Of a stretch of 64,000 nt of DNA, positions 1 through 64,000 are shown in pieces. The position numbers were made by a program, and so were the translations under genes. The stretch lies in the IMG/VR virus record IMGVR_UViG_3300049489_000400, positions 34,718 to 98,717 of that record. The stretch is one strand, 5' to 3'. The notes beneath the pieces were generated by a model. That model was given only the letters and a program-made list of their open reading frames with translations. It was not told where the DNA came from and made no database searches. How positions within the stretch are numbered: the first letter of the stretch is position 1; every line of letters starts with the position of its first letter. This DNA is from a virus.

Positions 1-153
1 TATCAGAGTAGATTTTCCAGAACCGTTACTATCTGCACCAGGGTCTGATTCATTAACCCCGAATATCATAGTACAACTATTTCTTGAGAACTCGTACTCT
101 GTTTCTGAGTGCGTCATCAAGGCTGTCATCTTTATTGACTTTGCTTGCCACAT
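1..153 (-). CDS. sbcC: SbcC/Rad50 (gp46-like) ATPase, N-terminal fragment running off the window
   Basis: Not in the ORF track. Manual translation from ATG at 153 gives MWQAKSIKMTALMTHSETEYEFSRNSCTMIFGVNESDPGADSNGSGKSTLI, with Walker A SNGSGKST; it lies downstream of sbcD. Confidence 0.85.
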   Translation of the reverse strand, partial: MWQAKSIKMTALMTHSETEYEFSRNSCTMIFGVNESDPGADSNGSGKSTLI

Positions 154-511
154 ACTTTACTTTATTTGGATTTTGTACAAATTTAAAATTAGGTGGTAAA
201 TAAATATCACCTACCTTTTTATGAATCGCTTTCACTAAATCTAACTTTGATTTAGAAGACATTACGTCATTTGCTGATTTAATCGCTTTTGATAATTTGG
301 TAAAGTAAGGTGTCAATCTTGCTCCAGTAACCGCTTCTGTTACACACCAAACAATTAATTTACCCTTTAATTTCTTATAAAGGAAAAAATCAAAATTTTC
401 AAACTCTTTGATTTTCAAAGGTTTTCCGTCAACCTTCTTGAAATAATTGCCACATCTTATATAGCAATCTTCAGAATGTCTCTTATACTTTCTTGCTATG
501 ACTTTATTCAT
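77..511 (-). CDS. hypothetical basic protein
   Basis: 144 aa ORF coupled to the sbcD stop; its 3' end overlaps sbcC by 77 nt. Confidence 0.6.
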   Translation of the reverse strand: MNKVIARKYKRHSEDCYIRCGNYFKKVDGKPLKIKEFENFDFFLYKKLKGKLIVWCVTEAVTGARLTPYFTKLSKAIKSANDVMSSKSKLDLVKAIHKKVGDIYLPPNFKFVQNPNKVKYVASKVNKDDSLDDALRNRVRVLKK

Positions 512-1539
512 AACTTCAGATATTTCAGACCTTGTTTTCTATTATCTGAGCTGATTCCTTGAATCTTGCAATATTCTAAGAAATGTTTTGTTATTTTCTT
601 AGAATCCATCTGCTCAAAATCCCCCTCCTCAACCTTCAATATTTCACCGTTGATTTCTTCAGACTCAAATTTACAATCAATACCCTCATCGGTAAATTTT
701 GACAAATTTATCTTTTCGATATCAGTTTTAGTTCCTTGGAAAATGAATCTGACATTATCATCAGTTCCTTTATGAAATTCTAATTCATTTTCTATTGAAG
801 AAATATCAGATGCATCAAGTTTTACCTTTATGTATTTTTTGAACTTACTAGGAACAAATTCCAAACTACCATCCGATTTTATAAGGGTGAATCCCTTATC
901 AGAAATATCCTCTCCATAGTTTGCTTGATAAGCAGAACCTACATAGTGTATGTTTTTACCTATTATAGAAGAGTCGTGATAATGTCCTACAAGTACTTTA
1001 TCCCAATATTTCATTCTTTTAGTAGGAATACCATCTTCAACGATGCTACCGTCATTATTCCTAACTCCATTAAATGATTTATGAGTTATTAGTATATTTA
1101 CAGCTTTGTCCTTGCTCCTAGATATTTTTTCTAATTCATCTAGTCTTTTTGAGTAAGAACTGGTAAAATACGGTAGAAAACCGATAAATACATCTCCCTT
1201 GATTACAAATCCCTTATCTCTTATTAGATTAAAGGATTTGTAATCAGAGAAAACATCTAAATAACTAGATTCGCTGTCTTGGTCTGTCTTATCGTGATTG
1301 CCAGGAATCCCTACAATTTCTAAACCATACGAATCAACAATATTGAAAATTTTCTTCATTCTTAATAAAGTCTGAAGATTCTGACCTATCCTGTTTGTAA
1401 ACCAATCACCAGCGTGAGTAATAGTTTTACAATTTTCTTCTACACACAGCTCACAAGCCTGAACAAAAATATCCTCAACTAAATCAAGATTATCCTTTTT
1501 CAAATGTGTGTCAGTAAGTAGAACGGAAACTGTTTTCAT
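508..1539 (-). CDS. sbcD: SbcD/Mre11 (gp47-like) metallophosphoesterase nuclease
   Basis: Motifs TDTH, AGDWF, PGNHD, ITH, VGHYH; next to the SbcC fragment. Confidence 0.9.
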   Translation of the reverse strand: MKTVSVLLTDTHLKKDNLDLVEDIFVQACELCVEENCKTITHAGDWFTNRIGQNLQTLLRMKKIFNIVDSYGLEIVGIPGNHDKTDQDSESSYLDVFSDYKSFNLIRDKGFVIKGDVFIGFLPYFTSSYSKRLDELEKISRSKDKAVNILITHKSFNGVRNNDGSIVEDGIPTKRMKYWDKVLVGHYHDSSIIGKNIHYVGSAYQANYGEDISDKGFTLIKSDGSLEFVPSKFKKYIKVKLDASDISSIENELEFHKGTDDNVRFIFQGTKTDIEKINLSKFTDEGIDCKFESEEINGEILKVEEGDFEQMDSKKITKHFLEYCKIQGISSDNRKQGLKYLKL

Positions 1540-1555
1540 ATAACGACTTTTATTT

Positions 1556-2644
1556 CTATAACTTTGGATATCTCTCCTCCATTACATCGTCATGTCTAGC
1601 TTCTGTTATTTTTTTAGTTAAAACGTCTAACAACTTGTTTCTTTCATAATACAAATCAAAGAATGTTCTTTTGCTCTTCCATTGCATTTTACCCATGAAG
1701 TCAAAAACAGTTGCAGATTTCTTTTTCACTATACCTTTTTCTACAGCATACTGTATATCTTCATCAGATAAAATGATACCATATCCTAACAATATAGTTA
1801 TCTTAGTTTTTCTGCGGCTTCCAAAGTCATTTTTCACTGTCTTAATTTCAGTATATTGAGCAACCTCAACATCATCTATTTTCTCATGACCTATCAAAGT
1901 TGTTCTCAATCTAATTGTAGGAAAAAACTGTATCCATTCTCCACCTCCAGATTTTTTCTCCTTAGACATACCTCCAATCTGATCATGTACGTGATTCAAT
2001 ATTACAAAATGAACAATAGAATCGTACATCTCACCAGTTAGATATTTAGCGAACATCTTGGCAGATTTTGCAAATGAAGCCATTTGAGCATGCTTCAGTT
2101 CAGACATATCCTTACCTTTTTCCAATGCTTTCTCCATTGTTTTAGTATTATCGTCTAAAGTATCCAATTCTGCCTTAGATAGCGTAGCGCCAAGAGAATC
2201 CCACATGAAATAGAACTTAGGTGTCTCACCAATCTCTTCTTCAATGAATATTTTCTTTGAGTCTTCAATCAGTTTCTTAACTTTCATGAACATCTCTTCT
2301 ACATATCTAATTTTAATGATAAGCACTTTGTCTGGATCAATACCTATCTTTATGGCGTAATCTTTATTATCCCTGTTCTCTGAGGATAGGATGACAGCAA
2401 TTCCATTCTTTTGTTTCTTCAAGAAATGTTTCATTCCTTGTAAAGCAAGAGTTGTCTTACCTGACCTGGATAGACCAGCTATTTCTATCATACCAGTAGG
2501 GAAACCTAATATTCCAAGGTTATAATCTAGTTCAGGACTTCCTGTTGGAACCCAGCTTTTATTATCCTTGAAATTATCTTTGTCGGTAAATTTCACAACA
2601 TCTTCACTGTTAAATCTCTTAACAAGTTTATCTACTATGCTCAT
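1556..2644 (-). CDS. recA: RecA/UvsX recombinase
   Basis: PTGSPELD..LG..GFPTG, Walker A GLSRSGKTT, WDSLGA, SGGG, VKND motifs. Confidence 0.92.
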   Translation of the reverse strand: MSIVDKLVKRFNSEDVVKFTDKDNFKDNKSWVPTGSPELDYNLGILGFPTGMIEIAGLSRSGKTTLALQGMKHFLKKQKNGIAVILSSENRDNKDYAIKIGIDPDKVLIIKIRYVEEMFMKVKKLIEDSKKIFIEEEIGETPKFYFMWDSLGATLSKAELDTLDDNTKTMEKALEKGKDMSELKHAQMASFAKSAKMFAKYLTGEMYDSIVHFVILNHVHDQIGGMSKEKKSGGGEWIQFFPTIRLRTTLIGHEKIDDVEVAQYTEIKTVKNDFGSRRKTKITILLGYGIILSDEDIQYAVEKGIVKKKSATVFDFMGKMQWKSKRTFFDLYYERNKLLDVLTKKITEARHDDVMEERYPKL

Positions 2645-2657
2645 AATTTATTGTATT

Positions 2658-2682
2658 AAAAAAGGGGCACTATGACCCCTTT
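2658..2682 (-). terminator. rho-independent terminator after SSB
   Basis: Minus strand AAAGGGGTCATAGTGCCCCTTTTTT: stem-loop plus U tract. Confidence 0.75.
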
Positions 2683-2701
2683 CTATGTTAAATGAAAATT
2701 A

Positions 2702-3868
2702 TTATTTCTTTCCTTTTTTGAGTCTAGCACGAATATCATCCATACTCATTTTACCTTTCTTCTTGGCAGGCTTTTCTTCCTCCTCATCGTCGTCATCGGA
2801 ATCATCTTCATCGTCGTCTGAGTCTTCGTCCTCATCTTCCTCATCTTCCTCAACTACTTTTTTCTTAGAAGATGATTTTTTCTTTGGAGTTTCTTCCTCT
2901 TCTTCATCGTCATCGTCTGAATCGTCTTCATCCTCGTCCTCATCTTCCTCTTCAACTACTTTTTTAGCAGCTTTCTTTTTAGGTTCAGGTTTTTTAGATG
3001 ATTTCTTTTTAGGTTTTTCATCCTCTTCTTCATCGTCATCATCGTCAGAATCCTCATATTGAGATTTAACTTTTTCTACGATTTCCAACCAATCTTCATC
3101 TTCAAAGAAGTCGATTTCATTTTCAGTATCAAAAAATCTCAAACCTTCTAATGCTAGTTCAAAATCCTTCAATCCGTAAACATTCAAATAAAGTTCTTGT
3201 AAAGATTTAGCCTTGTCGAATTTCTCAAGATTTTCATCTGAGATTGGAGTAGCTTTCTTACCAACAGACACTTCGTAATAATCTTCACCTTTCTTCTTGT
3301 TAGGCTTTGAATTATACTTGATCAATAATGGTAAACCGTCATCTGGGTCAGTGAATGGGTCAACTTCGATAGGCTCATCATCATCCTCTACAAAAGTAGC
3401 TTTGTTGATAGCATCACGAACAGTCTTTTTGAATGAGATCAATCCAAATTCTCTTTCTTCTTTTGAAATCTTCTCAGCGTAAGCAATCCAAGAATGTTCA
3501 GCACCTAAACCGCCTTTCCAATCAGTAACTTTAGAAAGTTTTTCCTTATCAGACAGATTCTTTTGACAAAAAGAAACATATTCTTCAATAATATCCTTTT
3601 TAGTTCCTCCGTGCTGTCTTGAATTCAAAACTGTTCTTTTTACAGGGTCTCCATTTTCACCCTCAATTGTAAGCCAGTGTCTTTTTCTTAATACGAAAAA
3701 ATCTACTCCTTCATGAGCAGGGAAAAGTCTAAATTTGTTAGTTTTTCCTTCCTCAATTTCAAGAAATTCGCTTCTGGAGTGAGCTCCAATAAGTTCATTC
3801 TCTTTGTCTACTTTTTGTTTAAGTAAATCGACCTTGGCTGGCTTATACTTACTTCTTAAATTTGCCAT
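2702..3868 (-). CDS. single-stranded DNA-binding protein (gp32-like) with long acidic/lysine-rich tail
   Basis: G.NKFRLFP N-terminus, DPFTDPDDG motif, acidic tail ending MSMDDIRARL; lies between UvsY-like gene and recA. Confidence 0.75.
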   Translation of the reverse strand: MANLRSKYKPAKVDLLKQKVDKENELIGAHSRSEFLEIEEGKTNKFRLFPAHEGVDFFVLRKRHWLTIEGENGDPVKRTVLNSRQHGGTKKDIIEEYVSFCQKNLSDKEKLSKVTDWKGGLGAEHSWIAYAEKISKEEREFGLISFKKTVRDAINKATFVEDDDEPIEVDPFTDPDDGLPLLIKYNSKPNKKKGEDYYEVSVGKKATPISDENLEKFDKAKSLQELYLNVYGLKDFELALEGLRFFDTENEIDFFEDEDWLEIVEKVKSQYEDSDDDDDEEEDEKPKKKSSKKPEPKKKAAKKVVEEEDEDEDEDDSDDDDEEEEETPKKKSSSKKKVVEEDEEDEDEDSDDDEDDSDDDDEEEEKPAKKKGKMSMDDIRARLKKGKK

Positions 3869-3899
3869 TAGATTTCTTTTTTATTTTTAATTAACGTTG

Positions 3900-4433
3900 T
3901 TACTTAATCCTACCTTCTTTTATCTTAAAATAGATATTGTTCATTTGTTTTTGAATTATATCTAAATCAACATCTCCAGGTCTAAGCGTCATGCTCAATT
4001 TATCTAGCTTAGTTGACTTGTCTCTAGCAGCCTGATAAATAGAATACATATATTCTTTTTCTTTTTGTATTCTATGCATTTTAGTCCTTTTGACCTTCCA
4101 AATCTTGTCGCACAAAAGTGCACTTTCTACTTCATCGACAGTGGCTCTTTTAACTTTACCCTTCTCATCTGAAGTTTCTAATTCCTCTCTTAACTGATTT
4201 TTTCGTTTTGCCTCATAAATAGACAAATCTAATTTTGCCTGCTGAAACTCATTATCCATATCAGCTGCTAACAAACCTAGTTTATTTACAACTACTGGGA
4301 AGGTTATCAATTCAGCCATAAGATTAGAATAATCAATCTTCAAGATTTTGTCGATGTCTATGTCATTAAAGTCACCAACTTCAAATTTGACTACCTTTTC
4401 GCCAATATTGAATATTAATTCTCTTTGTTTCAT
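3900..4433 (-). CDS. UvsY-like recombination mediator
   Basis: Helical protein with K.T.D.VES-like motif, adjacent to SSB and recA. Confidence 0.55.
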   Translation of the reverse strand: MKQRELIFNIGEKVVKFEVGDFNDIDIDKILKIDYSNLMAELITFPVVVNKLGLLAADMDNEFQQAKLDLSIYEAKRKNQLREELETSDEKGKVKRATVDEVESALLCDKIWKVKRTKMHRIQKEKEYMYSIYQAARDKSTKLDKLSMTLRPGDVDLDIIQKQMNNIYFKIKEGRIK

Positions 4434-4696
4434 TCTATGACTTCTTTCTTGTTAGTATTAAGATTTTCATGAACTTCAATCATTCTATTCAAATAATCTC
4501 TAGCTTTCAATAAATCTGTTAAATTCTTAGCTTTTGTAGAACCAGGTCTTGTAAACCTGTCTAAATATCGCTTTACATTTTCTGAAGCCCAGATGTCTCC
4601 ATAATCAGTACCTTTTCTGTAGTTCAGGGAAATTTGATCAAATTCCTTATCTCCATACTTGGCTCTGTTAGATTTCTCTAATTCATTTACGTCCAT
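4430..4696 (-). CDS. DUF3310-like small protein (putative nucleotide kinase)
   Basis: ENVKRYLDR...K...DLLKARDYL matches the DUF3310 N.IKY..R...K...DL.KA.WYL pattern. Confidence 0.5.
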   Translation of the reverse strand: MDVNELEKSNRAKYGDKEFDQISLNYRKGTDYGDIWASENVKRYLDRFTRPGSTKAKNLTDLLKARDYLNRMIEVHENLNTNKKEVIE

Positions 4697-5283
4697 AACT
4701 CTTTATCTATTATTTCTTGTAAAATCGAAGTGTCCTTACCTTCTAAATAAGGAATCAATTCTTTACAAGAAAGTTTAACTTTCTCTACACAATAAAATTG
4801 TTGATTCAATAATGATGTATTGCCAAGATTTAATTCCTTCTTTAGGTAAAATAACATAGACAACCAGTCAGCCACCTTAACTATTTTCTTAACTAGGAAT
4901 GGGACTGAAGTCATTATGTCAGATAACAATTTTTCAGATTCTCTGTCCTTATTGAATTTAGCATTAACCTTATCTTTTATAATTAAGTCAAGCAAATTTC
5001 TCATTTCTTCACCGTAAGCATTTCCGTATTTCACTCCATGAACTATGTCTCCTGTGAACATCTCATCAAAATCGTGAAATATAGCATAAGTTGTTATTTG
5101 AAGCTTCAAATTTATGTCATCTTCATTCAGGATTTCCTCAGCAAGTAATCTGCTTACCATAGCCACAAAGAATGAATGATGAGCAACAGTTTCGTCTTTG
5201 ATTCTATTCAAACCATTCCATCTGACCATATTGTTAAGTTGGTCAAAATCTGGATCATGAAAAATCTTATCAATTATATTCAT
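4687..5283 (-). CDS. YfbR-like HD-domain 5'-deoxynucleotidase/dNTPase
   Basis: RW...ETVAHHSF...HDFDEMFTGDI...VKVAD motif set. Confidence 0.85.
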   Translation of the reverse strand: MNIIDKIFHDPDFDQLNNMVRWNGLNRIKDETVAHHSFFVAMVSRLLAEEILNEDDINLKLQITTYAIFHDFDEMFTGDIVHGVKYGNAYGEEMRNLLDLIIKDKVNAKFNKDRESEKLLSDIMTSVPFLVKKIVKVADWLSMLFYLKKELNLGNTSLLNQQFYCVEKVKLSCKELIPYLEGKDTSILQEIIDKELWT

Positions 5284-5599
5284 TTGCTAAAATTTCTTGT
5301 TCAATTATACTTAACTCTGCTTCATTAAATTCCTCTAATTCAGCTTCTTGTCTTTTTTCAAATCTCCAAGTAGCAAAAGCTGGTTCTTGCTTTCTGCCTA
5401 TCAATTTTATGAATACAATTGGATTTGAAATTTCTTCCAACAATATACCGACTACAATATCATCGTTATGTAATATTTCTCTGATTGTGTAAATTCTGCC
5501 CTTCTTAACCCAATTTACATACATATTGATAACTGGGAATAGCATCTCCACCTTTATAGAATCATCTACACATAAAACCTTATCACCTACTTCTAACAT
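5270..5599 (-). CDS. hypothetical protein (SH3/YorP-like start, VGDKVLCVDD)
   Basis: 109 aa ORF within the operon. Confidence 0.6.
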   Translation of the reverse strand: MLEVGDKVLCVDDSIKVEMLFPVINMYVNWVKKGRIYTIREILHNDDIVVGILLEEISNPIVFIKLIGRKQEPAFATWRFEKRQEAELEEFNEAELSIIEQEILANEYN

Positions 5600-5603
5600 A
5601 GAA

Positions 5604-8600
5604 TCAATTTATAACTAAGAACTCTGTCCTATTCCTAGTAGAACCTCTTCTTTCACTAATGCTATTCAAAGATTTTCCATATTCCTTTTGATAATTTATC
5701 TCACAATTAACTGCTATCAAAGATTTTTTAGCTTCAAGTTTTTCCATCTTTTCTAAAACACGCTCGTAGCAATCATTCCAAACAGTCAAAATCATAACTA
5801 CATTGTTAGATTCTATAGAAACTCTAGCATAGGGTAATTTGGATTGTTTGTACTTCAAGTGTTTGATATACATTATTCTCCCCACTATTGTAGCTTCTTT
5901 AGGTGATTTTAATTCCTTATAAGATTTCTTATCATATTCCTCAGCAGAAACATAATTCTTGACAAGATTTTTAATCTTGCTTTTCTTTTCATATTTCTGT
6001 AAAAGTGACAGAAAGTTTATATCTCCAAATCCCGTCAATGCCTTTTGTTCTGTTACCCAATACCAGTTTGAATTACTATTCTCGTTTAAAACTTCTGGAT
6101 ATGGCTCCGATTTGGTTAAATTAGCATGAAATTCTAAAAGTGATTTTCTCACTTTCTCTTCATCGATTTTTAGACCATATTGTCCTCCTATATTATCAAA
6201 AGCACCAGCTATAATCAAAGCCTTTACAACTCTTTTGTTTACTTTGTTTTTAGGAACTCTATTTATAAAATCTTCCAAGTCAGAAAAGTCACCATTCTGA
6301 TTTCTTTCGTTCAGTATCACTCTGGCTGCGACATCGCCTACATTTTTGATTTTAGTAAGAGACCAATAAATGCTATTGTCGTCAGGGAAACCAACGAAAA
6401 ATAGGTCAGATTTATTGACACAAGGTGGCTTAATCTGAATATCCGAACCAATCTTTCTTATCTCAGAAATTCTGTTAGGTACTTCCTCTTCATAGTTTGC
6501 AAAATTCAAACTTGCTGTCCAGAACTCTAAAGGATATTTCACCTTCAAATATTGACACCAATATCCCATTAGAGCATAAGCGGCAGCATGAGACCTGTTG
6601 AACCCGTAGCTAGAAAACGCATTCATCTTATCCCATATTTTTACAGCATCTTCCTCTTTATCCCCACCTAGTAAATTATTGTAATATTCAACAAATCTGC
6701 TCTTAAATAAATTAAGATTTTCCTTGTCGAATTTTTTCATATAAGTCCTTACTTGATCAGATTCTGCAAGTGACAAACCTCCAGCGACCACCATCGCCTG
6801 CATAATCTGTTCTTGATAAACATAAAGACCAAATGTATTCTTAGTAACTTCTTTTAAGAATGGATCATAAACAGGCTTTTTCTTTCCATGTTTAATTTCA
6901 GCAAAATCCTTATGTGCATTGGAATCCATTGGGCCAGGTCTAAATAAGGCATTCATTGAAATTAAATCTTCAACACCATCAGGTTTCACTTGTTTAGAAT
7001 ACGTTTTCAATCCTGACGTTCCGAACTGAAAAACATCTTCATTCCATCCGTTTTTGAAAAATTCCATCACGCTTGGAATATCAATTTTTATCTTGTTTAG
7101 ATTTACCTTTTTGCCTCTATTTTTCTTTATCAAATCTAATGTGTTCCTGAACTTATCCAGCTGAGCAATTCCTAATATATCAGCCTTCAAAAATCCAGCA
7201 GCATCGATGAACTTACCTTCCCATTCAGAAACTAATTGGTCATCTATCTTTTTAACAGGCATCCAATCATATATAGTCATAGGATTCCCTGATTTATCCT
7301 GCTTAGGAACAATCAGTACCGCAGACGCATGTATGGAAGATGTTTTAGGTTGATTGATAGAAATTCTAACTAAATCACAAACTTCAGCATTATTCTGAAC
7401 GAACTTTTTCAGCACAGGTTTTTCAACTGCATTTTCAAATATATCACCCCAAGAACTTTTACCGATAACATCAGGTATTTCCTTAGTGGCAAAATTTGCA
7501 TCTTGAAAAGAAACTCCAGAAACCCTAGAAAAATCTTTCAAAGCTGACTTGACTTTCATTCTAGCATAAGTACCAATAGAACAAACATTGTTATAAGTAT
7601 ATTTTTCTTCAATATATCTTTTAACATCACCTCTTCTCAACCCTTCAAAATCTATATCAATATCAGGCAATGCATCCGCTGACTTAGCACGCTCTCCTGA
7701 AACCCTCGTCTTGTTCAAAAAACGCTCAAATAGTAGATTGTATTGAATAGGGTCTATTTCTATAATCCCCAGAAGATAGGCTACCAAAGAACCTCCTGCC
7801 GAACCCCTACCAGGACCAACTAGAATATCTTTTGTTTTGCACCATTCAACAATATCCCATAATATCAAGAAATAATCAACGAATCCCGCACCTACAATTA
7901 CACTATTTTCTTCTTCAAGTCTTTCGTAATATTGTATTATTTTATCCTCATCATCTGGGAACTTGTCAATGACCTTTCTTTGAAAACCTTTTTCTAATAA
8001 TTCATGATATAAAGACTCTGAATCTGGATGTTCAAACTTAGGCAATTTATGATTACCAGTATCTATCATATAGTCGCACTTTTCGGCAATTTCTACAGTA
8101 TTTGAAACAGATTCTAGTATTAAATCAAACTTATCAGGATTCTTTGAAAAATGAGGCATTAATTTATCTAAAGTCTCATCTATTGTTTTGTAATATTGAT
8201 CACTAGATGACAATTGAGTTTTCTTATCTACCTTATTAAGAACAGATTTGATTTTGTAATCAGATTTTTCGATGTAATAAGAATCGTTAATCAAAACAGG
8301 CTTCAATACATCACTATAATTATCCATATAGTATCTGATATTTCTAAGATTTTGTATATCAACAGAATCGTCATCGAACTCAACAGAATCTATCTGATAA
8401 TACAAATCTCCTTTAAAAATCTTTTTGTATTTTTTAATCATTTTTCTACCAATGTCATTTTTGATATTGGAATTAAAATAACTATCTGTAGGTATGACAC
8501 ATATCAATCCTTCAGAATGATTCAAGAAGTCCTCTTCAGAAACAAATTTGTCATTGTCTACATTTATGAATTTACCAATTCTTAATAGGTTTTTCCAACC

Positions 8601-9203
8601 TATTTCATTTTTTACAAATAGCTTTATATCGAATAAAGAATGGTGTTCATCATCCTGATTATATTCGTAAGCTACTGATATTGTTTCTCCAAGGATAGAT
8701 TTTACACCCTTCTTTTTACAAGCTAATTGAAAAGGTAAAGTTGCAGCTAATGTATTTTTATCAGACAGACCTAAAATCTTCTGACCTAAGAAAACTGTTT
8801 TAGCTACCCACTGTTCTGGTTCTGCTGAGCCGTTTAATAACTCGTATCCAGTATGGACTCCTAAGTGGATAAAATCTATTTCCAAATCTGAATCGTACGA
8901 ACCAACATTTATGAATTCTTTGAACTCTGGGATAAAAATATCTTCATTGTATTCATCCTTCTTTGTCTTTTTAGAAGAATAATAGAACTTGTCTCCCCAC
9001 TTAAATAATATGTGAGTAATATCTTCCTCATAGATTCTGTAGAACTCTTCTTCAGTAAGAATGAAGGAAAAATCATTCGATATGACCTTTCCTTCTTTCT
9101 CTTCTACAAAAACTAATTTCCCAAGTCCTTCTATTTCTACAATATTCCCTTCAATATTGCATTTTATAGATTTTTGTTCAATCCAGTTTTTTAATTCTTT
9201 CAT
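5604..9203 (-). CDS. dnaE: DNA polymerase III alpha subunit (family C)
   Basis: PHP domain HLGVHT, GPGRGSAGGSLVAY, LLFERFLN, catalytic PDIDIDF, K.DILG, YQEQIM, YGFNRSHAAAY. Confidence 0.97.
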   Translation of the reverse strand: MKELKNWIEQKSIKCNIEGNIVEIEGLGKLVFVEEKEGKVISNDFSFILTEEEFYRIYEEDITHILFKWGDKFYYSSKKTKKDEYNEDIFIPEFKEFINVGSYDSDLEIDFIHLGVHTGYELLNGSAEPEQWVAKTVFLGQKILGLSDKNTLAATLPFQLACKKKGVKSILGETISVAYEYNQDDEHHSLFDIKLFVKNEIGWKNLLRIGKFINVDNDKFVSEEDFLNHSEGLICVIPTDSYFNSNIKNDIGRKMIKKYKKIFKGDLYYQIDSVEFDDDSVDIQNLRNIRYYMDNYSDVLKPVLINDSYYIEKSDYKIKSVLNKVDKKTQLSSSDQYYKTIDETLDKLMPHFSKNPDKFDLILESVSNTVEIAEKCDYMIDTGNHKLPKFEHPDSESLYHELLEKGFQRKVIDKFPDDEDKIIQYYERLEEENSVIVGAGFVDYFLILWDIVEWCKTKDILVGPGRGSAGGSLVAYLLGIIEIDPIQYNLLFERFLNKTRVSGERAKSADALPDIDIDFEGLRRGDVKRYIEEKYTYNNVCSIGTYARMKVKSALKDFSRVSGVSFQDANFATKEIPDVIGKSSWGDIFENAVEKPVLKKFVQNNAEVCDLVRISINQPKTSSIHASAVLIVPKQDKSGNPMTIYDWMPVKKIDDQLVSEWEGKFIDAAGFLKADILGIAQLDKFRNTLDLIKKNRGKKVNLNKIKIDIPSVMEFFKNGWNEDVFQFGTSGLKTYSKQVKPDGVEDLISMNALFRPGPMDSNAHKDFAEIKHGKKKPVYDPFLKEVTKNTFGLYVYQEQIMQAMVVAGGLSLAESDQVRTYMKKFDKENLNLFKSRFVEYYNNLLGGDKEEDAVKIWDKMNAFSSYGFNRSHAAAYALMGYWCQYLKVKYPLEFWTASLNFANYEEEVPNRISEIRKIGSDIQIKPPCVNKSDLFFVGFPDDNSIYWSLTKIKNVGDVAARVILNERNQNGDFSDLEDFINRVPKNKVNKRVVKALIIAGAFDNIGGQYGLKIDEEKVRKSLLEFHANLTKSEPYPEVLNENSNSNWYWVTEQKALTGFGDINFLSLLQKYEKKSKIKNLVKNYVSAEEYDKKSYKELKSPKEATIVGRIMYIKHLKYKQSKLPYARVSIESNNVVMILTVWNDCYERVLEKMEKLEAKKSLIAVNCEINYQKEYGKSLNSISERRGSTRNRTEFLVIN

Positions 9204-10393
9204 TACATTTTTCCAATTGGAGAAGTCAAATTAACAGAAACTATCTCTTTGTCTTTAACCTTAGAAGCAAAGAAATTAACAGCTAATGCTATTATATCTA
9301 ACGATGGGTAAAAGTTAGAAAGATTAGATATTTTGTCAATCGTTTTCCACTTGTCTGAGTCAGTTCTCGAAGTCGATTTGTATTCTACATACATCATCAA
9401 AAGATCATAAACCAAATGAAGATATTTTGAGAAATGCATCAATGTTTGCTCTTCTGTTTCTGTTATTCTTTTTCCAGACTTTATTGAGTCTATGATCATG
9501 CTAAGGAAATAATCTACCTCTGCTAATCTAGGTTCAATTGATTCTGAATCGAAATTCATATCCATTCTTGCTGGAACAAATACATCGTACAAATCTTCAA
9601 ACTGACCATTACTCAACTGAACCTCATCATACATTTTCCAAGCAATAGGATTATCATTATATATATGAAGACTTTGAGAATTGTGAGTTTGAGTGCCTAA
9701 CTCAATACCTAAAATGTTAGCCATAATTTCAGTCAAGAAACTGAATTGGAAAACATTAGTGGGTAAACCCCAATGTAAATCATTACTTCTGTTAGAAATA
9801 GTCGTTCTCAATTTTCCATTTCTGATTTTCAAGAATACCATATCGTTACAAGGCAAATCCTTAGATTTAGTTCCTAAGTCCAAATCTGCATTCCAAATCT
9901 GCATAACTGCTCTTCTGGTTTCAGAATCTTTATGAAGGTCTTTTAGGGTCTGAAGAATCTGATCAACACCTTTATTCATTTGCTCTACTGCGTGACCATT
10001 ATTCTCTGGTGAGGTAGGTAAAGTCCTATCGAAAGAGGAAACACCATGTTTTCTCAGTCTAAACCCATATGGAGCATGGAAATTAACCCCATCGTCAGAA
10101 TAATTCTTCATATTAGAATTGAAGATATCAAGAAATGCTACATCTTTCTCTCCTTTGAAAATCCAAATAGCTTCAGCAAGAAGGAAAAATATGTTTATAT
10201 CTCTACCATTGTTTCCTACACAACGTCTGTACGGATTAGTGATTGTTGTCTTGAAGTCTATAATTTCTTTAGTATCCCCATTTCTGCTCTCTACAGAATC
10301 TCCATTCTCAATAACGTACTTGTTTATGAAAGGATAAGTTGAAGAGAAATTACTTGTCACAACAGAATCATTAATAATATTTTTCAAAGTCAT
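9203..10393 (-). CDS. thymidylate synthase-family protein, probable dUMP hydroxymethylase
   Basis: SRNG.TKE, YGFRL, TRRAVMQIW, catalytic DLPCN, RSNDLHWGLPTN (Asn indicates dUMP specificity), SLHIY; C-terminal extension. Confidence 0.85.
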   Translation of the reverse strand: MTLKNIINDSVVTSNFSSTYPFINKYVIENGDSVESRNGDTKEIIDFKTTITNPYRRCVGNNGRDINIFFLLAEAIWIFKGEKDVAFLDIFNSNMKNYSDDGVNFHAPYGFRLRKHGVSSFDRTLPTSPENNGHAVEQMNKGVDQILQTLKDLHKDSETRRAVMQIWNADLDLGTKSKDLPCNDMVFLKIRNGKLRTTISNRSNDLHWGLPTNVFQFSFLTEIMANILGIELGTQTHNSQSLHIYNDNPIAWKMYDEVQLSNGQFEDLYDVFVPARMDMNFDSESIEPRLAEVDYFLSMIIDSIKSGKRITETEEQTLMHFSKYLHLVYDLLMMYVEYKSTSRTDSDKWKTIDKISNLSNFYPSLDIIALAVNFFASKVKDKEIVSVNLTSPIGKM

Positions 10394-10424
10394 AATAAAG
10401 ATTTTTATTTTTAGTAACTATGCG

Positions 10425-10451
10425 AAAAAGGCACCCAATCGAGTGCCTTTT
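10425..10451 (-). terminator. rho-independent terminator
   Basis: Minus strand AAAAGGCACTCGATTGGGTGCCTTTTT. Confidence 0.75.
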
Positions 10452-10470
10452 ACAAATCTTAAAAGTATTA

Positions 10471-11484
10471 TTACTTCTTAGCTTTCTTTTTCGCAGGAGC
10501 AGCTGGCGCTTCTTCTTTCTTTGAAGATTTAACTTTCTCAGCTTTTTTCGCATTTGAAGATTTCAAATCTTTCTCCATCTTCTCACGATTTTTCCCAAGC
10601 TTGTCATCTTTCTTAGAAAGGTTAGCTACAACTTCATCGAAACCATCTTTGTTTTCTTTGATACATTCTACCAACTCATCTAATGAGATTCCCATCACAA
10701 GCATGTTACCAGACCATGATTTTTTGATTTCAAAATCTTCTCCGAACAAATCACGTAAAACATTCTCGTCACGTACTGAAGACATGTAAACACGTCCGAT
10801 GATTTCTCCATCTTTCGTAACTTTAGGTGAATCGAAAGACATGAATACTTTCTTGTTATTCTTACCTAAGAATTTAACAGAAACACCTCCGTTAGCAATA
10901 AAGTTGTATTCAAAATCTTTTCCTAATGCTTTCTTCAACGCATCGAATTTTTTCGCATCCTCTTCTGACTGTAAAGGATTCAAACGCTTAGAAACTTTCG
11001 GCTCAGCTTTTGCTTTCTCCTTTTTTGTAGTTTCTTTTTTAGCTTTCTTATCAGCTGATTTTTGAACTTTGTCGTTCTTTTTCTCAACTTCTACACTTTT
11101 CTTAGAAGATGATTTTTTCTTTGGAGCAGGCTCTTCATCTTCCTCTTCTTCATCCTCGTCCTCATCTTCCTCTTCTTCATCCTCGTCGTCTGAATCATCC
11201 TCATCCTCATCCTCGTCATCAGAATCTTCGTCTTCATCTTCTGAATCCTCGTCCTCAACTTCGTCAGCTAAATCGTCATTAGCTTGTTCGCTATCTTCAT
11301 ACATAGCATCTACCATTTCGAACAAATCTTCATACGAATCATCGTCCACGTCTTCGATATCATTCTCATTCAAGAATTCAATCATTTGCTTTCTCGCTTC
11401 TTCAACGGTACTAACACCTTTGATTCCTACGCCAGCAAGTTCCTTAACTTGTTCCTTGCTCAACTTTACTTCTTTCTTTGCCAT
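10471..11484 (-). CDS. hypothetical protein with acidic tract and histone H1-like basic segments
   Basis: 337 aa; long D/E run, K-rich linker, C-terminal APAAPAKKKAKK; has its own promoter and terminator. Confidence 0.75.
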   Translation of the reverse strand: MAKKEVKLSKEQVKELAGVGIKGVSTVEEARKQMIEFLNENDIEDVDDDSYEDLFEMVDAMYEDSEQANDDLADEVEDEDSEDEDEDSDDEDEDEDDSDDEDEEEEDEDEDEEEEDEEPAPKKKSSSKKSVEVEKKNDKVQKSADKKAKKETTKKEKAKAEPKVSKRLNPLQSEEDAKKFDALKKALGKDFEYNFIANGGVSVKFLGKNNKKVFMSFDSPKVTKDGEIIGRVYMSSVRDENVLRDLFGEDFEIKKSWSGNMLVMGISLDELVECIKENKDGFDEVVANLSKKDDKLGKNREKMEKDLKSSNAKKAEKVKSSKKEEAPAAPAKKKAKK

Positions 11485-11560
11485 AGCACTTTACAATTTA
11501 AAAATTAAAAATTATTCCTTGTTATTTGTTCTATTTAACTTTGTTAGAAACAATTATACA

Positions 11561-11620
11561 GCTAAATTAGAAACTATTTTTTACTCTACAAAATTTTTTC
11601 CAAATTATTTTTGAAAAATT
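11561..11620 (-). promoter_or_regulatory. Bacteroidota-type (-33/-7) early promoter, copy 1
   Basis: Minus strand AAAAATAATTTGGAAAAAATTTTG-19 nt-TAATTTAGC; near-identical copy at 12502-12561. Confidence 0.65.
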
Positions 11621-12205
11621 TTAATCTTCTTGATAACTTACTGAAAACTCTCTAACTTCTGTATTGTTATTCAGTAAATAATCTTTAAGTATTTTCAAAT
11701 TTATTTTATTCGTTTCAGTTGGGTCTAATTTACTATTTTTGAAAATCTTCTCAATCTTAGTTTTATCAGCACCCTTTAGATGGAATTTTATCATCTTTCT
11801 TTCTTGACCTTTAAATAGGCTCAATACATCGAAACCGTCAATTACAAATTCCATATTTTCCGCATCAAGAATTTCTTTATGCTCTCTTCCATAATCAAAG
11901 TTAATTTGAGACATAGGAATCATTTTAACTTTATTTATGTCTTTGATGAAGTCTCTTGATTTATTCAATAATGCGCTTCTAAGATAGGCTTCCATCGGAA
12001 CTGGCTTACAACGTCCTGTTTTCTTGTACTCTGCCCATTTCTTAGCGTACATCTTAATAGAAGTGAACAATTTCTCCTTTAATTCTTGAACAATATCTTG
12101 TTTCTCCATTCCGATATTGTTTTCAGACCAAATCTTGTCTGCATAATACTTCGCTAAATGCTCGAACTTGAAGTAGTATCTTTCTGTTAAAGTCATCTTA
12201 TTCAT
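11621..12205 (-). CDS. phage RNA polymerase sigma-like factor
   Basis: Region-2-like EKQDIVQEL..KLF...YLRSALLNKSRDFIK; 194 aa. Confidence 0.6.
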   Translation of the reverse strand: MNKMTLTERYYFKFEHLAKYYADKIWSENNIGMEKQDIVQELKEKLFTSIKMYAKKWAEYKKTGRCKPVPMEAYLRSALLNKSRDFIKDINKVKMIPMSQINFDYGREHKEILDAENMEFVIDGFDVLSLFKGQERKMIKFHLKGADKTKIEKIFKNSKLDPTETNKINLKILKDYLLNNNTEVREFSVSYQED

Positions 12206-12462
12206 GCTTCGAATGTTTCAGCGTTATCAAATAATTCCATTAACAATTCTCTCAAATCATCAATCTTCATCCAACCCACTAAATCATCGTTAACATAAAT
12301 ATCCCCTGATACAGGATTAGCATCGTCTTCATTCCATTTATAGAAATTGACTTTAATTTCATCACCCTCTTTTATTTGAATAGCGTTACCATCGATAATG
12401 GTTTGGGTGTTTCTTTCTGACTTTCTCGTTCTGATGAACTCAGTCGTACCAACTTTTGACAT
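12202..12462 (-). CDS. hypothetical protein
   Basis: 86 aa ORF directly downstream of promoter copy 2. Confidence 0.6.
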   Translation of the reverse strand: MSKVGTTEFIRTRKSERNTQTIIDGNAIQIKEGDEIKVNFYKWNEDDANPVSGDIYVNDDLVGWMKIDDLRELLMELFDNAETFEA

Positions 12463-12501
12463 AATTTACAGTTTAATAGTTTACAATAATAAAATTCTAA
12501 A

Positions 12502-12561
12502 GCGAATTTCTAAACTATTTTTTAATAGGCAAAATTTTTTCCAAATTATTTTTAAAAAATT
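12502..12561 (-). promoter_or_regulatory. Bacteroidota-type (-33/-7) early promoter, copy 2
   Basis: Minus strand AAAAATAATTTGGAAAAAATTTTG-19 nt-GAAATTCGC; repeat of 11561-11620. Confidence 0.6.
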
Positions 12562-12977
12562 CTACGAATCTGTATTAAACCTACAGAAATATTTTCTGAA
12601 TTTTTTTCTATAATAGCTGTACTATCAAATAAATCGTAACTTATCAATCGACATCCTTGACCGTTATAAGAAAAATCTGACCCAATAAAGTAGTAGAAGT
12701 ATTTGTCTCTTTTGTTAAAACCTTCAGGCATATTTTCTGAACCGAAAAGTTGCTCAGTCATATCTCTTTTCAATTCTTCATCATCGAAAATAGAAATTAA
12801 CATATTCTTTTTAGATATGTCATTTATTTTGTCTTTTTTGAATTGTAGAACCTTTTTGAACTTAGCCTTATCATCTGACGATGGGTAAATCTTTGTTCTT
12901 AGTTCATACAATAAATATTCCAATTGCAATCTATTGAAATATTCAAGAATCGAAATATGTCTGTCTTTCGGCTTCAT
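12552..12977 (-). CDS. hypothetical protein
   Basis: 141 aa, coupled to the primase stop. Confidence 0.65.
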   Translation of the reverse strand: MKPKDRHISILEYFNRLQLEYLLYELRTKIYPSSDDKAKFKKVLQFKKDKINDISKKNMLISIFDDEELKRDMTEQLFGSENMPEGFNKRDKYFYYFIGSDFSYNGQGCRLISYDLFDSTAIIEKNSENISVGLIQIRRIF

Positions 12978-13960
12978 AACTTGATCTTTACAGCTCTTCT
13001 ATTAAATTTTTCCACTGACATTAATCTATCAAACATATTAATAACATCCTCTTCTGAAGAGTCATTTATATCCTTACCAATAGTATAAGTCATTTCAACT
13101 TGGAAGAAATTTGACAATATGCTACCATACTTTTTCATTTCTGGTATTGCATCATCATCGAAAATCAGAATGATTTTCTTCAAATTCTTACTCAACATTT
13201 TTAATATCTGAAATTGGCTGATCTTTTTGCCGAATGTAGCACAACATTTTATTTCGTCTTGTTCGTCAAGACACAATATGTTATCTAATGTTATCTTATC
13301 AATTAGACCTTCTACTAATATCAAAGTATTTGTATTTTCATTGATTTCGTCATAACCAAAAAGAAGATTTGAAAATTTAGCACCTTTGTCATTTCTGTAT
13401 CTCGGCTTCTTGATTCCTGTCTCTTTCTCGTATTTCTTTATCTTTTCCTTGCTCCAATTCAACCTGGCTACATAACCTTTAACTTCAGATTCCTCCTTAA
13501 TAAGGAATATGACATAGTCTTTTAATGAAGGTTTTAAATCTGTATAACCAATATCGAATTTATGGAAATTATCAGAATTTATTTTTCGATTTTCAAGATA
13601 TTTATCTGAATAGACTCTCTTGAAACCAACAGGTTTTTTCCTTTCAGGTGTTTCTACATCAATTTCTTCTTCAAATTCTGAAATCTCAGTAAGTAAGGTT
13701 ATTTTGTTTCTATCAATAGATTTGTATTCTCCTAATAGAAATAACTTATTTACAGCTACAAGTAACTTTATTATGTTACCCTCTTCACCGCATTTTTTAC
13801 AATCCCAAAGTTGAGTATCTCTTTGAATATAAAAGTGACCATTCTTTCCACATAATGGACAATCTGAAATGTAGTGATTCCTAGAACCAAGTTTAACCTT
13901 ACCAAGTATTGATTTTAAATCCTCATCCGATATTTTTGAGTTATTCCTCATCGTCCTCAA
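12974..13960 (-). CDS. dnaG: DNA primase
   Basis: Zn-binding CPLC..H...CKKC, TOPRIM LVEGLID and FDDD; next to DnaB. Confidence 0.9.
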   Translation of the reverse strand: MRTMRNNSKISDEDLKSILGKVKLGSRNHYISDCPLCGKNGHFYIQRDTQLWDCKKCGEEGNIIKLLVAVNKLFLLGEYKSIDRNKITLLTEISEFEEEIDVETPERKKPVGFKRVYSDKYLENRKINSDNFHKFDIGYTDLKPSLKDYVIFLIKEESEVKGYVARLNWSKEKIKKYEKETGIKKPRYRNDKGAKFSNLLFGYDEINENTNTLILVEGLIDKITLDNILCLDEQDEIKCCATFGKKISQFQILKMLSKNLKKIILIFDDDAIPEMKKYGSILSNFFQVEMTYTIGKDINDSSEEDVINMFDRLMSVEKFNRRAVKIKL

Positions 13961-15305
13961 AATCTAAGATATATTCGATTGTTTTCTTTCTGTCGTAGAA
14001 TCTCGACCTTGAATAATTTGTAATCAATTTAACAGTTTGACCTGAAGCATATTCACGCATCTTATCTATGAATATCCTAACTCTAGGACAGCTATCTCCA
14101 TTTTTGTCTACGAATTTCATTTCATCATAAGACTGATTAAGAGTGAAGAAAAAGTCAAATGGTCTAATTTTACCCTTATCTTCAGACAAATATTCCCTAG
14201 TCATAACAAAATTTATATCCTTCTTCAACTCTGAAGGTAGGCTTGATGCTTGTGTTACAGTAGCTACAACTACATCGAACTCCATAGCAATCTCTTTTAG
14301 ATGACGACCTATTTTCTGTTGTCGGTGACGTTCATTCGTTGGCCCATATACTATTCCATCTCCTAACTCAATCAACTCTAAATAGTCAATACAAACCAAA
14401 TCTAACTCATCTCCGTAAATCTTTTTTAAGTCCTTTACGTTTTTACGAATATCATTGATTGTAGCACCTCCGAATTTTTCATATGCTTCTACAAAAATTT
14501 CACCTCTCATCTTTTTCAAGACAGCTTTTACTTTTTTGTATCGGTCATCTTCAATCTCACCTCTTTTTATATCATGGTATAATGCTCCTGTCCAAGCAGC
14601 ATCTAATCTATTCATGACTTGTTTTTCAGTACCTTCTATTTGAAATAAAGCAACTTTAGAACCTCTTCTTGAAGTTTGAACAGCATAATGGACAAGGAAC
14701 TGAGATTTACCCATCCCTGATTCTGCCATTAATAAAACTGTTTCACCTGTCTCTGGACCACCTTTAGAAACATCGTCCATCTGTTCTATACAGAATGGTA
14801 CTTTCCTTCTAGGTGATTCATTCAACATCCTTTCAATCTGACGACTTTCAAAATCGCCATATACTTTGTTGAAATACTTCTCTTTGATTGAAAATTTTGA
14901 AAGTTCTTCAGCACCTTTTATAAAAGTAGAATAAGCCTTGCTTTGCTCACCTCTATTGTATAATTCTCCAGAAGATTGAAACAACTCTACAAATTTACTT
15001 TCTTTTATAAAATCCTGAAATGATTCAATAACAGTATTCTGGTCTACATTGTCAACTACCTTTATCTCATAAATTAAATCCCTTACCTTTTCATCTTTTC
15101 TAAACTCAATTTGAAGAACCCCGAGTGAAGGAATCTTGCCATTTAATGTATAAAGTTGTAAAGCCTTTTTCCACAACTTCTTTTCGTGCTCGTGAGTGAG
15201 ATATGAATATTTTAAATGCTCTGTTAAAACCTCGAAAAAATTATTATTTCTAAATGCACAGTTGAATAGCTCAATCACATATTCATCAGTCAAATTATTC
15301 TCCAT
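13941..15305 (-). CDS. dnaB: replicative DNA helicase (DnaB/gp41-like)
   Basis: Walker A AESGMGKS, IDYLEL, ATVTQA, DKMR motifs. Confidence 0.92.
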   Translation of the reverse strand: MENNLTDEYVIELFNCAFRNNNFFEVLTEHLKYSYLTHEHEKKLWKKALQLYTLNGKIPSLGVLQIEFRKDEKVRDLIYEIKVVDNVDQNTVIESFQDFIKESKFVELFQSSGELYNRGEQSKAYSTFIKGAEELSKFSIKEKYFNKVYGDFESRQIERMLNESPRRKVPFCIEQMDDVSKGGPETGETVLLMAESGMGKSQFLVHYAVQTSRRGSKVALFQIEGTEKQVMNRLDAAWTGALYHDIKRGEIEDDRYKKVKAVLKKMRGEIFVEAYEKFGGATINDIRKNVKDLKKIYGDELDLVCIDYLELIELGDGIVYGPTNERHRQQKIGRHLKEIAMEFDVVVATVTQASSLPSELKKDINFVMTREYLSEDKGKIRPFDFFFTLNQSYDEMKFVDKNGDSCPRVRIFIDKMREYASGQTVKLITNYSRSRFYDRKKTIEYILDFEDDEE

Positions 15306-15639
15306 GTAATATCTTCTTAATTTCCGTATATCCTAACGGTGTTACGGTTACTTTTTGCACCAAACCTCTAAAACCTTTACGGTCAACCATCTCACCTCTT
15401 TGTATGAACCATTGAAGTCCTAGATACTTTTGAAATGGTAAATATCTACCTTGAACAGATTTTCCAAGAATCTGCTTTGAAGTTAAAACAGACAAAAATT
15501 TCTTATAAGAAACACCGCAATACTTAGCAGCTTGTTGCATGGTTATTTCCTTTAAAACCTTATTATTTATAGGTGTTACGTCTGGAAATGGAATCTCAGG
15601 ATGCTTTTCTTTATCGAAATCAAATCTTAATTGACTCAT
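15295..15639 (-). CDS. antirepressor ANT/KilA-C-like DNA-binding protein
   Basis: QAAK..G.S..KF...L....IL...LP.QKY...WF...VTVTPLG pattern. Confidence 0.65.
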   Translation of the reverse strand: MSQLRFDFDKEKHPEIPFPDVTPINNKVLKEITMQQAAKYCGVSYKKFLSVLTSKQILGKSVQGRYLPFQKYLGLQWFIQRGEMVDRKGFRGLVQKVTVTPLGYTEIKKILHGE

Positions 15640-15644
15640 AAGTT

Positions 15645-16259
15645 TTAATTTTTATAGTAACCTCTAAGTTTGTACACTTTATTGTAATTTTCTTCTAAAT
15701 ACTTCTTACATTCAGAAGACTTGTTACAAATACTGCAATACTTCGATTTATGATTATATAACGATGTACTTATAAGGCAATAACCAAATCCCTTAGAAGT
15801 GTTATGAAATCTAGCCTTTTCTTGCTCTTCGTGATCAGATACCTCTAAAAGTATCTTTTTGTATTCATTCGATGATTGATTGTCTCTCTCTTCAAATTTA
15901 ACATCCTTCTTCAGATTTTTACGAATGATAAAATCAGTCTTTTTCTTTTGCTTGTCAGTTCTTGAATTCCAACGCTCAATAGCTTTAGAACCAATAATCC
16001 ACTCTATCTGGATAGAAGTTCCTTTGCCATATTTAGCGTCATGCTTATACCAATAATTGAATTGATACTCCATGAACTTCTTCAAGTTATCCTCAGCTAC
16101 AAAATCAGAATTAGTTATTGATTTGAATAATTCTATGAAATTAAGAATCATAGTATTCCTAGTTGGAGTCATCTTGAATTTATAAGATTTATTTTTTGTA
16201 ATTTGTATAGTGTAATACTTATACAAATCTACCACAAGTCTTAAATCTTTATTCATCAA
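15645..16259 (-). CDS. hypothetical protein with C-terminal Cys/His Zn-like motif
   Basis: 204 aa; HKSKYCSICNKSSEC; in the helicase cluster. Confidence 0.65.
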   Translation of the reverse strand: MMNKDLRLVVDLYKYYTIQITKNKSYKFKMTPTRNTMILNFIELFKSITNSDFVAEDNLKKFMEYQFNYWYKHDAKYGKGTSIQIEWIIGSKAIERWNSRTDKQKKKTDFIIRKNLKKDVKFEERDNQSSNEYKKILLEVSDHEEQEKARFHNTSKGFGYCLISTSLYNHKSKYCSICNKSSECKKYLEENYNKVYKLRGYYKN

Positions 16260-17724
16260 ACCATTCTTTAATTGATTGTTCTACATCTAATAAGTCTGTT
16301 TCATCATAAACCTCTATTCTATCAGAACCTACACTATCAGAATAAACCTCCAACCTATTCAAGCTATGGTCTGAAAAATAGTCTTCCTGAATATCCATAA
16401 TGTCAAGTATCACAGCACGACTTTTGTTTTCCACAGCACCTAATACACGACCTTTCTTTTGCATTATAGAACTTCCTTCCAAACCTCCATCAGCAATTAT
16501 AAGTATCTCCACCTCTGGAAGAGTTATACCCTTCTTGTAGATATTACTAGCTAACAAGACTTTACCACGACCTCTTAGGAATTTTTCTTTCTCTTCATTT
16601 CGCTTTTCTGTTTTATCATCACCACAAATGAATATACATTCTGACAGTTCACTGATTAAATATCCATGTTGTTTTGAATTGAAAATCATCAAAGTCTTCC
16701 ACTTATTCTTTTTACACATCTGTATCAGCTGTAATAGAATCATATTTCTGTCTTTGTTTTCATGTATCAGTTTCTTCAAATATTGCTGATACTTAGATTC
16801 ATCTTCAGATACTCTAACTCTTTTTGTATGTTGATGAGATATTAGAATAACTTTATCTGTAGATAACCACCCCTCATCTTGAAGTCTTTCGATTGGGACT
16901 TCATATACAATTCCTCCGAAAAATTCTTTGATTTGCAAGTTACCTATTAAATTGCCCTGTTTGAATGGCGTAGCTGACAAACCTAGCAAGAAATTAACGT
17001 TCTTGCATTTCTTCATAAGTTTCATCCGATTATCAGACATGAACTCTTGAATTTCATCAACTATCAAACAATTCAAATTTCTAAAATACTTATCAAGTAT
17101 TTTTGTCTCAGGTTTTTTTCTGCTATATATAGAAGTCACTGTTTGTATCATAGCAACAGTGACTTGCCTTATATTTACTCCGAAAGAATCTATTGTTCCT
17201 ATTGATTTTTCCTGTATGTTCAAGAATTTAGCTAGTTCTTCTACAGTTTGACTAAACAAATCCGTAGTATCTACATAAAACAAAAAATCTGACTTAGGAT
17301 TGCTAGCAATTATCTGTCTTATTATTTCTCCAGAAACGAATGTTTTCCCACCTCTTGTAGGAATTTTTATTATTCCAATATTTGCTTTGAAAAATGCATT
17401 AACTGCTTCTCCTTGATGTGGTCTGAGCGAATCCTTTAGAACAAAATTATCAACAATCTCATTTCTATAATCGCTTTCTATAATTTTGTATGTAACTTTG
17501 CTTTTATTTAGAAAATACAATAGTTCATCCAACAAACCGACTTCAAATTCAAGTGCTGGCGTAAAAAATTTTTTATAACCATCCCATTTTCCTTCTTTGA
17601 ATAGGTCTGAATATTGACAACCTTCAATCCAAACTTTTAAAGCCTTTTTACATATTGCTAGTTCTCTGGGAATGTTAGAACTGAATCTGTATTTACGAAA
17701 ATTAATTCTGGTAATAGTAACCAT
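16249..17724 (-). CDS. superfamily 2 helicase (UvsW-like)
   Basis: LRPHQ, PTRGGKT, DEIQ, GLSATP, QKKGRVL motifs. Confidence 0.9.
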   Translation of the reverse strand: MVTITRINFRKYRFSSNIPRELAICKKALKVWIEGCQYSDLFKEGKWDGYKKFFTPALEFEVGLLDELLYFLNKSKVTYKIIESDYRNEIVDNFVLKDSLRPHQGEAVNAFFKANIGIIKIPTRGGKTFVSGEIIRQIIASNPKSDFLFYVDTTDLFSQTVEELAKFLNIQEKSIGTIDSFGVNIRQVTVAMIQTVTSIYSRKKPETKILDKYFRNLNCLIVDEIQEFMSDNRMKLMKKCKNVNFLLGLSATPFKQGNLIGNLQIKEFFGGIVYEVPIERLQDEGWLSTDKVILISHQHTKRVRVSEDESKYQQYLKKLIHENKDRNMILLQLIQMCKKNKWKTLMIFNSKQHGYLISELSECIFICGDDKTEKRNEEKEKFLRGRGKVLLASNIYKKGITLPEVEILIIADGGLEGSSIMQKKGRVLGAVENKSRAVILDIMDIQEDYFSDHSLNRLEVYSDSVGSDRIEVYDETDLLDVEQSIKEWFDE

Positions 17725-18017
17725 GTCTGTGCGATATTAATAATTTTACTCAGAGTAAAAGGTCTCAAAGACAAAACCCCCTTACCCCCTTAATGAAAAG
17801 TATTTACTCATCATAATTAGGTTGACGCAACTGACAAACCCCGAAAAACAATATGCGTCATTTAACTCAATACCGAATAACTTTGGCGTAATGAGTTAAT
17901 AAATGAAACTTTTTTTAAAAAACATAGGATTTAAGCCACTTTCGACCACCCTCACACCCGTAGTCCACTTTCGACTTTTCCAATTTGGATTTATTGGTCT
18001 AAATTCTGTTTACAAAT

Positions 18018-18043
18018 AAAAATGCCCTCAATCGAAGGCATTT
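18018..18043 (-). terminator. rho-independent terminator ending the structural operon
   Basis: Minus strand AAATGCCTTCGATTGAGGGCATTTTT. Confidence 0.7.
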
Positions 18044-18069
18044 AAAATTGGAGGCTGCTATGGCAAGCC

Positions 18070-18876
18070 TTAATCGTAGGAAAATATTACCTCCAATGTC
18101 TCTTTGGTATTTGTTTTACAAGAAATATCTTCACATTCCTCATTTTCACAAGAATCATTTTTTATGATTTCTCTTTTTATCCAAAATGCTATTGCCTTTT
18201 TAGGTTTTAATTCCTCTATTATTAAAGTAGTACCATCTTCAAATCCTGACAAATTAGAATCGAATAGTTCAGCTGTTCCTGGCGTTACCAATTCTACTAA
18301 TTCATTAGTTTCTTGATTGTCTCTTCTCTGTATCAGAAATGATTCAGTAGAAGTTTTTTCAACAAAGAAATTTTCATTATTCTTGAAAGCCTTAACTATA
18401 TCGTCAACCAAACTCTCCTTAGTATTCCCAGATAATTCAAATTCAACATCGAATAGACTAACAGCGTCGCCAATAGAACCACCTAATTTCACCTTACAAT
18501 TACTGTATTCTCTAGTCGTTGTAGGTTGGAACCATTCTACATTAAAAGGCTCTTCCTTTCTGCTATTTATTTTTTCTATTTGTATAGCATCTCCTTCTGT
18601 AGGTGAAACTGCTCCCCAATAGAAGTCGCAATCAGAATTAGTTTGAATGATTTGTTCTAATTTAAGATTTACTATATTCTCATTAGTATCGTTATATAAG
18701 AAAATAGCCATACATTCTTTAGAACCAACCATCTTTCCGTATATAGAAATATCTCCAAACAAGAAATTCATTCTAGCATTAGGAACTGGAGTGGAAGACA
18801 TGAATCCTCCTGTGCTGCTAATAGGTGACTTTTGTTCACCCATAAAAAATGTTGCTCCTGATAAAAGTAGTTTCAT
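18070..18876 (-). CDS. putative virion/baseplate-associated protein
   Basis: Last gene of the tail module; S.GG..S.T.V......LF.DI N-terminus; Cys-rich end. Confidence 0.55.
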   Translation of the reverse strand: MKLLLSGATFFMGEQKSPISSTGGFMSSTPVPNARMNFLFGDISIYGKMVGSKECMAIFLYNDTNENIVNLKLEQIIQTNSDCDFYWGAVSPTEGDAIQIEKINSRKEEPFNVEWFQPTTTREYSNCKVKLGGSIGDAVSLFDVEFELSGNTKESLVDDIVKAFKNNENFFVEKTSTESFLIQRRDNQETNELVELVTPGTAELFDSNLSGFEDGTTLIIEELKPKKAIAFWIKREIIKNDSCENEECEDISCKTNTKETLEVIFSYD

Positions 18877-18878
18877 GA

Positions 18879-19361
18879 TTAATCGTTTACTGCTATTATA
18901 ATTACTAGAGTTGCCTTAGATTCATCTGGAACTACAATGTTTGATATTCTTATATCCGTAGATAAATTCTTAACATTAGTCAAAGAAAATTCAGACATAT
19001 TTCCAAGAGACATCTCAACATCTTCCAAATACACATCAAATCTTATTGGAGTTCTAAAGGAATTTATAGAATTTGATTCATAGCAGAAAACATGCAAACT
19101 AGCTATATTGTCTATAGAATCACATCTAATAACATCTTGTTGTAAAAGAACATCAAATGTATTACCAGGCTTTAATTCATAAACGAATTTATTTGCATTT
19201 GTTAATTTGAAATCATTGGTTGCTAACCCATCTTCGGAATTATCAATAATTTCTTCTGAGTCACCTATGCAAGTCCAATCAAATGAACCTGTATTCCCAT
19301 CCTTTCTCATGTCTGAGGATGAGTCTTTGAACTCTATTCTATTTGATACTTTGATTATCAT
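18879..19361 (-). CDS. hypothetical tail-module protein
   Basis: 160 aa, beta-rich, follows the fibre gene. Confidence 0.55.
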   Translation of the reverse strand: MIIKVSNRIEFKDSSSDMRKDGNTGSFDWTCIGDSEEIIDNSEDGLATNDFKLTNANKFVYELKPGNTFDVLLQQDVIRCDSIDNIASLHVFCYESNSINSFRTPIRFDVYLEDVEMSLGNMSEFSLTNVKNLSTDIRISNIVVPDESKATLVIIIAVND

Positions 19362-19362
19362 C

Positions 19363-21858
19363 TTAAACCATTTTTTGTATGTATAATAAACCTTTATAAC
19401 TAGGTCTGTTGTCTATTGCATTAGGTGTGGTTACACCACCAGCATTAGAAGTCGTTCCTGAAAAAGTGTGATTGTGAGAACCACCACTAAGAACTCCAGA
19501 TGCTTCACCATTAGGATAATTTACAGTTCCTTGATTAGAATTTCTACCTACAAGACCAGGTATACCAGAAGTACCCCCATCTCTAACATTCAATTGTAAA
19601 GTATGAGTGTGTGCTCCATCTGTCGTAGTCGTGCCTGAAAAGGTGTGATTATGTTCAGGCATTTGTGAAGCACTTAAAGTATATGAGTTTTGACCTCCTG
19701 AAGAACCAGTTGATGATGGAGTAGCAACTCCCATAGGGAATGAATTTATCATATCTAATGAACCATTTTGCCCATTACATATTTGCCAACCCCAAACGCC
19801 TTTCTTTATTCCTGCTCCTAAAGCATCAAAATATGAGTTAGCAACCCCATGCAACATTCTAACTGTTCCTTTAGGAGTAATGTCAGATTCAAACTGTACA
19901 ATCCAATGATTCAATTCATTAAATGTACATCTTATCATTAAGCCACGCTTTTCTGATTGAGTAGCATTATCAATTGTTTGATTTCTAATGTAGAAAGTCT
20001 CATTACTGGTTATTTCAGACAGCAAAGTGAAACTCGTAGGATTGACGTAGTCTTCTACTATTCTCAATCTAAAAGTATCTAATGTTATCCATTGTTCTAA
20101 GTGAAGTAGGAAAAAGTTACCTTCACGGAAATAAGCACCACTAGCATCAGTTCTTTTAAGATGAATGAACATATCTGCAGAAAGAACGAAAGAACCTTTA
20201 TAATGTTGATATTGTTTATCCACCCCAACTTCCAATTCAACTACAGGAATTGAGTTATCTAAAGCAGTAGTATTAACTCCAATTAAATCTCCTGTTTGTA
20301 CTTGCTCTTGGAAATTTTGAAAAGAGTCTGGAGCCTCACATATTTTAATAAATCCAAACTCTGCATGGCCAGTATAAGGAACTTGAACACGGTCTATCGG
20401 ATTAGGATTTATGTTACCATAATTATCGAATGACGTTTCATCGAAGTAACCTACTGAATCACTTGGGAAAACCAACCAATCAGTATATCCAAAGAAAGTC
20501 TTGTATCTGAACGTGACATTATATTTATAACATCCATCAAGAGTTTGAATAAGACACTTAGCTACTGGTGTATTTATGTTAAACTCGAATTTCTTTTCCA
20601 ATATAGGATATGGGAAAATTTCTGCGACGTCTGCATCACCATCAACATCACCAGTATCTATCAATAATCCATCTCTTCTGAATCTTAACTCGATACCCTC
20701 AAATGGAGGAGCAATGAATAAATCATCCGCATTTCCGTACTCATCAATATTTAGAACATCTAATGTTATTACTATTTGAGTTCCAGATTGTTGAGAATCT
20801 ATAATATTTTGGTAATTACCATTTTTAGAATACAATCTCCAACCAGTAAAATCTCCAGAACTAAAGAAAGATGTGTCTTTGAAAACACCGCCTTGACCTA
20901 TGAGTATAGATATTTTCTTTGAAGAAGTATCAATTGTATAACTTGAAAATCTAAATCCCCAAGCTAAATTAACCTCATTGGATTCTCTAGTTGAATTAGG
21001 ATGAGTATATTTAACTGATTCAACACCAATTAAAGGGTTGAAATGTGAAGTTCTATTTAAATAAGTAACTAGATTTTCTGCCTGAGTTCTCCACCAATCT
21101 TCTCTTTTGTCTTCCAACTGCAAAGTAAGTCCAGTATTTCTTACACGTGCAATATAAAACTCTTCGTCAGCAATTGCAGAAGGTCTAGTATTAAGTGTTG
21201 TTTCTTGTACAAGTGTTATTTCTACAGAATCATACTCAAATATCTTTTGATCAGCAACAGGAACTACATAGCCTGGAGTAAAAGTACCCACAACAGCAAA
21301 TTTTAAATTCGATTCTGTTATGAAATCTCCTTGTATAATAGCTTGAGTCTGACCAAGAACTCTTACAACTTCGTAATCGTTTCCGTTACCAGCAGTTGAA
21401 TTTAAAAATCTTATTTTTGTTGGGAAATTTGGTTGACCTCTGAATATATTTTCAAATTCTGTTCCTACCCCATTTAAATTTCCAAAAGTGTCTACTGATA
21501 CAGTTCCCTCTTCTTCATTTGAAAATGCATGTTTGATTTTTATCCAATACCAAATACCGTCATTAGGTATTTGTATATTTTGAAAATCTTTATTGAGAAT
21601 GAAATTTGCATTTATGTCTATTGCTAAACCTGGATACACCTTAACTTCATCAGTTGGTGTTCCAGCTTTTTCTACATAGAATGAATCTTCTTTATTTATA
21701 ACTCCAAGGTCTGGAAATGTACAATCTTTAACTATACCAAATTCTCTGGTATTAGCCAATCTTTGTCTTTTATAACCCCAATCTCCAAGAGTTTGTTTGA
21801 GTCTGTTTAACTCAGCAACTTCAAGGAATAAATTTGAACTTATCTTTACATTACTCAT
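19363..21858 (-). CDS. baseplate-attached tail fibre protein
   Basis: C-terminal GWQICNGQNG, QMPEHNHTFSG, GAHTH, HNHTFSG, DNRPSY (T4 gp12/gp37-type HxH fibre tip). Confidence 0.75.
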   Translation of the reverse strand: MSNVKISSNLFLEVAELNRLKQTLGDWGYKRQRLANTREFGIVKDCTFPDLGVINKEDSFYVEKAGTPTDEVKVYPGLAIDINANFILNKDFQNIQIPNDGIWYWIKIKHAFSNEEEGTVSVDTFGNLNGVGTEFENIFRGQPNFPTKIRFLNSTAGNGNDYEVVRVLGQTQAIIQGDFITESNLKFAVVGTFTPGYVVPVADQKIFEYDSVEITLVQETTLNTRPSAIADEEFYIARVRNTGLTLQLEDKREDWWRTQAENLVTYLNRTSHFNPLIGVESVKYTHPNSTRESNEVNLAWGFRFSSYTIDTSSKKISILIGQGGVFKDTSFFSSGDFTGWRLYSKNGNYQNIIDSQQSGTQIVITLDVLNIDEYGNADDLFIAPPFEGIELRFRRDGLLIDTGDVDGDADVAEIFPYPILEKKFEFNINTPVAKCLIQTLDGCYKYNVTFRYKTFFGYTDWLVFPSDSVGYFDETSFDNYGNINPNPIDRVQVPYTGHAEFGFIKICEAPDSFQNFQEQVQTGDLIGVNTTALDNSIPVVELEVGVDKQYQHYKGSFVLSADMFIHLKRTDASGAYFREGNFFLLHLEQWITLDTFRLRIVEDYVNPTSFTLLSEITSNETFYIRNQTIDNATQSEKRGLMIRCTFNELNHWIVQFESDITPKGTVRMLHGVANSYFDALGAGIKKGVWGWQICNGQNGSLDMINSFPMGVATPSSTGSSGGQNSYTLSASQMPEHNHTFSGTTTTDGAHTHTLQLNVRDGGTSGIPGLVGRNSNQGTVNYPNGEASGVLSGGSHNHTFSGTTSNAGGVTTPNAIDNRPSYKGLLYIQKMV

Positions 21859-21869
21859 GATTAATCGTC

Positions 21870-23597
21870 TTAATTTATATCTAGTAATACCTGCCTATCA
21901 TTAATTTTAGGGGTCAAACTGTACTGTGTCAATCTGTTTTGATATGGTATCAAAAAGTCTTCTATGAAATTTTGAATCTCCCAATCAGCCATTCCGTTTG
22001 AATTATTTCTGAACCAATTTAAAATAAATCCGCTACCTTGTAAAAATTGTGGATTTTTAATATGTGGCTCTAAACCGCTTGTCAAAGGTCTTGAATTTTT
22101 ACCTCTTACAAGTGGTCTCATTTTGAAGTCATGAATTTTATAGACATCATTTGAATCATTAGAATCTAAATATAAAGATATTTTTATTTTTTCGACATCT
22201 TCATTAGAATTAAATCTCAAATTTATACCTTGATTTACATTCAATTTTCGCTCTGGTCCAGTTATAGGCTGACTATCAGCAGCATATATTATCGCTCTTA
22301 CAAAATACCATTCATTTTCTATTTTAGTTATAGATTGAGTATTATCTAACAAGAATGTATTTTCTGTAAGTAAGTTGTCTATTCTTTGGAATGACAAAGG
22401 CTTATATATGTTGTTTCTGTTATAACCTGTTACTCCAAATCGGATAGTTCCAGAAGTTCCTATATTCCTTTTTATTAAAAAAGTTATCTCGTAATCAATT
22501 TCTTTGTCTACGATTATTAACTGTTCTGGTAAAGTTATTGTCTCTGGATTATCTAAGTCAAATCCGAATCCTTGCAATCCTGCTCCACCTATTAACCCAG
22601 CTACAAATTTAGTTCCTTCATTAGTTATGAAGACATTATCTTCATTTATCAAATCATATTTAGAAAGATCAACAAAATCTTTTGTATTCTCTTCTGTTTT
22701 ATTAATTTGAGTTGAAAAATAAGTCCCATTATACATAGGTGAAGATTGTCCGATACACCAACCGTGTTTATGTTTTTCTACAACATCTACAAGAAATTCG
22801 TCATAGTGGTTTTTACAAATTAATCTTAACCATTCACCTCTAATCGGAACTTTAGAACCATTCAACAGATTTGAACCTTTCTCTTTGTAAATCATTTGAG
22901 TACCTCTCTTACGAATTTCGTCATAGAAATTGTTAGCTAGGAATTGTAAATCCATGAATGGTATTTGGTCTTCACAAAAAGCAATATTTCTCTGCTTCAT
23001 ATACTCTATCAAATATTTCCTTTTGTAAAGTATAGTATCAAATTCATGCATGAATGCAGAAATATAAGCAAGAAAGAAACAAACTGCTGACCATAAAGAT
23101 ACGAAATCAGTATCATCCACTCCTTCACCTCTTTCTATGAATTCTGGAAGTATCCCTGATTTGTAAATCTTCTTTAGAAGGTTATTTGCAGTCGCTGAAG
23201 TTAATGCATCATTACAAACCAAATCCTCAAATATGCTTTCAAGACTTACCGTATTATTGCATATTTGTATGATTATATTACCTATGAGTTGTAATCCTTG
23301 AAATTCTAGTATCCCAGTACCATCTGAACCTAATCTCTGGTATTTGAATTCAAAGAATATTAAACCAGGAACATTTCCTGTTATATTAGATAGATTAGCA
23401 TTTGTTAGAGACATCCAAGAACTGTAGTTCACCCCGTCAGTTGAGTATCTAAAACTTTTTGTAAAATATCTATTTGGAGTCTCACCTTGAATTGTATCTA
23501 CAAAACTTGTTATAGTTACATTCCCTGCAACTGCTCCTTGGGAGTATATAAATAAAACATCCCCAATTTCCGATACTGTATTTCCTACAACTGCCAT
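21870..23597 (-). CDS. baseplate wedge protein
   Basis: 575 aa, downstream of baseplate J; assigned by synteny. Confidence 0.55.
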   Translation of the reverse strand: MAVVGNTVSEIGDVLFIYSQGAVAGNVTITSFVDTIQGETPNRYFTKSFRYSTDGVNYSSWMSLTNANLSNITGNVPGLIFFEFKYQRLGSDGTGILEFQGLQLIGNIIIQICNNTVSLESIFEDLVCNDALTSATANNLLKKIYKSGILPEFIERGEGVDDTDFVSLWSAVCFFLAYISAFMHEFDTILYKRKYLIEYMKQRNIAFCEDQIPFMDLQFLANNFYDEIRKRGTQMIYKEKGSNLLNGSKVPIRGEWLRLICKNHYDEFLVDVVEKHKHGWCIGQSSPMYNGTYFSTQINKTEENTKDFVDLSKYDLINEDNVFITNEGTKFVAGLIGGAGLQGFGFDLDNPETITLPEQLIIVDKEIDYEITFLIKRNIGTSGTIRFGVTGYNRNNIYKPLSFQRIDNLLTENTFLLDNTQSITKIENEWYFVRAIIYAADSQPITGPERKLNVNQGINLRFNSNEDVEKIKISLYLDSNDSNDVYKIHDFKMRPLVRGKNSRPLTSGLEPHIKNPQFLQGSGFILNWFRNNSNGMADWEIQNFIEDFLIPYQNRLTQYSLTPKINDRQVLLDIN

Positions 23598-23941
23598 TAT
23601 TCGTAATTAAAATTCAATTGTGCAATATCATCTATGAAAAATTTCTCTGCTTCTTCATCGCTGACTATCAATTCACCAGTCACATCAACTTCTAGTATTA
23701 TATCAATATCTTGATTTACAAGTAATTCATTTTCAATACCTTCAGTTCCATTTTTCAATTTTCTTCTTTCTAACAACTCAACTTCCTCAGTCGGTGCGTC
23801 TTTGAAAGTTACTAATTCAGAATCAACATTTACTACCTTATCATCGAAATTAACGGACATGGTGAAGGAACCATTATCGCTAGATAAACTGGTAAGATTA
23901 TCAACCTGACTTTTAGTTCTTGTATTTAATACCTTATCCAT
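23597..23941 (-). CDS. hypothetical acidic baseplate-region protein
   Basis: 114 aa in the baseplate operon. Confidence 0.55.
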   Translation of the reverse strand: MDKVLNTRTKSQVDNLTSLSSDNGSFTMSVNFDDKVVNVDSELVTFKDAPTEEVELLERRKLKNGTEGIENELLVNQDIDIILEVDVTGELIVSDEEAEKFFIDDIAQLNFNYE

Positions 23942-23942
23942 A

Positions 23943-25139
23943 TTACAAAGACTTTAAAACTGTAATCTGATAAGCGAAATCAGACTCAGCTGGGTAATAT
24001 ACTGGGTTCAGTGTTCCTGAAACATTTTCAAGAATATTGCCATTTATATTCATCATAAGGAAACCTCTGAATCTCGGCAAATAACCTCTCGGTATTGTGA
24101 AATTAGTATTTGGATAAAAATAGTTATCTAATACAAGATTTACTCCTGGTACAGATTTAACAGCGTTGATTAAATCAATCCATTCGATTACAGTATCTTG
24201 CTTCCAGAATCTCCAATCAACTACCTTACTTAAAGCTATTTGACACTGTTTTCTTATTTCATCTGTAGAGTACGAATTATCTATATCAACTCTACAGCTA
24301 ACATCTATTACAAAATAAGGAACATTCTTTATTTTTATTCCATAATTTTGAAGACCATCTGGCTTCAATTCACATAAACTCAAATATTGTTCTGCTTTAA
24401 CTAAAAAGTCAGCAAGTTCTGCATTCGTAAAATCCACTCCGTTTACAGAAGCAACTCCTATGCATAAATCACCAACATTGTCCAAGCCTTGATTAAATAC
24501 TCTTAAAACATTTGAATTGAATTTTCTGAATATCTGTTCCAAATATGAAATAGTAGTTCTTGCCAGTACATTTATCTCATCTTTTATTCTCATTCTGAAT
24601 AAATCGTCGTCTTCAAAATCACGACCTCCAGTCATAGAAAATTCATTTATGACATATTCGTGTCCAGAAGGAACTGGAGTAACAGAATTAACAGTGAGAG
24701 CATCCACATTTGTACTCACGCCAGTGTTTTGACTAGAAACCTTAACATAAGTATAGCCTTCAGCTGGTATAATTGCTATCTCTACTACATCAAATTTTTG
24801 ACCGCTTCCTGAAAAATAATTCGTTCCTGGAGTATAAGTTGTGCCTGGTGTTCCTACCACTCTAACAAAACCGCTGCTTTTTAATGCGCCTTGTCTTGGA
24901 GCAACACCTTTAAGTTCTGCGATGGTATCCAAGTATTGACCAGTCGCTGAATCTGGGAATAGATGAGCTTCAATAACAGCTACATCCTTTAGAGTTTTTT
25001 GTGCTAATTTTGCTGCTCCGTAAGCAATCCCATTAACAACCGACCCAGGTGATACTTTAGTTATCTTGTCGGTTTGATTGAGTAATGTTTCAGAAAAAAT
25101 CTGCTTTAACTCTTCTACCGTTGTTATCTTTGTAATCAT
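23943..25139 (-). CDS. baseplate J-like wedge protein
   Basis: ATGQYLD..A...GV..R, GG.D.EDD..FR.RI, V.GV motifs. Confidence 0.9.
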   Translation of the reverse strand: MITKITTVEELKQIFSETLLNQTDKITKVSPGSVVNGIAYGAAKLAQKTLKDVAVIEAHLFPDSATGQYLDTIAELKGVAPRQGALKSSGFVRVVGTPGTTYTPGTNYFSGSGQKFDVVEIAIIPAEGYTYVKVSSQNTGVSTNVDALTVNSVTPVPSGHEYVINEFSMTGGRDFEDDDLFRMRIKDEINVLARTTISYLEQIFRKFNSNVLRVFNQGLDNVGDLCIGVASVNGVDFTNAELADFLVKAEQYLSLCELKPDGLQNYGIKIKNVPYFVIDVSCRVDIDNSYSTDEIRKQCQIALSKVVDWRFWKQDTVIEWIDLINAVKSVPGVNLVLDNYFYPNTNFTIPRGYLPRFRGFLMMNINGNILENVSGTLNPVYYPAESDFAYQITVLKSL

Positions 25140-26068
25140 ATAACAGCTGTTTTAATGATCAATAAATTAAATTTTGTATTAACTTCAAAGTCCACAAACA
25201 GGTCTCCATTATCATGAGACAATGCTGTTACTTTAAAATCTTTAAATAAGTCATCCGAACCAAATGATTTTGTCATTTCTCTAACAATAGAAGGGTAATT
25301 CAATTGCGAATAATTTGAACCCTTGTAAATAGAACCATTCAATCCAAGACTAGGAAATTCAGGAATATCACCCTTTTCTAATTGAGACAGTATATCGACA
25401 CTTTGATATACAGTTTCTTTATAACCAAGTACAACCAAGTCCTCCTCAGTTGTGTCGAAAGTTAAGAGTTTTTTCAAATCCTTACCATATATTCTTTCTC
25501 CAATAGTATTATCTATCATAGAAGTAACAAGATTGTTTTGGAATGAATCGTTTCTTAACTCCAAATCTGTACCACCGTCAATGTCCCAATCGACTTCTCT
25601 CAAATCATTATCTAATGCTATATTTTGACCTGAATTTTGAAAATTAACATCTTTCAATACATTTCTAGCTACGTCTTCCATAGTCTCATTTGCAGACATC
25701 TGATATTGGAAGACAAAACCTCTACTTGTTTTTCCTTTTACGATGCTTGATCTCAGATATTTAGAAAGTTTCTGAGTTCTTTGTAATGATGTTTTAAGAA
25801 CTTCAGCCATATCTAGTAAATCCCAAAAATCAGCTGTAGTCATCAAATTCTTTTTCTCTTTAAAAATAGAAGTCAATCTGATAGATTCTCTTTCAAGATT
25901 GTCTAATCCTACAAAATATTTTTTATCTATAAATTTCAAATCACCATTATAGAATTTTTCAATCTGTGGATACCCTACTTCAAAAAATCTTTTTGTAGCA
26001 TAAAAAAAGTTGGTTATATCATAACCACTAATTTTATTAAATTTTTCTATTGTAGCTAAATCTGCCAT
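25136..26068 (-). CDS. baseplate protein (LysM-like plus gp25-like C-terminus)
   Basis: ETMEDVA...IALDNDL segment; GDIPEFPSLG C-terminus; precedes baseplate J. Confidence 0.6.
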   Translation of the reverse strand: MADLATIEKFNKISGYDITNFFYATKRFFEVGYPQIEKFYNGDLKFIDKKYFVGLDNLERESIRLTSIFKEKKNLMTTADFWDLLDMAEVLKTSLQRTQKLSKYLRSSIVKGKTSRGFVFQYQMSANETMEDVARNVLKDVNFQNSGQNIALDNDLREVDWDIDGGTDLELRNDSFQNNLVTSMIDNTIGERIYGKDLKKLLTFDTTEEDLVVLGYKETVYQSVDILSQLEKGDIPEFPSLGLNGSIYKGSNYSQLNYPSIVREMTKSFGSDDLFKDFKVTALSHDNGDLFVDFEVNTKFNLLIIKTAVI

Positions 26069-26069
26069 A

Positions 26070-26810
26070 TTAAAAAAGAATCATATCATTAAGTAATTGC
26101 GCCTTAGTTCTGAATACACCGCCAGCAGTCAAATTATCAAAAACTGTATTTGCTTGCTTATTCAACTTAGCATTAGTAAGTAGATTTTTAAGTGATTTTT
26201 CGCTATCGAATCCTTGCAATTGTCTCACATCTCCTAATGCACGAATATCTAAACTGTAATTCCACATAGTGTTATTTTCCATGCTCTGATTGAACTGAAA
26301 ATTCATAACTTCTATAATGAATTGCTGATTAAAAGTAAGATTGTACAAAATCAAGAATTTATGATTGGTAGAACCTTTAGTATTTGATTCTGCAACCTCC
26401 TGACTTTGTAATATCATATCTTCTAACAGCTTAGTCGTTCCATAACCTGTCTTTACATTTAAATCATAATCTTTCAATCTTTTGTCACTTTCCTCTTTGT
26501 GAATCAAAAGTCTGAACTTCCTCCCGAAAGTTCCTTGAATTGAAAGATTATATGCTTGAAATGCATCTGTGTACTGAGTAAAGTATGCGTGTCCAGTCTT
26601 CTTTATATTCAATGGTGAAGTTCTTGAAATAGCAATAGCTGTAGGCATAACAGGGAAATGCATTATTTTCAGAGTGTTGAATTGACTATCAACTAACTCT
26701 AATGACATAGCATAATATTCAAAATCATTAGGATTTTTTGCATGTAGTGCTACCCTCCCCTCAGTTACGGCAAGTTCAGTCACTTTCCTTCTTACAGATT
26801 CTACAGACAT
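26070..26810 (-). CDS. tail tube initiator/baseplate protein
   Basis: FPVMP..I, I.GTFG, WNYSL motifs; synteny. Confidence 0.55.
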   Translation of the reverse strand: MSVESVRRKVTELAVTEGRVALHAKNPNDFEYYAMSLELVDSQFNTLKIMHFPVMPTAIAISRTSPLNIKKTGHAYFTQYTDAFQAYNLSIQGTFGRKFRLLIHKEESDKRLKDYDLNVKTGYGTTKLLEDMILQSQEVAESNTKGSTNHKFLILYNLTFNQQFIIEVMNFQFNQSMENNTMWNYSLDIRALGDVRQLQGFDSEKSLKNLLTNAKLNKQANTVFDNLTAGGVFRTKAQLLNDMILF

Positions 26811-26811
26811 T

Positions 26812-27270
26812 TTAATTCCAATTAGTTACTATACCACTTGAATTATTAATAGCTGTACCTGTCCTGAACCAAACATCTATAATAGAAGATAACAAATCAG
26901 CTACTTCCTCGCTAGAACCACCAGATAATCCTAAAGAAAAGGCTGGAGTTAATACTACACTCGATGGTGGAATTACGCCAGTAAATGTAGGTTGCATTCC
27001 TGAAGCAAGCACTGTTGCATAAGATATTAACCCATTAACAAATCCTTGTTCTCCTAAAGTGGGAACGGTATTGAGATGAGCTTGTAATGATATAGTTGCT
27101 GCTTGAGAAGTTGAAGATAATGGAATAACAGAAGATGCATACGAATTTATAGCATTAGCCCATCTAACAGATGCTTCTGATAACGAACTAGGGAAACCTT
27201 CATGTATTGGACTTTTTGCATCTATAATTTTCGTTATTTCATTTTTTAGATTTTGCTTCAATAACGGCAT
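26812..27270 (-). CDS. hypothetical baseplate-region protein
   Basis: 152 aa following the spike gene. Confidence 0.55.
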   Translation of the reverse strand: MPLLKQNLKNEITKIIDAKSPIHEGFPSSLSEASVRWANAINSYASSVIPLSSTSQAATISLQAHLNTVPTLGEQGFVNGLISYATVLASGMQPTFTGVIPPSSVVLTPAFSLGLSGGSSEEVADLLSSIIDVWFRTGTAINNSSGIVTNWN

Positions 27271-27271
27271 A

Positions 27272-28207
27272 TCAATCTGTATTAGTTAATTTTGACAAGA
27301 AGTTATCAAACTGTTCTTTAACAGCAGTAAATTCACTAATATTTATAGGTGTTCCACTTGGACCAAATGCTGTAGGTACGGTTAATTTAGAAATAGCATC
27401 TACGATAGAATCTAAATGAGATTTCAATGTACTACCTAAAACAACTGGTTCTTTGCCTTCTCCAAATTTTATAACACTGGAATCGTCTGCTTTGATTTGT
27501 ATTTGGGATTTGTTTATCAATATCTTATTATTGAATTCGTCTTCATATAAGAATCTATCAATAGTTTCATCACTATTTCCATTCAAAACTGTTCTCACTG
27601 AAACTGTTCCGTCAGTTTTACAAGCTGCTGTTTCTATGGTTTTATCGGAAATACTAACTATTCTGCCAGAAGCATTAACTAATACATCTCCATTTACTTT
27701 CAGTTTAAACTTAGAATTATTGTTCCTTGAGTTTAATATGATTTCAATCTCACCTTGAGTATCTTTATCCAGACCACTAGCAGTAATGGTAATTTTACCA
27801 GACTTACCATCTAAATCTAGGTCAACCATATTACCATTCATCCCTCTAGTAATACGAACTCTTTGCTCACTTAAAGAATGATATTCATCTTCATATTTCA
27901 AACAAGCTATAATTACTGGTTCGTTATGCTTAGGAATATTAACCCAAACAACTGGCGTACCTTGCTGTCCTGGTCTATCTGGGAATTTCAATCTCTGCAA
28001 AACTTCTCTATCTACAAGTACGTTATGAAAATCTCCATACCCATAACCCCCATTCATAGAAATTCTACCGCTTCTGTAAACGTCTTCTTTGTATACATCT
28101 ATATCAACATTTTTAGGTACAATTATATACCCAACCCCTGCTGATAAATTACCACTCGGCAATCCCTTTATTCCTAAATTTTCTGCTTCTTCCATATCAA
28201 CATTCAT
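27272..28207 (-). CDS. baseplate central spike (gpV/gp5-like)
   Basis: Beta-repeat middle region; C-terminal EPVVLG..L...TVPTAFGPSGTPIN. Confidence 0.7.
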   Translation of the reverse strand: MNVDMEEAENLGIKGLPSGNLSAGVGYIIVPKNVDIDVYKEDVYRSGRISMNGGYGYGDFHNVLVDREVLQRLKFPDRPGQQGTPVVWVNIPKHNEPVIIACLKYEDEYHSLSEQRVRITRGMNGNMVDLDLDGKSGKITITASGLDKDTQGEIEIILNSRNNNSKFKLKVNGDVLVNASGRIVSISDKTIETAACKTDGTVSVRTVLNGNSDETIDRFLYEDEFNNKILINKSQIQIKADDSSVIKFGEGKEPVVLGSTLKSHLDSIVDAISKLTVPTAFGPSGTPINISEFTAVKEQFDNFLSKLTNTD

Positions 28208-30269
28208 TTTGTTGTTTTCTTCTTAAAAAGAATTGAAAAACAGGGTCATTAACTTTCCAACCAATACCTTCTTGCGGAACTGATTTTTTCTTAGTAACAT
28301 TATGTTCCTTAACTACAAATTCAGCGAATCTTTCTAATGCTTTGATTTTTAATTTGTCTTTGTTGTCAGTTCTTGCTATTTCTTCCTTACTTGGAACTTT
28401 CTCATTTGTCATCAAACCATCTGGATCATACTTCGTAAGTTTTGAACCTCTTATAGATATTTTCTTATCCAATTGTTCCCTAGTAAGAGTATTGAATATT
28501 TGTAAATGTCTTTCTATTACAGCTTTCTTTAAAGTTTTGGCTCTGTTTATAGCTAAAATAGGTGTTTTACCTCCTTTGTCAGAATCTACGTAACCGACAC
28601 ATTCAAAAGGTGCATTTGGATATTCATTTATCAAAGATGCAGCTTTGTCTATATTTATAACATTAGATTCATACAATTGTTGTCTAAGACCAGGAAAATC
28701 TCTAATCTGTCTCTCCATTTTCTTGTCCATTGTATCTTTAGAAGGTGGCCAAGATTCTTTTGGAATTATCAAGTAGCTTCTATCGTTATCGAAATAAACC
28801 TGAACTGATTTCTTAGATACTTTTTCTGGGTAATCTACCACTTTCGGTGGCGGGTCAGAATAAAGTATTAGATTCCAATAACTATTTGTGCTAGCATCTT
28901 CAGGAGCACTCATATATTTCATAACCATCCCTCTACTAACTCTTAGAGTTGTTAGAAAATTTGGACCATTATCAGTCATTTGATAAGAATGAGAAACTGA
29001 ATCTACATAAAATTCTTCACCAGTAGGTAAGTATTGTATTTTCTGACCTCTTCTATGTCTGTAATCGCCTTTTATGGTTATAGTTCCTTGTCTAGTGAAG
29101 GGTAAATAAACATTTGATTCAACCATATACCTTAAATCTTCTATGGCTTTTTCTAACATTATTTTTCCGTCACTTATTTTTATGAAATTTAAATAGTTAG
29201 AAACTACTGATAAAGGTTTTGAGCCCCAAACTTCGGCATATTCTTCAAAAAATACAGCAGCAACATGTTGAAATATCAAATCTTGTTCTCCAAGGAATGA
29301 CCCTTTAGGTATAATTTGAAACCAAGAATAAACTGGCCCATCATACCAAGACAAGTCATCTGACAAAACATCTTCAATACTTATCCTATCATACGTAATC
29401 ATACCACCATTCCAACCATTGTAATCGAATGGCTCTTTTCTCACTTGGAAATAATATTGGTCACCTACAGTATCCCCCCAAAATTGTAGCCAAGGCTCTT
29501 GAACTACCTTTTTAACAAAATTCAATAAACTTCCTTGATCGAATGCTATTGTTGCGTCATTTATATTTTGACTTAGAGAATATTGGTCTGCTACTAACTT
29601 AACAATCTGCCATATACCTACAGCATTTATCTGTTCTACATTAGTGATTACTTTAGGTTGTTGCTTCTTTCTTTCTTCAACTTTTTGTTCCGAACTAGAA
29701 ACACTTTGCTTCATTATTTCAGTTGAATATTCTTCAGTTAGCTTAGAAGAACTGGCAGGATTTACGGTGTTTATTTGGTCAAGTAAAACATATCCTGCAG
29801 TGTCAACCTTACCTTCTGCTTTCAATGCTCTTAATTTTACAACAAAACCTTTTGCTGGTACAATTCCATTATTGAATTCAAAATGATGTATCTCTGAGCC
29901 CATGGCTGAACCTAGCCAATATAATCCATGTTTTGCAGCAATAGGAACTAACTTTTGATACAAATCTTTATACTTAGCCCAAGTTCCTGTGCTTTTCCTT
30001 AATACATAAGTATCAATGGCAAAACCATAATTATGTAAAGACCAACCTGGTCTGGCTGCTGGAATAGTACTCTTCCCAGATTTGTAGTTGTTATATAGTT
30101 GTTGTTGTTTTGCAATTGATCTTAATGCAGAAAATATTTTCAAATCCAGATCAGCTGCTCTAGCATCTGCTTCAAATGCTGTAAATTTATCTCTCACTTT
30201 AGGATGTAGTTGAGCAATAAATTTCTTATTCTCCTTAGCAATTCTTTCTCTTTCCTGTTGAAGTCCCAT
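28197..30269 (-). CDS. baseplate hub C-half with M15 (L-Ala-D-Glu) peptidase and OmpA-like domain
   Basis: RS...Q..LY...ARPGWSLHNYGFAID...HFE; EFYVDSVSHSY...TTLRVSRG; YFDND...GYVD...LAINRA. Confidence 0.75.
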   Translation of the reverse strand: MGLQQERERIAKENKKFIAQLHPKVRDKFTAFEADARAADLDLKIFSALRSIAKQQQLYNNYKSGKSTIPAARPGWSLHNYGFAIDTYVLRKSTGTWAKYKDLYQKLVPIAAKHGLYWLGSAMGSEIHHFEFNNGIVPAKGFVVKLRALKAEGKVDTAGYVLLDQINTVNPASSSKLTEEYSTEIMKQSVSSSEQKVEERKKQQPKVITNVEQINAVGIWQIVKLVADQYSLSQNINDATIAFDQGSLLNFVKKVVQEPWLQFWGDTVGDQYYFQVRKEPFDYNGWNGGMITYDRISIEDVLSDDLSWYDGPVYSWFQIIPKGSFLGEQDLIFQHVAAVFFEEYAEVWGSKPLSVVSNYLNFIKISDGKIMLEKAIEDLRYMVESNVYLPFTRQGTITIKGDYRHRRGQKIQYLPTGEEFYVDSVSHSYQMTDNGPNFLTTLRVSRGMVMKYMSAPEDASTNSYWNLILYSDPPPKVVDYPEKVSKKSVQVYFDNDRSYLIIPKESWPPSKDTMDKKMERQIRDFPGLRQQLYESNVINIDKAASLINEYPNAPFECVGYVDSDKGGKTPILAINRAKTLKKAVIERHLQIFNTLTREQLDKKISIRGSKLTKYDPDGLMTNEKVPSKEEIARTDNKDKLKIKALERFAEFVVKEHNVTKKKSVPQEGIGWKVNDPVFQFFLRRKQQNEC

Positions 30270-30271
30270 AA

Positions 30272-31918
30272 TTAATCTCCTGTTGTTTCGTCTATTTCTG
30301 TAGAAGGTTGATTTTCATCGACTTGTTCTTCTGTAACAATAGAGAATTGTGTTCTTCTAAAACCCCACGCTTCAAATAATTCACTAGGGCAAATTTCTAT
30401 ATTAGCCAATCTACTCATCAATAGATTCATTACAAAATCTACATTCCTAGCTTCTGGAATGAACAACATATCTAATATACCAGTAGTTATCAATCTGTTT
30501 GTTGCTCCAGGATTTTCCACAGCATTGTTAAATGCGTTATTAGAATCTCCTTGATTTGGTATATCAGTATTGTTGAATGCAGATACTGTTTCATCTGGGT
30601 TAGCGAAACTTTTAGCAAAAAAGTAAGAACCATCTTCTATTAATAGTTTCATGCAATCACGACCAGTTATGTTAACAGTAACGTCTTCATTTTCAGGTGA
30701 ATGAGAAATAGAATTTGTATCTATCAATCCTATCATTTCGTACTGACCTCCAGCTAAACTTAGGTGATCAATGAAAAAATCATCTACTCTTTTCAGTCCA
30801 GAATTTTCTTCAGTAGCGTTATAGCTATCATTCGCTTTTTGAAAAGGGTCTCCATAACTTATGAAAACAATATCATTCGCTGATATGACTTGTTCAAAAA
30901 ACATCTTAGTCCACTGCACAACTTTATCTGATAATTTCCAAGATTTAACATCAACAGTATTCAAATCATTAAGTGGCTCATTTTGAAATCTTTGACCATA
31001 AGTTCTTTTATCTCTCTCTGGAGAAGAACCTACAACCCACACATCTGAATACTTGGTTATCAAGGTTTTAAAATAATGTTCCTTTTCAACTATGTTAGGA
31101 CTACTTCCAGTTGGTGTGAAATTTATATATTGAGTCCTATCTACATTCCAAATACCTTCTGGTTTTCCATCAATTCCACAACTTATTAAACCCTCAACAG
31201 GCGCAAGCTGTATAGAAAAATTACCTCCTGTCTCTGCTACAGTCATATTCATACTTAAAATGAAAGGACTTAAATCAAAAACTGACGATGGACTGAATTT
31301 TCCTTCATTTAAAGATTTACACCATATATAAACATTTGGAACTATCCTTGATTTAGAATAATCCTTAGATTTGGGAAAAGTTTGAACATTTTGATTGCCA
31401 AACTCATCTCTAGTATCTAATGTTTTACTTGGTGAATTTAATCTACCGTCATATAGCCTATTGCTAGTTAATGCATCTTGTAAGTCCCAATAAAACTGTC
31501 TTGTACTTACACTAAATGCACTTTTATTGTCTTCTGTATCTTTATCGAATTCAGTTACTGAAAAGTTGTTGGTTAACAAATTACTCTGAGTAACAAGAAC
31601 ACTTTTTTCAAGATATTTAGAATCAATGTAGAATACCACAGGAACAGGACAAGGAGCATCTGGCGTGACTTTCTTAGAATCAGTAGGGTCTATGTTCAGT
31701 GCCTCTTCTTCTGTTGCAGCCAGTCCATAATTCAAATAAGTTCTAGGGTCATAAGATAACCAAATCTGATCTCTATTCTTTGTTTTATATCTAGGATGCT
31801 CAAAGTCCAGAAATTGTTCAACGGTCATATTTCGTATCTTCAGATACTCAAATACTTGTCTTATGGTCTTTTTGTAACCAACCTCACCGTTATATTTTAT
31901 TTCGATAATATTAGCCAT
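30272..31918 (-). CDS. baseplate hub protein, N-half
   Basis: GNFSIQL, IGLID, V.ITGRDCMKLL hub-like motifs; follows the tape measure. Confidence 0.6.
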   Translation of the reverse strand: MANIIEIKYNGEVGYKKTIRQVFEYLKIRNMTVEQFLDFEHPRYKTKNRDQIWLSYDPRTYLNYGLAATEEEALNIDPTDSKKVTPDAPCPVPVVFYIDSKYLEKSVLVTQSNLLTNNFSVTEFDKDTEDNKSAFSVSTRQFYWDLQDALTSNRLYDGRLNSPSKTLDTRDEFGNQNVQTFPKSKDYSKSRIVPNVYIWCKSLNEGKFSPSSVFDLSPFILSMNMTVAETGGNFSIQLAPVEGLISCGIDGKPEGIWNVDRTQYINFTPTGSSPNIVEKEHYFKTLITKYSDVWVVGSSPERDKRTYGQRFQNEPLNDLNTVDVKSWKLSDKVVQWTKMFFEQVISANDIVFISYGDPFQKANDSYNATEENSGLKRVDDFFIDHLSLAGGQYEMIGLIDTNSISHSPENEDVTVNITGRDCMKLLIEDGSYFFAKSFANPDETVSAFNNTDIPNQGDSNNAFNNAVENPGATNRLITTGILDMLFIPEARNVDFVMNLLMSRLANIEICPSELFEAWGFRRTQFSIVTEEQVDENQPSTEIDETTGD

Positions 31919-33780
31919 TACTTACCACCTGTTTTTACAACATTGACGTTATGCTTAGGCATTTGAAGATTCCCTTTGATGTTAACATTTACAGATTTAC
32001 CCCCATTCCCTGTTATTTCACCTAAGAAGTTGTTCATTGTAACACCAAATTCTTCAAATATCTTTTTGATATAAGTCTCTGCATCTGTTAATAAACCAGT
32101 TGTAGCTTCTGCATCAGTCCTAATCTGTTCTGCTGATAAACTACCTCTCCATTGTTTATTTGGAGAACCTGTAAGAAGATTATTGAATCCTCCTTTGTTA
32201 TTCATTGCACCTTCCCACATCTCCATATCAAATTCAGAACTAGGATTAAACATAGTGTACATCAAATCATCTCTAGCCATAGCGTTATTATTAGTAATAT
32301 CGCCAAAGAATCCAAATGCTGACTTCATGTATTCAGGGTCATCTGAATGGAATTTAACAAACCTTCTTAATGCTGCAGGGTCGTTAGCTAAATCTGGTCT
32401 AGCACGCTTAGCAGCTTCATACTTTAAAAGCATAGCATTATCACCTCCACCTTCTCCAAGACCTGCAATTGTTTGAGATAAGAACTCACCACCCTTTTCT
32501 CCTTTCTGAGACAACCCTATTGCTTCAAAAGCAGACATTATTCTCAGAGTGTCATCTACATTTACCGCATCTCTTTTGCTCCTCTGGATATCCATCAAAT
32601 TTGTTTGAATACCCATCTTTTCTTGCAATGTTGCTAAATCACCTTCTTTAAGTGATGATTTGTCTATCCTAGCTAGGACATTTAACATGTCCATTGCTAT
32701 TACATTAGAAGTTTCCTGATTAGTAGTGAATCTCTCGAATTTGCTATAAACCGCTGGGTCAGCACCTGTAGACCTCCTTATGTACTCATCATTTATAGTT
32801 CTGAGTCTCAAATCGTCTGCATGACCAGATGTCTTAGCTTTATCAGCCATAGCATTAAATAAATCAACCTTACTTAATCCTAATGCTTGTAAATGTGAAT
32901 CATAACTCGTGTCATCAACGTGACCTTGTATAGTTTCAGCGCCAGTATAACCAGAACCTCTAAAAACACCAACTTTACCAGCTGCTTCTACGATTTCGTT
33001 GCCTTTCTCGATCAATTTATAAGATATGAGTGCTCCAGCAGCAACAGTAGCAGTAATGATATTAGAACCAGCTAATTGAATCAAGTCCGTCATTAAGCTA
33101 GTTCCTGCCTGTACCATCGGTCTAATTTCACCATTGGCAAAATTTGGAGTTTTAGCTATCATTCCTCCAACAGCTATGTCAGTTTTTCTAACAACACCTG
33201 GTTCGTCATCATCTTTTTCCTTCTCATCTGATGACCTAATGGCTCTCAATCTCCCATTTTCATCTCTCGACTCAAGCTGATCTTTTTCCTCCCTTTCTCT
33301 AATCTTATGCTCTTTATCATCTCTTTGAGCAATTTCACGTTCAAGCCTTCTTTGCATAACCATCTCACGAACAATAATTCGTAAGTGTTGGTTCATTTCC
33401 TTTTCGGTAGCAATTAACTCAGCTTGTTCGTCTTTATTTAGTTCTGTCTGAGATTGATCAAATTTCTTCTTTTCTAACTCAAAATCAGATGCCGACATTT
33501 TACCTTGAGCAAACCTAGACTCAGCTTGACTAAACTCATCAATATTTGCCTTTCTTGCAGCAGAGTATTCAGAACGAATGGAATCTTGTTTGGCTCTGAG
33601 AGTTTCTTTAGCCGTATTCTCTACAGCTAATCTTTGTTCAGTAGGTGTCATTTTAGACATTCCTGACTGATTAATATTCGAGACATCTCTACCTAATGCT
33701 TGAGCCTTTTCTCTCAAGGAATCAAGCGATGCTCCTAATCCGTCATCCCTACCTCGTATATTTACACTAACATCTGCCAT
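31918..33780 (-). CDS. tail tape measure protein
   Basis: Helical, V.VNIRG.D N-terminus; located after the tail chaperones. Confidence 0.65.
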   Translation of the reverse strand: MADVSVNIRGRDDGLGASLDSLREKAQALGRDVSNINQSGMSKMTPTEQRLAVENTAKETLRAKQDSIRSEYSAARKANIDEFSQAESRFAQGKMSASDFELEKKKFDQSQTELNKDEQAELIATEKEMNQHLRIIVREMVMQRRLEREIAQRDDKEHKIREREEKDQLESRDENGRLRAIRSSDEKEKDDDEPGVVRKTDIAVGGMIAKTPNFANGEIRPMVQAGTSLMTDLIQLAGSNIITATVAAGALISYKLIEKGNEIVEAAGKVGVFRGSGYTGAETIQGHVDDTSYDSHLQALGLSKVDLFNAMADKAKTSGHADDLRLRTINDEYIRRSTGADPAVYSKFERFTTNQETSNVIAMDMLNVLARIDKSSLKEGDLATLQEKMGIQTNLMDIQRSKRDAVNVDDTLRIMSAFEAIGLSQKGEKGGEFLSQTIAGLGEGGGDNAMLLKYEAAKRARPDLANDPAALRRFVKFHSDDPEYMKSAFGFFGDITNNNAMARDDLMYTMFNPSSEFDMEMWEGAMNNKGGFNNLLTGSPNKQWRGSLSAEQIRTDAEATTGLLTDAETYIKKIFEEFGVTMNNFLGEITGNGGKSVNVNIKGNLQMPKHNVNVVKTGGK

Positions 33781-33791
33781 AATTGATCATT

Positions 33792-34094
33792 TTAGAATTG
33801 AGATATATCCAGATTATCGAATGCATCATCTAATTCTTTCTTAGACATTTTCTTACCAACATTTAAATCAGCTTCTTTTTCTTCACTTTCTTCTGAAGAC
33901 ATCTTTTCTATTAATTTGTTCATGATTTTTTCTTCTTCATAATCATAAAACATATCAATTAGATTGGCTTCCCTATGAGCTGAGCTTCCAAAGGGTATGT
34001 TATACTTTTTCCTCCACCAATAATCTATCGGAAATTTACTATTCCAATTATTTATTTGTTGGCGTATTTCATCCCTGATTTTGTTCTGAGACAT
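33792..34094 (-). CDS. tail assembly chaperone 2
   Basis: DYWWRKKYNIP; between the first chaperone and the tape measure. Confidence 0.55.
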   Translation of the reverse strand: MSQNKIRDEIRQQINNWNSKFPIDYWWRKKYNIPFGSSAHREANLIDMFYDYEEEKIMNKLIEKMSSEESEEKEADLNVGKKMSKKELDDAFDNLDISQF

Positions 34095-34449
34095 CGTCCG
34101 ATTCTTCTACATCATACTTACACAAATTATCAACCATAGGTTTAAACCAAGGCAAAAATTCACTCTTGTAAGCCTTAACTAATTTCTTAGCAGTTTCTGT
34201 ATCTAAATCTCTCCAATTTTTGATTTCTAAATTCTTTCTCAAATCAGGAATCAAAACGCTAAAATAAGATACAGCATCAGTTACGTCTAACATGAATTCA
34301 TGCATTTTCAAACCTGACAAAGCCATATCAATATACTTTCCATTTGTATAAGCTATCTTGAATGCTTCAATGTCTTGTAAACCCCCCATATTAGGAAAAT
34401 TAACTTGATAAGATTCTCCAAGAATGTTAATTAATTTAGTCTTTACCAT
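34069..34449 (-). CDS. tail assembly chaperone
   Basis: Synteny after tail tube; 126 aa. Confidence 0.55.
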   Translation of the reverse strand: MVKTKLINILGESYQVNFPNMGGLQDIEAFKIAYTNGKYIDMALSGLKMHEFMLDVTDAVSYFSVLIPDLRKNLEIKNWRDLDTETAKKLVKAYKSEFLPWFKPMVDNLCKYDVEESDDVSEQNQG

Positions 34450-34490
34450 AACAATAAATTTTTACATTTTAACTAAAATAATAACTGAAT

Positions 34491-34520
34491 AAAAAATGCT
34501 GAGCGTAAACCCAGCATTCC
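34491..34520 (-). terminator. rho-independent terminator after the sheath/tube operon
   Basis: Minus strand GGAATGCTGGGTTTACGCTCAGCATTTTTT. Confidence 0.75.
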
Positions 34521-34540
34521 TTATTTTTAGATAAAATCTA

Positions 34541-34915
34541 TTAGATCATCTCATTCAATCCTTCTCCGATAGTTACACGTCCAACGCTGAACTTGTATTC
34601 TTGAACTCGTACTCCATCGCTGAATTCTGGATCAGGGAAAGCACACAAAAGAATTACCGTGATAGCGCCAACAGGGAAATTTTTGCTTTCGTCACGTTCA
34701 ACAAAAACATTAACTTGATTGTTATTAGTACCGTCAACAGCCAAAGTTCCGTGATCAGTTTCAGGAACCAAAGCATATTTCTTTTGTTCGATATTATTAA
34801 CTTTCAAGATTGCCTTGATGTTAGTACAAACGCTAATATCTACAGCAGCACCTGCTTCGATAACTTGTACGCTAATTTTTTGGTCTTCACCTTGCTGAAA
34901 AGTTGTTGCAGCCAT
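34541..34915 (-). CDS. BppU/Ig-like virion protein
   Basis: QGED..I, G.AVDIS beta-sandwich-like pattern; co-transcribed with the tube gene. Confidence 0.5.
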   Translation of the reverse strand: MAATTFQQGEDQKISVQVIEAGAAVDISVCTNIKAILKVNNIEQKKYALVPETDHGTLAVDGTNNNQVNVFVERDESKNFPVGAITVILLCAFPDPEFSDGVRVQEYKFSVGRVTIGEGLNEMI

Positions 34916-34940
34916 TTTAATTCGTTTTTAGTTATTAATA

Positions 34941-35426
34941 TTACAATGGGAATAAGATTGGAGTAATATACTCAAAATCTACGTCACGACCTGAGATTTG
35001 ACCCTCAGAAATATCAAAACTTTCTTTCGTTGAAAAAGCACCTCTAATAGAAGCAAAAAGCTCAAATTGTGGATAAATGATTCCAGTAGCAGGGTCTTGA
35101 AAATCCTTAACTTTCTTCATTATATCAATCTGAATTCCATCTTCTTGTAAAAGAACTGTATCAACAAATTCTTGAAGGTTGTTCACATTTCTTAAAAGTG
35201 CAGTTTTAATCAACTGATCTTGATTGTTAAATGTGATAGAATAGAATCCAGCGTTCAATGAACCGCTCCATTCCAAAGCTGGAACTTCACTCGGTGTAAG
35301 TTCTCCAATTCCTTGAACTCGTCCACGTCTGATATTCTCATTAACTCGAATGCTCTTCATTTTACCGACAGCAATTCCGTCAACTTTTATTATAGCCAGA
35401 GGGGCTGTCATTACTTTAGTTGCCAT
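34941..35426 (-). CDS. tail tube protein
   Basis: Follows the sheath; I.VDG..VG..S, V.GIGE..P.E motifs. Confidence 0.85.
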   Translation of the reverse strand: MATKVMTAPLAIIKVDGIAVGKMKSIRVNENIRRGRVQGIGELTPSEVPALEWSGSLNAGFYSITFNNQDQLIKTALLRNVNNLQEFVDTVLLQEDGIQIDIMKKVKDFQDPATGIIYPQFELFASIRGAFSTKESFDISEGQISGRDVDFEYITPILFPL

Positions 35427-35444
35427 GTCTTACTTATTTTTAAA

Positions 35445-38069
35445 TTACGCACTCAAGTTAGAATCTAACATGAATCCTGTTACAAACAATTTATTAATTG
35501 GACCATTAGGAACAAAACCGTACTTGATATCATAATAATCTTCAATCAAACGAACAGTAACATTTTTGAAACTAATAATCAGGTTATCCTGAGCTGAAGT
35601 AGCAGTTCTTGAAAGTAAATAACCTTCCACGAATGATTTTACATCTGCTGGAGATGCACTACCTACGTTGTTACCTACAAACAAAGGTCTCATATTTAAA
35701 ATCAACTCTTTGTTCAATTGAGCAGCAATCCTCATGATTGAAATCTCGAAAGAACTTCCATCAGGATTTATAAGTTGAGTATTTCTTTGCAATGAGTTAA
35801 TACCTTGATTGACAACGTTTCCTATGCCTGGCACTAATCTGTTGTGGACTACTCCAGCCTGAAGTGCTCTCTCACGCTCTCTCAATCCTAATTGGTGATT
35901 AAAATTAGTAATCTTAATACCTTTAAATGTAAGAGGTGTTTGAGGCTCTAAGCCACCTAATCTACCAGTGATGTTAGCAGCGTGATAAAAGGCAGATAAT
36001 TTCTCAAAACCTCCGCCAGTCACATTCGCTCTTTTGTGACCGCTATGAACTACGATAACTCGGTAGTCATTGTAATATTTTGCAGTTTCGATAGATGAGT
36101 TAGGAACACCAGCTTCAAACTTGGTTTCGTCTATACCTGCTCCAACAATCATAAATTTGTTCATTTCAGCATCTCTCTGAATATGATTCCAGATTTTATT
36201 GTTTTGAACACCCATTGCCTCATCTCCAAATCTATCACAAAGGAAGAAAGTATTATCCAACTCTCTGATGTCCTCAAGAACTCGGTCTAATGACGCTGGA
36301 GTATAATTAGTAACACCGTTTACAGCAAGATTTATGTCAGAATAGTTTGATAAATCCGATGCGGTAACTGCTCCTGTTCCTGTTACAAGGTAATTTTCAT
36401 CAAGTCTGAATCTTTTAGATAACAAGAAGTCATTCTTAGCCCACTCTATAAGTTCAGAAATATTGGAAAATTCGATGCTCGTAGCAATCAAATTAGGAGG
36501 ACAAAACTCTGGAGCAAGTCCGTTTATGTCGTTTCCGCCAGCTGTCTTTCCTCTGTAAGTACCTTCGTAAAATTCAATCATGAATTTAGTTGGATCATTA
36601 ACTCCAGCCATCATTTGCGCACCATAACCGATAGTCAACATTCCAGAATCACTACCTCCACTGAACGAACCTATCGTAAGGAATGGAACTGTTCCGAAAG
36701 GGGTTGTTAATACTACTGAATCACCATTTAAAGATGCTCCTGAACCTATTGGTGCAACGATTGTTACAACACTTAAAGCAACAGTAGCAGTAAATCCGTG
36801 ATTCAGACCAGCATTCGTATTAGCATTAACAAGTGCAGCGTAGTTAGCAGCTAAAGCATCCGTTGTTCCTGTTCCTGTTGAAGGCAAAGTTCCTAAATCA
36901 ATACCATCTACAGTTACAGTCATTGTAGAATTTTCTTCACCGATAGAAGTTACAGTAACATCTACAGTAGATAAGGTTTCATTCACACCTCCTGAAAAAG
37001 TTGTTGCAGGTGTTACAGCTACAGTACCAGTAGTTGCAGTTACAATAAGAGGGTCACCGTTCAAGGTTGCACCAGAACCTGCAAGGGCAGTTACTGTTAA
37101 TACGTCTAATGTTGCTGATGCTGTAAAACCATGAACTCCTGTATTAGAGTTAATCAAAGCGGCATAACCTGCAGCATTAGAATCATTTGTCGCTCCAGGT
37201 TGAACAGTGTAGTAACCGAAGAACACATAAGGTAAACCGTTATATGCTATACCTACCACATCCCCAGCGTTACCTGGAGTTGTAAATGTCAAAGAAGCAG
37301 TAGAATCTATACTGTCTACACCTCCAGTCATGGTAGCTGAGGATAAAGTTCCTTGAATAGGCAATTGCATAGTTGTTAAAACAACCAAGTTACCTGAAGA
37401 ACCTGTTCCTGTCGGAGCAGTAACGATAACATCCCCACCTTGCAAAGCAGCATGGTATCCTGAAGTTCCTGAATTTATAGCTTCCATAATTTGCTCAGCA
37501 AAATCTGACGTAGAAGTCGATGTAGCTGTGATCAATCCAGTAATTGAAGAACCTCCTAATATTTGAATATCGGCAGTATCTCCTACTAAAATTGGCCCAA
37601 TCACGGAAATAGAACATTTCGCTAAAGATTCAGCTACTCTACCATTTGCGCATTCACCCTCATTAAGAGTTAGTAATTTTATTTTACCACCTGCTGAACC
37701 ACCTCCTGAAAATTGAAATTCGATTTCTCCAGGTGTCGTTTCGGCTGCACGAACTATATGAACTGTTTCTGGACCAGACGCAGATACTTGAGGGTTAAAC
37801 AAGAAATCAGCGATGTCGAAAAGCAAACCTCCACGAACAAAATCCTGAAAGTCGGAAATATCTTGGAATGAATAGACAGAATTCAATCCTTGTCTATCTT
37901 CTCCATTTATTCCAGAACCTCCACCGAATCCCATTCCAGAACCTGTATCGATGATACAAACGTTGCCAGTAGAGAATGTGCTAGGCTTAACTGGTATACC
38001 ACTCTTGACCTGAGCATAAACTCCTGGTTCAATAATTTTTTTACCATTAAAATTTACTATTGTAGCCAT
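35445..38069 (-). CDS. contractile tail sheath protein with three inserted repeat domains
   Basis: I.PGVY N-terminus; PLTFK, VVNQGIN.L, EISIMRI C-terminal core. Confidence 0.9.
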   Translation of the reverse strand: MATIVNFNGKKIIEPGVYAQVKSGIPVKPSTFSTGNVCIIDTGSGMGFGGGSGINGEDRQGLNSVYSFQDISDFQDFVRGGLLFDIADFLFNPQVSASGPETVHIVRAAETTPGEIEFQFSGGGSAGGKIKLLTLNEGECANGRVAESLAKCSISVIGPILVGDTADIQILGGSSITGLITATSTSTSDFAEQIMEAINSGTSGYHAALQGGDVIVTAPTGTGSSGNLVVLTTMQLPIQGTLSSATMTGGVDSIDSTASLTFTTPGNAGDVVGIAYNGLPYVFFGYYTVQPGATNDSNAAGYAALINSNTGVHGFTASATLDVLTVTALAGSGATLNGDPLIVTATTGTVAVTPATTFSGGVNETLSTVDVTVTSIGEENSTMTVTVDGIDLGTLPSTGTGTTDALAANYAALVNANTNAGLNHGFTATVALSVVTIVAPIGSGASLNGDSVVLTTPFGTVPFLTIGSFSGGSDSGMLTIGYGAQMMAGVNDPTKFMIEFYEGTYRGKTAGGNDINGLAPEFCPPNLIATSIEFSNISELIEWAKNDFLLSKRFRLDENYLVTGTGAVTASDLSNYSDINLAVNGVTNYTPASLDRVLEDIRELDNTFFLCDRFGDEAMGVQNNKIWNHIQRDAEMNKFMIVGAGIDETKFEAGVPNSSIETAKYYNDYRVIVVHSGHKRANVTGGGFEKLSAFYHAANITGRLGGLEPQTPLTFKGIKITNFNHQLGLRERERALQAGVVHNRLVPGIGNVVNQGINSLQRNTQLINPDGSSFEISIMRIAAQLNKELILNMRPLFVGNNVGSASPADVKSFVEGYLLSRTATSAQDNLIISFKNVTVRLIEDYYDIKYGFVPNGPINKLFVTGFMLDSNLSA

Positions 38070-38074
38070 CCTTA

Positions 38075-38431
38075 TTATTTTTTATGTGACGTTTTGTTGG
38101 ATTTAATTTTAGCCAGCTTTTCCTCTTTGGATGTTAATGGCTTATCTTCTTTTTCAACTTCTTCTTCTGATTCTTCATCTTCAACATCTTCTGATTCGTC
38201 AGATTCAGTTGAATTATCAATTACAGTATTCGATTCTGTTTTCTTAGGAGCAGATTCACTAGCCTTTTTATCAGCAATTTCTACATATGAAGAAGAATCA
38301 AAAGCAAACTCACTTTTCAATTTTTCAATCCACTCTTTCTCTGTCATCTCTACAGATGCATAAACTCTCGATGCAATGTTTCTGTCATTGCTTTTGAAGT
38401 TATATTTATGCGAAAATTCTTGAATTGTCAT
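38075..38431 (-). CDS. hypothetical protein (pre-sheath)
   Basis: 118 aa with acidic tract. Confidence 0.6.
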   Translation of the reverse strand: MTIQEFSHKYNFKSNDRNIASRVYASVEMTEKEWIEKLKSEFAFDSSSYVEIADKKASESAPKKTESNTVIDNSTESDESEDVEDEESEEEVEKEDKPLTSKEEKLAKIKSNKTSHKK

Positions 38432-38433
38432 AA

Positions 38434-39132
38434 TTACCCATTTGTATTTGAAAGAGTAATACCTGTTACTGAGAACCCTCTGATAATACGTTTGCTGAAA
38501 AAATCTGGTACATAAACTTCGTACATAAAGGACAAATTGAATGACCTATGGAACACATGAGAAGGAACTAGGTCTGATTGAATCTGAACATCTCTTCCAG
38601 AAAATTTAGGCAATCTTAAACCGCTTAATTCAAGATGATAATGCAAAGCTATGAAACTAGCTTTTATGAAGTTATATATCAACAGAACTTCCAATGTATT
38701 TTCTGAAGTAATCATAAGATTATAATTAGCATCATACATCTTATTATATTGTGGGGTGAATTCAGAATGACCATCTGAAAAATTATTAACGACATTCGGT
38801 TGATAATTTTCATCAGCACCTATTCCAAAATCTCTCCCTGTCTCCTCAGGTAATAAAATATGTACAACTCCCATTCCAGAATTTTCCATATTATACCCTA
38901 AATTAACCTCTATATCTCTATTGATGAATAATTCTTTAGCTTGTTCGAAATAATCAAAAGTCTCCCAAGAAACTATATTGTTATTTTCATCTTTACCAAA
39001 GAAATTATACAATATCGTATCTTGTTCTGATGCGGCTTCTGCAAAATCATCCTTTACTATTTTGAATATTGATTTCAGAGTATTGTAAATTACAATTTCT
39101 GGCATCAAAACAGCTGAAACATTATTGTCCAT
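38434..39132 (-). CDS. tail terminator/neck protein
   Basis: Synteny before the sheath. Confidence 0.55.
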   Translation of the reverse strand: MDNNVSAVLMPEIVIYNTLKSIFKIVKDDFAEAASEQDTILYNFFGKDENNNIVSWETFDYFEQAKELFINRDIEVNLGYNMENSGMGVVHILLPEETGRDFGIGADENYQPNVVNNFSDGHSEFTPQYNKMYDANYNLMITSENTLEVLLIYNFIKASFIALHYHLELSGLRLPKFSGRDVQIQSDLVPSHVFHRSFNLSFMYEVYVPDFFSKRIIRGFSVTGITLSNTNG

Positions 39133-39916
39133 ATCCTAAGTTTTTAAGTATCTTGTCTACATTATTCTCTGCTATTGTGTTAACATCTGTATTACTAACA
39201 GCTTTTTGCATTAAATTATGCGCTTTAATTCCTTTGTGTATCCAAGAATTAGGGTCTGAATTACCGCTGACTCTTCTGAATGTTTGATAGGTATTCTGAG
39301 TAGTTTTACCGTATGCTCCTGTCTTTTTAACCATACCTGCATAAATACTAGATTTATGAGTATATTCTGGAAAATTGATATTAGCTTCTGGTATAACTAT
39401 TGCTGCTCTACTCTGAGGAATGTCAAATGGAGATGGCACATTCTTTAATGGAGAATTAGCAGGTTTTTTCTTCATTATATCGTGAACCTCTTTAGGCATG
39501 ATACTGCTAAATGCAGAATTTTCACCTACAATCCCTGGAGTTCCTATTCTGAATGGTATTGTTAAATACCAAGAAAATGTAACCTTACCACCTTTAGAAG
39601 TCTTTACTGAATATTTTACTTTTCCACTCTTTTTGAAATTTTCTTTCATATCGAATGGGCCAATGCCTTTTTCTATCATGTTAGGTAACATTCCGTGTAA
39701 CATGATAGTTCTTGAAAATTGAGAGTTCCTGATTATATCTAAGTTGTTGATATACTCATCTCTTGATGATTTCAAATTGTTAGATGCCTCAACTCTCCAA
39801 TTTCGGTAAATTTCAGTAGTGATTTCTTCCACTGTAGATTCAACTATAAAATCTGCCGTGTTTCTAGGAAAATTAAATTCCTTAATCAGGTCATCTATGT
39901 CAATTTGTATTTTCAT
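39122..39916 (-). CDS. neck/tail completion protein
   Basis: YLTIPFR, Y.TFRRVS.NSDPNSWIH motifs of Herelleviridae-type neck proteins; ATG start at 39916. Confidence 0.65.
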   Translation of the reverse strand: MKIQIDIDDLIKEFNFPRNTADFIVESTVEEITTEIYRNWRVEASNNLKSSRDEYINNLDIIRNSQFSRTIMLHGMLPNMIEKGIGPFDMKENFKKSGKVKYSVKTSKGGKVTFSWYLTIPFRIGTPGIVGENSAFSSIMPKEVHDIMKKKPANSPLKNVPSPFDIPQSRAAIVIPEANINFPEYTHKSSIYAGMVKKTGAYGKTTQNTYQTFRRVSGNSDPNSWIHKGIKAHNLMQKAVSNTDVNTIAENNVDKILKNLGYGQ

Positions 39917-40697
39917 CTGTATTATCAATTAATCTGGACGATTCTTCAAATTTCAAATTGTCAAATAAATAATGAGCTTTCCTAGCAGTACCATTAATAG
40001 GCATAGCTTGTAATTCCTCATTAGTAGCAGAACATCCTTCTTTTGTTCTTACTTTAGTGATATCCCTATTCATATCAATTATGTGATATGTTAAAAGATG
40101 TCTATATCTTATAGTAATAGTCAGGTCTTTTTGATTCATATACTTATTGTGAAGAATAATTCTTTCATTCTCAATAGTATAATCAGGTTCAGGTATTCTT
40201 TTCAGTGCGGTCTTGTCATTTTCAAACATTAAAATAGATTCTATTTCTAGTATCTCATATGTTGTGAAACATGTCATCTTACCTCTAAATTCTCTAGGTC
40301 TAAGAATTTCATTGAAATACCCTTCAGCTTCTCTTATGATTATTCTATCCATAAAAGCAAGTCTGTCTATGGCTCTAGCAGTCACTTTAGCCATACCAGT
40401 AGATAATTTAGACCAATCTTGATATTTAACATCTGCATTGATTCCTTGTATAGCCATTCTTGTGCTTATTCTATCCATGAAAATCCAACCAGTGCCTATA
40501 CAATTATCACAACTTATTAGTGCTTGTCCATTGCCTTTTACAGCACAAGGACATCTTAATGCCTTGTCTACATAAACTTCATAACCTTTATCGAATACAA
40601 GAGAATTGAATCTTTGCGGTTCAAATCTAACTTGGTGTTCTACTGACTCTGGACCAGTAGTAGATACAATCGCTTTTTTCTTTACTCCTGTCGACAT
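39900..40697 (-). CDS. head-tail connector/neck protein
   Basis: KALRCPC...CDNC.G.GW motif. Confidence 0.65.
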   Translation of the reverse strand: MSTGVKKKAIVSTTGPESVEHQVRFEPQRFNSLVFDKGYEVYVDKALRCPCAVKGNGQALISCDNCIGTGWIFMDRISTRMAIQGINADVKYQDWSKLSTGMAKVTARAIDRLAFMDRIIIREAEGYFNEILRPREFRGKMTCFTTYEILEIESILMFENDKTALKRIPEPDYTIENERIILHNKYMNQKDLTITIRYRHLLTYHIIDMNRDITKVRTKEGCSATNEELQAMPINGTARKAHYLFDNLKFEESSRLIDNTDENTN

Positions 40698-40699
40698 GA

Positions 40700-41488
40700 T
40701 TACATATTTTTAAACATCAAACCTCTGTATTCAGCCTTCAACTCACCCCACTCTGTGTTGAATTCATCTATGTATTGTTTTATCCTACCAGCGAATGCAC
40801 CACCCTGTCCTTTTGTTGTAGAATAGGATTGGCTAATTCCATCTATTGAAATAGACTGATTACCCACGCCAGCGCCAAATATTAAATCTCCAGCAATCGC
40901 TAATAATGGTATAGCAGCTGCCTTACCCAGTGCTGATATTAATTCCATAGGAATGTTATCCCAACCTGTACAGTAATTTATTCTCCAATAATTAGGTATA
41001 AAATCAGTACCAAAGAACCCCATGTGAGGTGTTATTCCTGAAAACACAAACGCATTTTGAGTCATGACTGCACCACCTTCAGTATTTGGAATTAGATACA
41101 AATTTCTGAATTTTGTAGTATCAGTACCTCTCATACAACTTAACCACTGTTTAGGATAATGAACTTGTTGAACATTGTTTATATACCCGTCCAGAGAAAT
41201 TGGATTCATTATAGGGAATACAGTTTTTATATATCCCCATCTGAAGAACTCTTCTCTTATAAAATCGGCTGTTTCAAATATTCTTTGTTTAGCAAATTTT
41301 ATAGAAAGCACATTTTCAATCTGTTTTTGAGCAGAAAGAATCTTCTGTTTTATTGAATCAGGACTTATGCTGCCTCCGTCAGGATAGCACAAAGGAATCC
41401 CTGTTAAATACATGTCTATCAACTCCGAAGGACTGATTACCAGTCCTTCGTTTTTTGAGTATGATATGTCTAGCTTGAATTGAGGCAT
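40700..41488 (-). CDS. head-tail adaptor protein
   Basis: I.Y.TG, G.GVGNQSISIDGISQS..TT motif. Confidence 0.7.
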   Translation of the reverse strand: MPQFKLDISYSKNEGLVISPSELIDMYLTGIPLCYPDGGSISPDSIKQKILSAQKQIENVLSIKFAKQRIFETADFIREEFFRWGYIKTVFPIMNPISLDGYINNVQQVHYPKQWLSCMRGTDTTKFRNLYLIPNTEGGAVMTQNAFVFSGITPHMGFFGTDFIPNYWRINYCTGWDNIPMELISALGKAAAIPLLAIAGDLIFGAGVGNQSISIDGISQSYSTTKGQGGAFAGRIKQYIDEFNTEWGELKAEYRGLMFKNM

Positions 41489-41501
41489 GACAAATTATTT
41501 T

Positions 41502-41966
41502 TTATGAATTTTTTCTCAAGAATTGAATCATCATCTTTTCAGATTTCATGAACTTCTTGTATTTCTTTTCCTCGAAACTTTTAGAAGCAATTTCAATCAA
41601 TTCTTCAAGAGACAATTCATCAAGTCCGTCACCTTCCTCGTCTGAATCTTCGTCTGACTCTTCGTCTGACTCATTCCCTTCTGTATCTCCATCTGAATCG
41701 TCCTCATCAGAATCTTCGTTACCTTGGTCACCTTCGTCAGAATCCCCATCTGTATTACCAGAATCTGTTACCGTAGTTCCATTACCCTCAACTAGCTTGA
41801 ATCCGTTTCCAGAATTAAGTAATAGACTTGCTGTAACATCATCTATGGTGAATTTTCCTTCAGCATCGATTTCAACTGCTCCTGCGATAGGAACAATAAT
41901 AGTTTTACCATGTTGTTTAGCATCCTCTACTAATAGAACAACATCCTTGTTTTTTTGATTACTCAT
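41502..41966 (-). CDS. hypothetical acidic protein after MCP
   Basis: ATG at 41966; the track's TTG start lies inside the terminator. Confidence 0.6.
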   Translation of the reverse strand: MSNQKNKDVVLLVEDAKQHGKTIIVPIAGAVEIDAEGKFTIDDVTASLLLNSGNGFKLVEGNGTTVTDSGNTDGDSDEGDQGNEDSDEDDSDGDTEGNESDEESDEDSDEEGDGLDELSLEELIEIASKSFEEKKYKKFMKSEKMMIQFLRKNS

Positions 41967-41988
41967 TATTTCAAAAATTAAATTTAAC

Positions 41989-42022
41989 AAAAAAGGGCAG
42001 GCAGACTATTCCACCTACCCTT
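41989..42022 (-). terminator. rho-independent terminator after MCP
   Basis: Minus strand AAGGGTAGGTGGAATAGTCTGCCTGCCCTTTTTT. Confidence 0.8.
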
Positions 42023-42046
42023 CATAGTTTCACTTTACAATACTAA

Positions 42047-43534
42047 TTAAGCACGTCCGATGTTGATGAAACGAACCATTTTCTTAGGTGCGTACAAGAA
42101 CGGTGTTCCGTACAATAAGATCATGAATCGGTACGCTGGACTCAACAACGCTAAATCCATTTTCATAAGTGGAGCAAGTTGAGCGAATTCAATCACTTCA
42201 TTGTCCATTTGGAAAAGGATAGCTTGATCCATATCAGGCATCATTCGGTTACGGTCACGAACCGCTCCAGCAGCAGCACCATCATATCCAGCTGTAAACT
42301 CTTGTGCAGACACAGTGAATACAGGATAGAAAGTAGCAGCAGCGAAAGAAGCAGCACCTGGATTAGAACGGTAAACTACATAAGAAGTAGCTGGTGTAGA
42401 ACCACCACCGTCAGTAAATGCTAAGTCGATAGCACCTCCAGCAACTACAGCCGCAGCAGCAGCACCGATTTGAACCAAAGTAGATTCACCATATCGGTTT
42501 ACAGAAGCAACAGCGTAGTAGTAAGTACCAGCATCAGTAGCAGCCCACTTAGAAGATGCATCAACAGCAACAGGAGTCAATGAAACAGAAACAACTGGTG
42601 CAGGTGCATTCGGTGATGTAGCTGGTGATACACTAGTACGACTAGGTTTTTTGTTGAAGAAAATATCCCAGTTCAATCCGATACGTCCAAATTGAGAATC
42701 GAATGATTGAACTCGTTGACCCATAATACCGTCAGAAGTTTGAGCAGTATTAGGTTGGATAAATTTGTTTCCGTAGAAACCTTTAACGAAGTCACTCAAT
42801 ACACGTGGTGGAGCGTACAATTGAGTACCTACACCAAAGTTTTGAATAATTCCGTTTGCCCCATCTTCGATAGCTTCTTCAGTCAAAGCAGAACCTCTAA
42901 GGTCAACTACAACTTCTGAGTTAAAGTAAGCATCCAAGTTGATCCAAGCATCATTTCGTTGATGCTGAGCAAGGAATCCGTTAAACTCTTGTGAAACCAA
43001 AGCCTCATCACCGAAATACAAAGAACGGTTCAATTGACGTAGAATCCACATCGTACCATTCTTAATCTCTCGCTCCATGATACTTCCGATGTGAGTGTTA
43101 ACCAATGTCATCGGGTGAGACACAGATTTAACAACCCCCATGAATTTCACTAACTGAGCACGTCTTACGTAAGTACTGTCCTCTTCATTCGGCAACTCTC
43201 CTTCATTGTAGAAACCTCCACGAAGCGCACCATAAGATGTCAACTGGTTGTATTCTTCAACGGTGTTGAATGCAGATTTTTTAGGCAAGTTCTTCCATAG
43301 AACGATTTCTGTTTCTTTGAAAGTCAAGTGTTTCAAAGTCTTATCAAGACTCTCAACTTTCAATGGAGCACCTCCAGCAGTCGTCAAATTGGCTGTTTCT
43401 CTACCAGTAATTTGACCTGCCTCAAGTGCTTTTTGCAACTGGTTCAATTCTTCACTAGAACTGCTACCAATCAAATTCGGCTGGCCATTATTGGCAGCAG
43501 CATTTGCGTAATCAGCTAAATTTAGTCCTTCCAT
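42047..43534 (-). CDS. major capsid protein (Herelleviridae-like HK97 fold)
   Basis: GAPLKVESLD..LK.LTF, TVEEYN, LYFGD, EFNG, VVDLRG, LAPLMKMDLA, LYG.P.LYAPKK. Confidence 0.93.
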   Translation of the reverse strand: MEGLNLADYANAAANNGQPNLIGSSSSEELNQLQKALEAGQITGRETANLTTAGGAPLKVESLDKTLKHLTFKETEIVLWKNLPKKSAFNTVEEYNQLTSYGALRGGFYNEGELPNEEDSTYVRRAQLVKFMGVVKSVSHPMTLVNTHIGSIMEREIKNGTMWILRQLNRSLYFGDEALVSQEFNGFLAQHQRNDAWINLDAYFNSEVVVDLRGSALTEEAIEDGANGIIQNFGVGTQLYAPPRVLSDFVKGFYGNKFIQPNTAQTSDGIMGQRVQSFDSQFGRIGLNWDIFFNKKPSRTSVSPATSPNAPAPVVSVSLTPVAVDASSKWAATDAGTYYYAVASVNRYGESTLVQIGAAAAAVVAGGAIDLAFTDGGGSTPATSYVVYRSNPGAASFAAATFYPVFTVSAQEFTAGYDGAAAGAVRDRNRMMPDMDQAILFQMDNEVIEFAQLAPLMKMDLALLSPAYRFMILLYGTPFLYAPKKMVRFINIGRA

Positions 43535-43585
43535 TTTGTATTAGTTTTAAAATTTAAACTTCGTTTTCTTTGTAATACAACTAAC

Positions 43586-43595
43586 TAATATCTGT
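43586..43595 (-). promoter_or_regulatory. putative late promoter ACAGATATTA upstream of MCP
   Basis: The same CAGNTATTA motif recurs 19-52 nt upstream of eight other structural-region genes. Confidence 0.55.
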
Positions 43596-45091
43596 TAGTC
43601 GACAATACTGATTTGTTTTTCCAATTTTAATCTGTGGATAACATTAATCGGTAATTGTTTCGTTGCTTCGAATGATGTAACAGCATCCCCAAATTCTGCA
43701 TCATAACCCTTCTCAAATGAAGCATTATCGATGATATTCAAGATTTTTGCAGCATCTTTAGATTTGCTCAATACCATAGTTCCGTCATTTGACTTTCTCT
43801 GACCATCTTCACCGAAATTACGCTCAGTAAAGCCTTTAGTGATAGATTTGCGTCCTTGAGTGGAACCTGCCATCTGTTCGATAGTTTCTTGAGCCTTACT
43901 CAATAGTCCTTTAGTCTCAGCTAATTCCTCTTGAGTAGATTTCAATAATCCTCCTTGCTCTTCAATCTTGCCTTTTAGAATTTCTGTCTGTTCCATTTGA
44001 GCTTTAATCAAAGTAGCTAATGCTTTAGATTCTTTAGATTGTTTTTCTACTGAATCATTGATAGCCTTAACAAGTGAATTTTCCTTTTTACCCTTTTCGA
44101 TTTTTGAAGGTGTTGCACCAGTAGCTGGAGAAGCATTGTTTGTAGACAAATCTTTTTTCATTTCGTCCTCATCTTCCTCATCTTCATTTTCTTCGTCCTC
44201 ATCCTCTTCAGGGTCTTCATCTTTTGATCCGAATTGTTGCTTTGTGACATTCTCTGCGATTTCTTCTGCAGACATTTCAGAAACATCTTTGGATTTTTTA
44301 GCCTTTTCGATAAACGGATTATCTTTAAGGTCTAAACCAAGAACATCGATTGCCTTTTCAATATCGGCATCTGTAATCGTTTTACCTATCATTTTCTCTT
44401 GTATTTGAGTGAATAAATTATTTAACTTATCAGCCTTTTCAATACTAATACCTGGATAAGTGTCAAATATTTTGTCGTATCTCTCGTTAGAATCCATCTT
44501 TTTGATTTTGTAACCACCTCTATCAACAGATTCTTTCTTCAAGGCTGAACCGCTTTCTGTAGTCAAAGATTTCTCTTCTTCATCATCTACTAGAACACGT
44601 CCTTTAATAATATCGGCAAATGTTTGAGCATTTTTAGGCATATGAGTTATAGCTAACCCAGTGATGATAGCTTTCTTAACTATCTTAGGATTTTCTTCAT
44701 CTCTTTCAACTACTGTTCCTTCAATTGAATATCCTAAACGTCTTGTTTTAGAATCCAAAGCCATAACTTGAGCAACCTCATATACTTCCTGAGCTAACTT
44801 GGAATTAGGATAAAGATCAGTTTCAACATAAAATCCGTCTTTTCTTATCTCAGCTTTATGAGGCTCACCTATAATAGCAGCAGGACTGTTTTTAGATTGA
44901 TGATGCCAATTAACAACTCCAGATTTTTTAAATTCTGTAATATCAAATCCAGTTGGGTCTAAGAACTCACCGTCAGAATCTTTATCCATTGTAGATGCGA
45001 TTCCTCCTAATCTCATGATCTCATTACCCTCTTTGTCTTTCGCTTTTTGAATGACACCTACAGGACAGAAAAATTTAAAATTGTTGTTCAT
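43595..45091 (-). CDS. prohead protease with fused scaffold domain
   Basis: GIAST...DSDGE, NWHH, LGYSIEG, AIT..PKN; acidic/coiled-coil C-terminal half. Confidence 0.9.
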   Translation of the reverse strand: MNNNFKFFCPVGVIQKAKDKEGNEIMRLGGIASTMDKDSDGEFLDPTGFDITEFKKSGVVNWHHQSKNSPAAIIGEPHKAEIRKDGFYVETDLYPNSKLAQEVYEVAQVMALDSKTRRLGYSIEGTVVERDEENPKIVKKAIITGLAITHMPKNAQTFADIIKGRVLVDDEEEKSLTTESGSALKKESVDRGGYKIKKMDSNERYDKIFDTYPGISIEKADKLNNLFTQIQEKMIGKTITDADIEKAIDVLGLDLKDNPFIEKAKKSKDVSEMSAEEIAENVTKQQFGSKDEDPEEDEDEENEDEEDEDEMKKDLSTNNASPATGATPSKIEKGKKENSLVKAINDSVEKQSKESKALATLIKAQMEQTEILKGKIEEQGGLLKSTQEELAETKGLLSKAQETIEQMAGSTQGRKSITKGFTERNFGEDGQRKSNDGTMVLSKSKDAAKILNIIDNASFEKGYDAEFGDAVTSFEATKQLPINVIHRLKLEKQISIVD

Positions 45092-45109
45092 GTAAGATAT
45101 TTAGCTTGA

Positions 45110-45119
45110 TAATATCTGT
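45110..45119 (-). promoter_or_regulatory. putative late promoter ACAGATATTA upstream of the protease
   Basis: Recurrent motif in a short intergenic gap. Confidence 0.5.
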
Positions 45120-45123
45120 AAGA

Positions 45124-45534
45124 TTACAATTCTAATACTCCAATATCCATTTTGTTTAAGAATAGCCAATCGTATACAATATCAAGTTTATCTTTTTTAT
45201 CCTTTTCGATAAAATCTTTTTGAGATATACTTTTAGACATCAAATACTTTCTGAAGGATTCATTTAAGACATGAATCTGCTCAGCCTTCATAACTACAGA
45301 TTTAATTGACTTAGGTAAATCGTCAAAATAAAGTTCTTTGGAAATTTGCTTAGAGAATGAAGAATAGTCTAAGTCGCTAACCAGTGGAAATTCACCATTT
45401 TTAAATGGCAACAATCTATCTGCTTCTTTATCTGCTAAAGTCCTAGATATTTTACCTACTCTGACGTCTGCCAGCTTGTTTCGTTGTCTTTGAGATTCAA
45501 TACTCAAACCTTCTTCATTAACAAAATATTCCAT
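45124..45534 (-). CDS. hypothetical head-module protein
   Basis: 136 aa directly before the protease. Confidence 0.6.
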   Translation of the reverse strand: MEYFVNEEGLSIESQRQRNKLADVRVGKISRTLADKEADRLLPFKNGEFPLVSDLDYSSFSKQISKELYFDDLPKSIKSVVMKAEQIHVLNESFRKYLMSKSISQKDFIEKDKKDKLDIVYDWLFLNKMDIGVLEL

Positions 45535-45537
45535 AAT

Positions 45538-47814
45538 TTATTTTTTACGAACAAGACACTTACTTCTATTTATAATTACGGCAAAATCTGTATTCCCACC
45601 CCAACCATTCTTTTGAATAATAGCATCATAACCCTTTATTGCAGCATAGAATCCTCTTGCTTCACCACCTGTCCTACTAGCTATATCAGCCATTATCTTA
45701 CTAACACTAGAACTTCCATTTGTTTTAACCTTATTGAGCTCATGTGTTATTTTGTCTAATATGTCTTTGTTTTCTTTGATTTCATTTTTGATATCAATCA
45801 TTTCTTTGCTAGACTTCTTATCAGATGTTATTCTCTCTTTAATTGTGTCGTTTATTTTAGCGAAATGATTTTGAACAAGATGTTCATTCAAATACTTATA
45901 GTGAAGATTGTAAGCTATGTGTTGAGAATTTTTCAATTTCATATCACTTCTTTGCGCTATACCTTCATTCAATATAAATTTCTCAGTAGTATGAGGCAAT
46001 GTTATTTCATAAGTTTGATTGTTTATTTTTTTAACATCTCCTGCTAATTTTTTAACTATTCCTGTGTAATATTCTACAGCTTTGCTAAATTTGTTCTTTT
46101 TCAAGTCAGCTAACTTTTCATAAGAATAATTCCCTGGTAAGCCTTGAACATTATTCAATTCATCGAAAGTGTCTTCATCCCATCCCATTTTCTCTTTAGT
46201 GGTTTGTTCGATTTTCTTTTCGATTTCATCTTGTTTCTTTTCTAAATCGTAAACTGTTTGTTTTGCGTCATCATATTTATTTTTGAGTTCCTTGAATTCA
46301 GAACCAAAAAATTCTTCAGACATCATAGAATCTAATTCGTCTGTATAGATAACCTTTGCATCTGAAGGTATGCATATATCCATAACGCCAGTATCTTTAT
46401 AACCAGCGTATTCGTATGCTATTTGGTAATCGTGATTTGGTGGTGGAGGATTTTTCTTAGGCTTGTTTACAGCGCCATAAATACCTGCACCATACATACC
46501 TACTCTACCATAAAAGCAGTCTTCATTTTCAGTAAAGTCCTTTAGAAGTTCTTGAGCTGTTCTTCCATTGAATCCTTGAACACCTCTATTAACCATAAAT
46601 GCCCCATCTTCAGAAATAGCCTTTTCAAAAGTCTGATCATCTACTTCAGTAGCAACTTTGTCAAAACCTCTTAATTTACAAATATTTGATAAGAAGTTCC
46701 AACCGTGAGTATTATCACTGTTCCACATACCTCCAGCGTCAGACAATGCCTTTTCCATCTCTTTTTCGCTTAATTCTCGGTATGGGTCTTTAGATTCGTC
46801 TAAATCCTCCAATCTGAGTTCTAAACTAGCGAATCTATTATGCATTTTCAAATTCAAATCATCATCCTCAATCATAGACAAAATAATGTCTTTCTTTTTA
46901 AGGATTTTTTTGATTTGTTTATTTATGTCTTTCTGAGTCAGTCCAGAAGTCATTTGTATGTTATTGGAAACCATAGATTCCAATTCATTAACCTCATCTT
47001 CAAAATGATTACCCTTATCTCTACCTTGAGCAGAAAACCTTAAAGAACCGCCATTATCTACACGATAAATTTTACCATCGTCCTTATTGATAAGTATATT
47101 GTCATTCTTGTATGCATCCCAATTAGCCAAAAGACAATCAGCTACGAAATTATTCAATATATCCTTACGAATATCATCTGTAAGATTTGAATTAGCAACC
47201 TCCGTATTAGGCATATACTCAGATAAGATGAGTGATCCAGATTTTGACTTGTAAAGTTTCATATTTGGAACACTTATTCCTAAGCAGGAATATATGGAAT
47301 TAGCAAGATATTCTTCTTCAACATGAGCTGCTGAAGCACCTTTTTTCATTACGTACTCCTTACCAGTATTCTTGTCTTTAACAAGTTGAGCACCAGTAGA
47401 ACCTCCTAAAGATTTAACTATCTCAATATCTGATAGACTCGGAAAATTTTCTGTATCAAAGAAGTCTTCTGGGCTTGCTGATTTACTGGATGAATCTTTC
47501 TTGTCCTTGTTTACAACTTTTCTCCAATCTAGTTTTCCAGAAGGGGTCATCTTAACAACATAAGTTATTCCGTTCTTAACTTTCGTTTGACCTAGTTGTA
47601 ATGCTTTCATTAATTCTTGATCAGGAATTAAACCGTTCAAGGAATCGTGAAAAGTTTTTGATTTGATAATTTCATAATTATCATCTGGAGAAAAGTTGAT
47701 TGCTTTCGAGAAATTATCAAAAGCATTAATCAACGTTTCGTCATCTACCTCTCCTTTGAAATTAGCTACCGCTACAACATTGAGAGACTTTTTCAATCTT
47801 TCAAAATTGTCCAT
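45538..47814 (-). CDS. HipA/PI3K-like protein kinase fused to an ADP-ribosyltransferase-like domain
   Basis: Kinase: LGGSTGA, YVMKK, EYLAN.IY, LLANWD..NDNIL, RVDNGGSL. ART: VNRGV, GMYGAGIY, AYEYA, GYDAI. Confidence 0.7.
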   Translation of the reverse strand: MDNFERLKKSLNVVAVANFKGEVDDETLINAFDNFSKAINFSPDDNYEIIKSKTFHDSLNGLIPDQELMKALQLGQTKVKNGITYVVKMTPSGKLDWRKVVNKDKKDSSSKSASPEDFFDTENFPSLSDIEIVKSLGGSTGAQLVKDKNTGKEYVMKKGASAAHVEEEYLANSIYSCLGISVPNMKLYKSKSGSLILSEYMPNTEVANSNLTDDIRKDILNNFVADCLLANWDAYKNDNILINKDDGKIYRVDNGGSLRFSAQGRDKGNHFEDEVNELESMVSNNIQMTSGLTQKDINKQIKKILKKKDIILSMIEDDDLNLKMHNRFASLELRLEDLDESKDPYRELSEKEMEKALSDAGGMWNSDNTHGWNFLSNICKLRGFDKVATEVDDQTFEKAISEDGAFMVNRGVQGFNGRTAQELLKDFTENEDCFYGRVGMYGAGIYGAVNKPKKNPPPPNHDYQIAYEYAGYKDTGVMDICIPSDAKVIYTDELDSMMSEEFFGSEFKELKNKYDDAKQTVYDLEKKQDEIEKKIEQTTKEKMGWDEDTFDELNNVQGLPGNYSYEKLADLKKNKFSKAVEYYTGIVKKLAGDVKKINNQTYEITLPHTTEKFILNEGIAQRSDMKLKNSQHIAYNLHYKYLNEHLVQNHFAKINDTIKERITSDKKSSKEMIDIKNEIKENKDILDKITHELNKVKTNGSSSVSKIMADIASRTGGEARGFYAAIKGYDAIIQKNGWGGNTDFAVIINRSKCLVRKK

Positions 47815-49259
47815 TATTTAAGCAAATCAAGTGTCTCTAAAGCCTTTTCTAAACTCATTCCAATCTCTGGTTTGATACCTTTCACTATGAATTTTTCAAC
47901 TTCTTTTTCCCAATCTTCTTCGTCACCGAAAAGCATTTTACCCATAACAGGGTCATCTTGAATCATCTTGTTAGCATTATCAATACTTCTCTTAGTTTCG
48001 ATAGCTTCTTTGAATGTTCTAGTGTTGAATTTTTGAGGGTCTATACTGTCAATATTATCGGCAAGTATCTTGAATACAGCATCTCTCTCTTTTATATCCT
48101 CCTGTTTGTCATCCAATCTAGGAACTCCAGTAAAGTTCATTTGATGCTTCAACTTGTCTACAAAATGAAGTTTTTCTCTTTTTGTAAATTGTATATCTTT
48201 TTTGATGGCTCTCGAATAGATTGCATTCATATGTTCATCTTTCGTAAAGTCGTCTTGATTCATGTTTGTAATCAAAAGAATCTGGCCAGTAAACTCAAAA
48301 GGATCAACATTTGAAGCTTTGTTTGTACTTTTCTTACCAACTATCCTTTTACCAGAAGACGCAGTTGCCTTCTTGAACAAACCTCTAATTTCAGGATTCT
48401 TTATAACCATATCCGAATCATCGAATACGATAGTTTTACCATTATGTTCTTGAAGTAATTTTGCAAACTGAGGAACTGAGTCAACTTCTGGAGCCTCAAA
48501 ATAGTCGTAATCGCCATCACCTGGTTGGTCTGTCTCTGGATCAAAAGGTTTTTTACCCATATACTTAGCCACAGCGTGGAAGTTATAAGACTTACCTACC
48601 CCAGCACCTCCAGAAGCAATCATCAATGGAGAACCTCCCTTTAAAAACTGCGCATACGTCTTATTCAAGACAGTAACCTCTTTTTCAGGTGGCTGGTAAT
48701 CAGGGTCATTTATTTTAAGATTATGTATATAATCATCCATTTCAATACGGTCTTTCTTAGTCTTTCCGTTATTGAATTTCTTTTTGATGTTATCTACATC
48801 TTGCCAGTTTTTAGCTTCATCCTCGTCAGAATCTGTATTCTTAGAAGTTGGTGCTGCAGGTGGTTTTTTACCATCTCCATCTCCAAACATTTCTTTTGCT
48901 TGTTTCATTTTTCCTGTATTCAGGTCAATGTCTGAAACATCTTCTCCACGCTCTTTCAACTCGTCATAAGCCATCTGTCTAAGACTTGGATCATTGTTTG
49001 GATTAGTTGCAAATGAAACTAATTTATCATTAGTTGTTTTCTTCAAATGTGCTTGAAGCTTCCCAGCTTTAGTAGTTGGAGTCTGTTCTTCATCGTCACC
49101 TCCTGAATCAGGCTTAGAATCTTTATTTGAAGAACCGGTTGATTTAACCTTTCGCCAGTCAAATTTACCACTAGAAAGTTGAGTCCACACTCTAGTTATA
49201 CCATCTTTACCGACTTTGGTTTCTCCAACCTGTCTAGCCTTCTCAATATTTTTGTTCAT
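47814..49259 (-). CDS. AAA-type ATPase with shared N-terminal module
   Basis: Walker A SGGAGVGKS, Walker B IVFDDSD, ITN sensor, AIYSR arginine finger. Confidence 0.8.
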   Translation of the reverse strand: MNKNIEKARQVGETKVGKDGITRVWTQLSSGKFDWRKVKSTGSSNKDSKPDSGGDDEEQTPTTKAGKLQAHLKKTTNDKLVSFATNPNNDPSLRQMAYDELKERGEDVSDIDLNTGKMKQAKEMFGDGDGKKPPAAPTSKNTDSDEDEAKNWQDVDNIKKKFNNGKTKKDRIEMDDYIHNLKINDPDYQPPEKEVTVLNKTYAQFLKGGSPLMIASGGAGVGKSYNFHAVAKYMGKKPFDPETDQPGDGDYDYFEAPEVDSVPQFAKLLQEHNGKTIVFDDSDMVIKNPEIRGLFKKATASSGKRIVGKKSTNKASNVDPFEFTGQILLITNMNQDDFTKDEHMNAIYSRAIKKDIQFTKREKLHFVDKLKHQMNFTGVPRLDDKQEDIKERDAVFKILADNIDSIDPQKFNTRTFKEAIETKRSIDNANKMIQDDPVMGKMLFGDEEDWEKEVEKFIVKGIKPEIGMSLEKALETLDLLK

Positions 49260-49294
49260 ACTAATATGTTTAATTACTATATCGATGAATATTT

Positions 49295-49304
49295 TAATAT
49301 CTGT
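49295..49304 (-). promoter_or_regulatory. putative late promoter ACAGATATTA
   Basis: Recurrent motif 36 nt upstream of the ATPase ATG. Confidence 0.5.
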
Positions 49305-50734
49305 TATTCAGTCCAATCTATTGGAAGTTCTACGTTGAAAAATTTAGTCATTACTTCTTCTGAATCTTTCAAAACCTTAGCTGAATTTTTACCCACTTCT
49401 AATTCTTTCAATCTGTTTTTATAGAATGCGATATCAATTACATCTTGCATATTATTTATTGGATCAAATAACATTTTAGCTAATCTGAAATTATGCTTAA
49501 CATCTTTTCTATATTGCTCATCTGACATTTTTTTAGCCTTATTCAAAGCCTCAGCGAATTGTTTAGGTGTTGCATCCCAAGGTATGAATATAGCTTTCAA
49601 TTCATCGTAAATTATGTCATCTATTTTACCCTTTTGTTTAACAAGACCTTTTGTGTCTCTCAAAACTGGATATGAACCGTTTATTATGGCTTCTATGGTG
49701 AAACCATTAAGGTGAGTATTTGAATATTGCGCATAATGTTTACTGAATGATGGGTCAATACAAAATTTAGAATTTTGCTGCATAAAATAAACATCGGAAC
49801 TTGACATGAATCCTTGATGCTCTAATCCGTACATTTCGGCTCTCTCCCAAAGACTCATACCTATATGCTCATCTAAACAATCAGGGTCAGTCTTTTTACT
49901 AACCATATATCTAGGTTTTTGTTTACCTCCTTCAGCGTCAGCCATCATATAATAAAGTTCTATCCCAGAACCAGCTGTAAATACAGTACTGCCCTTTTTC
50001 AAATGAGGAGTCATGGCTAATATGTCTTCCATCTTTTTCATAGATTTGAAAACATGAGCAGCGAAAAAATCAACTGGTCTTTCAGACATAGCCTTATAAG
50101 GTAATTTATCAGGCATATATCTTGAAGCGAAATTCAAGTATCTAGGAATAGCAATATTTTCACAACAATTATAGGCTGATGTATGTACACAGTCTAGGTA
50201 AGTTATTTTAGGTGCTAAATATCTAACCCAGCTTGTTCTAATGTCGTAATATCCGTCATGAACAGCAAAAACTTGTTTTATCCTTTTAGGTAAATCGAAA
50301 AATTTTGGCCAATCATGAAATCCTTTAGCTTCTTTAGTTTTAGTAGGCATAAAACTCCAAAACAATAAATCCGCATCCATTACAGCTTCATGCCATAATT
50401 CTAAAGCATTTTCTGCAAAAACAGGAATACGATTTGTATATGGAGGAAGAAACCAACCATAATAGGAATTTTTCCAGTAACCAGTAACTTCTGATTTCTC
50501 AAAACCTCCGTGTTGACTCTTATTGCTTTGTTTCGCTTGGAATACACCATCTTCAAATTCTTTTATTCTACGATGATATAAATCGACTGATATAGTCTTA
50601 TTATAAGTCAAAAATATAATGTCGACATCATGTCCCATTTCTTTAAAAGCCTTGACACGACCTTCAACATTTTGAACTATACCGCCATACTTTGCGACAT
50701 CAAAAGTACAAATTCTAATCTTTAACTTTTTCAT
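49304..50734 (-). CDS. GT-B fold glycosyltransferase
   Basis: YGGI...GHDVDII N-terminus, K.ME, G.G.E, FTIEAI..G..PV; ATG start at 50734. Confidence 0.8.
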   Translation of the reverse strand: MKKLKIRICTFDVAKYGGIVQNVEGRVKAFKEMGHDVDIIFLTYNKTISVDLYHRRIKEFEDGVFQAKQSNKSQHGGFEKSEVTGYWKNSYYGWFLPPYTNRIPVFAENALELWHEAVMDADLLFWSFMPTKTKEAKGFHDWPKFFDLPKRIKQVFAVHDGYYDIRTSWVRYLAPKITYLDCVHTSAYNCCENIAIPRYLNFASRYMPDKLPYKAMSERPVDFFAAHVFKSMKKMEDILAMTPHLKKGSTVFTAGSGIELYYMMADAEGGKQKPRYMVSKKTDPDCLDEHIGMSLWERAEMYGLEHQGFMSSSDVYFMQQNSKFCIDPSFSKHYAQYSNTHLNGFTIEAIINGSYPVLRDTKGLVKQKGKIDDIIYDELKAIFIPWDATPKQFAEALNKAKKMSDEQYRKDVKHNFRLAKMLFDPINNMQDVIDIAFYKNRLKELEVGKNSAKVLKDSEEVMTKFFNVELPIDWTE

Positions 50735-51401
50735 AATACTCTTCTGGTAACATCTTCTTAATATAACCCTGCTCAAAGAACAATAATGAACTTTGGGATT
50801 TATAGAAGTCCTTTACAAATTGAAATTTATTCGCTCCATCCTCTTCTTTGAGTCCTGTCAATTCATGAACTTGTTTCAACTTGAATTCAGAATTAGTTAA
50901 GCCTACAAAATACTCTTTATTTCTTCTTTTGTATGAATGAGGGAAATCACGGTAGAATAAGTGTGAGTGTTTTTCAGTTAAATTTCTAACTAACCAATGA
51001 AATGGATGACCTACTCCTAAACAAGTTACAATCAAGAATCCATCATCTGACAATACTTCAAGAATCCCATCTAATTCTGAAGCTAGTTTCAGCATTTTAT
51101 TTTCTCCTATTTTCATAAGGCAAAAACTCATAGCTGAATCATCCGACATCAGTTTTTTATCAGAATAGTATTCTTTATGAAAATTTTCAGAACTTACTTT
51201 AGTCCTAAGAGTGAAAAGCTCCATGTCGAACTCTTCGCAAAGTAATCTGTCTTCTTCAAGTCTTTTTTCGTTGTACTCTACGGTCAACATTATAACTTGA
51301 TCATATTTGTCTCTTTCTTTCAAGAAGTTAGCCGCACTAAAGATGATATCATCTGAATGGGGCTGAATCAAAAGCAAATTTCGCTTTTTATTTTTAGCCA
51401 T
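50715..51401 (-). CDS. PIG-L/LmbE-family de-N-acetylase
   Basis: LLIQPHSDD, R..ED, GVGHPFH, FYRDFPHS, YKSQ. Confidence 0.8.
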   Translation of the reverse strand: MAKNKKRNLLLIQPHSDDIIFSAANFLKERDKYDQVIMLTVEYNEKRLEEDRLLCEEFDMELFTLRTKVSSENFHKEYYSDKKLMSDDSAMSFCLMKIGENKMLKLASELDGILEVLSDDGFLIVTCLGVGHPFHWLVRNLTEKHSHLFYRDFPHSYKRRNKEYFVGLTNSEFKLKQVHELTGLKEEDGANKFQFVKDFYKSQSSLLFFEQGYIKKMLPEEYYEKVKD

Positions 51402-51411
51402 ATGAAAAATT

Positions 51412-52314
51412 TTACGGTGTTATAGTAACTTTAACCTTGGAAGTTCTTTTTACTCCTTGAGTATTTCTTTTAATTACAAATCTCTTCAAGTCATCATCCC
51501 ATTCGCTATTTTCAGGAACCACATGAAGTATAGACCTTGCCCAAGGGTGAGCTGGGCCAACAACTGGTTCTTGATCTTTCTTTCCTATGTTATTACCATT
51601 AGCAATCAAGTCCTTTAATTTATATATTATCGGCTTTTCACCTGGAACCCCATAATTTTTTAAACACTGTTTGCAAACTCCTGGGAACGTCTGTTTGTAA
51701 ACTTGAGCGTCATCTCCATAATCTTCAAGTATTTGTTGCGCTCTTCCAAACCCATATGCTTCTTGAAGTATATAATTTGATATCCTGGAAAAATCTCTGG
51801 CCCAGTCTTCAGTAATTCTTTTCAATTCAGATGCTAGCCAAGCTTGACTTTTTCGGTCTTTGAAAGCCTTGATAGATTCTGTTTTGATTTTATCAGCAAT
51901 TTCCAATCTCTGCTTTTGATTAGCCATCAAAATTGTATTAGAAAAATTATTAGCAACTTTGTTTCCTAGACCAGATAAATCAATGAATGCTCTATTTTTT
52001 AAATGGTCTAGTCCAGCCTTTTGAGAAATACTCTTAGGTTGATTTAATCTTTTAGTAAACCATTTGTCGAATATCTTATTGTTTACTTTGTATGACTTAT
52101 TTCCACCTAAAGATTGAGCCATCATTCCGAAATAATAGGACTTGTCTATTTCAGACATAACATCTTCAAAATCTTCTGTATTTATACCTAATGCTTGCAA
52201 CATTATTATGTCTGAAGGAGACAAATACTCTAGTCCTAATTGACTACCGATAAATACAGCTTGATTTCTCTTGATAATGTCTATCATCTGCCATATTTGC
52301 TCCAATGTAAACAT
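51412..52314 (-). CDS. MuF-like minor head (morphogenesis) protein
   Basis: DW.RD..RI, CKQC, P.HPW.RS (variant of HP.CRC). Confidence 0.7.
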   Translation of the reverse strand: MFTLEQIWQMIDIIKRNQAVFIGSQLGLEYLSPSDIIMLQALGINTEDFEDVMSEIDKSYYFGMMAQSLGGNKSYKVNNKIFDKWFTKRLNQPKSISQKAGLDHLKNRAFIDLSGLGNKVANNFSNTILMANQKQRLEIADKIKTESIKAFKDRKSQAWLASELKRITEDWARDFSRISNYILQEAYGFGRAQQILEDYGDDAQVYKQTFPGVCKQCLKNYGVPGEKPIIYKLKDLIANGNNIGKKDQEPVVGPAHPWARSILHVVPENSEWDDDLKRFVIKRNTQGVKRTSKVKVTITP

Positions 52315-52315
52315 A

Positions 52316-52540
52316 TCACTTATCCTTTAAGAATTTTACTAATTCAGTCATGCTTTTACCTACAACTTCTTTAGCGTACTTTGAGTTGAATGAATCTATA
52401 AAATCGTCCAACAATGGCTCATTCTCTTCTTTGACGTGTCTAGAATTAGTTGAATTGACATACTTGTTGACAAAATTAGCATTCAATTTCTCAACTTGTT
52501 TTTGTGCCTTCTCTATGTTCTCTACAGTATTTAGAATCAT
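52316..52540 (-). CDS. hypothetical head-associated protein
   Basis: 74 aa before MuF; contains IEKA. Confidence 0.55.
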   Translation of the reverse strand: MILNTVENIEKAQKQVEKLNANFVNKYVNSTNSRHVKEENEPLLDDFIDSFNSKYAKEVVGKSMTELVKFLKDK

Positions 52541-53268
52541 TTTATTAAAAACATTGTAGCTGCTCCTAATATGAAACCGCTACCAAATTTAACTATGCCT
52601 TTTTGATACCATTTTTTCTTATCTATAACTTTAACATTGTTCATAGAAACAGTTCTGGTATAAGGATTCTCATTGAATAATTCTACGTAAGTTTCAGATG
52701 GCTTAAACAAAGATTTTCTCTTGGTTCCAACCGTTATCACATAAGAATTATAAATTGATAATGAATCCATCTCTAATCCTTGTTTTTCGATTGAACCTGA
52801 GAAATTAAACCACTTATCTGATTTATCAAATCTAGTTCCGAATGGAACACCTATGGTATCAACTTTTTCAATATAAACAGTATCTCCATTAGGTAGAATT
52901 GATATTTTTTTAATTCGTTCTGTCAAGTATTTAACATCTCTATAAAGTGCCTCCACCTTACCGATATTTGTTACAGACTCAAATTTTATCTGAGAATTCA
53001 ATCTTCTTAAATCAGAATTTTCCAACAACAATTTTTGCAAATCTTTGTCTTTATTTATAAGGACTTGCTTTTGATAAACAAGTTCTTGTCCTTGTTTGTT
53101 TATTTTAGATTTGAATTCTTGTTCTGATTTCAAATATTGAGAAACTTTTAATTCATGTTCCTCTGGCGAAATCATATCTCCACCTCTTAATAGAAGTATA
53201 AATATAACTACTGCCTGTAGGACTATAAGAATATTCCGTACAGGCAGATTTTTAAGTATTTTATTCAT
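52537..53268 (-). CDS. spanin-like membrane protein
   Basis: N-terminal TM, coiled coil, C-terminal KKKWY + hydrophobic tail; directly after the endolysin. Confidence 0.55.
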   Translation of the reverse strand: MNKILKNLPVRNILIVLQAVVIFILLLRGGDMISPEEHELKVSQYLKSEQEFKSKINKQGQELVYQKQVLINKDKDLQKLLLENSDLRRLNSQIKFESVTNIGKVEALYRDVKYLTERIKKISILPNGDTVYIEKVDTIGVPFGTRFDKSDKWFNFSGSIEKQGLEMDSLSIYNSYVITVGTKRKSLFKPSETYVELFNENPYTRTVSMNNVKVIDKKKWYQKGIVKFGSGFILGAATMFLIK

Positions 53269-53786
53269 TACGCTTCGTTTTTACTAATAGCACCTTTTGC
53301 GTCTAAGAAAATCTTTCTAACATTAGCTGGTTGGGCAACCTTCCAAGCTGTTCTTCTAGCTTGGTAAAGTCTTGTTTTAGCTATTCTTGTAACATTCATA
53401 GCATTACCTTGATTACCACCTAAAACATGATAGCATACATCATCTTCGCCCACATATATCCCTACGTGACCTCCACCATCTCTTTTGAAAGTCAGTATGT
53501 CTCCCAACATAGGTTCATCTACTTGATTTCCGTACTTAGCCCAGCTCAAAGCCCAAAGAGGGCTACCTACAACTTGAACACCTGCCTTGAAAGCAGCGTA
53601 TCCTACAGCTAGTCCACACCAAGGAATCTCGTCTTTAGTGTAAACTTTTTCAAGCCCTAGTTCCTTCGCCCAACCTAAAGTTATAGGATTATGTTTAGTT
53701 CCTACAATCTCCTTAGTTCCAATCATCTTTACAGCTTCAACTAAAATTCTTGGAGACTTTTCTTGTTTTAAAAAATCGTAACTCAT
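53268..53786 (-). CDS. endolysin, NlpC/P60 TIGR02594-family peptidase
   Basis: DEIPWCG, A.SW..YG, GGHVGIY, VLGGNQ. Confidence 0.88.
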   Translation of the reverse strand: MSYDFLKQEKSPRILVEAVKMIGTKEIVGTKHNPITLGWAKELGLEKVYTKDEIPWCGLAVGYAAFKAGVQVVGSPLWALSWAKYGNQVDEPMLGDILTFKRDGGGHVGIYVGEDDVCYHVLGGNQGNAMNVTRIAKTRLYQARRTAWKVAQPANVRKIFLDAKGAISKNEA

Positions 53787-54028
53787 TACTCTTCGTTTTG
53801 ATTATTGTTTTCTTCTTTCTTTTTACCTGGTAGGAAATTCTTTATGAATAAAGTATCATCACTAAAAAGTAGCGACAAGCCTACCATTGCTATTGTTGTA
53901 CTTTCTGTAATGGTCGTTTTACCTAAATAGAGTAAGTGACCTACAACAACAAGGATAACAACTCCAACCAGAGTAGTTTTCCAACTTTTAGTTCTTTTTT
54001 TCAAGAATTTTAGAATTGCTTTTACCAT
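53786..54028 (-). CDS. holin
   Basis: Two TM segments, KSWKTTLVG, charged C-terminus; upstream of the endolysin. Confidence 0.7.
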   Translation of the reverse strand: MVKAILKFLKKRTKSWKTTLVGVVILVVVGHLLYLGKTTITESTTIAMVGLSLLFSDDTLFIKNFLPGKKKEENNNQNEE

Positions 54029-54031
54029 GTT

Positions 54032-54448
54032 TTATCTTTTACCGATTAACTCTATTAAAGTTTTAAAATTGGAGTCCATATCCATTTTTCTTTCCTTAGC
54101 ATCTTTCTTTATCTCTTCTAAAGAAGTTTTTTGATAATTAATATGTAATTTTAAATTTTCAAAATTATTCAAACTGTCCGAAGCAAGTTTTTCAACATCT
54201 TTCTTCAATAAATCAATCTCACCTTTTCGTTTACCGATTTCATGATTTATATCAGCTATTTGTTCTTGGTTCTTCAACTCAATTTGTTTTATTTCTTCTC
54301 TATGGCTTTTAAGTTCATCTTTCAGCCCATCAGCTTCCTCCTTCACGGATTTCATCCAATTCTTAATAAAAAAACTAGCCACTAAAATTAGCAATCCATT
54401 TATGCTACTTAAAGCCCAAATCAAATCAGAGTTAAATTTTTCTTGCAT
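54032..54448 (-). CDS. holin/antiholin-like TM plus coiled-coil protein
   Basis: Single N-terminal TM and coiled coil; first gene of the lysis cassette. Confidence 0.55.
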   Translation of the reverse strand: MQEKFNSDLIWALSSINGLLILVASFFIKNWMKSVKEEADGLKDELKSHREEIKQIELKNQEQIADINHEIGKRKGEIDLLKKDVEKLASDSLNNFENLKLHINYQKTSLEEIKKDAKERKMDMDSNFKTLIELIGKR

Positions 54449-54510
54449 CGGTTTATTTCTTTTTTATGAAATAATACCTGTGGATGCTATCAAATCTAAC
54501 TTGTAGAATA

Positions 54511-54855
54511 TCAATCTTTTTGAGACATCTGAAGTAACATATTCAAAAAATTATCAATTTTGGACTGTTCTTCAAGAGACAATTCATCATATAATAATTC
54601 TAAAGATTCGGTTTTCACATCAGAATTTGTCATTCTATCTATACCTATCACACAAGGATGATTCAATATTGAAACAAAAGATTTCTTATTAGACAATAAA
54701 AAGAAATTATCATATATCAATTTATCATTTTCTGACAAATCCTTTCTATTGCAAAAAACTTGTTCAATCTCTTCAGTTGTATGGTCTATACAACCTATCG
54801 CCAATGTCTCTTCAATGCCTACAGCATCGCATTTAGTGTTGTTGATATTTATCAT
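54511..54855 (-). CDS. putative tail spike chaperone
   Basis: Small acidic ORF after the spike gene; internal duplicated L...[DE]..IDNF motif. Confidence 0.45.
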   Translation of the reverse strand: MININNTKCDAVGIEETLAIGCIDHTTEEIEQVFCNRKDLSENDKLIYDNFFLLSNKKSFVSILNHPCVIGIDRMTNSDVKTESLELLYDELSLEEQSKIDNFLNMLLQMSQKD

Positions 54856-54858
54856 ATT

Positions 54859-57474
54859 TTATTCTTTTGGAACTGTTAATGAAGAAATTACTTGGTAATC
54901 AGAAAAATCTGGCACTGCTGTTGCTCCAAGTGGTTTATTTCCGTAACTACCAACTAACGTAATTAACGAAGGAGGTGCTGCATTTTCCATAAATTCAGAT
55001 GATGCTCCATTAGCTTCTCCCAAGCAATTATAGAATTGAGCATTTTTACTTAGTGTTGGTTGATCATTTTGCCAAGATATATTAGGAGCAGTAGGATAAG
55101 TAACTCCGTCAGCGTAATTATAAAAACTACAATTCTTAAATGTGTGTTTTCTACTGACCCCAAGAATATTAGCGTACCCTTGAATTCTACCATTATTTAT
55201 ATCAATATTTGAATCGTATGGAGTTCCTGCAGTATTTCCTAAATATGTATTTATAGGACTTGTATTAGATATCAAATCACCATTTACTTTAAGATTCACA
55301 TACCATCCTACATATCCAGTCAAAATGCAATTCTGATCATTACCGTATAAATTTCCATTTATAACAATCTTTGTTTGAGCAGTATATTGATTAACTAAGT
55401 TTATCAAACCTCTGTAATCTCCAGACACACCTCCTGAGTGAACTATTCTGATATCAGGGCAATTTAATTCAACATAGCAAGCACCTGCTGGGCCAGTAGT
55501 CAATACACATTTATATATATTTCCGTATGTAGAAGTATAAGCTGGTAATACCCATAATCTTGGTGAATGAACTACTAATCTTCCAGCGAATGGTTGAACA
55601 GAACCATTTCTCAAGAAGAACATGACATGCTGAGAATATATGTACTCTCTTGCCGTCACAGTAACATCACATCTGTCTGTTATTCTGAAACCATATCCTC
55701 CACCATTCATTCCACTCAATCTTGCACGATTGAACTTAACTCTAACAATTGGTGTGAAGTTAAGATTCAACATACCTGCACAATCCGCTGAATCGAATTC
55801 AAGATCAACTTCTCCATCTGAACTCATATTGAATATCCAAGATTGAGATTGAAAATGAGCGAATCCATAAAATTTAGTATATTGACCAATGAGTATGTTA
55901 GAAGCATTTATTTGTCCAAAATATATAACTACTCCTGGCTCACAATAAATATGAACATCCGTTATTAAATTTATACTAGAAGTGTACAATCCTTTTCTTA
56001 GCACTACTAGACCAGGATTCAATGAAGATGCTGAACCAGTTACTGCTGATTGTGCGGCAGATATGGACTGGAATGGTTTGGTAAAATCACCTGCTAATCC
56101 TGTCGCATCTGAACCGTTATACAAATCAACAAAAGCTACATCAGAATAATTAACTCCTCCGCCTGCTGCATTAACAATAAAAGTTCTTTCACCGCCAATT
56201 ATAACTTCTTGAACAGTTACATTAGTTCCACCTATTACATTTCCTGCAGCTGTAGATTGCACTGTTCCATCTGAGAAGGTAATCTTGCAAGGTTCAGTTA
56301 CATCCACCTCTTGTCTAGTGTAAGCAAATCCTCCACCATTCGCCCCTTGAGTCCAAGAGGAAAATAAGAACTTATGATATTTATCTGTAGAAAGATCATG
56401 CATAATTAGTTCTAAACCTAATATGTTTAAACCAACAGCATTATTTAAAGCTGTGACAAAATCAGAATAAACTCTCGATTTTATGTCAAATAAATTTCCA
56501 AACCCATTCTTAACAGGGTCTGTAAAAACAGAATTCCATTCTGTATTAGCTGGCGAACCTAATTGGTATCCTAATTCTACTGCTGAATTGAATATACTTT
56601 GAGAAGTTCCTCTATTTATTTCAGTTTGTCCTGGCTCTATCGCATCCACTTCAGAACCATAATCAGTATGGGTGAAATTTATTTCTTCTCCTAATATCAA
56701 TTCTAATGGCTTCATTGTTATGTCGCAGTTGCAACCGCAATCACCATCTTCACAACAACTCTCTGGAGCCAGCCTGAAATTGAATATTCTGAAATCTATC
56801 ACTTCAGTACCTGAAGGTGATAAAGAATTTACAAGTCTTATAACCATAGTATGGCTAGAAACAGTTCCATTTACTGCTGTAACTGTAGCTTTGATCAGAC
56901 CTGAAATATCAGATTGATTATAAGATATTATTGTTGCACCTGTTCCATTACCAAAACTAATTTCTACACTTGAATTAGGATTAGTGAATAATGATGGGTC
57001 GAATTTAAGCTCAAAACAATAGTTTAAACCACTCTGAAGTAAGTTACCGTCAGAATCTTTAAAAAATGGTATTGTCATAATGTCTCCATTATAATTATTG
57101 ACTCCTTCAGCATCGTTTTGAAATGCTAATATCGAATCATTAGTAAATACGCCATTATTCCAAGTCCATCTGTTTCCTAATTCTGTTCTGTGATAATCAT
57201 ACCATTCACAACCTCCGCACCCGCAATCTTCTTCACACCCATAAGTCCACTCTGTAAAGTGAGTTGGGAATAAAGCACTATTTACGTCTAGTTCTATTGG
57301 TGAAACAAATATAGATTGATAACATCTTGTTATACCATCTATATTCCCACTATTGTCTTTGTCAATATATTTGGATATATTGGTTCCTTGGCTATCTGAT
57401 GCATATCTAACATAAGTGAAATTTCCACCTCCGTTACCTCCGCAATTACCTGTACAATTTCCTCCGCAACACAT
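54859..57474 (-). CDS. Cys-rich fibre/spike with C-terminal beta-helix (depolymerase-like)
   Basis: FVD..NGSD..G...PFQSISAA onset of a pectin-lyase-like domain; YVRYASD repeat; ITFSDGTVQSTA. Confidence 0.65.
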   Translation of the reverse strand: MCCGGNCTGNCGGNGGGNFTYVRYASDSQGTNISKYIDKDNSGNIDGITRCYQSIFVSPIELDVNSALFPTHFTEWTYGCEEDCGCGGCEWYDYHRTELGNRWTWNNGVFTNDSILAFQNDAEGVNNYNGDIMTIPFFKDSDGNLLQSGLNYCFELKFDPSLFTNPNSSVEISFGNGTGATIISYNQSDISGLIKATVTAVNGTVSSHTMVIRLVNSLSPSGTEVIDFRIFNFRLAPESCCEDGDCGCNCDITMKPLELILGEEINFTHTDYGSEVDAIEPGQTEINRGTSQSIFNSAVELGYQLGSPANTEWNSVFTDPVKNGFGNLFDIKSRVYSDFVTALNNAVGLNILGLELIMHDLSTDKYHKFLFSSWTQGANGGGFAYTRQEVDVTEPCKITFSDGTVQSTAAGNVIGGTNVTVQEVIIGGERTFIVNAAGGGVNYSDVAFVDLYNGSDATGLAGDFTKPFQSISAAQSAVTGSASSLNPGLVVLRKGLYTSSINLITDVHIYCEPGVVIYFGQINASNILIGQYTKFYGFAHFQSQSWIFNMSSDGEVDLEFDSADCAGMLNLNFTPIVRVKFNRARLSGMNGGGYGFRITDRCDVTVTAREYIYSQHVMFFLRNGSVQPFAGRLVVHSPRLWVLPAYTSTYGNIYKCVLTTGPAGACYVELNCPDIRIVHSGGVSGDYRGLINLVNQYTAQTKIVINGNLYGNDQNCILTGYVGWYVNLKVNGDLISNTSPINTYLGNTAGTPYDSNIDINNGRIQGYANILGVSRKHTFKNCSFYNYADGVTYPTAPNISWQNDQPTLSKNAQFYNCLGEANGASSEFMENAAPPSLITLVGSYGNKPLGATAVPDFSDYQVISSLTVPKE

Positions 57475-57485
57475 GTTTTAATTTA

Positions 57486-59015
57486 TTAAGGATTTTCTAA
57501 TGTTGTGATTCTTCTTTCGTGATCAACCACTTGTGTTCCTAAGTCGCTTATTCCTGAGTTCATAGGTACAAGTTGATCATCCACATATTTCCTGTTATCA
57601 GCAAGATTTGTATCTATATAATCGAGGTCAGCTACTCTGTCTGGATCATAAGTCTCAGATTTGAAATTCGATATTTCTTGTTGTGCTACTTTTCTCAAAC
57701 CTCCATCTATCCTTAGAAGGATAGCATCGGCAGAACTTTCTGATTCTAAATTACCAACCTGCTCATCGAGTATTACAGCTGTATTAGTTAAATTATCTAA
57801 AGATTCTTGGAAAGAATTTATAGCTTCATTTAACAATTTTTCTAAATTTCCTATTCTCAGGTTTGCATTTTCACAACACTCTACTAATTGAGATTGAAGA
57901 TTAGAAATTTCATTTGTTAAATTATTTATTTGCTGATTATAGATAGCAATTTGATCTTGAAGTAACTCATTAAGATTTGTAATCTGTTGTTCTAATAAAT
58001 CAAATTTGCCGTCGCAATCGCAACTAGAATTAGAATCACAACAAATCTTAATCCACTTGTTAGCGAACAACTCTGGAGTTAGAACTTCAATCGGTGTAGG
58101 TGAAGTTATTATTCCGAAATAACATCTACAAAGAAAACATTGACCTTCTATCTCCTCAGCGCAACATTCTTTAGTTCCTACTTGTATAGTCATAGTAGAA
58201 TTTATGAGTGCCTGGCCATTATTAGGAACGTTAATAATAAGTTGAGAACCTTGATTCTGAATAAGTTGCTCTGCACCAGTTGTTGGTCCATTAAGATTTA
58301 TTGTTTCAGTAGGAACTCCTAAACTGATTTCCATTTCTCCTGTAAATGAAGGTAAAGTATTCACTGAAACACAATAATCTATCAGGTCATTCAAAAGGAC
58401 AGAACCAGGCATGAAAACATTAAGAACAAGTTGTTGACCTGGTGCTACATTCACTAACTCAATTTCAACACCATTTCCAGTATTTGAAACTTGAAAACTA
58501 GAATTGCCACTATCAACTAAAAAGGTATCCGCATATTGACAAGCATTACAATCTACTTCGTATTGCATTTCTGTTCCGAAATTGGTTCCGTTACAATCAT
58601 CTGCAAAAGCAATATAAGTATAATTTCCAGAACCTTCTGTTCCACCACATTTACAAAACTTAGTCCATCTTTTTTCAAACAACTCTGGCAATAAATCCAT
58701 CGTAGGTATAGACATACTAGAAGTAATGACAGCCCAAAAACAATGATCATCTGGATCAAATGATAAGCTGAAATTTCCACCTTCACAAGTTGATGCAAAA
58801 GCTATATATGTATATATGCCGTTAATCGTAGCACCTGTTCCTAAAGGTAACCAATCAGCAGCAATTACATCATAGTAATAATGAACCTTAGCTGGTCCAG
58901 TAGTATAAGGATTTGTAGAATCATTATACCACAATATCTTAGTGTTTAAAGGTGGATTCACTCCTACATGAATCGCCTTTATTAAACCAAGATTTTTCGT
59001 TCCTATTGGAGGCAT
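57486..59015 (-). CDS. Cys-rich fibre protein with C-terminal coiled coil
   Basis: YTYIAFA repeats; C-terminal DHERRITTLE coiled coil. Confidence 0.6.
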   Translation of the reverse strand: MPPIGTKNLGLIKAIHVGVNPPLNTKILWYNDSTNPYTTGPAKVHYYYDVIAADWLPLGTGATINGIYTYIAFASTCEGGNFSLSFDPDDHCFWAVITSSMSIPTMDLLPELFEKRWTKFCKCGGTEGSGNYTYIAFADDCNGTNFGTEMQYEVDCNACQYADTFLVDSGNSSFQVSNTGNGVEIELVNVAPGQQLVLNVFMPGSVLLNDLIDYCVSVNTLPSFTGEMEISLGVPTETINLNGPTTGAEQLIQNQGSQLIINVPNNGQALINSTMTIQVGTKECCAEEIEGQCFLCRCYFGIITSPTPIEVLTPELFANKWIKICCDSNSSCDCDGKFDLLEQQITNLNELLQDQIAIYNQQINNLTNEISNLQSQLVECCENANLRIGNLEKLLNEAINSFQESLDNLTNTAVILDEQVGNLESESSADAILLRIDGGLRKVAQQEISNFKSETYDPDRVADLDYIDTNLADNRKYVDDQLVPMNSGISDLGTQVVDHERRITTLENP

Positions 59016-59020
59016 ATCTT

Positions 59021-60616
59021 TTATTTAATTAAATTAGACATAAATGACTTAACAAATGGATTCTCTTCTTCTGAATCTGAGTCATCCCAATTCAAGAAAG
59101 GATTAGTTCCATCATCGTCATTGTTCGTTGGGATTCCGCCACCTGCTAATCCAGCTTCCTGCTGTGCTTGCATAGAAAGTTGTTGAGCGTAAGTAGGATT
59201 GAGTATTAAATCCCCACCTTTAACAGGGTCTAATCCGTATTTACTTCTTATCTCGTTAACTGTTTGGAAGTTAGACAATTTCTTGATTTCAATATCAAGT
59301 TCCTCTTGAATTGTCAATCCATTCAGACCAACAAAATGGAACTCATATTCAGGATCAATTTGAGTAACTACATACTTGTTCATTTTTCTCTGAATGAACT
59401 TCAATAGTGGATACAATCCTTTATCTTTAGAATGTTTTAATCTTTGTTCGTTACTACCTTCGAACATAGAAGAACTCCCCTGACCAGCACTAATGTTAAA
59501 TCCAATTTCGTTAGGGTCTATAGCATAAATAGCACAAGCAATTTTTATCAAGTATTCAGACCAGCTTCCATACTCCATATCTCGGTTTGATTTTTGTAAA
59601 TCAATCCAATCTATATCAGCATCTACAATCGGTGTTTTCCAAGATTGCTGCACGCCAGTAACCATAGACAACCACTCTTGTCTAAAAGCCTTTAATTGTT
59701 TCTCATTAACATTACCTTTTACTCTCAATAAACCTTTAGGAGCAGAACCCTGACTAAAGAATCTCTTGTTATATTCTTCAGCCCATAACATAGAAGTCAC
59801 AGTACTTACTAATTCCTCTAATTCAGAACAACCATAACCTACGTTATAAAGATTTGAAGATGGATTTCTAACACCAAAGCAAAGTTCCCAAGGGTAAAAA
59901 TCAGCAGTTACAGAACCTTGATAAATTTGAACAAATGATGGGTAATATCCTTTAACCATTTCTTTGTCTTCTTTATCGTACTCATCATCATCATATGAAT
60001 CGGCAACTCTATAAGTAGATGCATCTGTAGCAAAGAACTCAAACAATTTACCTCTTCTGTCCCTAACTACCTCAAATGTCATTTGATCATAAGTCAAACT
60101 GTCATCTACAATTTTTCTTATAAATGATTCAAAGTCGTCACCCTCCCAAGAGTTGTTAATACCGCAGTTTAAAACTATCTCTGTTATCTCTTCGATTCTA
60201 CGCCACTCTTCAGTAGTATTTTCCCTGTCCTTCTCACCTAATCTCTTTTTCTTACGAATAACGAATCCAGTTGAGTAACGGTCAGCCTGCGGCTCAGCAA
60301 AGTCAGCAATCTGATTCTTTCTAGTTTTTAAAATAGCATTAATAATCGGTGTTTTAGACATTCTTTTCAAAGTCTGATAAGACAGAGAAAATGGCTTATC
60401 CTTATAACCGAAACTATTTTGAAAATCTAAAGGGTCAATTATGTAACTCTTTTTGTTACCCTCTTTTCTTTCTTCTATATTCTCAAGAACTTTTTGAGCA
60501 CGTAAAATATCGTTGGGTGAATTAGACGACAAAGCCTTCTCCAGAACAAGACCTTTTTTTAGTTCAAGCTTGTTCTGAAGAAGTTCTAATTTGTCTATTT
60601 TATTTGCGTAACCCAT
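59021..60616 (-). CDS. portal protein (Herelleviridae-like)
   Basis: INAI..TR.NQI, DSLTYDQ, VRNP...GYG.SELE, FFSQG..PKGLL, DMEY, IDP.EIG, TVNEIR. Confidence 0.92.
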   Translation of the reverse strand: MGYANKIDKLELLQNKLELKKGLVLEKALSSNSPNDILRAQKVLENIEERKEGNKKSYIIDPLDFQNSFGYKDKPFSLSYQTLKRMSKTPIINAILKTRKNQIADFAEPQADRYSTGFVIRKKKRLGEKDRENTTEEWRRIEEITEIVLNCGINNSWEGDDFESFIRKIVDDSLTYDQMTFEVVRDRRGKLFEFFATDASTYRVADSYDDDEYDKEDKEMVKGYYPSFVQIYQGSVTADFYPWELCFGVRNPSSNLYNVGYGCSELEELVSTVTSMLWAEEYNKRFFSQGSAPKGLLRVKGNVNEKQLKAFRQEWLSMVTGVQQSWKTPIVDADIDWIDLQKSNRDMEYGSWSEYLIKIACAIYAIDPNEIGFNISAGQGSSSMFEGSNEQRLKHSKDKGLYPLLKFIQRKMNKYVVTQIDPEYEFHFVGLNGLTIQEELDIEIKKLSNFQTVNEIRSKYGLDPVKGGDLILNPTYAQQLSMQAQQEAGLAGGGIPTNNDDDGTNPFLNWDDSDSEEENPFVKSFMSNLIK

Positions 60617-60650
60617 TTAAATCGTCTTATTTTAATAAAGATTATTTCTG

Positions 60651-62369
60651 TTAGATCACTTGTTCGTACTCTGAAACATCCTCTCCTCTTTCTTTTAACT
60701 CATCAATAGCTATTTGTCTTGAAGTGTGGGTTTTCATCTTAGCAATCGCCTTCAATGTTTGTACAGGAGCATTTTTAGCCATCTTTTTCAATTCATCTTG
60801 ACTAAATTTTGAATCCTTAGAATCAACAACTTCATCCTCATCATCTTCTCCAGATAAGAAATTTTCCATTTCATCTTTGAAATCAGAATCGGGATTCTCG
60901 TCAAGATATTTTTGAACTTGTTCTTTACTTAATTCTAAACCTCCACTGGCCCATTCTCCAATTTTATCCTCGTCTAAATCTTCAGAACTTGCACCATCCT
61001 CATCTTTCCCGTCACCATCGTCGTCATGACCATCGTTGTCTTGCTCCTTTTCTAAGTCTTTCAACTCTTTCTTTTGCTTGACTGCTTCCTCTTTGTCGTC
61101 TTCGTGAGAATCTGATTCTAAAGTATCAACTAAGTCTTTATGCTCATTAACTAAATCTTTGGTGTCTTCGGTGGTTTTTCCAGGCTCTTCTTCAGATTGA
61201 TCTTTCTCAGAACCTTCTGAATTAGATTCCTCCATATCAAAGAAAAATTCCTCTAATGCACTATCATTCTCATAGCTAACACTACTATTTTCATTTGTTA
61301 TTCCGTAGTTAACCTTTTTAACGAAATCATCAACATCATTCGCTGATTCGTACATTTGCATCAAGAAATCATTCCCGACTTCATTCCCATCTTCATCAAC
61401 AATTCCGTAACTATTTGTGTCTTCTGAAAAATCAGGCTTGCCCCTATCTTCAGAACCTTCATCAGATGATCCAGGATGACCTGTTTTCTCTTTCAATGCA
61501 TCTAAAGCAGCTTGAGCACCGTCAATAGCAGCGTGAGTTTCGGAATGATCAGTTTTGTTAGATTCATGCATCTTTAAGGCTTGAGCTGGAGTTATTCCGT
61601 TCTCAATTGCTGAATCAATAATAGCTTCTCTGTCTGGATGAGAAGCAAGTGCGTTCTTAACAGATTCTGGATCATTGAAATCAATTCCTCCTTCATCTTC
61701 AGAATCAAGTTCACCTCTTTTCTGCAATTCTGCTTTTGCTTCTGCTGCCCCAGGTGCGTTAGGATTCTTTTGTAGAAACGCTTTTAATTGCTCGCTATCC
61801 GTACCTGCCGCATGTGAAGCATATTCTTCAGTACTAAGTTCTCTGTTGATCAAAGATTCTTTTTGTCCTGAATCTTTTTCACTAGAAACTTCAGGATTTT
61901 TATCTTTCGACTCAGTTCCTTCCTCAGCCTTTGGAGTTTTGTCTTGCTTTTCGTCGTCCTTATTGGCTCTTACCCATTTAGTGGTATTTCGACCAGTCTT
62001 ATCGGTTATTTGTTTTTTAACCAACCCCTGCTTTCCTCCTCCACCTGATGAGCCATCAAAGTCCATATGTCCTTTTTCTACGTAAAAATACATATTCTGA
62101 ACATATCCGTTCTCATCAATAACTTCTCTACAAGACAAGCTATTTAGAACCTCTTTGGCTTTTTGTATATCATTCTCATTACCCTTAGTCAATACGTCTT
62201 TAGTGTATTTTTCAAGATTTTCAACTGTATACAAAGGCTCGTCACCTAATGATTTACGAAGGTCTTCAATAGGAAGTGGCGCCGTTCCCGACACCTCTTT
62301 AAATCCCTTTAGAATATTCAATCTTTGATTAAATTGAAATTCATGTATCTGTTCGATATTCTTACTCAT
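60651..62369 (-). CDS. acidic putative internal head protein
   Basis: Multiple xKA/S/G sites, LVKKQITDKTG..TTKWVR module, ELKERGEDVS repeat. Confidence 0.6.
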   Translation of the reverse strand: MSKNIEQIHEFQFNQRLNILKGFKEVSGTAPLPIEDLRKSLGDEPLYTVENLEKYTKDVLTKGNENDIQKAKEVLNSLSCREVIDENGYVQNMYFYVEKGHMDFDGSSGGGGKQGLVKKQITDKTGRNTTKWVRANKDDEKQDKTPKAEEGTESKDKNPEVSSEKDSGQKESLINRELSTEEYASHAAGTDSEQLKAFLQKNPNAPGAAEAKAELQKRGELDSEDEGGIDFNDPESVKNALASHPDREAIIDSAIENGITPAQALKMHESNKTDHSETHAAIDGAQAALDALKEKTGHPGSSDEGSEDRGKPDFSEDTNSYGIVDEDGNEVGNDFLMQMYESANDVDDFVKKVNYGITNENSSVSYENDSALEEFFFDMEESNSEGSEKDQSEEEPGKTTEDTKDLVNEHKDLVDTLESDSHEDDKEEAVKQKKELKDLEKEQDNDGHDDDGDGKDEDGASSEDLDEDKIGEWASGGLELSKEQVQKYLDENPDSDFKDEMENFLSGEDDEDEVVDSKDSKFSQDELKKMAKNAPVQTLKAIAKMKTHTSRQIAIDELKERGEDVSEYEQVI

Positions 62370-62392
62370 ATCAGATTTTTTACTAAATAAGA

Positions 62393-62707
62393 TTAGGCTG
62401 CATCAAGAATAACGTCATCATTGAAAACATCAATAACAACATATAAACCTTCTCCAACCAAAGTGAAGTAATCAATCAAGTCTTTCTCTGTAAGAGTCAA
62501 ACCTATTTCGATAGGACAAGATGTTCCTGTTCCTGCTAATGCATTAATTTTGTTTGCAATAGCATTTGAAGAATCTTTAGTATCAAAATTTGAAACTACA
62601 AATTCTTTTTCTTTAGTACAAACAACTCTTATTTCCAATTCCGTTCCTGCGTCTGGTCCAGAGTTGATTTTCACCTTGTATAATCTAGTTCCTGAATTTG
62701 ATTTCAT
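62393..62707 (-). CDS. hypothetical protein
   Basis: 104 aa preceded by the ACAGCTATTA motif. Confidence 0.6.
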   Translation of the reverse strand: MKSNSGTRLYKVKINSGPDAGTELEIRVVCTKEKEFVVSNFDTKDSSNAIANKINALAGTGTSCPIEIGLTLTEKDLIDYFTLVGEGLYVVIDVFNDDVILDAA

Positions 62708-62758
62708 AACATTTAAATTTTAGTAAATATTTACTGTAATAATAGCTGTTTATTTAAA

Positions 62759-63772
62759 TCAAGAGTTTGGTTCAAACTTACTTCTCTGTTTGCCTAAACC
62801 TACCTTCATCTTCCAATACTTACTAAACTCACACAACCACATTTCTATCTGATGTAGCGTGAGTTCTCCAGATTTCTTAACTTCGTATCTACTCAAATTT
62901 TTATTCCAATGTAAATACTTAAAATCGCCATATTCCTTTAATTTCTTCTTTGCTATATCAGTTAAAATATGAATAGCATCTTCTTGCTCCTTACCTACTA
63001 ATGCTGGGAATATCAACCTAACTCCTAAACTCGCACCTGGGCCAACATTCGTATAATCGTTCTGATCAAACTTCATAATTTCGATTCCAGAATATCTAGG
63101 AGCATATGTAAAATCTTGATAAAATTCATGAGCAATAAATTGAGCAACGCCTGGTATAGTTCTAAAGAACGAAACTATTTGCTCTGGGTCTTCAGAATTT
63201 AAACACAATTTGTTTATCTTCTTAATGTTAGAATGTATCATAGGAACTGTAACGAAGCAATAACATTCATCCCTAGTTCCTTTTGCGAATGTAGAATTTA
63301 TGTAATAAGCATTCGTAAAAGGGCTTTCACCAGTACTTCTAAATTCTGATACTAAATCAAAAAATTCTTGTTTATCGAATTTGTAATATGAAGGCATTTT
63401 ACCTTTGAAGGATTTAGATTTAACTGAGCCTATAAAATCAAAAAGTTCAGGCTTGTTAAAAATCCTGAACAATAACAGCTTCCATATTATCTCTAATCGG
63501 TCTTTTTCTTTCAATAATACATTTTGTATTTGCCACTGAGAATGTCTGTCTAATTCTCTGTAAACATTCGTGAACTTATTTCTTTGGAAAATTTTATCTT
63601 TAGACCAAGGTTGATTTTCCTTCAATATGAATCTCTTATGCCAGACTTCTTGTCTGTCGAACATAGTCTCAAAGAATAAATCTAAATTTTCCTCACAAAT
63701 GTCTAAATCAGTTGAGGGCAAAAGATGCCCCCAACTCTTCTTATCTAATCTATTTTGCTTTTCGGAACTCAT
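62759..63772 (-). CDS. aGPT-Pplase1 / amino acid:DNA transferase-like DNA base-modification enzyme
   Basis: PWSKDKIF..NKFTNVYRELDR, LFRIFN, FTNAY, NVGPGA..G, IEMWLCEFSKY. Confidence 0.85.
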   Translation of the reverse strand: MSSEKQNRLDKKSWGHLLPSTDLDICEENLDLFFETMFDRQEVWHKRFILKENQPWSKDKIFQRNKFTNVYRELDRHSQWQIQNVLLKEKDRLEIIWKLLLFRIFNKPELFDFIGSVKSKSFKGKMPSYYKFDKQEFFDLVSEFRSTGESPFTNAYYINSTFAKGTRDECYCFVTVPMIHSNIKKINKLCLNSEDPEQIVSFFRTIPGVAQFIAHEFYQDFTYAPRYSGIEIMKFDQNDYTNVGPGASLGVRLIFPALVGKEQEDAIHILTDIAKKKLKEYGDFKYLHWNKNLSRYEVKKSGELTLHQIEMWLCEFSKYWKMKVGLGKQRSKFEPNS

Positions 63773-64000
63773 CAATCAAACTGATTATTTTATTCCTATA
63801 ATTTTTGTCTGATGCATAAACTCTGGAGAGAAAGTCCAAATATTCGTCTTGGTTAGTACAACTTTTAGCAAACTTGGTTTGCCATATTGCGTAGTCTATT
63901 ATACATAATTTCCAATTATCAAAATCAGCATAACCATTCTTACTTCCATTACTTGCAGTCGCTCTTTGTCCTGGATGTTTCATACCAAGAAGGTTATTAT
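63750..64000 (-). CDS. GH73 glucosaminidase, C-terminal part (5' truncated)
   Basis: The frame extends to the window edge as NNLLGMKHP, followed by YA.F..W, DY and YASD..Y motifs. Confidence 0.75.
   Translation of the reverse strand, partial: NNLLGMKHPGQRATASNGSKNGYADFDNWKLCIIDYAIWQTKFAKSCTNQDEYLDFLSRVYASDKNYRNKIISLIDEFRKAK

Follow-up and report, generated by a model that had tools for sequence, protein, structure and literature searches.

Does the window analysed here, a stretch of 64,000 nucleotides from an uncultured phage, encode a hypermodification of thymidine, and by which route would it proceed? The initial annotation had joined a hydroxymethylase, genes of nucleotide metabolism, a supposed AADT and a glycosyltransferase-deacetylase pair into one dispersed pathway. 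All of these genes were present at the coordinates given below, on the minus strand of a phage genome of ~99 kb that is complete and circularly closed. The modified nucleotide itself was traced to the following region:

9203..10393, minus strand: dUMP hydroxymethylase, a thymidylate synthase homologue of 396 aa (PF00303, SPO1-type)
5604..9203, minus strand: DnaE-type DNA polymerase III alpha, as context (PF07733 3e-64, PF17657, PF14579, PF02811)
4687..5283, minus strand: HD-domain YfbR-like deoxynucleotidase (PF12917 E 1.6e-19; phrog_7076 E 1e-21)
4430..4696, minus strand: 88-aa protein, weakly like the T7 gp1.7 / DUF3310 nucleotide kinase family (phrog_236)

The product of 9203-10393 matched PF00303 (E 4e-24, 85.6 bits vs. 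a cut-off of 24.3) and phrog_5131 (E 6e-75), and its best tblastn matches were the dUMP hydroxymethylases of SPO1 (gp29), SP8 and SP10, at ~40 % identity. When it was aligned with E. coli ThyA, SPO1 gp29, SP10 gp188 and the YungSlug protein, the catalytic C146, the dUMP-selecting N177 and D169 (E. coli numbering) were invariant, the window protein included, and the position of E. coli L143 was occupied by Asp, as in SPO1 gp29, SP10 and YungSlug. Loss of the water-excluding L143 to an acidic residue, with D169 kept, characterises hydroxymethylases (PMC13326640). Since D169 was retained, the enzyme should not be a 5-hydroxycytosine synthase, and since N177 was retained, the base should be uracil and not cytosine. 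The hydroxymethylase that had been called probable at this position was thereby upheld as SPO1-type by profile, tblastn and residue signature, and hmdU synthesis, with 5-hmdUMP as the predicted product, is well supported.

Base 9203 was common to the hydroxymethylase stop and the DnaE start, subsequent genes overlapped, and hydroxymethylase, DnaE and HD nucleotidase formed one tight gene block. The HD nucleotidase gene proposed earlier proved genuine by its PF12917 and phrog_7076 matches (the latter annotated as dATP triphosphohydrolase), and the protein was kept in 35 out of 36 relatives; it probably strips thymidine nucleotides, its putative substrate, from the pool. For the 88-aa protein, labelled "DUF3310-like", a weak phrog_236 "nucleotide kinase" match (E 1e-4, 46 residues) and a motif-level likeness were found; as this match was weak and Pfam gave no DUF3310 match, the label can be kept only tentatively.

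Further conversion of hmdU had been ascribed to a gene at the other end of the window:

62759..63775, minus strand: stand-alone aGPT-Pplase clade 1 protein, Pfam HMUDK_hel (PF18723 E 4e-48)

Residues 30-325 of this protein aligned to positions 3-276 (out of 281) of PF18723, currently named HMUDK_hel, with 164.6 bits vs. a cut-off of 25, and its Nachito homologue is annotated as "aGPT-pyrophosphorylase clade 1". In SP10 gp186 its alignment covered the C-terminal half (residues 315-597), and YungSlug was matched as well; in both phages the homologue sits fused to or beside a 5-hmdU DNA kinase. To our knowledge, such a kinase is used by all characterised thymidine hypermodification pathways, and one had been predicted elsewhere in this genome. 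None was found: PF18748 had no match in the closed genome at E up to 10 and was absent from all relatives tested (28/28), and the lowest E value in a six-frame HMM search was 0.08. The PF18748 search recovered the kinase in YungSlug and SP10, which served as positive control. The clade 2 transferase (ADDT, PF18724) was likewise missing, both here and in 36/36 relatives, such that only the hydroxymethylase was present out of the set of hydroxymethylase, kinase and 5-PmdU transferase. The earlier designation "aGPT-Pplase1/AADT" therefore stood in its first part (PF18723) and not in its second, as PF18724 was not matched. Because the experimentally demonstrated amino-acid:DNA transferases belong to clade 2 (PMC8989533) and the window protein to clade 1, the AADT chemistry attributed to the phage is not established.

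A canonical-type pathway could still operate if an unrecognised, non-homologous kinase phosphorylated hmdU in DNA and aGPT-Pplase1 added an amine or amino acid, with glycosylation in parallel giving a doubly modified T. The presence of aGPT-Pplase1 in every relative found through the glycosyltransferase (23/23) speaks for it, as do its closest homologues (SP10, YungSlug), which work beside 5-HMUDK. Candidate kinases would be two AAA ATPases and the PI3K/HipA-like domain of a 758-aa protein (45538-47814), which shows kinase-like motifs by eye and always follows the glycosyltransferase cassette described below. This explanation was nevertheless considered unlikely: besides the negative kinase searches, the 324-aa P-loop protein belonged to the T4 NrdC.10-like AAA family and not to a kinase family, the 758-aa protein had no Pfam or PDB match, and phages RP13, EP_H11 and IME92 also carry aGPT-Pplase1 without a detectable kinase (PMC13697223).

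The sugar enzymes offered a route of another kind:

49304..50734, minus strand: GT-B glycosyltransferase of 476 aa, candidate DNA hmU glycosyltransferase (AlphaFold model, Foldseek)
50715..51401, minus strand: LmbE/PIG-L-type de-N-acetylase of 228 aa (AlphaFold model, motifs)

The glycosyltransferase (GT) ORF spans 49304-50776, the likely start being the ATG at 50734. Neither protein of the window displayed a match above cut-off in Pfam or PHROG; the best Pfam entry for the GT, Glyco_transf_5, remained below threshold (15 bits vs. 22.7), and weak Pfam matches in the GT family were to Glyco_transf_5 (20 of 28) and Glycos_transf_1 (7 of 28). The GT model (pLDDT 91.3) adopted a GT-B fold with two Rossmann-like domains, with at least 500 PDB GT-B matches at E < 1e-3 and Z of 19-25 over ~300-347 residues against GT-B enzymes. 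The nearest solved fold was the DNA alpha-glucosyltransferase of T4 (AGT), at Foldseek rank 1 (E 2.4e-11) and VIA-align ranks 1-5 (Z 24.1-24.7, rmsd 3.8-4.0, 342-347 residues aligned), with a margin of less than one Z unit over TarM (Z 23.8), other GT4 enzymes close behind and an identity to AGT of 13-14 %. AGT-family Pfam profiles matched none of the 28 GT members at E up to 0.1. The best BFVD matches included viral DNA alpha-GTs and SP-15 GTs.

The PIG-L model (pLDDT 94.3) displayed a clear LmbE/PIG-L fold. Its top Foldseek matches were the teicoplanin GlcNAc deacetylases Orf2*/Dbv21 (structures 2x9l, 6iiy, 3dff and 3dfi, E 2e-8 to 2.5e-7, TM ~0.6), followed by BC1534, MshB and BshB, and the family profile searched against PDB aligned both motifs with Dbv21 (3dfi, E 1.4e-3). 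These motifs, PHSDD (P14 H15 D17 D18) and GHPFH (H132 P133 H135), were invariant in 27 PIG-L sequences; a PF02585 search of the window protein (E up to 0.01) gave no match, and homologue P0174 has a precomputed one. The catalytic motifs were invariant in GT-B lineages. The PIG-L-like protein of a sister sub-lineage has lost a catalytic Asp and a metal-binding His and is yet conserved, even beside GT-B, so that the "deacetylase" may play another role in some lineages. The pair annotated at 49304-51401 is thus real by its predicted folds; the two genes overlap and, judging from their sequence, are translationally coupled. Of 76 related loci, 72 had PIG-L before and next to GT, with a mobile gene in between in a few cases. 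In pairs of a GT4 and an LmbE enzyme such as MshA/MshB, BshA/BshB and PIG-A/PIG-L, GlcNAc is first transferred and subsequently deacetylated.

On which acceptor the pair would act was sought in its surroundings:

51412..52314, minus strand: MuF/SPP1 gp7-like minor head protein, upstream flank, as context (ESM Atlas lead)
47814..49259, minus strand: NrdC.10-like AAA ATPase with disordered N-terminus, downstream flank, as context (phrog_1250 E 4.7e-15)
59021..60616: portal, head module
43595..45091: protease, head module
42047..43534: capsid, head module

The upstream assignment came from one matched ESM Atlas cluster with Phage_Mu_F on 15 % of its members. The MuF-like and AAA genes were syntenic in 65 and 64 of the 76 related loci, respectively. 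The cassette lies within the head-morphogenesis module, between the MuF-like protein and probable packaged proteins, a position compatible with a glycosylation of virion proteins as well. The pair might then put an amino sugar on capsid, portal-associated or ejected proteins, unrelated to hmdU, and the DNA would contain plain hmdU or an aGPT-Pplase1-only modification. Mycobacteriophages are known to glycosylate their virions with phage-encoded GTs, and the fold likeness to the protein O-GlcNAc transferases SdgB and GtfA and to TarM nearly equals that to T4 AGT. The content of the slot in relatives argues for DNA instead. The TET-associated glycosyltransferase TAGT, of a DNA-sugar transferase family (PF20691, E ~2e-13, above the Pfam cut-off), occupied the place of GT-B in 10 sister genomes and had no match in the window's own genome; a DNA N6/N4 methylase (PF01555 E 2.7e-18) and radical SAM/SPASM enzymes were inserted in the same cassette in relatives, the window's genome itself being devoid of radical SAM enzymes. 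In relative G004, a TAGT gene and aGPT-Pplase1 are translationally coupled, sharing 4 nt at the start of the latter, and cultured relatives with a homologous head module contained neither the pair nor the hmdU genes. Modification of virion proteins was on this account judged quite unlikely.

An exchange of GT-B and TAGT is known from the beta-GT of T4 and the TAGT of T6 (PMC13390438), and phage GTs placing GlcNAc on 5hmC are documented (PMC8256090). From the TAGT swap, the methylase and radical SAM insertions and the T4 AGT match, we infer DNA to be the most likely sugar acceptor of GT-B; the glycosylation of DNA suggested in the initial annotation gained support to this extent. As BshA/BshB and MshA/MshB were among the structural matches of both proteins, the pair might alternatively serve auxiliary metabolism or superinfection exclusion by producing, in the infected cell, a glycoconjugate that is either a small molecule or part of the envelope, such as a bacillithiol-like GlcN conjugate or a modified surface glycan. 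This appeared highly improbable, with no sequence-level membership in the Bsh/Msh families, a pair fixed in a late structural and DNA-modification cassette where TAGT displaces GT-B, and an RmlC-like gene, the possible surface-sugar hint, that is unique to this genome.

Among 23 near-complete relatives, aGPT-Pplase1 and PIG-L were present in all (23/23 each) and the TS homologue in 22. These genomes are kin, picked through GT homology, so that the co-occurrence represents a conserved core and not independent associations; the combination is not a chance assortment. GT-B was absent in 12 of 13 further relatives found via aGPT-Pplase1, and its coupling to aGPT-Pplase1 is therefore not strict. 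The co-occurrence check recommended at the outset was accordingly positive among relatives sampled through GT and, for GT-B, largely negative among those sampled through aGPT-Pplase1. The gene set is core in a large, widespread and uncultured phage family with genomes of about 90-125 kb, the hosts of which are probably Bacteroidota. GT had no homologue in the INPHARED phage collection, hence no cultured phage is known there with such a gene set. The nearest cultured phages by capsid protein, DAC19 and MA9V-3, were without GT, aGPT-Pplase1 and SPO1-type hydroxymethylase, and MA9V-3 carries a canonical ThyA.

Gene identities, folds, motifs, synteny and phyletic pattern led to a reading towards which we lean with slightly better than even confidence: hmdU in DNA is HexNAc-glycosylated and then de-N-acetylated. 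The SPO1-type enzyme would make 5-hydroxymethyl-dUMP, being expressed in one block with DnaE and the HD nucleotidase; the latter would probably deplete thymidine nucleotides, and hmdU would replace T in replication. After replication, GT-B (49304-50734) would glycosylate the hmdU of DNA at its 5-hydroxymethyl oxygen with an N-acetylhexosamine, for which GlcNAc donated by UDP-GlcNAc is the most likely candidate, and LmbE/PIG-L (50715-51401) would then take off the acetyl group; acceptor, sugar and order of these steps are predicted. The base would end up carrying an amino sugar that can be protonated, the presumed biological effect of which is to block restriction enzymes and to partly neutralise the DNA charge in the capsid. 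Glycosylation of this kind would not depend on a 5-hmdU DNA kinase, an enzyme that the genome does not encode. The clade 1 aGPT-Pplase, standing alone, would be a conserved DNA-directed partner. The lead of T4 AGT is small and comes with no sequence-level AGT membership, and the kinase-less aGPT-Pplase1 is not accounted for by this scheme. As the genomes were assembled from ordinary metagenomes, the modification should not block sequencing as YerA41-type DNA does.

It is further conceivable, if unlikely, that virion DNA contains 5-(glucosaminyl-oxymethyl)uracil with a free amine and that, in addition, the kinase-less clade 1 aGPT-Pplase performs a new reaction on hmdU or glycosylated hmdU DNA without a phosphate leaving group. 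The phage family would then define a third, kinase-independent thymidine hypermodification route, with interchangeable GT-B or TAGT, radical SAM and methylase modules. Glycosylated hydroxymethyl pyrimidines in phage DNA are a known strategy. 5-(Glucosaminyl-oxymethyl)uracil has no described counterpart and an amino-sugar base would be new; the literature searched contained no description of an amino sugar placed on hmU by transfer and deacetylation without a kinase. A cationic sugar base, if real, would matter for the evasion of restriction and CRISPR, for the way DNA is packed inside capsids, and for the performance of metagenomic sequencing and nanopore base-calling on such genomes. The pair is a possible source of new DNA-glycosylating and deacetylating enzyme tools, and the family offers a tangible starting point for working out what clade 1 aGPT-Pplases do, a clade also kinase-less in RP13-like phages.

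Among known systems, 5-HMUDK/AADT hypermodification (M6, ViI, PaMx11, PhiW-14, SP10; PMC8989533, PMC5889632) shares with the window phage an SPO1-type hydroxymethylase and a member of the aGPT-Pplase superfamily, and SP10-like Bacillus phages harbor the closest homologues of the hydroxymethylase and aGPT-Pplase1; the window phage, in contrast, is devoid of kinase and clade 2 transferase, its scanned ORFs included no recognisable PLP enzyme or other tailoring enzyme, and it displays sugar enzymes instead. Phages SP-15, YerA41, Carin-5 and RP13 resemble it by T-directed sugar modification including GlcNAc (PMC12686479, PMC13697223): RP13, EP_H11 and IME92 carry aGPT-Pplase1 without detectable kinase, the Carin-5 cluster combines GTs with a putative GlcNAc deacetylase, the SP-15 GTs are among the best viral structural matches to GT, and RP13 provides the best cultured match to the 324-aa AAA protein. 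They differ by a UDG-fused family A polymerase, where DnaE is found here, by a long linker and large glycan that block sequencing, in contrast to the ordinary metagenome assembly obtained here, and by deacetylases of the polysaccharide-deacetylase type, whereas a single GT and an LmbE-type enzyme are present here.

MshA/MshB, BshA/BshB, PIG-A/PIG-L and the teicoplanin GlcNAc deacetylases offer the same succession of a GT-B enzyme and an LmbE-fold zinc deacetylase with HxDD and HxxH; their acceptors are inositol, malate, phosphatidylinositol and glycopeptide, whereas the context here points to DNA, and the sequence identity is only 10-20 %. Base J of kinetoplastids (beta-D-glucosyl-hydroxymethyluracil) is likewise a DNA hmU with a sugar attached through the hydroxymethyl group; its hmU is, however, made on DNA by a JBP dioxygenase, its glucose is added by the GT-A enzyme JGT, and neither amino sugar nor deacetylase is involved. 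The glucosyl-hydroxymethylcytosine system of T-even phages (T4 gp42 and alpha-/beta-glucosyltransferases; T6 TAGT) is alike in that an enzyme of the TS family supplies a hydroxymethyl pyrimidine nucleotide for incorporation at replication, before the DNA is glycosylated by GT-B; T4 AGT is the top structural match of GT, and GT-B and TAGT are exchanged at one locus, as between T4 and T6 (PMC13390438). Unlike in the T-even phages, the base here would be uracil and not cytosine, GT has no AGT sequence membership, the genes sit in a head module, and the coupled LmbE-type deacetylase would imply an N-acetyl sugar that is subsequently deacetylated.

A candidate block for hmdU synthesis was encoded on the minus strand of the window:

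4430-4696, minus strand, 88-aa protein, weakly matched in PHROG to the T7 gp1.7 family of nucleotide kinases
4687-5283, minus strand, HD YfbR-like nucleotidase (Pfam and PHROG matches)
5604-9203, minus strand, DnaE-type polymerase, its start abutting the stop of the hydroxymethylase gene
9203-10393, minus strand, TS homologue of 396 aa (PF00303, E 4e-24)

The initial annotation of the TS homologue as a probable dUMP hydroxymethylase was confirmed. In addition to the PF00303 match, the protein was closest, within the phage collection, to the known dUMP hydroxymethylases of SPO1, SP8, SP82G and SP10 (~40% identity). Alignment with E. coli ThyA showed that the nucleophile C146, the dUMP-selecting N177 and D169 were all retained, and that an Asp occupied the position of the water-excluding L143 of ThyA, as in SPO1 gp29 (residue criteria from PMC13326640). 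Genes downstream of the polymerase overlapped one another and included the HD nucleotidase, whose earlier assignment was upheld by the profile matches; it was retained in 35 of 36 relatives. The 88-aa protein had been called DUF3310-like, but the Pfam search returned no DUF3310 match. The hydroxymethylase would convert dUMP to hmdUMP while the HD enzyme would deplete T nucleotides, so that hmdU would enter DNA at replication. With gene identities observed and activities deduced from them, synthesis and incorporation of hmdU during replication are considered highly probable.

A second pair of genes was predicted to act on sugars:

49304-50734, minus strand, glycosyltransferase (GT)
50715-51401, minus strand, LmbE/PIG-L de-N-acetylase (PIG-L), overlapping the GT gene

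Neither protein of the window matched Pfam or PHROG, and the GT belonged to no GT Pfam family at the sequence level. Single-sequence PDB searches with each of them and a PDB search with the GT family profile returned nothing. Hundreds of homologues were found for each, on contigs of 90-127 kb, and the distant homologues of the GT-B fell into about 200 clusters. The AlphaFold model of the GT, built from the family alignment (pLDDT 91), displayed a GT-B fold, with T4 DNA alpha-glucosyltransferase (AGT) as best solved match according to both Foldseek (E 2.4e-11) and VIA-align. The VIA-align Z scores (T4 AGT, 24.1-24.7 over 342-347 aligned residues; TarM, 23.8; HepE, 23.0; PimA, 22.6; BshA, ~21) placed T4 AGT as the apparent nearest structure of this model, by a small margin over the next GTs. 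Annotated DNA alpha-GTs and two SP-15 GTs stood near the top among viral models. The PIG-L model (pLDDT 94) displayed the LmbE fold and was nearest to teicoplanin GlcNAc deacetylases, followed by BC1534, MshB and BshB; motifs PHSDD and GHPFH were invariant in the family and aligned with the catalytic motifs of Dbv21. Both folds of the GT-B and PIG-L pair initially proposed for 49304-51401 were thus supported by models.

In DNA, the GT-B would attach HexNAc to hmdU at its hydroxymethyl group. The LmbE enzyme would then strip off the acetyl to yield an amino sugar, a step proposed from the analogous pairs MshA/B, BshA/B and PIG-A/L. Although its acceptor and sugar steps are predictions, this full route of HexNAc glycosylation and de-N-acetylation of hmdU DNA is slightly favoured. 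Production of small-molecule or envelope glycoconjugates by the same pair is considered very improbable.

Through the GT, 23 near-complete relatives were found, all encoding PIG-L (23/23) and aGPT-Pplase1 (23/23), and 22/23 the TS homologue. In this co-occurrence check, suggested by the initial annotation, the genomes compared were all kin, so the pattern reflects a conserved core and not an independent association. PIG-L and GT formed a cassette between a MuF-like gene (51412-52314) and an AAA ATPase gene (47814-49259), and the order MuF-like, PIG-L, GT, AAA, 758-aa protein was kept across 76 loci, the last gene being syntenic in 58/76. No GT was detected among the cultured phages of INPHARED with the window protein or two distant homologues as queries, and pattern scans with distant homologues P0251 and P0271 found no relatives. 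One relative (IMGVR_UViG_3300029572_000001, 199,131 bp; L115, L125) displayed each marker gene twice, ~100 kb apart, and probably represents two related phages assembled head to tail as a dimer.

The phage contig measured 98,717 bp, the window covering bases 34718-98717, with a GC content of ~33% and nearly all genes on the minus strand. CheckV completeness was 100%. The contig ends had nine bases in common, and one minus-strand ORF continued in frame across the junction (window 63750-64000 and bases 1-250 of L003, another part of this genome), which indicates that the genome is circularly closed with no part missing. Its product (~165 aa) displayed a glucosaminidase-like lysin motif and a signal or transmembrane segment. 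The capsid protein was of SPO1/Herelleviridae type; its nearest cultured relatives, Bacteroides phage DAC19 (48%) and Chryseobacterium phage MA9V-3 (41%), suggest a host among the Bacteroidota. Both shared a homologous head module but lacked GT, aGPT-Pplase1 and kinase; MA9V-3 carried an ordinary ThyA. The upstream part of the genome also encoded a DnaJ-domain protein (L003:16387-17070), a collagen-repeat protein (L003:2915-4012) and a fragment of a NUMOD homing endonuclease (L003:13045-13689) resembling I-HmuI, the intron endonuclease of SPO1 and SP82, two phages with hmU. An RmlC-like dTDP-4-dehydrorhamnose 3,5-epimerase (L004:11276-11821, genome 28276-28821; PF00908, E 6e-54) was also found upstream, with no other rhamnose-pathway genes among the ORFs scanned. 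It was rejected as a pathway member: found in this genome and in 0/36 relatives, it was apparently acquired recently as an accessory gene.

The last component had initially been annotated as an aGPT-Pplase1/AADT:

62759-63775, minus strand, stand-alone aGPT-Pplase clade 1 protein, aGPT-Pplase1 (PF18723, E 4e-48)

Its alignment with SP10 gp186 covered the C-terminal half of the latter and not the kinase half. The protein belongs to aGPT-Pplase clade 1, whereas PMC8989533 assigns the experimentally proven transferases M6 gp51, ViI gp247 and PhiW-14 gp109 to clade 2. Clade 2 corresponds to ADDT (PF18724) in current Pfam naming and was absent from this genome and from all relatives (0/36). The 5-hmdU DNA kinase predicted to lie elsewhere in the genome was not found there. 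PF18748, the family of this kinase, had no match across the whole closed 98.7-kb genome nor in 28 relatives (23, then five more), while the same search did recover it from two phages: SP10, where it is part of a fusion, and YungSlug, where it has a gene of its own, two genes upstream of aGPT-Pplase1. A tblastn search of the genome with SP10 gp186 matched the C-terminal domain and nothing of the kinase part, and when the circularised genome was searched in six frames with an HMM of the YungSlug and SP10 kinases, the best E was 0.08. Phages RP13, EP_H11 and IME92 likewise carry aGPT-Pplase1 without a detectable kinase (PMC13697223).

Two candidates for this role were considered. A P-loop protein of 324 aa, encoded four genes upstream of aGPT-Pplase1, was rejected: it was a T4 NrdC.10-like AAA ATPase with no similarity to the YungSlug kinase. 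Two paralogous ATPases of this type (phrog_1250) were encoded at L003:1027-2001 and window 47814-49259; the former was closest, among cultured phages, to that of Ralstonia phage RP13 (39%), whose DNA is reported to be highly modified and which has aGPT-Pplase1 and lacks the kinase. The 758-aa protein (45538-47814), directly after the cassette, displayed by eye PI3K/HipA-like kinase motifs (glycine loop, VMK, DNIL, VDNGG); this likeness stayed at motif level, Pfam, PHROG and PDB searches giving no match. This protein might be a packaged effector or, speculatively, stand in for the kinase. That a hidden non-homologous kinase feeds aGPT-Pplase1 seems doubtful; such a kinase would be compatible with glycosylation of hmdU. 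In the glycosylation route aGPT-Pplase1 would act on the same DNA.

Thirteen further relatives were found through aGPT-Pplase1. GT-B was missing from 12 of them, which ruled out strict coupling of the two genes, while a PIG-L-like gene and the hydroxymethylase were retained. All ten GT-B-less genomes whose cassette was fetched had no GT-B gene between PIG-L and AAA. In its slot, two Pfam-scanned genomes displayed a TET-associated glycosyltransferase (TAGT) of 269-307 aa (PF20691, E ~2e-13, above cut-off), and a family search extended this to 10/10 fetched cassettes. TAGTs are a family of DNA-sugar transferases; where T4 has its beta-GT, T6 carries a TAGT (PMC13390438). The TAGT cassettes displayed a radical SAM/SPASM enzyme between MuF and PIG-L; radical SAM enzymes also occurred in GT-B lineages (20/36 genomes overall, mostly at the cassette). 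The cassette of one genome (G010) included a DNA N6/N4 methylase. Outside the cassette, a TAGT gene of G004 had a 4-nt overlap with the start of aGPT-Pplase1. Together with homing endonucleases, these features single out the cassette as a hotspot of DNA modification and tie aGPT-Pplase1 to DNA glycosylation; glycosylation of virion proteins by GT-B and PIG-L is regarded as unlikely. In relatives the cassette was also a hotspot for insertions. The N6/N4 methylase lay between radical SAM gene and GT-B in one genome (L033:2297-3004). GIY-YIG homing endonucleases were located between PIG-L and GT (L038:2315-3004, Pfam-confirmed; L073:2327-3004, motif-level) or before PIG-L (L013:1680-2294, motif-level).

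In a sub-lineage including the TAGT genomes (L166-L175, L080, L065), PIG-L-like motifs read PHAGD, GHPFN and FPYSY, also in members with a 40%-identical GT-B. One catalytic Asp and one His were lost from a protein that was still conserved. Deacetylase chemistry is probably gone there and the protein kept under selection, with a TAGT as well as with a divergent GT-B, and its role may differ. The window's genome, with intact PIG-L motifs and neither radical SAM enzyme nor TAGT, represents the minimal form, in which GT-B is paired with a deacetylase that looks active.

The gene set belongs to a widespread phage family, with no cultured member carrying it in INPHARED. No paper in the literature searched tied an LmbE/PIG-L enzyme to DNA hypermodification. 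Phage GTs adding GlcNAc to 5hmC are known (PMC8256090), and the Carin-5 cluster combines GTs with a polysaccharide-type deacetylase (PMC12686479), in contrast to the LmbE/PIG-L type found here. If the full statement holds, which we judge a little likelier than its failure, the proposed route belongs with the known glycosylated hydroxymethyl pyrimidines of phage DNA and would be new in being kinase-independent.

Follow-up and report, generated by a model that had tools for sequence, protein, structure and literature searches.

The window analysed here, a 64,000-nucleotide stretch of a 98.7-kb viral genome from IMG/VR, carries a block of head genes in which two enzymes, a 481-residue P-loop ATPase and a 758-residue protein, have a module of 34–35 residues in common (Table 1). 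The two copies are identical at 20 of 34 positions (E 5e-7), and apart from the module BLASTP of the whole proteins finds no further significant similarity. The original prediction, made from the letters of the window, had placed a shared module on two enzymes unrelated to each other, beginning at a KA site and followed by a low-complexity linker and a differing enzyme. Both copies are found at the positions that it gave, and its description is borne out in the ATPase and the 758-residue protein alike. A further suggestion, that a 572-residue protein has a looser analogue after VEKG, failed, as the module HMM scores it at E 54. Residues 3–43 of that protein match the leader helix of the module family (E 0.0028, among 131 proteins). 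Run against every ORF of the 98.7-kb genome, an HMM of the two sequences detects a third copy, in a 188-residue protein (E 6e-21). All three copies start with hydrophobic-x-K-A and continue into a low-complexity linker. The same N-terminal element occurs on unrelated proteins of one phage, on three in this genome, while related contigs have as many as five each.

Table 1. Features of the head block and of the module-bearing proteins; positions are those of the window except where prefixed L001
Feature	Position	Strand	Details
Strong intrinsic-terminator-like hairpin	41992..42023	(-)	Right after the capsid gene
Major capsid protein, SPO1-like	42047..43534	(-)	LQK-ALEAGQITGR at residues 33-45
Prohead protease fused to scaffold-like region	43595..45091	(-)	14 [ILMV]xK[AGS] sites, 16 with F allowed at the first position
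136-aa protein	45124..45534	(-)	Always flanked by kinase protein and protease
758-aa protein	45538..47814	(-)	N-terminal region of ~66 residues, module, linker, kinase, probable ART split by long helices
Module copy 2	47515..47616	(-)	Residues 67-100 of the 758-aa protein
481-aa P-loop ATPase	47814..49259	(-)	N-terminal peptide of 7 residues, then module, acidic/low-complexity linker and phrog_1250 ATPase
Module copy 1	49146..49250	(-)	Residues 4-38 of the ATPase; NIEK-A..VGETKV..GITRVW..GKFDWRKV
Glycosyltransferase-deacetylase pair	49304-51401		Probably non-structural
Portal protein	59021..60616	(-)	Upstream end of the head block with module genes
572-aa protein, N-terminal residues 3-43	62241..62363	(-)	Leader helix ..RLNILK-GF..; without the β module
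188-aa protein with third module copy	L001:6878-7444	(-)	Outside the window; directly downstream of the large terminase
ATPase paralogue	L001:1027-2001		Module-free

Judged by sequence comparison, the module is a so far undescribed small domain of about 35 residues. It has no match in Pfam (E ≤ 10), NCBIfam or PHROGs, and the N-terminal 70 residues gave no usable match in the ESM Atlas. In a search of 1.84 billion representatives, 459 protein clusters match the module profile at E ≤ 1e-3, all of them from metagenomes. Against PDB sequences the profile finds just PQQ/β-propeller hairpin look-alikes (E 0.0055 or weaker), which explain the repeat-protein matches P0018, P0052 and P0074 of the large search. 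blastn and tblastn of 50,697 phage records found no module beyond its own lineage. Among the genomes of 185,579 prokaryote species the module hardly ever occurs; two Prevotellaceae MAG contigs have it.

Of the 156 proteins fetched, 117 have the module start at residues 20–39. A linker and varied C-termini follow it; the C-termini of 142 module proteins form 52 BLAST clusters. Most of this cargo belongs to no known family (Pfam, 130 family members), and an M90 peptidase, a lethal-factor-like peptidase and ClpS are found in one case each. No Ig-like or lectin domains were found among the cargo, and the MuF domain (PF04233) has no Pfam match in the three module proteins of this genome or in the 130 family members. 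The original prediction had proposed an HMM and a catalogue of the fused domains as its check; the catalogue, with 459 clusters, repeats the pattern, in that the module lies close to the N-terminus and a linker joins it to C-termini of many kinds.

The ATPase carries GGAGVGKS as its Walker A motif and IVFDDSD as a Walker B-like one, matches phrog_1250, and ends in a C-terminal region with a LEK-ALETLDLLK peptide. The ATPase was also considered as the 5-hydroxymethyl-dU DNA kinase of hypermodification, a candidate rejected on finding no tblastn link to ViI, SP10, phiW-14 or M6-type phages. The 758-residue protein had been labelled a kinase-ART. Here the kinase stands, as structure comparison gives a clear protein-kinase-like fold of the CtkA/AFK/CotH kind (CtkA/HipA-like) at residues 127–342, with VIA Z 12.8 to H. 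pylori CtkA and a Foldseek E of 3e-4. The ADP-ribosyltransferase (ART) assignment of the C-terminal part is a lead only: in the Atlas it has an ART-PolyVal score of 0.82, with DUF3990 and MuF-fused models at TM 0.25–0.40, ART-PolyVal and MuF-fused minor capsid proteins being its closest clusters. The assignment also draws on conserved R410-G411 and G442-x-G444-x-Y446.

The start of the module has a K in 156 of 156 proteins and an A in 152 of them, with L, I, F or V two residues before the K. A second such site lies 6–35 residues upstream in nearly all proteins with at least 20 residues there (136/138). The protease-scaffold holds 16 motif sites versus 3.2 in shuffles, an enrichment of about fivefold (p ≤ 0.0005), and a homologue with 47% identity keeps 11 of the 14 [ILMV]xK[AGS] sites. 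In the capsid protein, the junction L[QN]K-A..QITGR is conserved and is common even to SPO1 gp6.1; the stretch shown in Table 1 is likely a propeptide junction. A literature search retrieved no measurement of where the capsid protein of SPO1-like phages is cleaved. For this lineage, the prohead protease is predicted to cut after Lys in hydrophobic-x-K followed by A, G or S. Past the module, cleavage-like sites are not conserved and occur at background frequency (0.37 per 100 aa). If the K-A is cut, the module stays on the cargo. The tag-plus-cargo architecture of the original prediction stands and is larger than could be seen in the window, the packaging and injection that it inferred being a proposal here too; the T4 model that it cited differs in that the T4 sequence is removed. 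Hydrophobic-x-K-A is a low-information motif and also a frequent helix or coiled-coil pattern, and the K-A at the module start could belong to the fold instead of to a cut site.

The AlphaFold2 model (pLDDT ~89–95 over the leader helix and three strands) shows the module folding into a small domain at the N-terminus, in which a short K-A segment is followed by a three-stranded β-sheet; the leader helix often precedes it. W, D, K and G residues are invariant in the family. Foldseek of the model against PDB and BFVD gave no match at E ≤ 0.001. The fold matches are generic small β-sheets only, i.e., chromo, Tudor, WW and Cren7 (best E 0.4), and DNA binding and peptide binding would be equally compatible with them. 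A module that binds DNA in the manner of Sso7d, Cren7 or chromo domains would bring enzymes to modified phage DNA, either as part of thymine hypermodification or by riding on the DNA. We consider this distinctly improbable. The basic stretch after the module and the module-free ATPase paralogue are in keeping with it, and the likeness to Cren7, chromo and Tudor sheets favours it weakly, at E 0.4 or worse. However, the module HMM, run on all ORFs of the genome, leaves the glycosyltransferase, the deacetylase and aGPT without a module, and tblastn shows no relatives of the ATPase family in the phage types named above. Some of the cargo domains, namely the kinase, the peptidases and ClpS, are directed at proteins, and DNA binding does not account for the conserved N-terminal leader and sites.

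In the IMG/VR loci with recognisable flanking genes, every module gene is found either behind the large terminase or in the stretch from portal to capsid protein. These loci typically run from the portal through variable module genes, a 300-residue gene, deacetylase, glycosyltransferase, module-ATPase, module-kinase and protease-scaffold to the capsid protein, with the module-ATPase and module-kinase directly upstream of the protease-scaffold. The hairpin after the capsid gene is the sole strong terminator in the scanned 41.5–55 kb. Since no strong terminator precedes it, the module genes are likely co-expressed with the head proteins. The head block also has probably non-structural genes, e.g., the glycosyltransferase-deacetylase pair, so gene position alone is weak evidence. 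Of the 300-residue protein, a longer homologue (L018) has an intein, and homologues of 715 residues (L022 and L023) gave no family match. A MuF-like identity for this protein was tried and rejected (Pfam negative at E ≤ 1).

The glycosyltransferase-deacetylase pair adjoins the module genes in every locus. This would suit a module that anchors proteins on the capsid exterior, where the linker would hold variable display domains off the shell, perhaps glycosylated by the neighbouring transferase. An anchor with a Ser/Thr/Pro/Lys-rich linker and a variable globular end resembles decoration proteins; T5 pb10 and T4 Hoc are comparators for such a layout. Exterior anchoring is nonetheless very unlikely in our judgement: the two conserved cargoes depend on ATP or NAD and so could do nothing outside a cell, the N-terminal protease-type sites make sense inside the prohead only, and no Ig-like or lectin domains turn up in the cargo.

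The copies within one genome resemble each other. The module of the ATPase is 77% identical to that of the 188-residue protein of the same genome versus at most 63% to the ATPase modules of other phages, a co-variation that rests on essentially one clade-level change. At the DNA level the two copies are 71% identical, and their codons differ by 15 synonymous and 8 non-synonymous changes, which rules out recent gene conversion as the cause of the likeness. The greater likeness among one genome's copies fits a partner that they may share within the same phage. Any shared partner would account for it, including a cytoplasmic one. That is, the module might be an adaptor that docks phage enzymes on one hub of host or phage (RNA polymerase, ribosome, clamp or membrane), on proteins that the virion does not carry. 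The small β fold, in which W, D, K and G are invariant, is also of the sort seen in peptide- or protein-binding modules. We think such an adaptor unlikely, as the genes sit in a late head block and are apparently co-transcribed with the protease and capsid protein, an odd timing for takeover enzymes unless these are stored for the next infection. Moreover, docking on a hub leaves the strict N-terminal placement and the paired K-A/G/S sites unexplained, and the module is confined to one lineage of portal and capsid protein.

Our preferred proposal, to which we give about an even chance, is that the module is a capsid-addressing domain for injected cargo, comparable to the T4 capsid-targeting sequence (CTS) or to MuF but folded and probably retained on the mature protein. 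The domain, its position within the proteins, its spread, the synteny and the motif statistics are established; the binding, cleavage, packaging and ejection of the module proteins are what we infer, as follows. The late operon would yield the cargo along with the protease-scaffold and capsid protein. The module, plus the leader if present, would bind some conserved component of the core during assembly; the scaffold region, the portal and the inner capsid surface are candidates for it. The address would thus be the procapsid interior in one lineage of Bacteroidota myophages. The prohead protease would trim the N-terminus at hydrophobic-x-K before A, G or S, so that the leader is lost and the module is left on the cargo. 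Once the head is filled with DNA, the module proteins would remain in it and pass into the next host along with the genome. Early action in host takeover or counter-defence may follow there, by the kinase-ART, the ATPase and the variable cargoes alike. By analogy, the cargo types, i.e., the CtkA/HipA-like kinase, the lead-only ART, the peptidases and ClpS, fit injected effectors. A point against the proposal is that passage of the 87-kDa, 758-residue enzyme through the tail would require unfolding.

More tentatively, and with somewhat less than even confidence, we suggest that the K-A β module, with the leader where present, is a self-contained structured domain for loading into the capsid, which travels with the DNA and is kept on the mature protein, and that its clusters, at least 450 in number, are a largely unexplored injected arsenal. 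If so, this arsenal would consist of host-takeover and counter-defence proteins of Bacteroidota phages, those of gut Prevotellaceae included. On the capsid-addressing reading in general, the HMM would be a sequence handle on what the phages of a large, uncultured Bacteroidota-infecting group inject together with their DNA. The T4-style arrangement of one address and many cargoes would have arisen in another structural form, a folded and retained domain. Such a domain would also be a candidate tag with which phages of Bacteroidota, marine and gut ones, could be loaded with chosen proteins.

The closest parallel is T4, in which the CTS is found on the diverse internal proteins IPI, IPII, IPIII and Alt (PMC3012670, PMC9026906). 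Similarly, the module is an N-terminal element shared by unrelated, fast-changing proteins. T4 Alt is a head-packaged ART with a 7-residue propeptide (PMC9026906, PMC3012670); one module cargo is an ART by its lead, and the N-terminal peptide of the ATPase is likewise 7 residues long. The T4 CTS consists of 10 unstructured residues with the L/I-x-E site at their end, where a gp21-type protease cuts it off during maturation (PMC9026906). The module has in common with it a motif with a hydrophobic P3 and a charged P1, resembling the scaffold and capsid-propeptide sites. In contrast, the module is folded and about 35 residues long. It has no sequence similarity to the CTS, and its candidate site has Lys at P1 and lies before the domain, which would stay. 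The protease, a phrog_1028 member joined to the scaffold, also differs in kind.

The MuF polymorphic toxins likewise have a conserved N-terminal part, a variable C-terminus and genes in the packaging module, and ARTs of the ART-PolyVal type and kinases are among their typical cargoes (PMC5576092, PMC5512222). They differ in that PF04233 is found neither in the module proteins nor in the 300-residue neighbour, and the addressing part here is ten times smaller. MuF systems belong to temperate phages of Firmicutes, whereas the module phages are lytic-type myophages of Bacteroidota. The polyvalent-protein effectors of Iyer et al. 2017 have at least two effector domains per polypeptide beside virion genes; in the 758-residue protein the kinase is clear and the ART is a lead only. 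In giant phages, head-loaded proteins are processed by the prohead protease, which cuts after Glu (PMC9024508, PMC10052503). Among the Dar proteins of P1 and the phiKZ/SPN3US-type ejection proteins are large enzymes, some of the ATPase/helicase type, and head loading, proposed here, is known for them (PMC9024508, PMC10052503). Unlike the module proteins, the cargo of P1 Dar and the giant phages has no single portable sequence domain common to all.

The ATPase and the 758-aa kinase protein share one module at their N-terminal ends. BLASTP between the two gave a sole significant segment, aligning ATPase residues 5–38 with residues 68–100 of the 758-aa protein at 20/34 identities (E 5e-7), and thus the original prediction of two enzymes with a common module holds. 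An HMM of these two copies, run against all ORFs of the genome, found a third copy (E 6e-21) on a 188-aa protein, whose gene lies beyond the window, immediately behind the large terminase gene and ahead of a NUDIX gene; the next best ORF scored E 0.16. The 572-aa protein, in which a looser analogue of the module had been proposed, received no meaningful score (E 54), and for this reason the analogue is unsupported at the place proposed for it. The N-terminus of this protein, which is encoded upstream of the portal, matches the module family's leader helix (..RLNILK-GF.., E 0.0028), present without the beta module, and its first 100 residues hold five K-[AGS] motifs.

The ATPase copy is 77% identical in protein sequence to the 188-aa protein copy, versus ≤63% to its counterparts on the ATPases of other phages. 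In DNA, the two copies of this genome share 71% identity and differ by 15 synonymous and 8 non-synonymous codons. Both the ATPase copies and the variable-gene copies have a long first hairpin in this clade and a short one in the other clades; the kinase copy keeps its own form. This co-variation within a genome, essentially one clade-level change, fits a binding partner shared by the copies. One alternative reading of the module, that it is a cytoplasmic adaptor, we consider unlikely.

The 188-aa protein was modelled with AlphaFold2 from a 99-sequence alignment. The model has a leader helix at residues 2–22 (pLDDT ~90) and three strands, 48–50, 56–61, and 67–71 (pLDDT 89–95), the rest being of low confidence. 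Foldseek searches of the module model against PDB and BFVD returned nothing significant, which argues that the module, as modelled, is a minimal beta domain outside any recognised family. The top rows were small sheets of the chromo, Tudor, WW, and Cren7 types, none better than E 0.4. That the module binds DNA, in connection with the interspersed DNA-modification genes, is an improbable reading. By sequence, the module matched nothing in Pfam, NCBIfam, or PHROGs, and its weak matches among PDB sequences were to beta-propeller hairpins only.

A word-based search reached close relatives only, yet among these the same N-terminus already preceded quite different C-termini. As the original prediction had suggested, an HMM of the module was built and the fused domains were catalogued. 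Profile A3 (13 sequences, 35 positions, drawn from this genome plus five IMG/VR loci) matched 459 clusters at E≤1e-3 among 1.84 billion representative proteins; 147 of these reached E≤1e-10. All sequences in the ten clusters examined were metagenomic, and in 185,579 prokaryote species genomes the module occurred on two Prevotellaceae MAG contigs only. One Prevotella MAG contig (L029:9908-11666) bears a tandem pair of module copies with either a frameshift or a break in the assembly between them. The 226-aa protein encoded next to the pair contains a domain like the CdiA C-terminal toxin (E 8e-5), with an HNH endonuclease and a C5 DNA methylase beside it.

The typical order is leader helix (..R..V..NI.K[GSA]F), 10–15-residue spacer, module ([LIF]-E-K-A-H-x-V-G-D-x-H-P-N-G-K-W-V-W-T-Q-L-P-S-G-K-F-D-W-R), basic low-complexity linker, and variable C-terminus. 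The module starts at residues 20–39 in 117 of the 156 fetched members; in another 12 it begins no later than residue 10. The 142 proteins with C-termini of at least 80 residues form 52 BLAST clusters by these C-termini, and the largest cluster (72 proteins) is chained by a second common domain of ~90 residues. This domain (W..W.RFQ.TGD....KKFP....W...IDL.G..L.KLQ.FMDKC) is without a known family; it follows the linker and precedes further variable sequence in P0062, a module-family protein, and ~70 other members, as at two related loci, L005:11977-13227 and L007:9767-10510. The cargo is almost entirely without a Pfam or PHROGs match, the exceptions being single cases of Peptidase_M90, ClpS, and a lethal-factor-like peptidase. 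Five family members carry DUF6496 at the N-terminus.

The ATPase of this genome, which contains Walker A and B motifs, matches phrog_1250 and is the more diverged (E 5e-15) of two paralogues. The other, a phrog_1250 ATPase of 324 aa, has no module (L001:1027-2001 of the whole genome, E 2e-52). In a model of the 758-aa protein made with nine homologues, residues 127–342 match H. pylori CtkA (Z 12.8, rmsd 3.8 over 192 residues), and also actin-fragmin kinase, CotH, PI4K-II, and HipA. The nearest ESM Atlas clusters to its C-terminal part are ART-PolyVal, DUF3990, and a MuF-fused minor capsid protein, with scores that serve as leads only. The kinase–ART pairing appears to extend beyond this lineage, because proteins annotated as ADP-ribosyltransferases in the records of Felix O1-like and Gordonia phages also contain the kinase-like domain. 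Such kinases and ARTs are characteristic of effectors presumed to be delivered along with the phage DNA (PMC5512222), and T4 Alt is an ART packaged in the head (PMC9026906).

The window spans bases 34718–98717 of one 98.7-kb contig, and all genes are on the minus strand. Its source is, on capsid homology, an uncultured Bacteroidota myophage, since the SPO1-like capsid protein is 48% identical to that of Bacteroides phages DAC16-23 and 41% to that of Chryseobacterium phage MA9V-3, and matches the solved SPO1 gp6.1 (E 3e-75).

Head-region genes and module-related segments in the window
Feature	Position	Strand
572-aa protein	60651-62369	minus
Leader helix of 572-aa protein	62241-62363	minus
Portal	59021-60616	minus
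509-aa protein	57486-59015	minus
871-aa protein	54859-57474	minus
Several small genes, lysis genes among them	between 871-aa and 300-aa genes	minus
300-aa protein	51412-52314	minus
Deacetylase and glycosyltransferase	49304-51401	minus
ATPase	47814-49259	minus
Module copy of ATPase (outer edge 49250)	49146-49250	
C-terminal peptide of ATPase	47814-47858	minus
758-aa protein	45538-47814	minus
Module copy of 758-aa protein (outer edge 47515)	47515-47616	
136-aa protein	45124-45534	minus
Protease fused to scaffold-like region	43595-45091	minus
Capsid protein	42047-43534	minus

From the ATPase through the kinase to the 136-aa protein, successive genes overlap or adjoin. Between 41.5 and 55 kb of the window, a strong terminator occurs once, immediately behind the capsid gene. 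In IMG/VR loci with recognisable flanking genes, one gene order recurs throughout: portal, 509-aa gene, one to three variable module genes, 300-aa gene, deacetylase, glycosyltransferase, module-ATPase, module-kinase protein, 136-aa gene, protease-scaffold, and capsid protein. The clade studied here instead places its variable module gene after the large terminase. One contig has five module genes. The 300-aa head-region protein belongs to no Pfam family and bears no recognisable likeness to MuF; a homologue in a related locus (L018:5742-7778) contains an intein with Hint domains and a DUF559 endonuclease.

The module begins at a candidate prohead protease site, hydrophobic-x-K-[AGS]. Among 156 members, the K is invariant and 152 have the A; L, I, F, or V stands two positions ahead of K in 155, and E directly precedes K in 134. 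A second such motif lies 6–35 residues upstream in 136 of the 138 members having at least 20 upstream residues; after the module, the density (0.37 per 100 residues) is that of background. The protease-scaffold has 2.8 motifs per 100 residues versus a genome mean of 0.49; with F allowed at the first position, it has 16 sites versus 3.2 in shuffles (p≤0.0005). Of the 14 sites counted without F, 11 are kept in a 47%-identical homologue. The kinase protein has 10 sites versus 4.4 in shuffles (p=0.009). Residues 33–45 of the capsid protein read L-Q-K-A-L-E-A-G-Q-I-T-G-R. The L[QN]K-A junction is conserved in five relatives and MA9V-3, the preceding 30 residues being variable, and SPO1 gp6.1 has ALNK-ALEAG at the aligned position. 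These motifs fit a prohead protease that would cut after Lys, and fall short of proof, since ordinary helices also show the I-E-K-A pattern.

Two further proteins display such motifs. A 281-aa protein (L001:4239-5084, outside the window), whose gene is conserved beside the portal region in relatives, has 7–8, seven of them in the first 130 residues (8 versus 1.5 in shuffles, p≤0.0005), and is a candidate heavily processed head protein. The ATPase ends in a conserved hydrophobic-[EQ]-K-A-hydrophobic-x-x-L peptide, here LEKALETLDLLK; most ATPase homologues and one variable-cargo protein (P0013) have a similar one. This ending could serve as a second site or as a docking helix at the C-terminus.

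The best-supported reading, which we hold with about even confidence, is that the module would be a capsid-addressing domain for cargo that is internal to the head and injected. If the K-A sites are used, processing would cut away the leader and retain the module on the cargo. That the module instead anchors proteins to the outside of the capsid seems very improbable. Among known systems, such a module comes closest to the T4 capsid-targeting sequence, which is carried by diverse internal proteins (PMC3012670), and to the MuF polymorphic toxins (PMC5576092). In T4, the targeting sequence comprises the first 10 residues and is removed by cleavage (PMC9026906), whereas here the module would stay on its cargo. 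The module family would work like both systems in outline while being a member of neither.

What the first reader, a model, noticed from the sequence alone, without database searches (positions are those of the whole stretch)
49304..51401. Coupled de-N-acetylase + glycosyltransferase: predicted transfer of a cationic amino sugar
Seen: overlapping PIG-L deacetylase and GT-B genes inside the head module. Known: GT-B + PIG-L pairs transfer GlcNAc and then deacetylate it (MshA/MshB, BshA/BshB, PIG-A/PIG-L). Inference: they add a free-amine hexosamine either to hmdU in DNA or to virion proteins; virion glycosylation is known in some actinophages and would fit this gene position.
Basis: partly seen in the sequence, partly recalled or inferred. 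Interest (0 to 1): 0.75.

Follow-up and report, generated by a model that had tools for sequence, protein, structure and literature searches.

The report
Phage amino-sugar DNA modification gene pair
Two overlapping genes in an uncultured phage, a sugar-adding enzyme and a sugar deacetylase, most likely put an N-acetyl sugar on the hydroxymethyl-uracil that replaces thymine in the phage's own DNA and then remove the acetyl group, which would give a positively charged sugar base not yet described.

Summary
At 50715-51401(-) there is a divergent PIG-L/LmbE-type deacetylase with an intact metal and catalytic motif set. At 49304-50734(-) there is a divergent GT-B glycosyltransferase. The two overlap by 20 nt and lie between the portal and the protease/capsid genes of a complete 98.7-kb phage genome.

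Neither protein reaches a Pfam threshold alone. Family profiles and confident AlphaFold models identify both.

The target is most likely DNA, not virion protein:
- Distant homologues of this GT sit in PF18723(aGPT-Pplase-like)-GT-thymidylate-synthase-like cassettes.
- One homologue is fused to PF18723.
- Others follow a TET/JBP-like dioxygenase.
- In close relatives of this phage, the GT-B in the same slot is replaced by a TAGT domain fused to the PIG-L.
- All 24 near-complete relatives keep the divergent thymidylate-synthase homologue (23/24), PF18723 (24/24) and exactly one such GT.
- No 5-hmdU DNA kinase was found.

The chemistry (HexNAc transfer to 5-hmdU, then de-N-acetylation) is inferred, not shown.

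This scan reached the same reading of the same pair on other genomes (e1-3445391 and others). I rate it a new variant of a known kind, with interest about 0.7.

The parts
50715..51401 (-). PIG-L/LmbE-like metal-dependent de-N-acetylase, 228 aa
   Evidence: ORF. PHSDD (H15, D17, D18) and GHPFH (H132, H135) are invariant in 46 homologues. 31/46 members hit PF02585. The profile hits Dbv21/Orf2* at E=2e-4. The AF2 model has pLDDT 95.3 and matches Orf2* by Foldseek at E=5.7e-9.
49304..50734 (-). GT-B glycosyltransferase, 476 aa from the ATG at 50734 (longest ORF starts at TTG 50776)
   Evidence: ORF, alignment. PF08323 hits 35/46 members and PF00534 hits 12/46. The AF2 model has pLDDT 92.6. Best fold match is T4 DNA alpha-glucosyltransferase, Z 25.5, tied with TarM at 24.6. 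8 of the 30 nearest ESM-Atlas clusters are PF11440 AGT. The sister-clade profile A7 hits it at E=1.6e-88.
50715..50734 (-). 20-nt overlap of the PIG-L stop and the GT start (likely translational coupling)
   Evidence: Read from the sequence. Adjacency is conserved in 74 loci.
62759..63775 (-). PF18723 (HMUDK_hel / aGPT-Pplase clade-1-like) protein, 338 aa; candidate hmdU-DNA-handling partner of the GT
   Evidence: Pfam E=4.1e-48. 27% identical to the protein annotated 'aGPT-pyrophosphorylase clade 1' in Bacillus phage Nachito. Present in 24/24 relatives. Fused to, or directly upstream of, GT homologues elsewhere. Cys315-Glu316 are invariant.
9203..10393 (-). Divergent thymidylate-synthase-family enzyme, candidate dUMP hydroxymethylase that would supply 5-hmdU
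   Evidence: One window ORF hits PF00303 at E=4e-24. tblastn places it here at 37.7% identity to the TS homologue of SP10-like phage Nachito. Present in 23/24 relatives. The outgroup phage MA9V-3 instead has a canonical ThyA at E=7.5e-91.
51412..52314 (-). MuF/SPP1-gp7-like minor head protein (flanking gene, not part of the enzyme pair)
   Evidence: The consensus carries PGACxxC ... HPYCRCT. 3/21 members hit PF04233 weakly. Some relatives have C-terminal extensions to 484-675 aa.
47814..49259 (-). P-loop ATPase with a disordered N-terminus (flanking gene)
   Evidence: Walker A GGAGVGKSY, Walker B IVFDDSD and LLITN, read from the translation. phrog_1250 at E=4.7e-15. The AAA+-like reading is my own.

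Best explanation
The two genes are a DNA-hypermodification unit.

1. The phage makes DNA in which thymine is replaced by 5-hydroxymethyluracil. The supporting genes are a divergent thymidylate-synthase homologue, a dUTPase, a dCTP-deaminase-like protein and a YfbR-like nucleotidase.
2. After replication, the GT-B enzyme transfers an N-acetyl-hexosamine from a nucleotide sugar (probably UDP-GlcNAc) to the 5-hydroxymethyl group in DNA. It probably works together with the PF18723 (aGPT-Pplase-like) protein encoded next to the portal region.
3. The PIG-L enzyme then removes the N-acetyl group. This leaves a free-amine (cationic) hexosamine on the base.

Shown here: the folds and intact catalytic motifs of both enzymes, their strict pairing, and the links of both families to DNA hydroxymethyl-pyrimidine machinery by fusion, neighbourhood and displacement.

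Inferred: the acceptor (hmdU in DNA), the donor sugar, the order of steps, and any role of PF18723.
For: GT family context:
1. A profile of the family finds a sister clade at about 25-30% identity.
   - In 79 IMG/VR loci of that clade, a TS-like gene follows the GT directly, often with a 4-nt overlap, in 44 of 72 loci with enough flank.
   - A PF18723 gene lies directly upstream in 29 of 54.
2. P0272 (829 aa) is a natural fusion of this GT (28% identity to the window GT, E=5e-37) with PF18723 (Pfam E=9.7e-86).
   - It occurs in two samples.
   - It lies beside the TS-like, HD-nucleotidase and DnaE genes.
3. In another sister subgroup, a TET/JBP-like dioxygenase lies directly upstream of the GT in 15 of 19 loci. 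Its profile hits TET2 at E=2e-7 with HxD...H...R aligned. This architecture is documented for phage DNA glycosylation (PMC13229309; bioRxiv 10.1101/2023.12.21.572611).

PIG-L family context:
4. About 20 protein clusters fuse it to a TAGT domain, PF20691.
   - L176-L178 belong to the same phage lineage (MCP 65%, portal 58-62% identity).
   - They carry PIG-L::TAGT in exactly the slot MuF--AAA-protease-MCP, and have no GT-B.
   - L186 has PIG-L, a TAGT-like gene and PF18723 in one gene string.

Genome level:
5. PF18723 is in 24/24 and the divergent TS in 23/24 near-complete relatives. Each has exactly one GT of this superfamily.
6. The cultured outgroups MA9V-3 and DAC19 lack both PF18723 and the GT.

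Fold and active sites:
7. T4 DNA alpha-glucosyltransferase is the top match by Foldseek and VIA-align. DNA alpha-GTs and SP-15 GTs lead the viral library. AGT clusters are the nearest named family in the ESM Atlas.
8. The PIG-L zinc and catalytic motifs are invariant.
Against: - No chemistry was tested. No cultured phage carries either family: tblastn of INPHARED was empty for three GT queries and for the PIG-L.
- The PIG-L-linked GT clade is a long, separate branch. It has moved from the replication module to the late head module, so a change of acceptor cannot be excluded.
- The fold preference for T4 AGT is within the tie margin. The AGT Pfam model does not hit.
- TAGT is not DNA-only. The human TAGT-domain protein GREB1 is reported to O-GlcNAcylate a protein (PMC7968844).
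- The genome-level co-occurrence is lineage-wide, so it is not phylogenetically independent.
- No 5-hmdU DNA kinase was found. The role of PF18723, with its conserved Cys-Glu, is therefore unexplained.
Confidence: 0.62

Rival explanations
1. Virion protein glycosylation. The GT adds HexNAc to capsid or other head proteins late in infection, the PIG-L deacetylates it, and the particle surface or interior carries amino sugars.
For: The pair lies between the MuF-like head protein and the protease/MCP genes. It is tightly packed with them, and no terminator-like or promoter-like signal exceeds chance. Fold matches include the protein O-GlcNAc transferases SdgB and GtfA. The TAGT-domain protein GREB1 glycosylates a protein (PMC7968844). 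The clade is a long branch that has left the replication module.
Against: Every informative context of GT homologues is DNA or nucleotide metabolism: TS-like, PF18723, TET/JBP-like dioxygenase and DnaE. The GT is fused to PF18723 in one lineage. This lineage keeps PF18723 and the TS homologue but has no other GT to partner them. PF18723 itself lies in the same late region, so position is weak evidence.
Confidence: 0.13
2. The GT glycosylates hmdU in DNA, but the PIG-L enzyme does something other than removing the N-acetyl group of that DNA-bound sugar. Examples are hydrolysing another amide in a more complex hypermodification, or acting on a free glycoside or precursor.
For: The LmbE family includes amidases (Mca) and even a hydratase (GalB). 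The PIG-L is fused in one cluster to a radical SAM/SPASM enzyme, and that enzyme is its upstream neighbour in 23 loci, which hints at more complex chemistry. The sister GT clades work without any PIG-L.
Against: The PIG-L is always paired with a glycosyltransferase, either GT-B or TAGT. That is the pattern of GlcNAc-transfer-then-deacetylate pathways. Its closest structures are deacetylases of GlcNAc bound to a bulky aglycone.
Confidence: 0.15
3. A small-molecule or host-envelope pathway: a bacillithiol/mycothiol-like thiol, or modification of a host glycan, carried as an auxiliary metabolic gene pair.
For: BshA, MshA, BshB and MshB appear among the fold matches.
Against: There is no detectable sequence relation to those enzymes. 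Both families are viral-only in the Atlas and in the searches. No third pathway enzyme is present. The pair is a core gene of a lytic-looking lineage, not a sporadic accessory gene.
Confidence: 0.04

Closest known systems
T4 DNA alpha-glucosyltransferase (AGT; Pfam PF11440) and T-even glucosyl-hydroxymethylcytosine
   Same: Both are phage GT-B enzymes. AGT is the best structural match (Z 25.5, 343 residues aligned, rmsd 3.7) and the nearest named family in the ESM Atlas. The predicted reaction type is the same: O-glycosylation of a 5-hydroxymethyl-pyrimidine in DNA after replication.
   Different: This GT is not a sequence member of the family. PF11440 does not hit and hhalign gives only 29% probability. 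The predicted base is hmU, not hmC. The predicted sugar is an N-acetyl-hexosamine, not glucose. T4 has no deacetylase partner, and its gene is early rather than in the head module.
Metagenomic phage 5mYOX (TET/JBP-like) + glycosyltransferase clusters that put hexose, HexNAc or heptose on 5hmC (bioRxiv 10.1101/2023.12.21.572611; PMC13229309)
   Same: A sister subgroup of this GT family has exactly this architecture, with the dioxygenase directly upstream. HexNAc on a DNA base is an established product in that work.
   Different: The window phage has no dioxygenase. It probably obtains the hydroxymethyl group before replication, through a TS homologue. Neither of the two phage DNA-glycosylation papers I searched for the word uses a deacetylase: one search gave none, and the single occurrence was in a reference title.
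Kinase-dependent thymidine hypermodification of M6, ViI, PhiW-14, SP10 and PaMx11 (PMC5889632, PMC8989533)
   Same: A dUMP-hydroxymethylase-like TS, post-replicative modification of 5-hmdU, a PF18723/aGPT-Pplase-type protein with a conserved Cys-Glu, and an end product that carries a primary amine.
   Different: No P-loop 5-hmdU DNA kinase was found. No PLP enzyme was found either. A glycosyltransferase takes the place next to the aGPT-Pplase-like protein.
SP-15 / YerA41 / Carin-5 oligosaccharide-hypermodified thymidine (PMC12686479)
   Same: Sugars on a thymidine derivative. SP-15 GTs are among the top viral fold matches. The Carin-5 gene block contains glycosyltransferases and a predicted GlcNAc deacetylase.
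   Different: The Carin-5 deacetylase is annotated as a polysaccharide deacetylase, not an LmbE/PIG-L enzyme. In those phages the sugars hang on a dihydroxypentyl-phosphate linker. The polymerases and gene blocks are different.
GlcNAc-transfer-then-deacetylate pairs: MshA/MshB, BshA/BshB, PIG-A/PIG-L, and teicoplanin GtfA/Orf2*
   Same: A glycosyltransferase is coupled to an LmbE-fold zinc deacetylase. The fold matches are to these enzymes, and Orf2*/Dbv21 is the best match for the PIG-L.
   Different: The acceptor is predicted to be DNA, not inositol, malate, a lipid or a glycopeptide. Sequence similarity is at or below detection.
Base J (beta-glucosyl-hydroxymethyluracil) and the TAGT glycosyltransferase family (PF20691)
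   Same: A sugar O-linked to 5-hmU in DNA. In close relatives of this phage, a TAGT domain fused to the PIG-L replaces the GT-B.
   Different: The window genome has no TAGT. Base J carries glucose, with no amine and no deacetylase.

Membership tests
PIG-L / LmbE deacetylases (PF02585) | LmbE alpha/beta fold | tested here: met
   The AF2 model (pLDDT 95.3) matches Orf2*/Dbv21 by Foldseek at E=5.7e-9 to 7.6e-8, TM 0.58-0.63. It also matches diacetylchitobiose deacetylase, BshB and MshB.
PIG-L / LmbE deacetylases (PF02585) | N-terminal (A/P)HxDD metal-binding and catalytic motif | tested here: met
   P14, H15, D17 and D18 are invariant in 46 sequences. The motif aligns to PHLDD of Dbv21.
PIG-L / LmbE deacetylases (PF02585) | Second His motif HxxH (HPDH in MshB and Orf2*) | tested here: met
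   G129, H132, P133 and H135 are invariant (GHPFH). The motif aligns to HPDH of Dbv21.
PIG-L / LmbE deacetylases (PF02585) | Score above Pfam's gathering threshold | tested here: not met
   The window protein gives no hit, and 11.6 bits against a 28.2-bit cut-off. 31/46 homologues hit at E<0.1, best 6e-6. It is a divergent branch of the superfamily.
PIG-L / LmbE deacetylases (PF02585) | De-N-acetylase activity on a GlcNAc glycoside | not testable with these tools
   Needs an enzyme assay.
GT-B glycosyltransferases (GT4-like) | Two Rossmann-like domains with an inter-domain cleft | tested here: met
   The AF2 model (pLDDT 92.6) gives Z 20-25.5 over 300-348 residues to many GT-B enzymes.
GT-B glycosyltransferases (GT4-like) | Pfam Glycos_transf_1 or Glyco_transf_5 match | tested here: inconclusive
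   The window protein hits only PF08323 at E=0.02. Among homologues, PF08323 hits 35/46 and PF00534 hits 12/46.
GT-B glycosyltransferases (GT4-like) | Canonical EX7E motif | tested here: not met
   The second Glu (E348 in ...GFTIEAIINGSYPV) is invariant. The position eight residues upstream is T340. This motif is not required for the GT-B fold.
T4 AGT family (PF11440) | Match to the family HMM | tested here: not met
   There is no match at E<=10 in the whole genome. The same model finds T4 a-gt at E=1e-261. hhalign of A2 against T4 AGT gives 29% probability.
T4 AGT family (PF11440) | Hydroxymethyl-pyrimidine in DNA as acceptor | not testable with these tools
   Supported only by context.
Kinase-dependent thymidine hypermodification (5-HMUDK + aGPT-Pplase/AADT) | P-loop 5-hmdU DNA kinase | tested here: not met
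   No kinase family appears in Pfam scans of 94 further ORFs. The Nachito kinase gives no tblastn or blastp hit in the genome or in any locus. A very divergent kinase cannot be excluded.
Kinase-dependent thymidine hypermodification (5-HMUDK + aGPT-Pplase/AADT) | aGPT-Pplase-type helical domain | tested here: met
   PF18723 at E=4.1e-48. C315 and E316 are invariant. Conserved Cys and Glu are the active-site residues described for clade 2 (PMC8989533). Equivalence of the positions was not tested.
Kinase-dependent thymidine hypermodification (5-HMUDK + aGPT-Pplase/AADT) | dUMP hydroxymethylase (TS homologue) | tested here: inconclusive
   A divergent PF00303 hit at E=4e-24. It is 37.7% identical to the TS homologue that sits in the hypermodification cluster of SP10-like phage Nachito. 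The activity was not tested.
TAGT (PF20691) | Match to the family HMM in this genome | tested here: not met
   No hit in the window's genome. The domain is present as a PIG-L fusion in relatives L176-L178.

The most novel reading that the evidence does not exclude
A kinase-independent route of thymidine hypermodification that is widespread in uncultured phages. A GT-B (or TAGT) glycosyltransferase works with an aGPT-Pplase-like protein directly on 5-hmdU in DNA. In this Bacteroidota-type phage lineage, a dedicated LmbE-fold deacetylase converts the product to 5-(aminohexosyl-oxymethyl)uracil. That would be the first amino-sugar DNA base and the first deacetylase known to act on DNA-bound sugar. 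Some relatives would carry optional radical-SAM and methyl tailoring.
Probability: 0.5. Interest if true: 0.8.

Novelty: new variant of a known kind. Interest (0 to 1): 0.7.

Why it matters
Known thymidine hypermodifications add amines by way of a DNA kinase and an amino-acid transferase. Known DNA glycosylations add neutral or N-acetyl sugars. A sugar that is deacetylated on the DNA would join the two themes. It would place a bulky group and a positive charge in the major groove, with consequences for restriction and CRISPR evasion, for DNA packaging, and for sequencing and cloning of such genomes.

It would also give PF18723/aGPT-Pplase clade-1 proteins a role alongside glycosyltransferases rather than kinases. 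I found no role for clade 1 in PMC8989533: the reconstitutions there used clade-2 enzymes.

The GT family is large. There are 228 representatives at the 50%-identity cluster level, and all contexts seen are viral. It is not annotated anywhere I could search, so the result would re-annotate hundreds of metagenomic phage genes. The enzymes could also serve as tools for labelling 5-hmU in DNA with a reactive amine.

Tried and rejected
- **Direct scans.** Pfam and PHROGs scans and PDB sequence searches with the two proteins alone found nothing useful. The GT profile against PDB sequences gave no hit.
- **Cultured phages.** INPHARED holds no homologue of the PIG-L or of three GT queries. So no cultured test phage was found.
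- **RmlC-like gene.** A dTDP-sugar epimerase in this genome looked like a clue to the donor sugar. It is absent from all 24 relatives, so I treat it as an accessory gene.
- **Charge.** The pI and net charge of the two families are not informative.
- **Transcription signals.** The promoter and terminator scan found nothing above chance.
- **Failed queries.** An alignment of 40 sister GTs was too diverse for the search for related loci, and a single fusion protein found no viral locus. Narrower or aligned queries worked.
- **Radical SAM.** I asked whether the radical SAM neighbour resembles enzymes of cultured phages. There was only one weak hit, in an unannotated record.
- **Upstream ORF in sister cassettes.** I asked whether the ORF upstream of PF18723 in the sister cassettes is the missing kinase. 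It has no Walker A motif and no similarity to the Nachito kinase.
- **Paper not held.** The Iyer et al. 2013 paper that defined TAGT and aGPT-Pplase was not held under the id I tried. I cite it only through PMC6163654 and PMC8989533.
Full report
**What is there.**

The window is the right-hand 64 kb of a complete 98,717-bp virus record. All 127 ORFs lie on the minus strand.

- The finding covers two ORFs: 50715-51401 (228 aa) and 49304-50776.
- The second ORF most likely starts at the in-frame ATG at 50734 (476 aa, MKKLKIRICTFDV...), where all homologues begin.
- That start gives a 20-nt overlap with the stop of the first ORF.
- The gene order runs: PF18723 protein (62759-63775), two unknown genes, portal (59021-60616), several unknown genes, an NlpC/P60-like protein, a MuF-like head protein (51412-52314), the pair, a P-loop ATPase (47814-49259), a 758-aa protein, protease (43595-45091), and major capsid protein (42047-43534).
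- So 'inside the head module' is correct.

**Identity of the two proteins.**

Neither protein reaches any Pfam or PHROG model alone.

PIG-L:
- 192 metagenomic homologues exist.
- In an alignment of 46, the invariant residues are P14-H15-x-D17-D18, E42, R47, E50-D51, G129-x-x-H132-P133-x-H135 and YRDFPHSYK.
- 31 of the 46 hit PF02585.
- The family profile finds the LmbE-fold deacetylases Dbv21 and Orf2* at E=2e-4. PHSDD aligns on PHLDD, and GHPFH aligns on HPDH.
- The AlphaFold model (pLDDT 95.3) matches these structures at Foldseek E=5.7e-9. It then matches diacetylchitobiose deacetylase, BshB and MshB.
- From established knowledge of MshB and Orf2*, these are the zinc ligands and the catalytic Asp and His. 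The enzyme therefore looks active.

GT:
- 283 homologues exist.
- 35 of 46 hit PF08323 and 12 of 46 hit PF00534.
- The model (pLDDT 92.6) is a GT-B.

**What the GT fold resembles most.**

- Foldseek against the PDB puts T4 DNA alpha-glucosyltransferase first (E=1.4e-11).
- VIA-align also puts it first (Z 25.5, 343 residues, rmsd 3.7), but TarM at Z 24.6 is within the tie margin.
- In the viral model library, the first hits outside the family itself are DNA alpha-glucosyltransferases and the glycosyltransferases of phage SP-15, whose thymidine carries sugars.
- By language-model features, 8 of the 30 nearest ESM-Atlas clusters are PF11440 AGT clusters.
- The AGT HMM does not hit the genome, and hhalign against T4 AGT gives only 29%.
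- The protein resembles AGT but is not a member of that family. On its own this is a lean, not a proof.

**The pair in its own lineage.**

- 78 IMG/VR loci carry the GT. All are syntenic: [PF18723]-portal-...-MuF-PIG-L-GT-ATPase-...-protease-MCP.
- The PIG-L HMM finds a partner in 74 of them. The rest are cut at the GT.
- In 24 near-complete relatives, PF18723 is present in 24/24 and the divergent TS homologue in 23/24. There is exactly one GT of this superfamily per genome.
- The nearest cultured phages by capsid are Chryseobacterium phage MA9V-3 (41%) and Bacteroides phage DAC19 (48%). Both lack PF18723 and the GT. MA9V-3 has a canonical ThyA instead.
- This co-occurrence is lineage-wide and therefore weak by itself.

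**Evidence that the genome makes hmdU DNA.**

- The TS homologue is 37.7% identical to the one in SP10-like phage Nachito.
- The PF18723 protein is 27% identical to Nachito's 'aGPT-pyrophosphorylase clade 1'.
- In Nachito, both lie beside a P-loop nucleotide kinase.
- The genome also has a dUTPase, a dCTP-deaminase-like protein and a YfbR-like 5'-deoxynucleotidase.
- I found no P-loop 5-hmdU DNA kinase.

**Independent lineages: the decisive part for the GT.**

A profile search of 1.84 billion representatives found 228 proteins. These include a large sister clade at 25-30% identity. Its contexts fall into three groups:

1. P0272, an 829-aa protein found in two samples, is this GT fused to PF18723 (Pfam E=9.7e-86).
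   - It lies in the replication module, directly before the TS homologue, an HD nucleotidase and DnaE.
   - That complete 108-kb genome has no PIG-L.
2. In 79 sister loci, the TS homologue follows the GT directly, often overlapping by 4 nt, in 44 of 72 loci with enough flank.
   - PF18723 precedes the GT in 29 of 54.
   - None has a PIG-L.
   - None has a homologue of the Nachito kinase.
3. In a further subgroup without TS or PF18723, a conserved 440-490-aa protein lies directly upstream of the GT in 15 of 19 loci.
   - Its profile hits TET2 at E=2e-7, with the HxD, distal His and Arg aligned.
   - A TET/JBP-like dioxygenase next to a glycosyltransferase is a published phage DNA-glycosylation architecture (PMC13229309; bioRxiv 10.1101/2023.12.21.572611).

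In most informative sister-clade contexts, then, the GT family sits next to an enzyme that makes a 5-hydroxymethyl-pyrimidine, or next to the PF18723 domain of thymidine hypermodification. Seven unique GT sequences had no labelled neighbour.

A quick tree puts the PIG-L-linked GTs in one well-supported, long-branched clade beside all the others. The careful search did not finish, and the root is only at the midpoint.

**Independent evidence for the PIG-L.**

- A search for longer proteins found about 20 clusters in which this PIG-L family (38% identity, E=2e-39) is fused to a TAGT domain, PF20691. It also found one cluster fused to a radical SAM/SPASM enzyme.
- TAGT is the TET/JBP-associated glycosyltransferase family, said to glycosylate pyrimidines in DNA (PMC6163654, citing Iyer et al. 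2013).
- Loci L176-L178 belong to the same phage lineage as the window (MCP 65%, portal 58-62% identity).
  - They carry PIG-L::TAGT in exactly the same slot, MuF-[ ]-ATPase-758-aa protein-protease-MCP.
  - No GT-B is found in the loci or in the 89.6-kb contig.
  - This is a non-orthologous replacement of the GT partner. It shows that 'PIG-L plus a glycosyltransferase' is the functional unit.
- In L186, a stand-alone PIG-L, a TAGT-like gene and PF18723 lie in one gene string before the portal.
- Caveat: the human TAGT protein GREB1 is reported to O-GlcNAcylate a protein (PMC7968844). TAGT is therefore not proof of a DNA acceptor. It does show that the family can use UDP-GlcNAc.

**Accessory genes.**

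In relatives, the block between MuF and the GT also takes up:
- a radical SAM/SPASM gene (23 loci);
- GIY-YIG homing endonucleases (16);
- an N6/N4 DNA methylase (2);
- an FkbM methyltransferase (2);
- a PF18823 pyrophosphatase (2).

By sequence motif, a radical SAM gene and FkbM-type methyltransferase genes also lie next to the GT in sister cassettes. This looks like combinatorial tailoring of one modification.

The RmlC-like gene of this genome is unique to it.

**Mechanism and what remains open.**

- The most likely sequence is: hmdU DNA, then GT with UDP-HexNAc gives HexNAc-O-CH2-U, then PIG-L gives HexN-O-CH2-U.
- The N-acetyl donor is inferred only from the obligate deacetylase partner.
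- The role of PF18723 is open. It could be a base-flipping helper, or it could do chemistry through its invariant Cys315-Glu316.
- The long branch and the move to the late head module leave room for a change of acceptor, so I keep the virion-glycosylation rival at about 0.13.

**Literature.**

- HexNAc on 5hmC is known.
- A glycosyltransferase block with a predicted polysaccharide deacetylase is proposed for the T-hypermodified phage Carin-5.
- I found no paper that links an LmbE/PIG-L enzyme to DNA modification.

**Earlier notes of this scan.**

Other notes describe the same pair, and the same reading, on other genomes. I treated them as leads only.

**Tools.**

Noticed in passing
outside the window: G000:C1:28276-28821 (locus L083:10276-10821, minus strand): An RmlC-like dTDP-4-dehydrorhamnose 3,5-epimerase (PF00908, E=3.5e-55) lies among the early genes. 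It is absent from all 24 near-complete relatives, so it is an accessory gene of this genome only.
   Followed up: yes
relatives, e.g. L037:8389-9357, L021:8349-9314, L153:6922-8004; protein P0393: A radical SAM/SPASM enzyme is inserted between the MuF-like gene and the PIG-L in 23 related loci. It is fused to the PIG-L in one protein cluster. A CxxxCxxC ORF also lies directly upstream of the sister-clade GT in L153. It is probably a further tailoring step of the same modification.
   Followed up: partly
L088/L089:9977-12490 (protein P0272): A natural fusion of the GT family with the PF18723 aGPT-Pplase-like domain, next to the TS homologue and DnaE, in a complete 108-kb phage genome that has no PIG-L.
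   Followed up: yes
L104:6568-8001, L118:5800-7119 and 13 further loci: A TET/JBP-like Fe/2OG dioxygenase (HRD...H...R; profile against TET2 E=2e-7) lies directly upstream of sister-clade GTs in phages that lack the TS homologue and PF18723.
   Followed up: partly
window 51412-52314 and relatives L011, L028, L038, L042, L047, L056, L058, L073: The MuF-like head protein is 300-313 aa in most genomes but 484-675 aa in some relatives. This is the pattern of MuF proteins that carry variable C-terminal cargo domains.
   Followed up: no
relatives L033:9312-10004, L041:9243-10004, L001:2548-3189 and others (16 loci): GIY-YIG homing-endonuclease genes are inserted either between the PIG-L and the GT or just upstream of the PIG-L. 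Where they fall between the two genes, they break the overlap of the pair without removing either gene.
   Followed up: partly
relatives L024:2199-2960, L028:9297-10004; L006:2497-3567; L061:4237-4809: An N6/N4 DNA methylase, an FkbM-type methyltransferase and a PF18823 'inorganic pyrophosphatase' occur as occasional inserts in the same block.
   Followed up: no
window 60651-62369: No ORF of the genome matched a terminase large-subunit model in Pfam or PHROGs. The 572-aa protein between PF18723 and the portal is the positional candidate but has no family hit.
   Followed up: no
window 62759-63775: The PF18723 protein has an invariant Cys315-Glu316 (WLCEF) across 13 homologues, yet the genome has no recognisable 5-hmdU DNA kinase to make the phosphorylated substrate that aGPT-Pplase-type enzymes use elsewhere.
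   Followed up: partly
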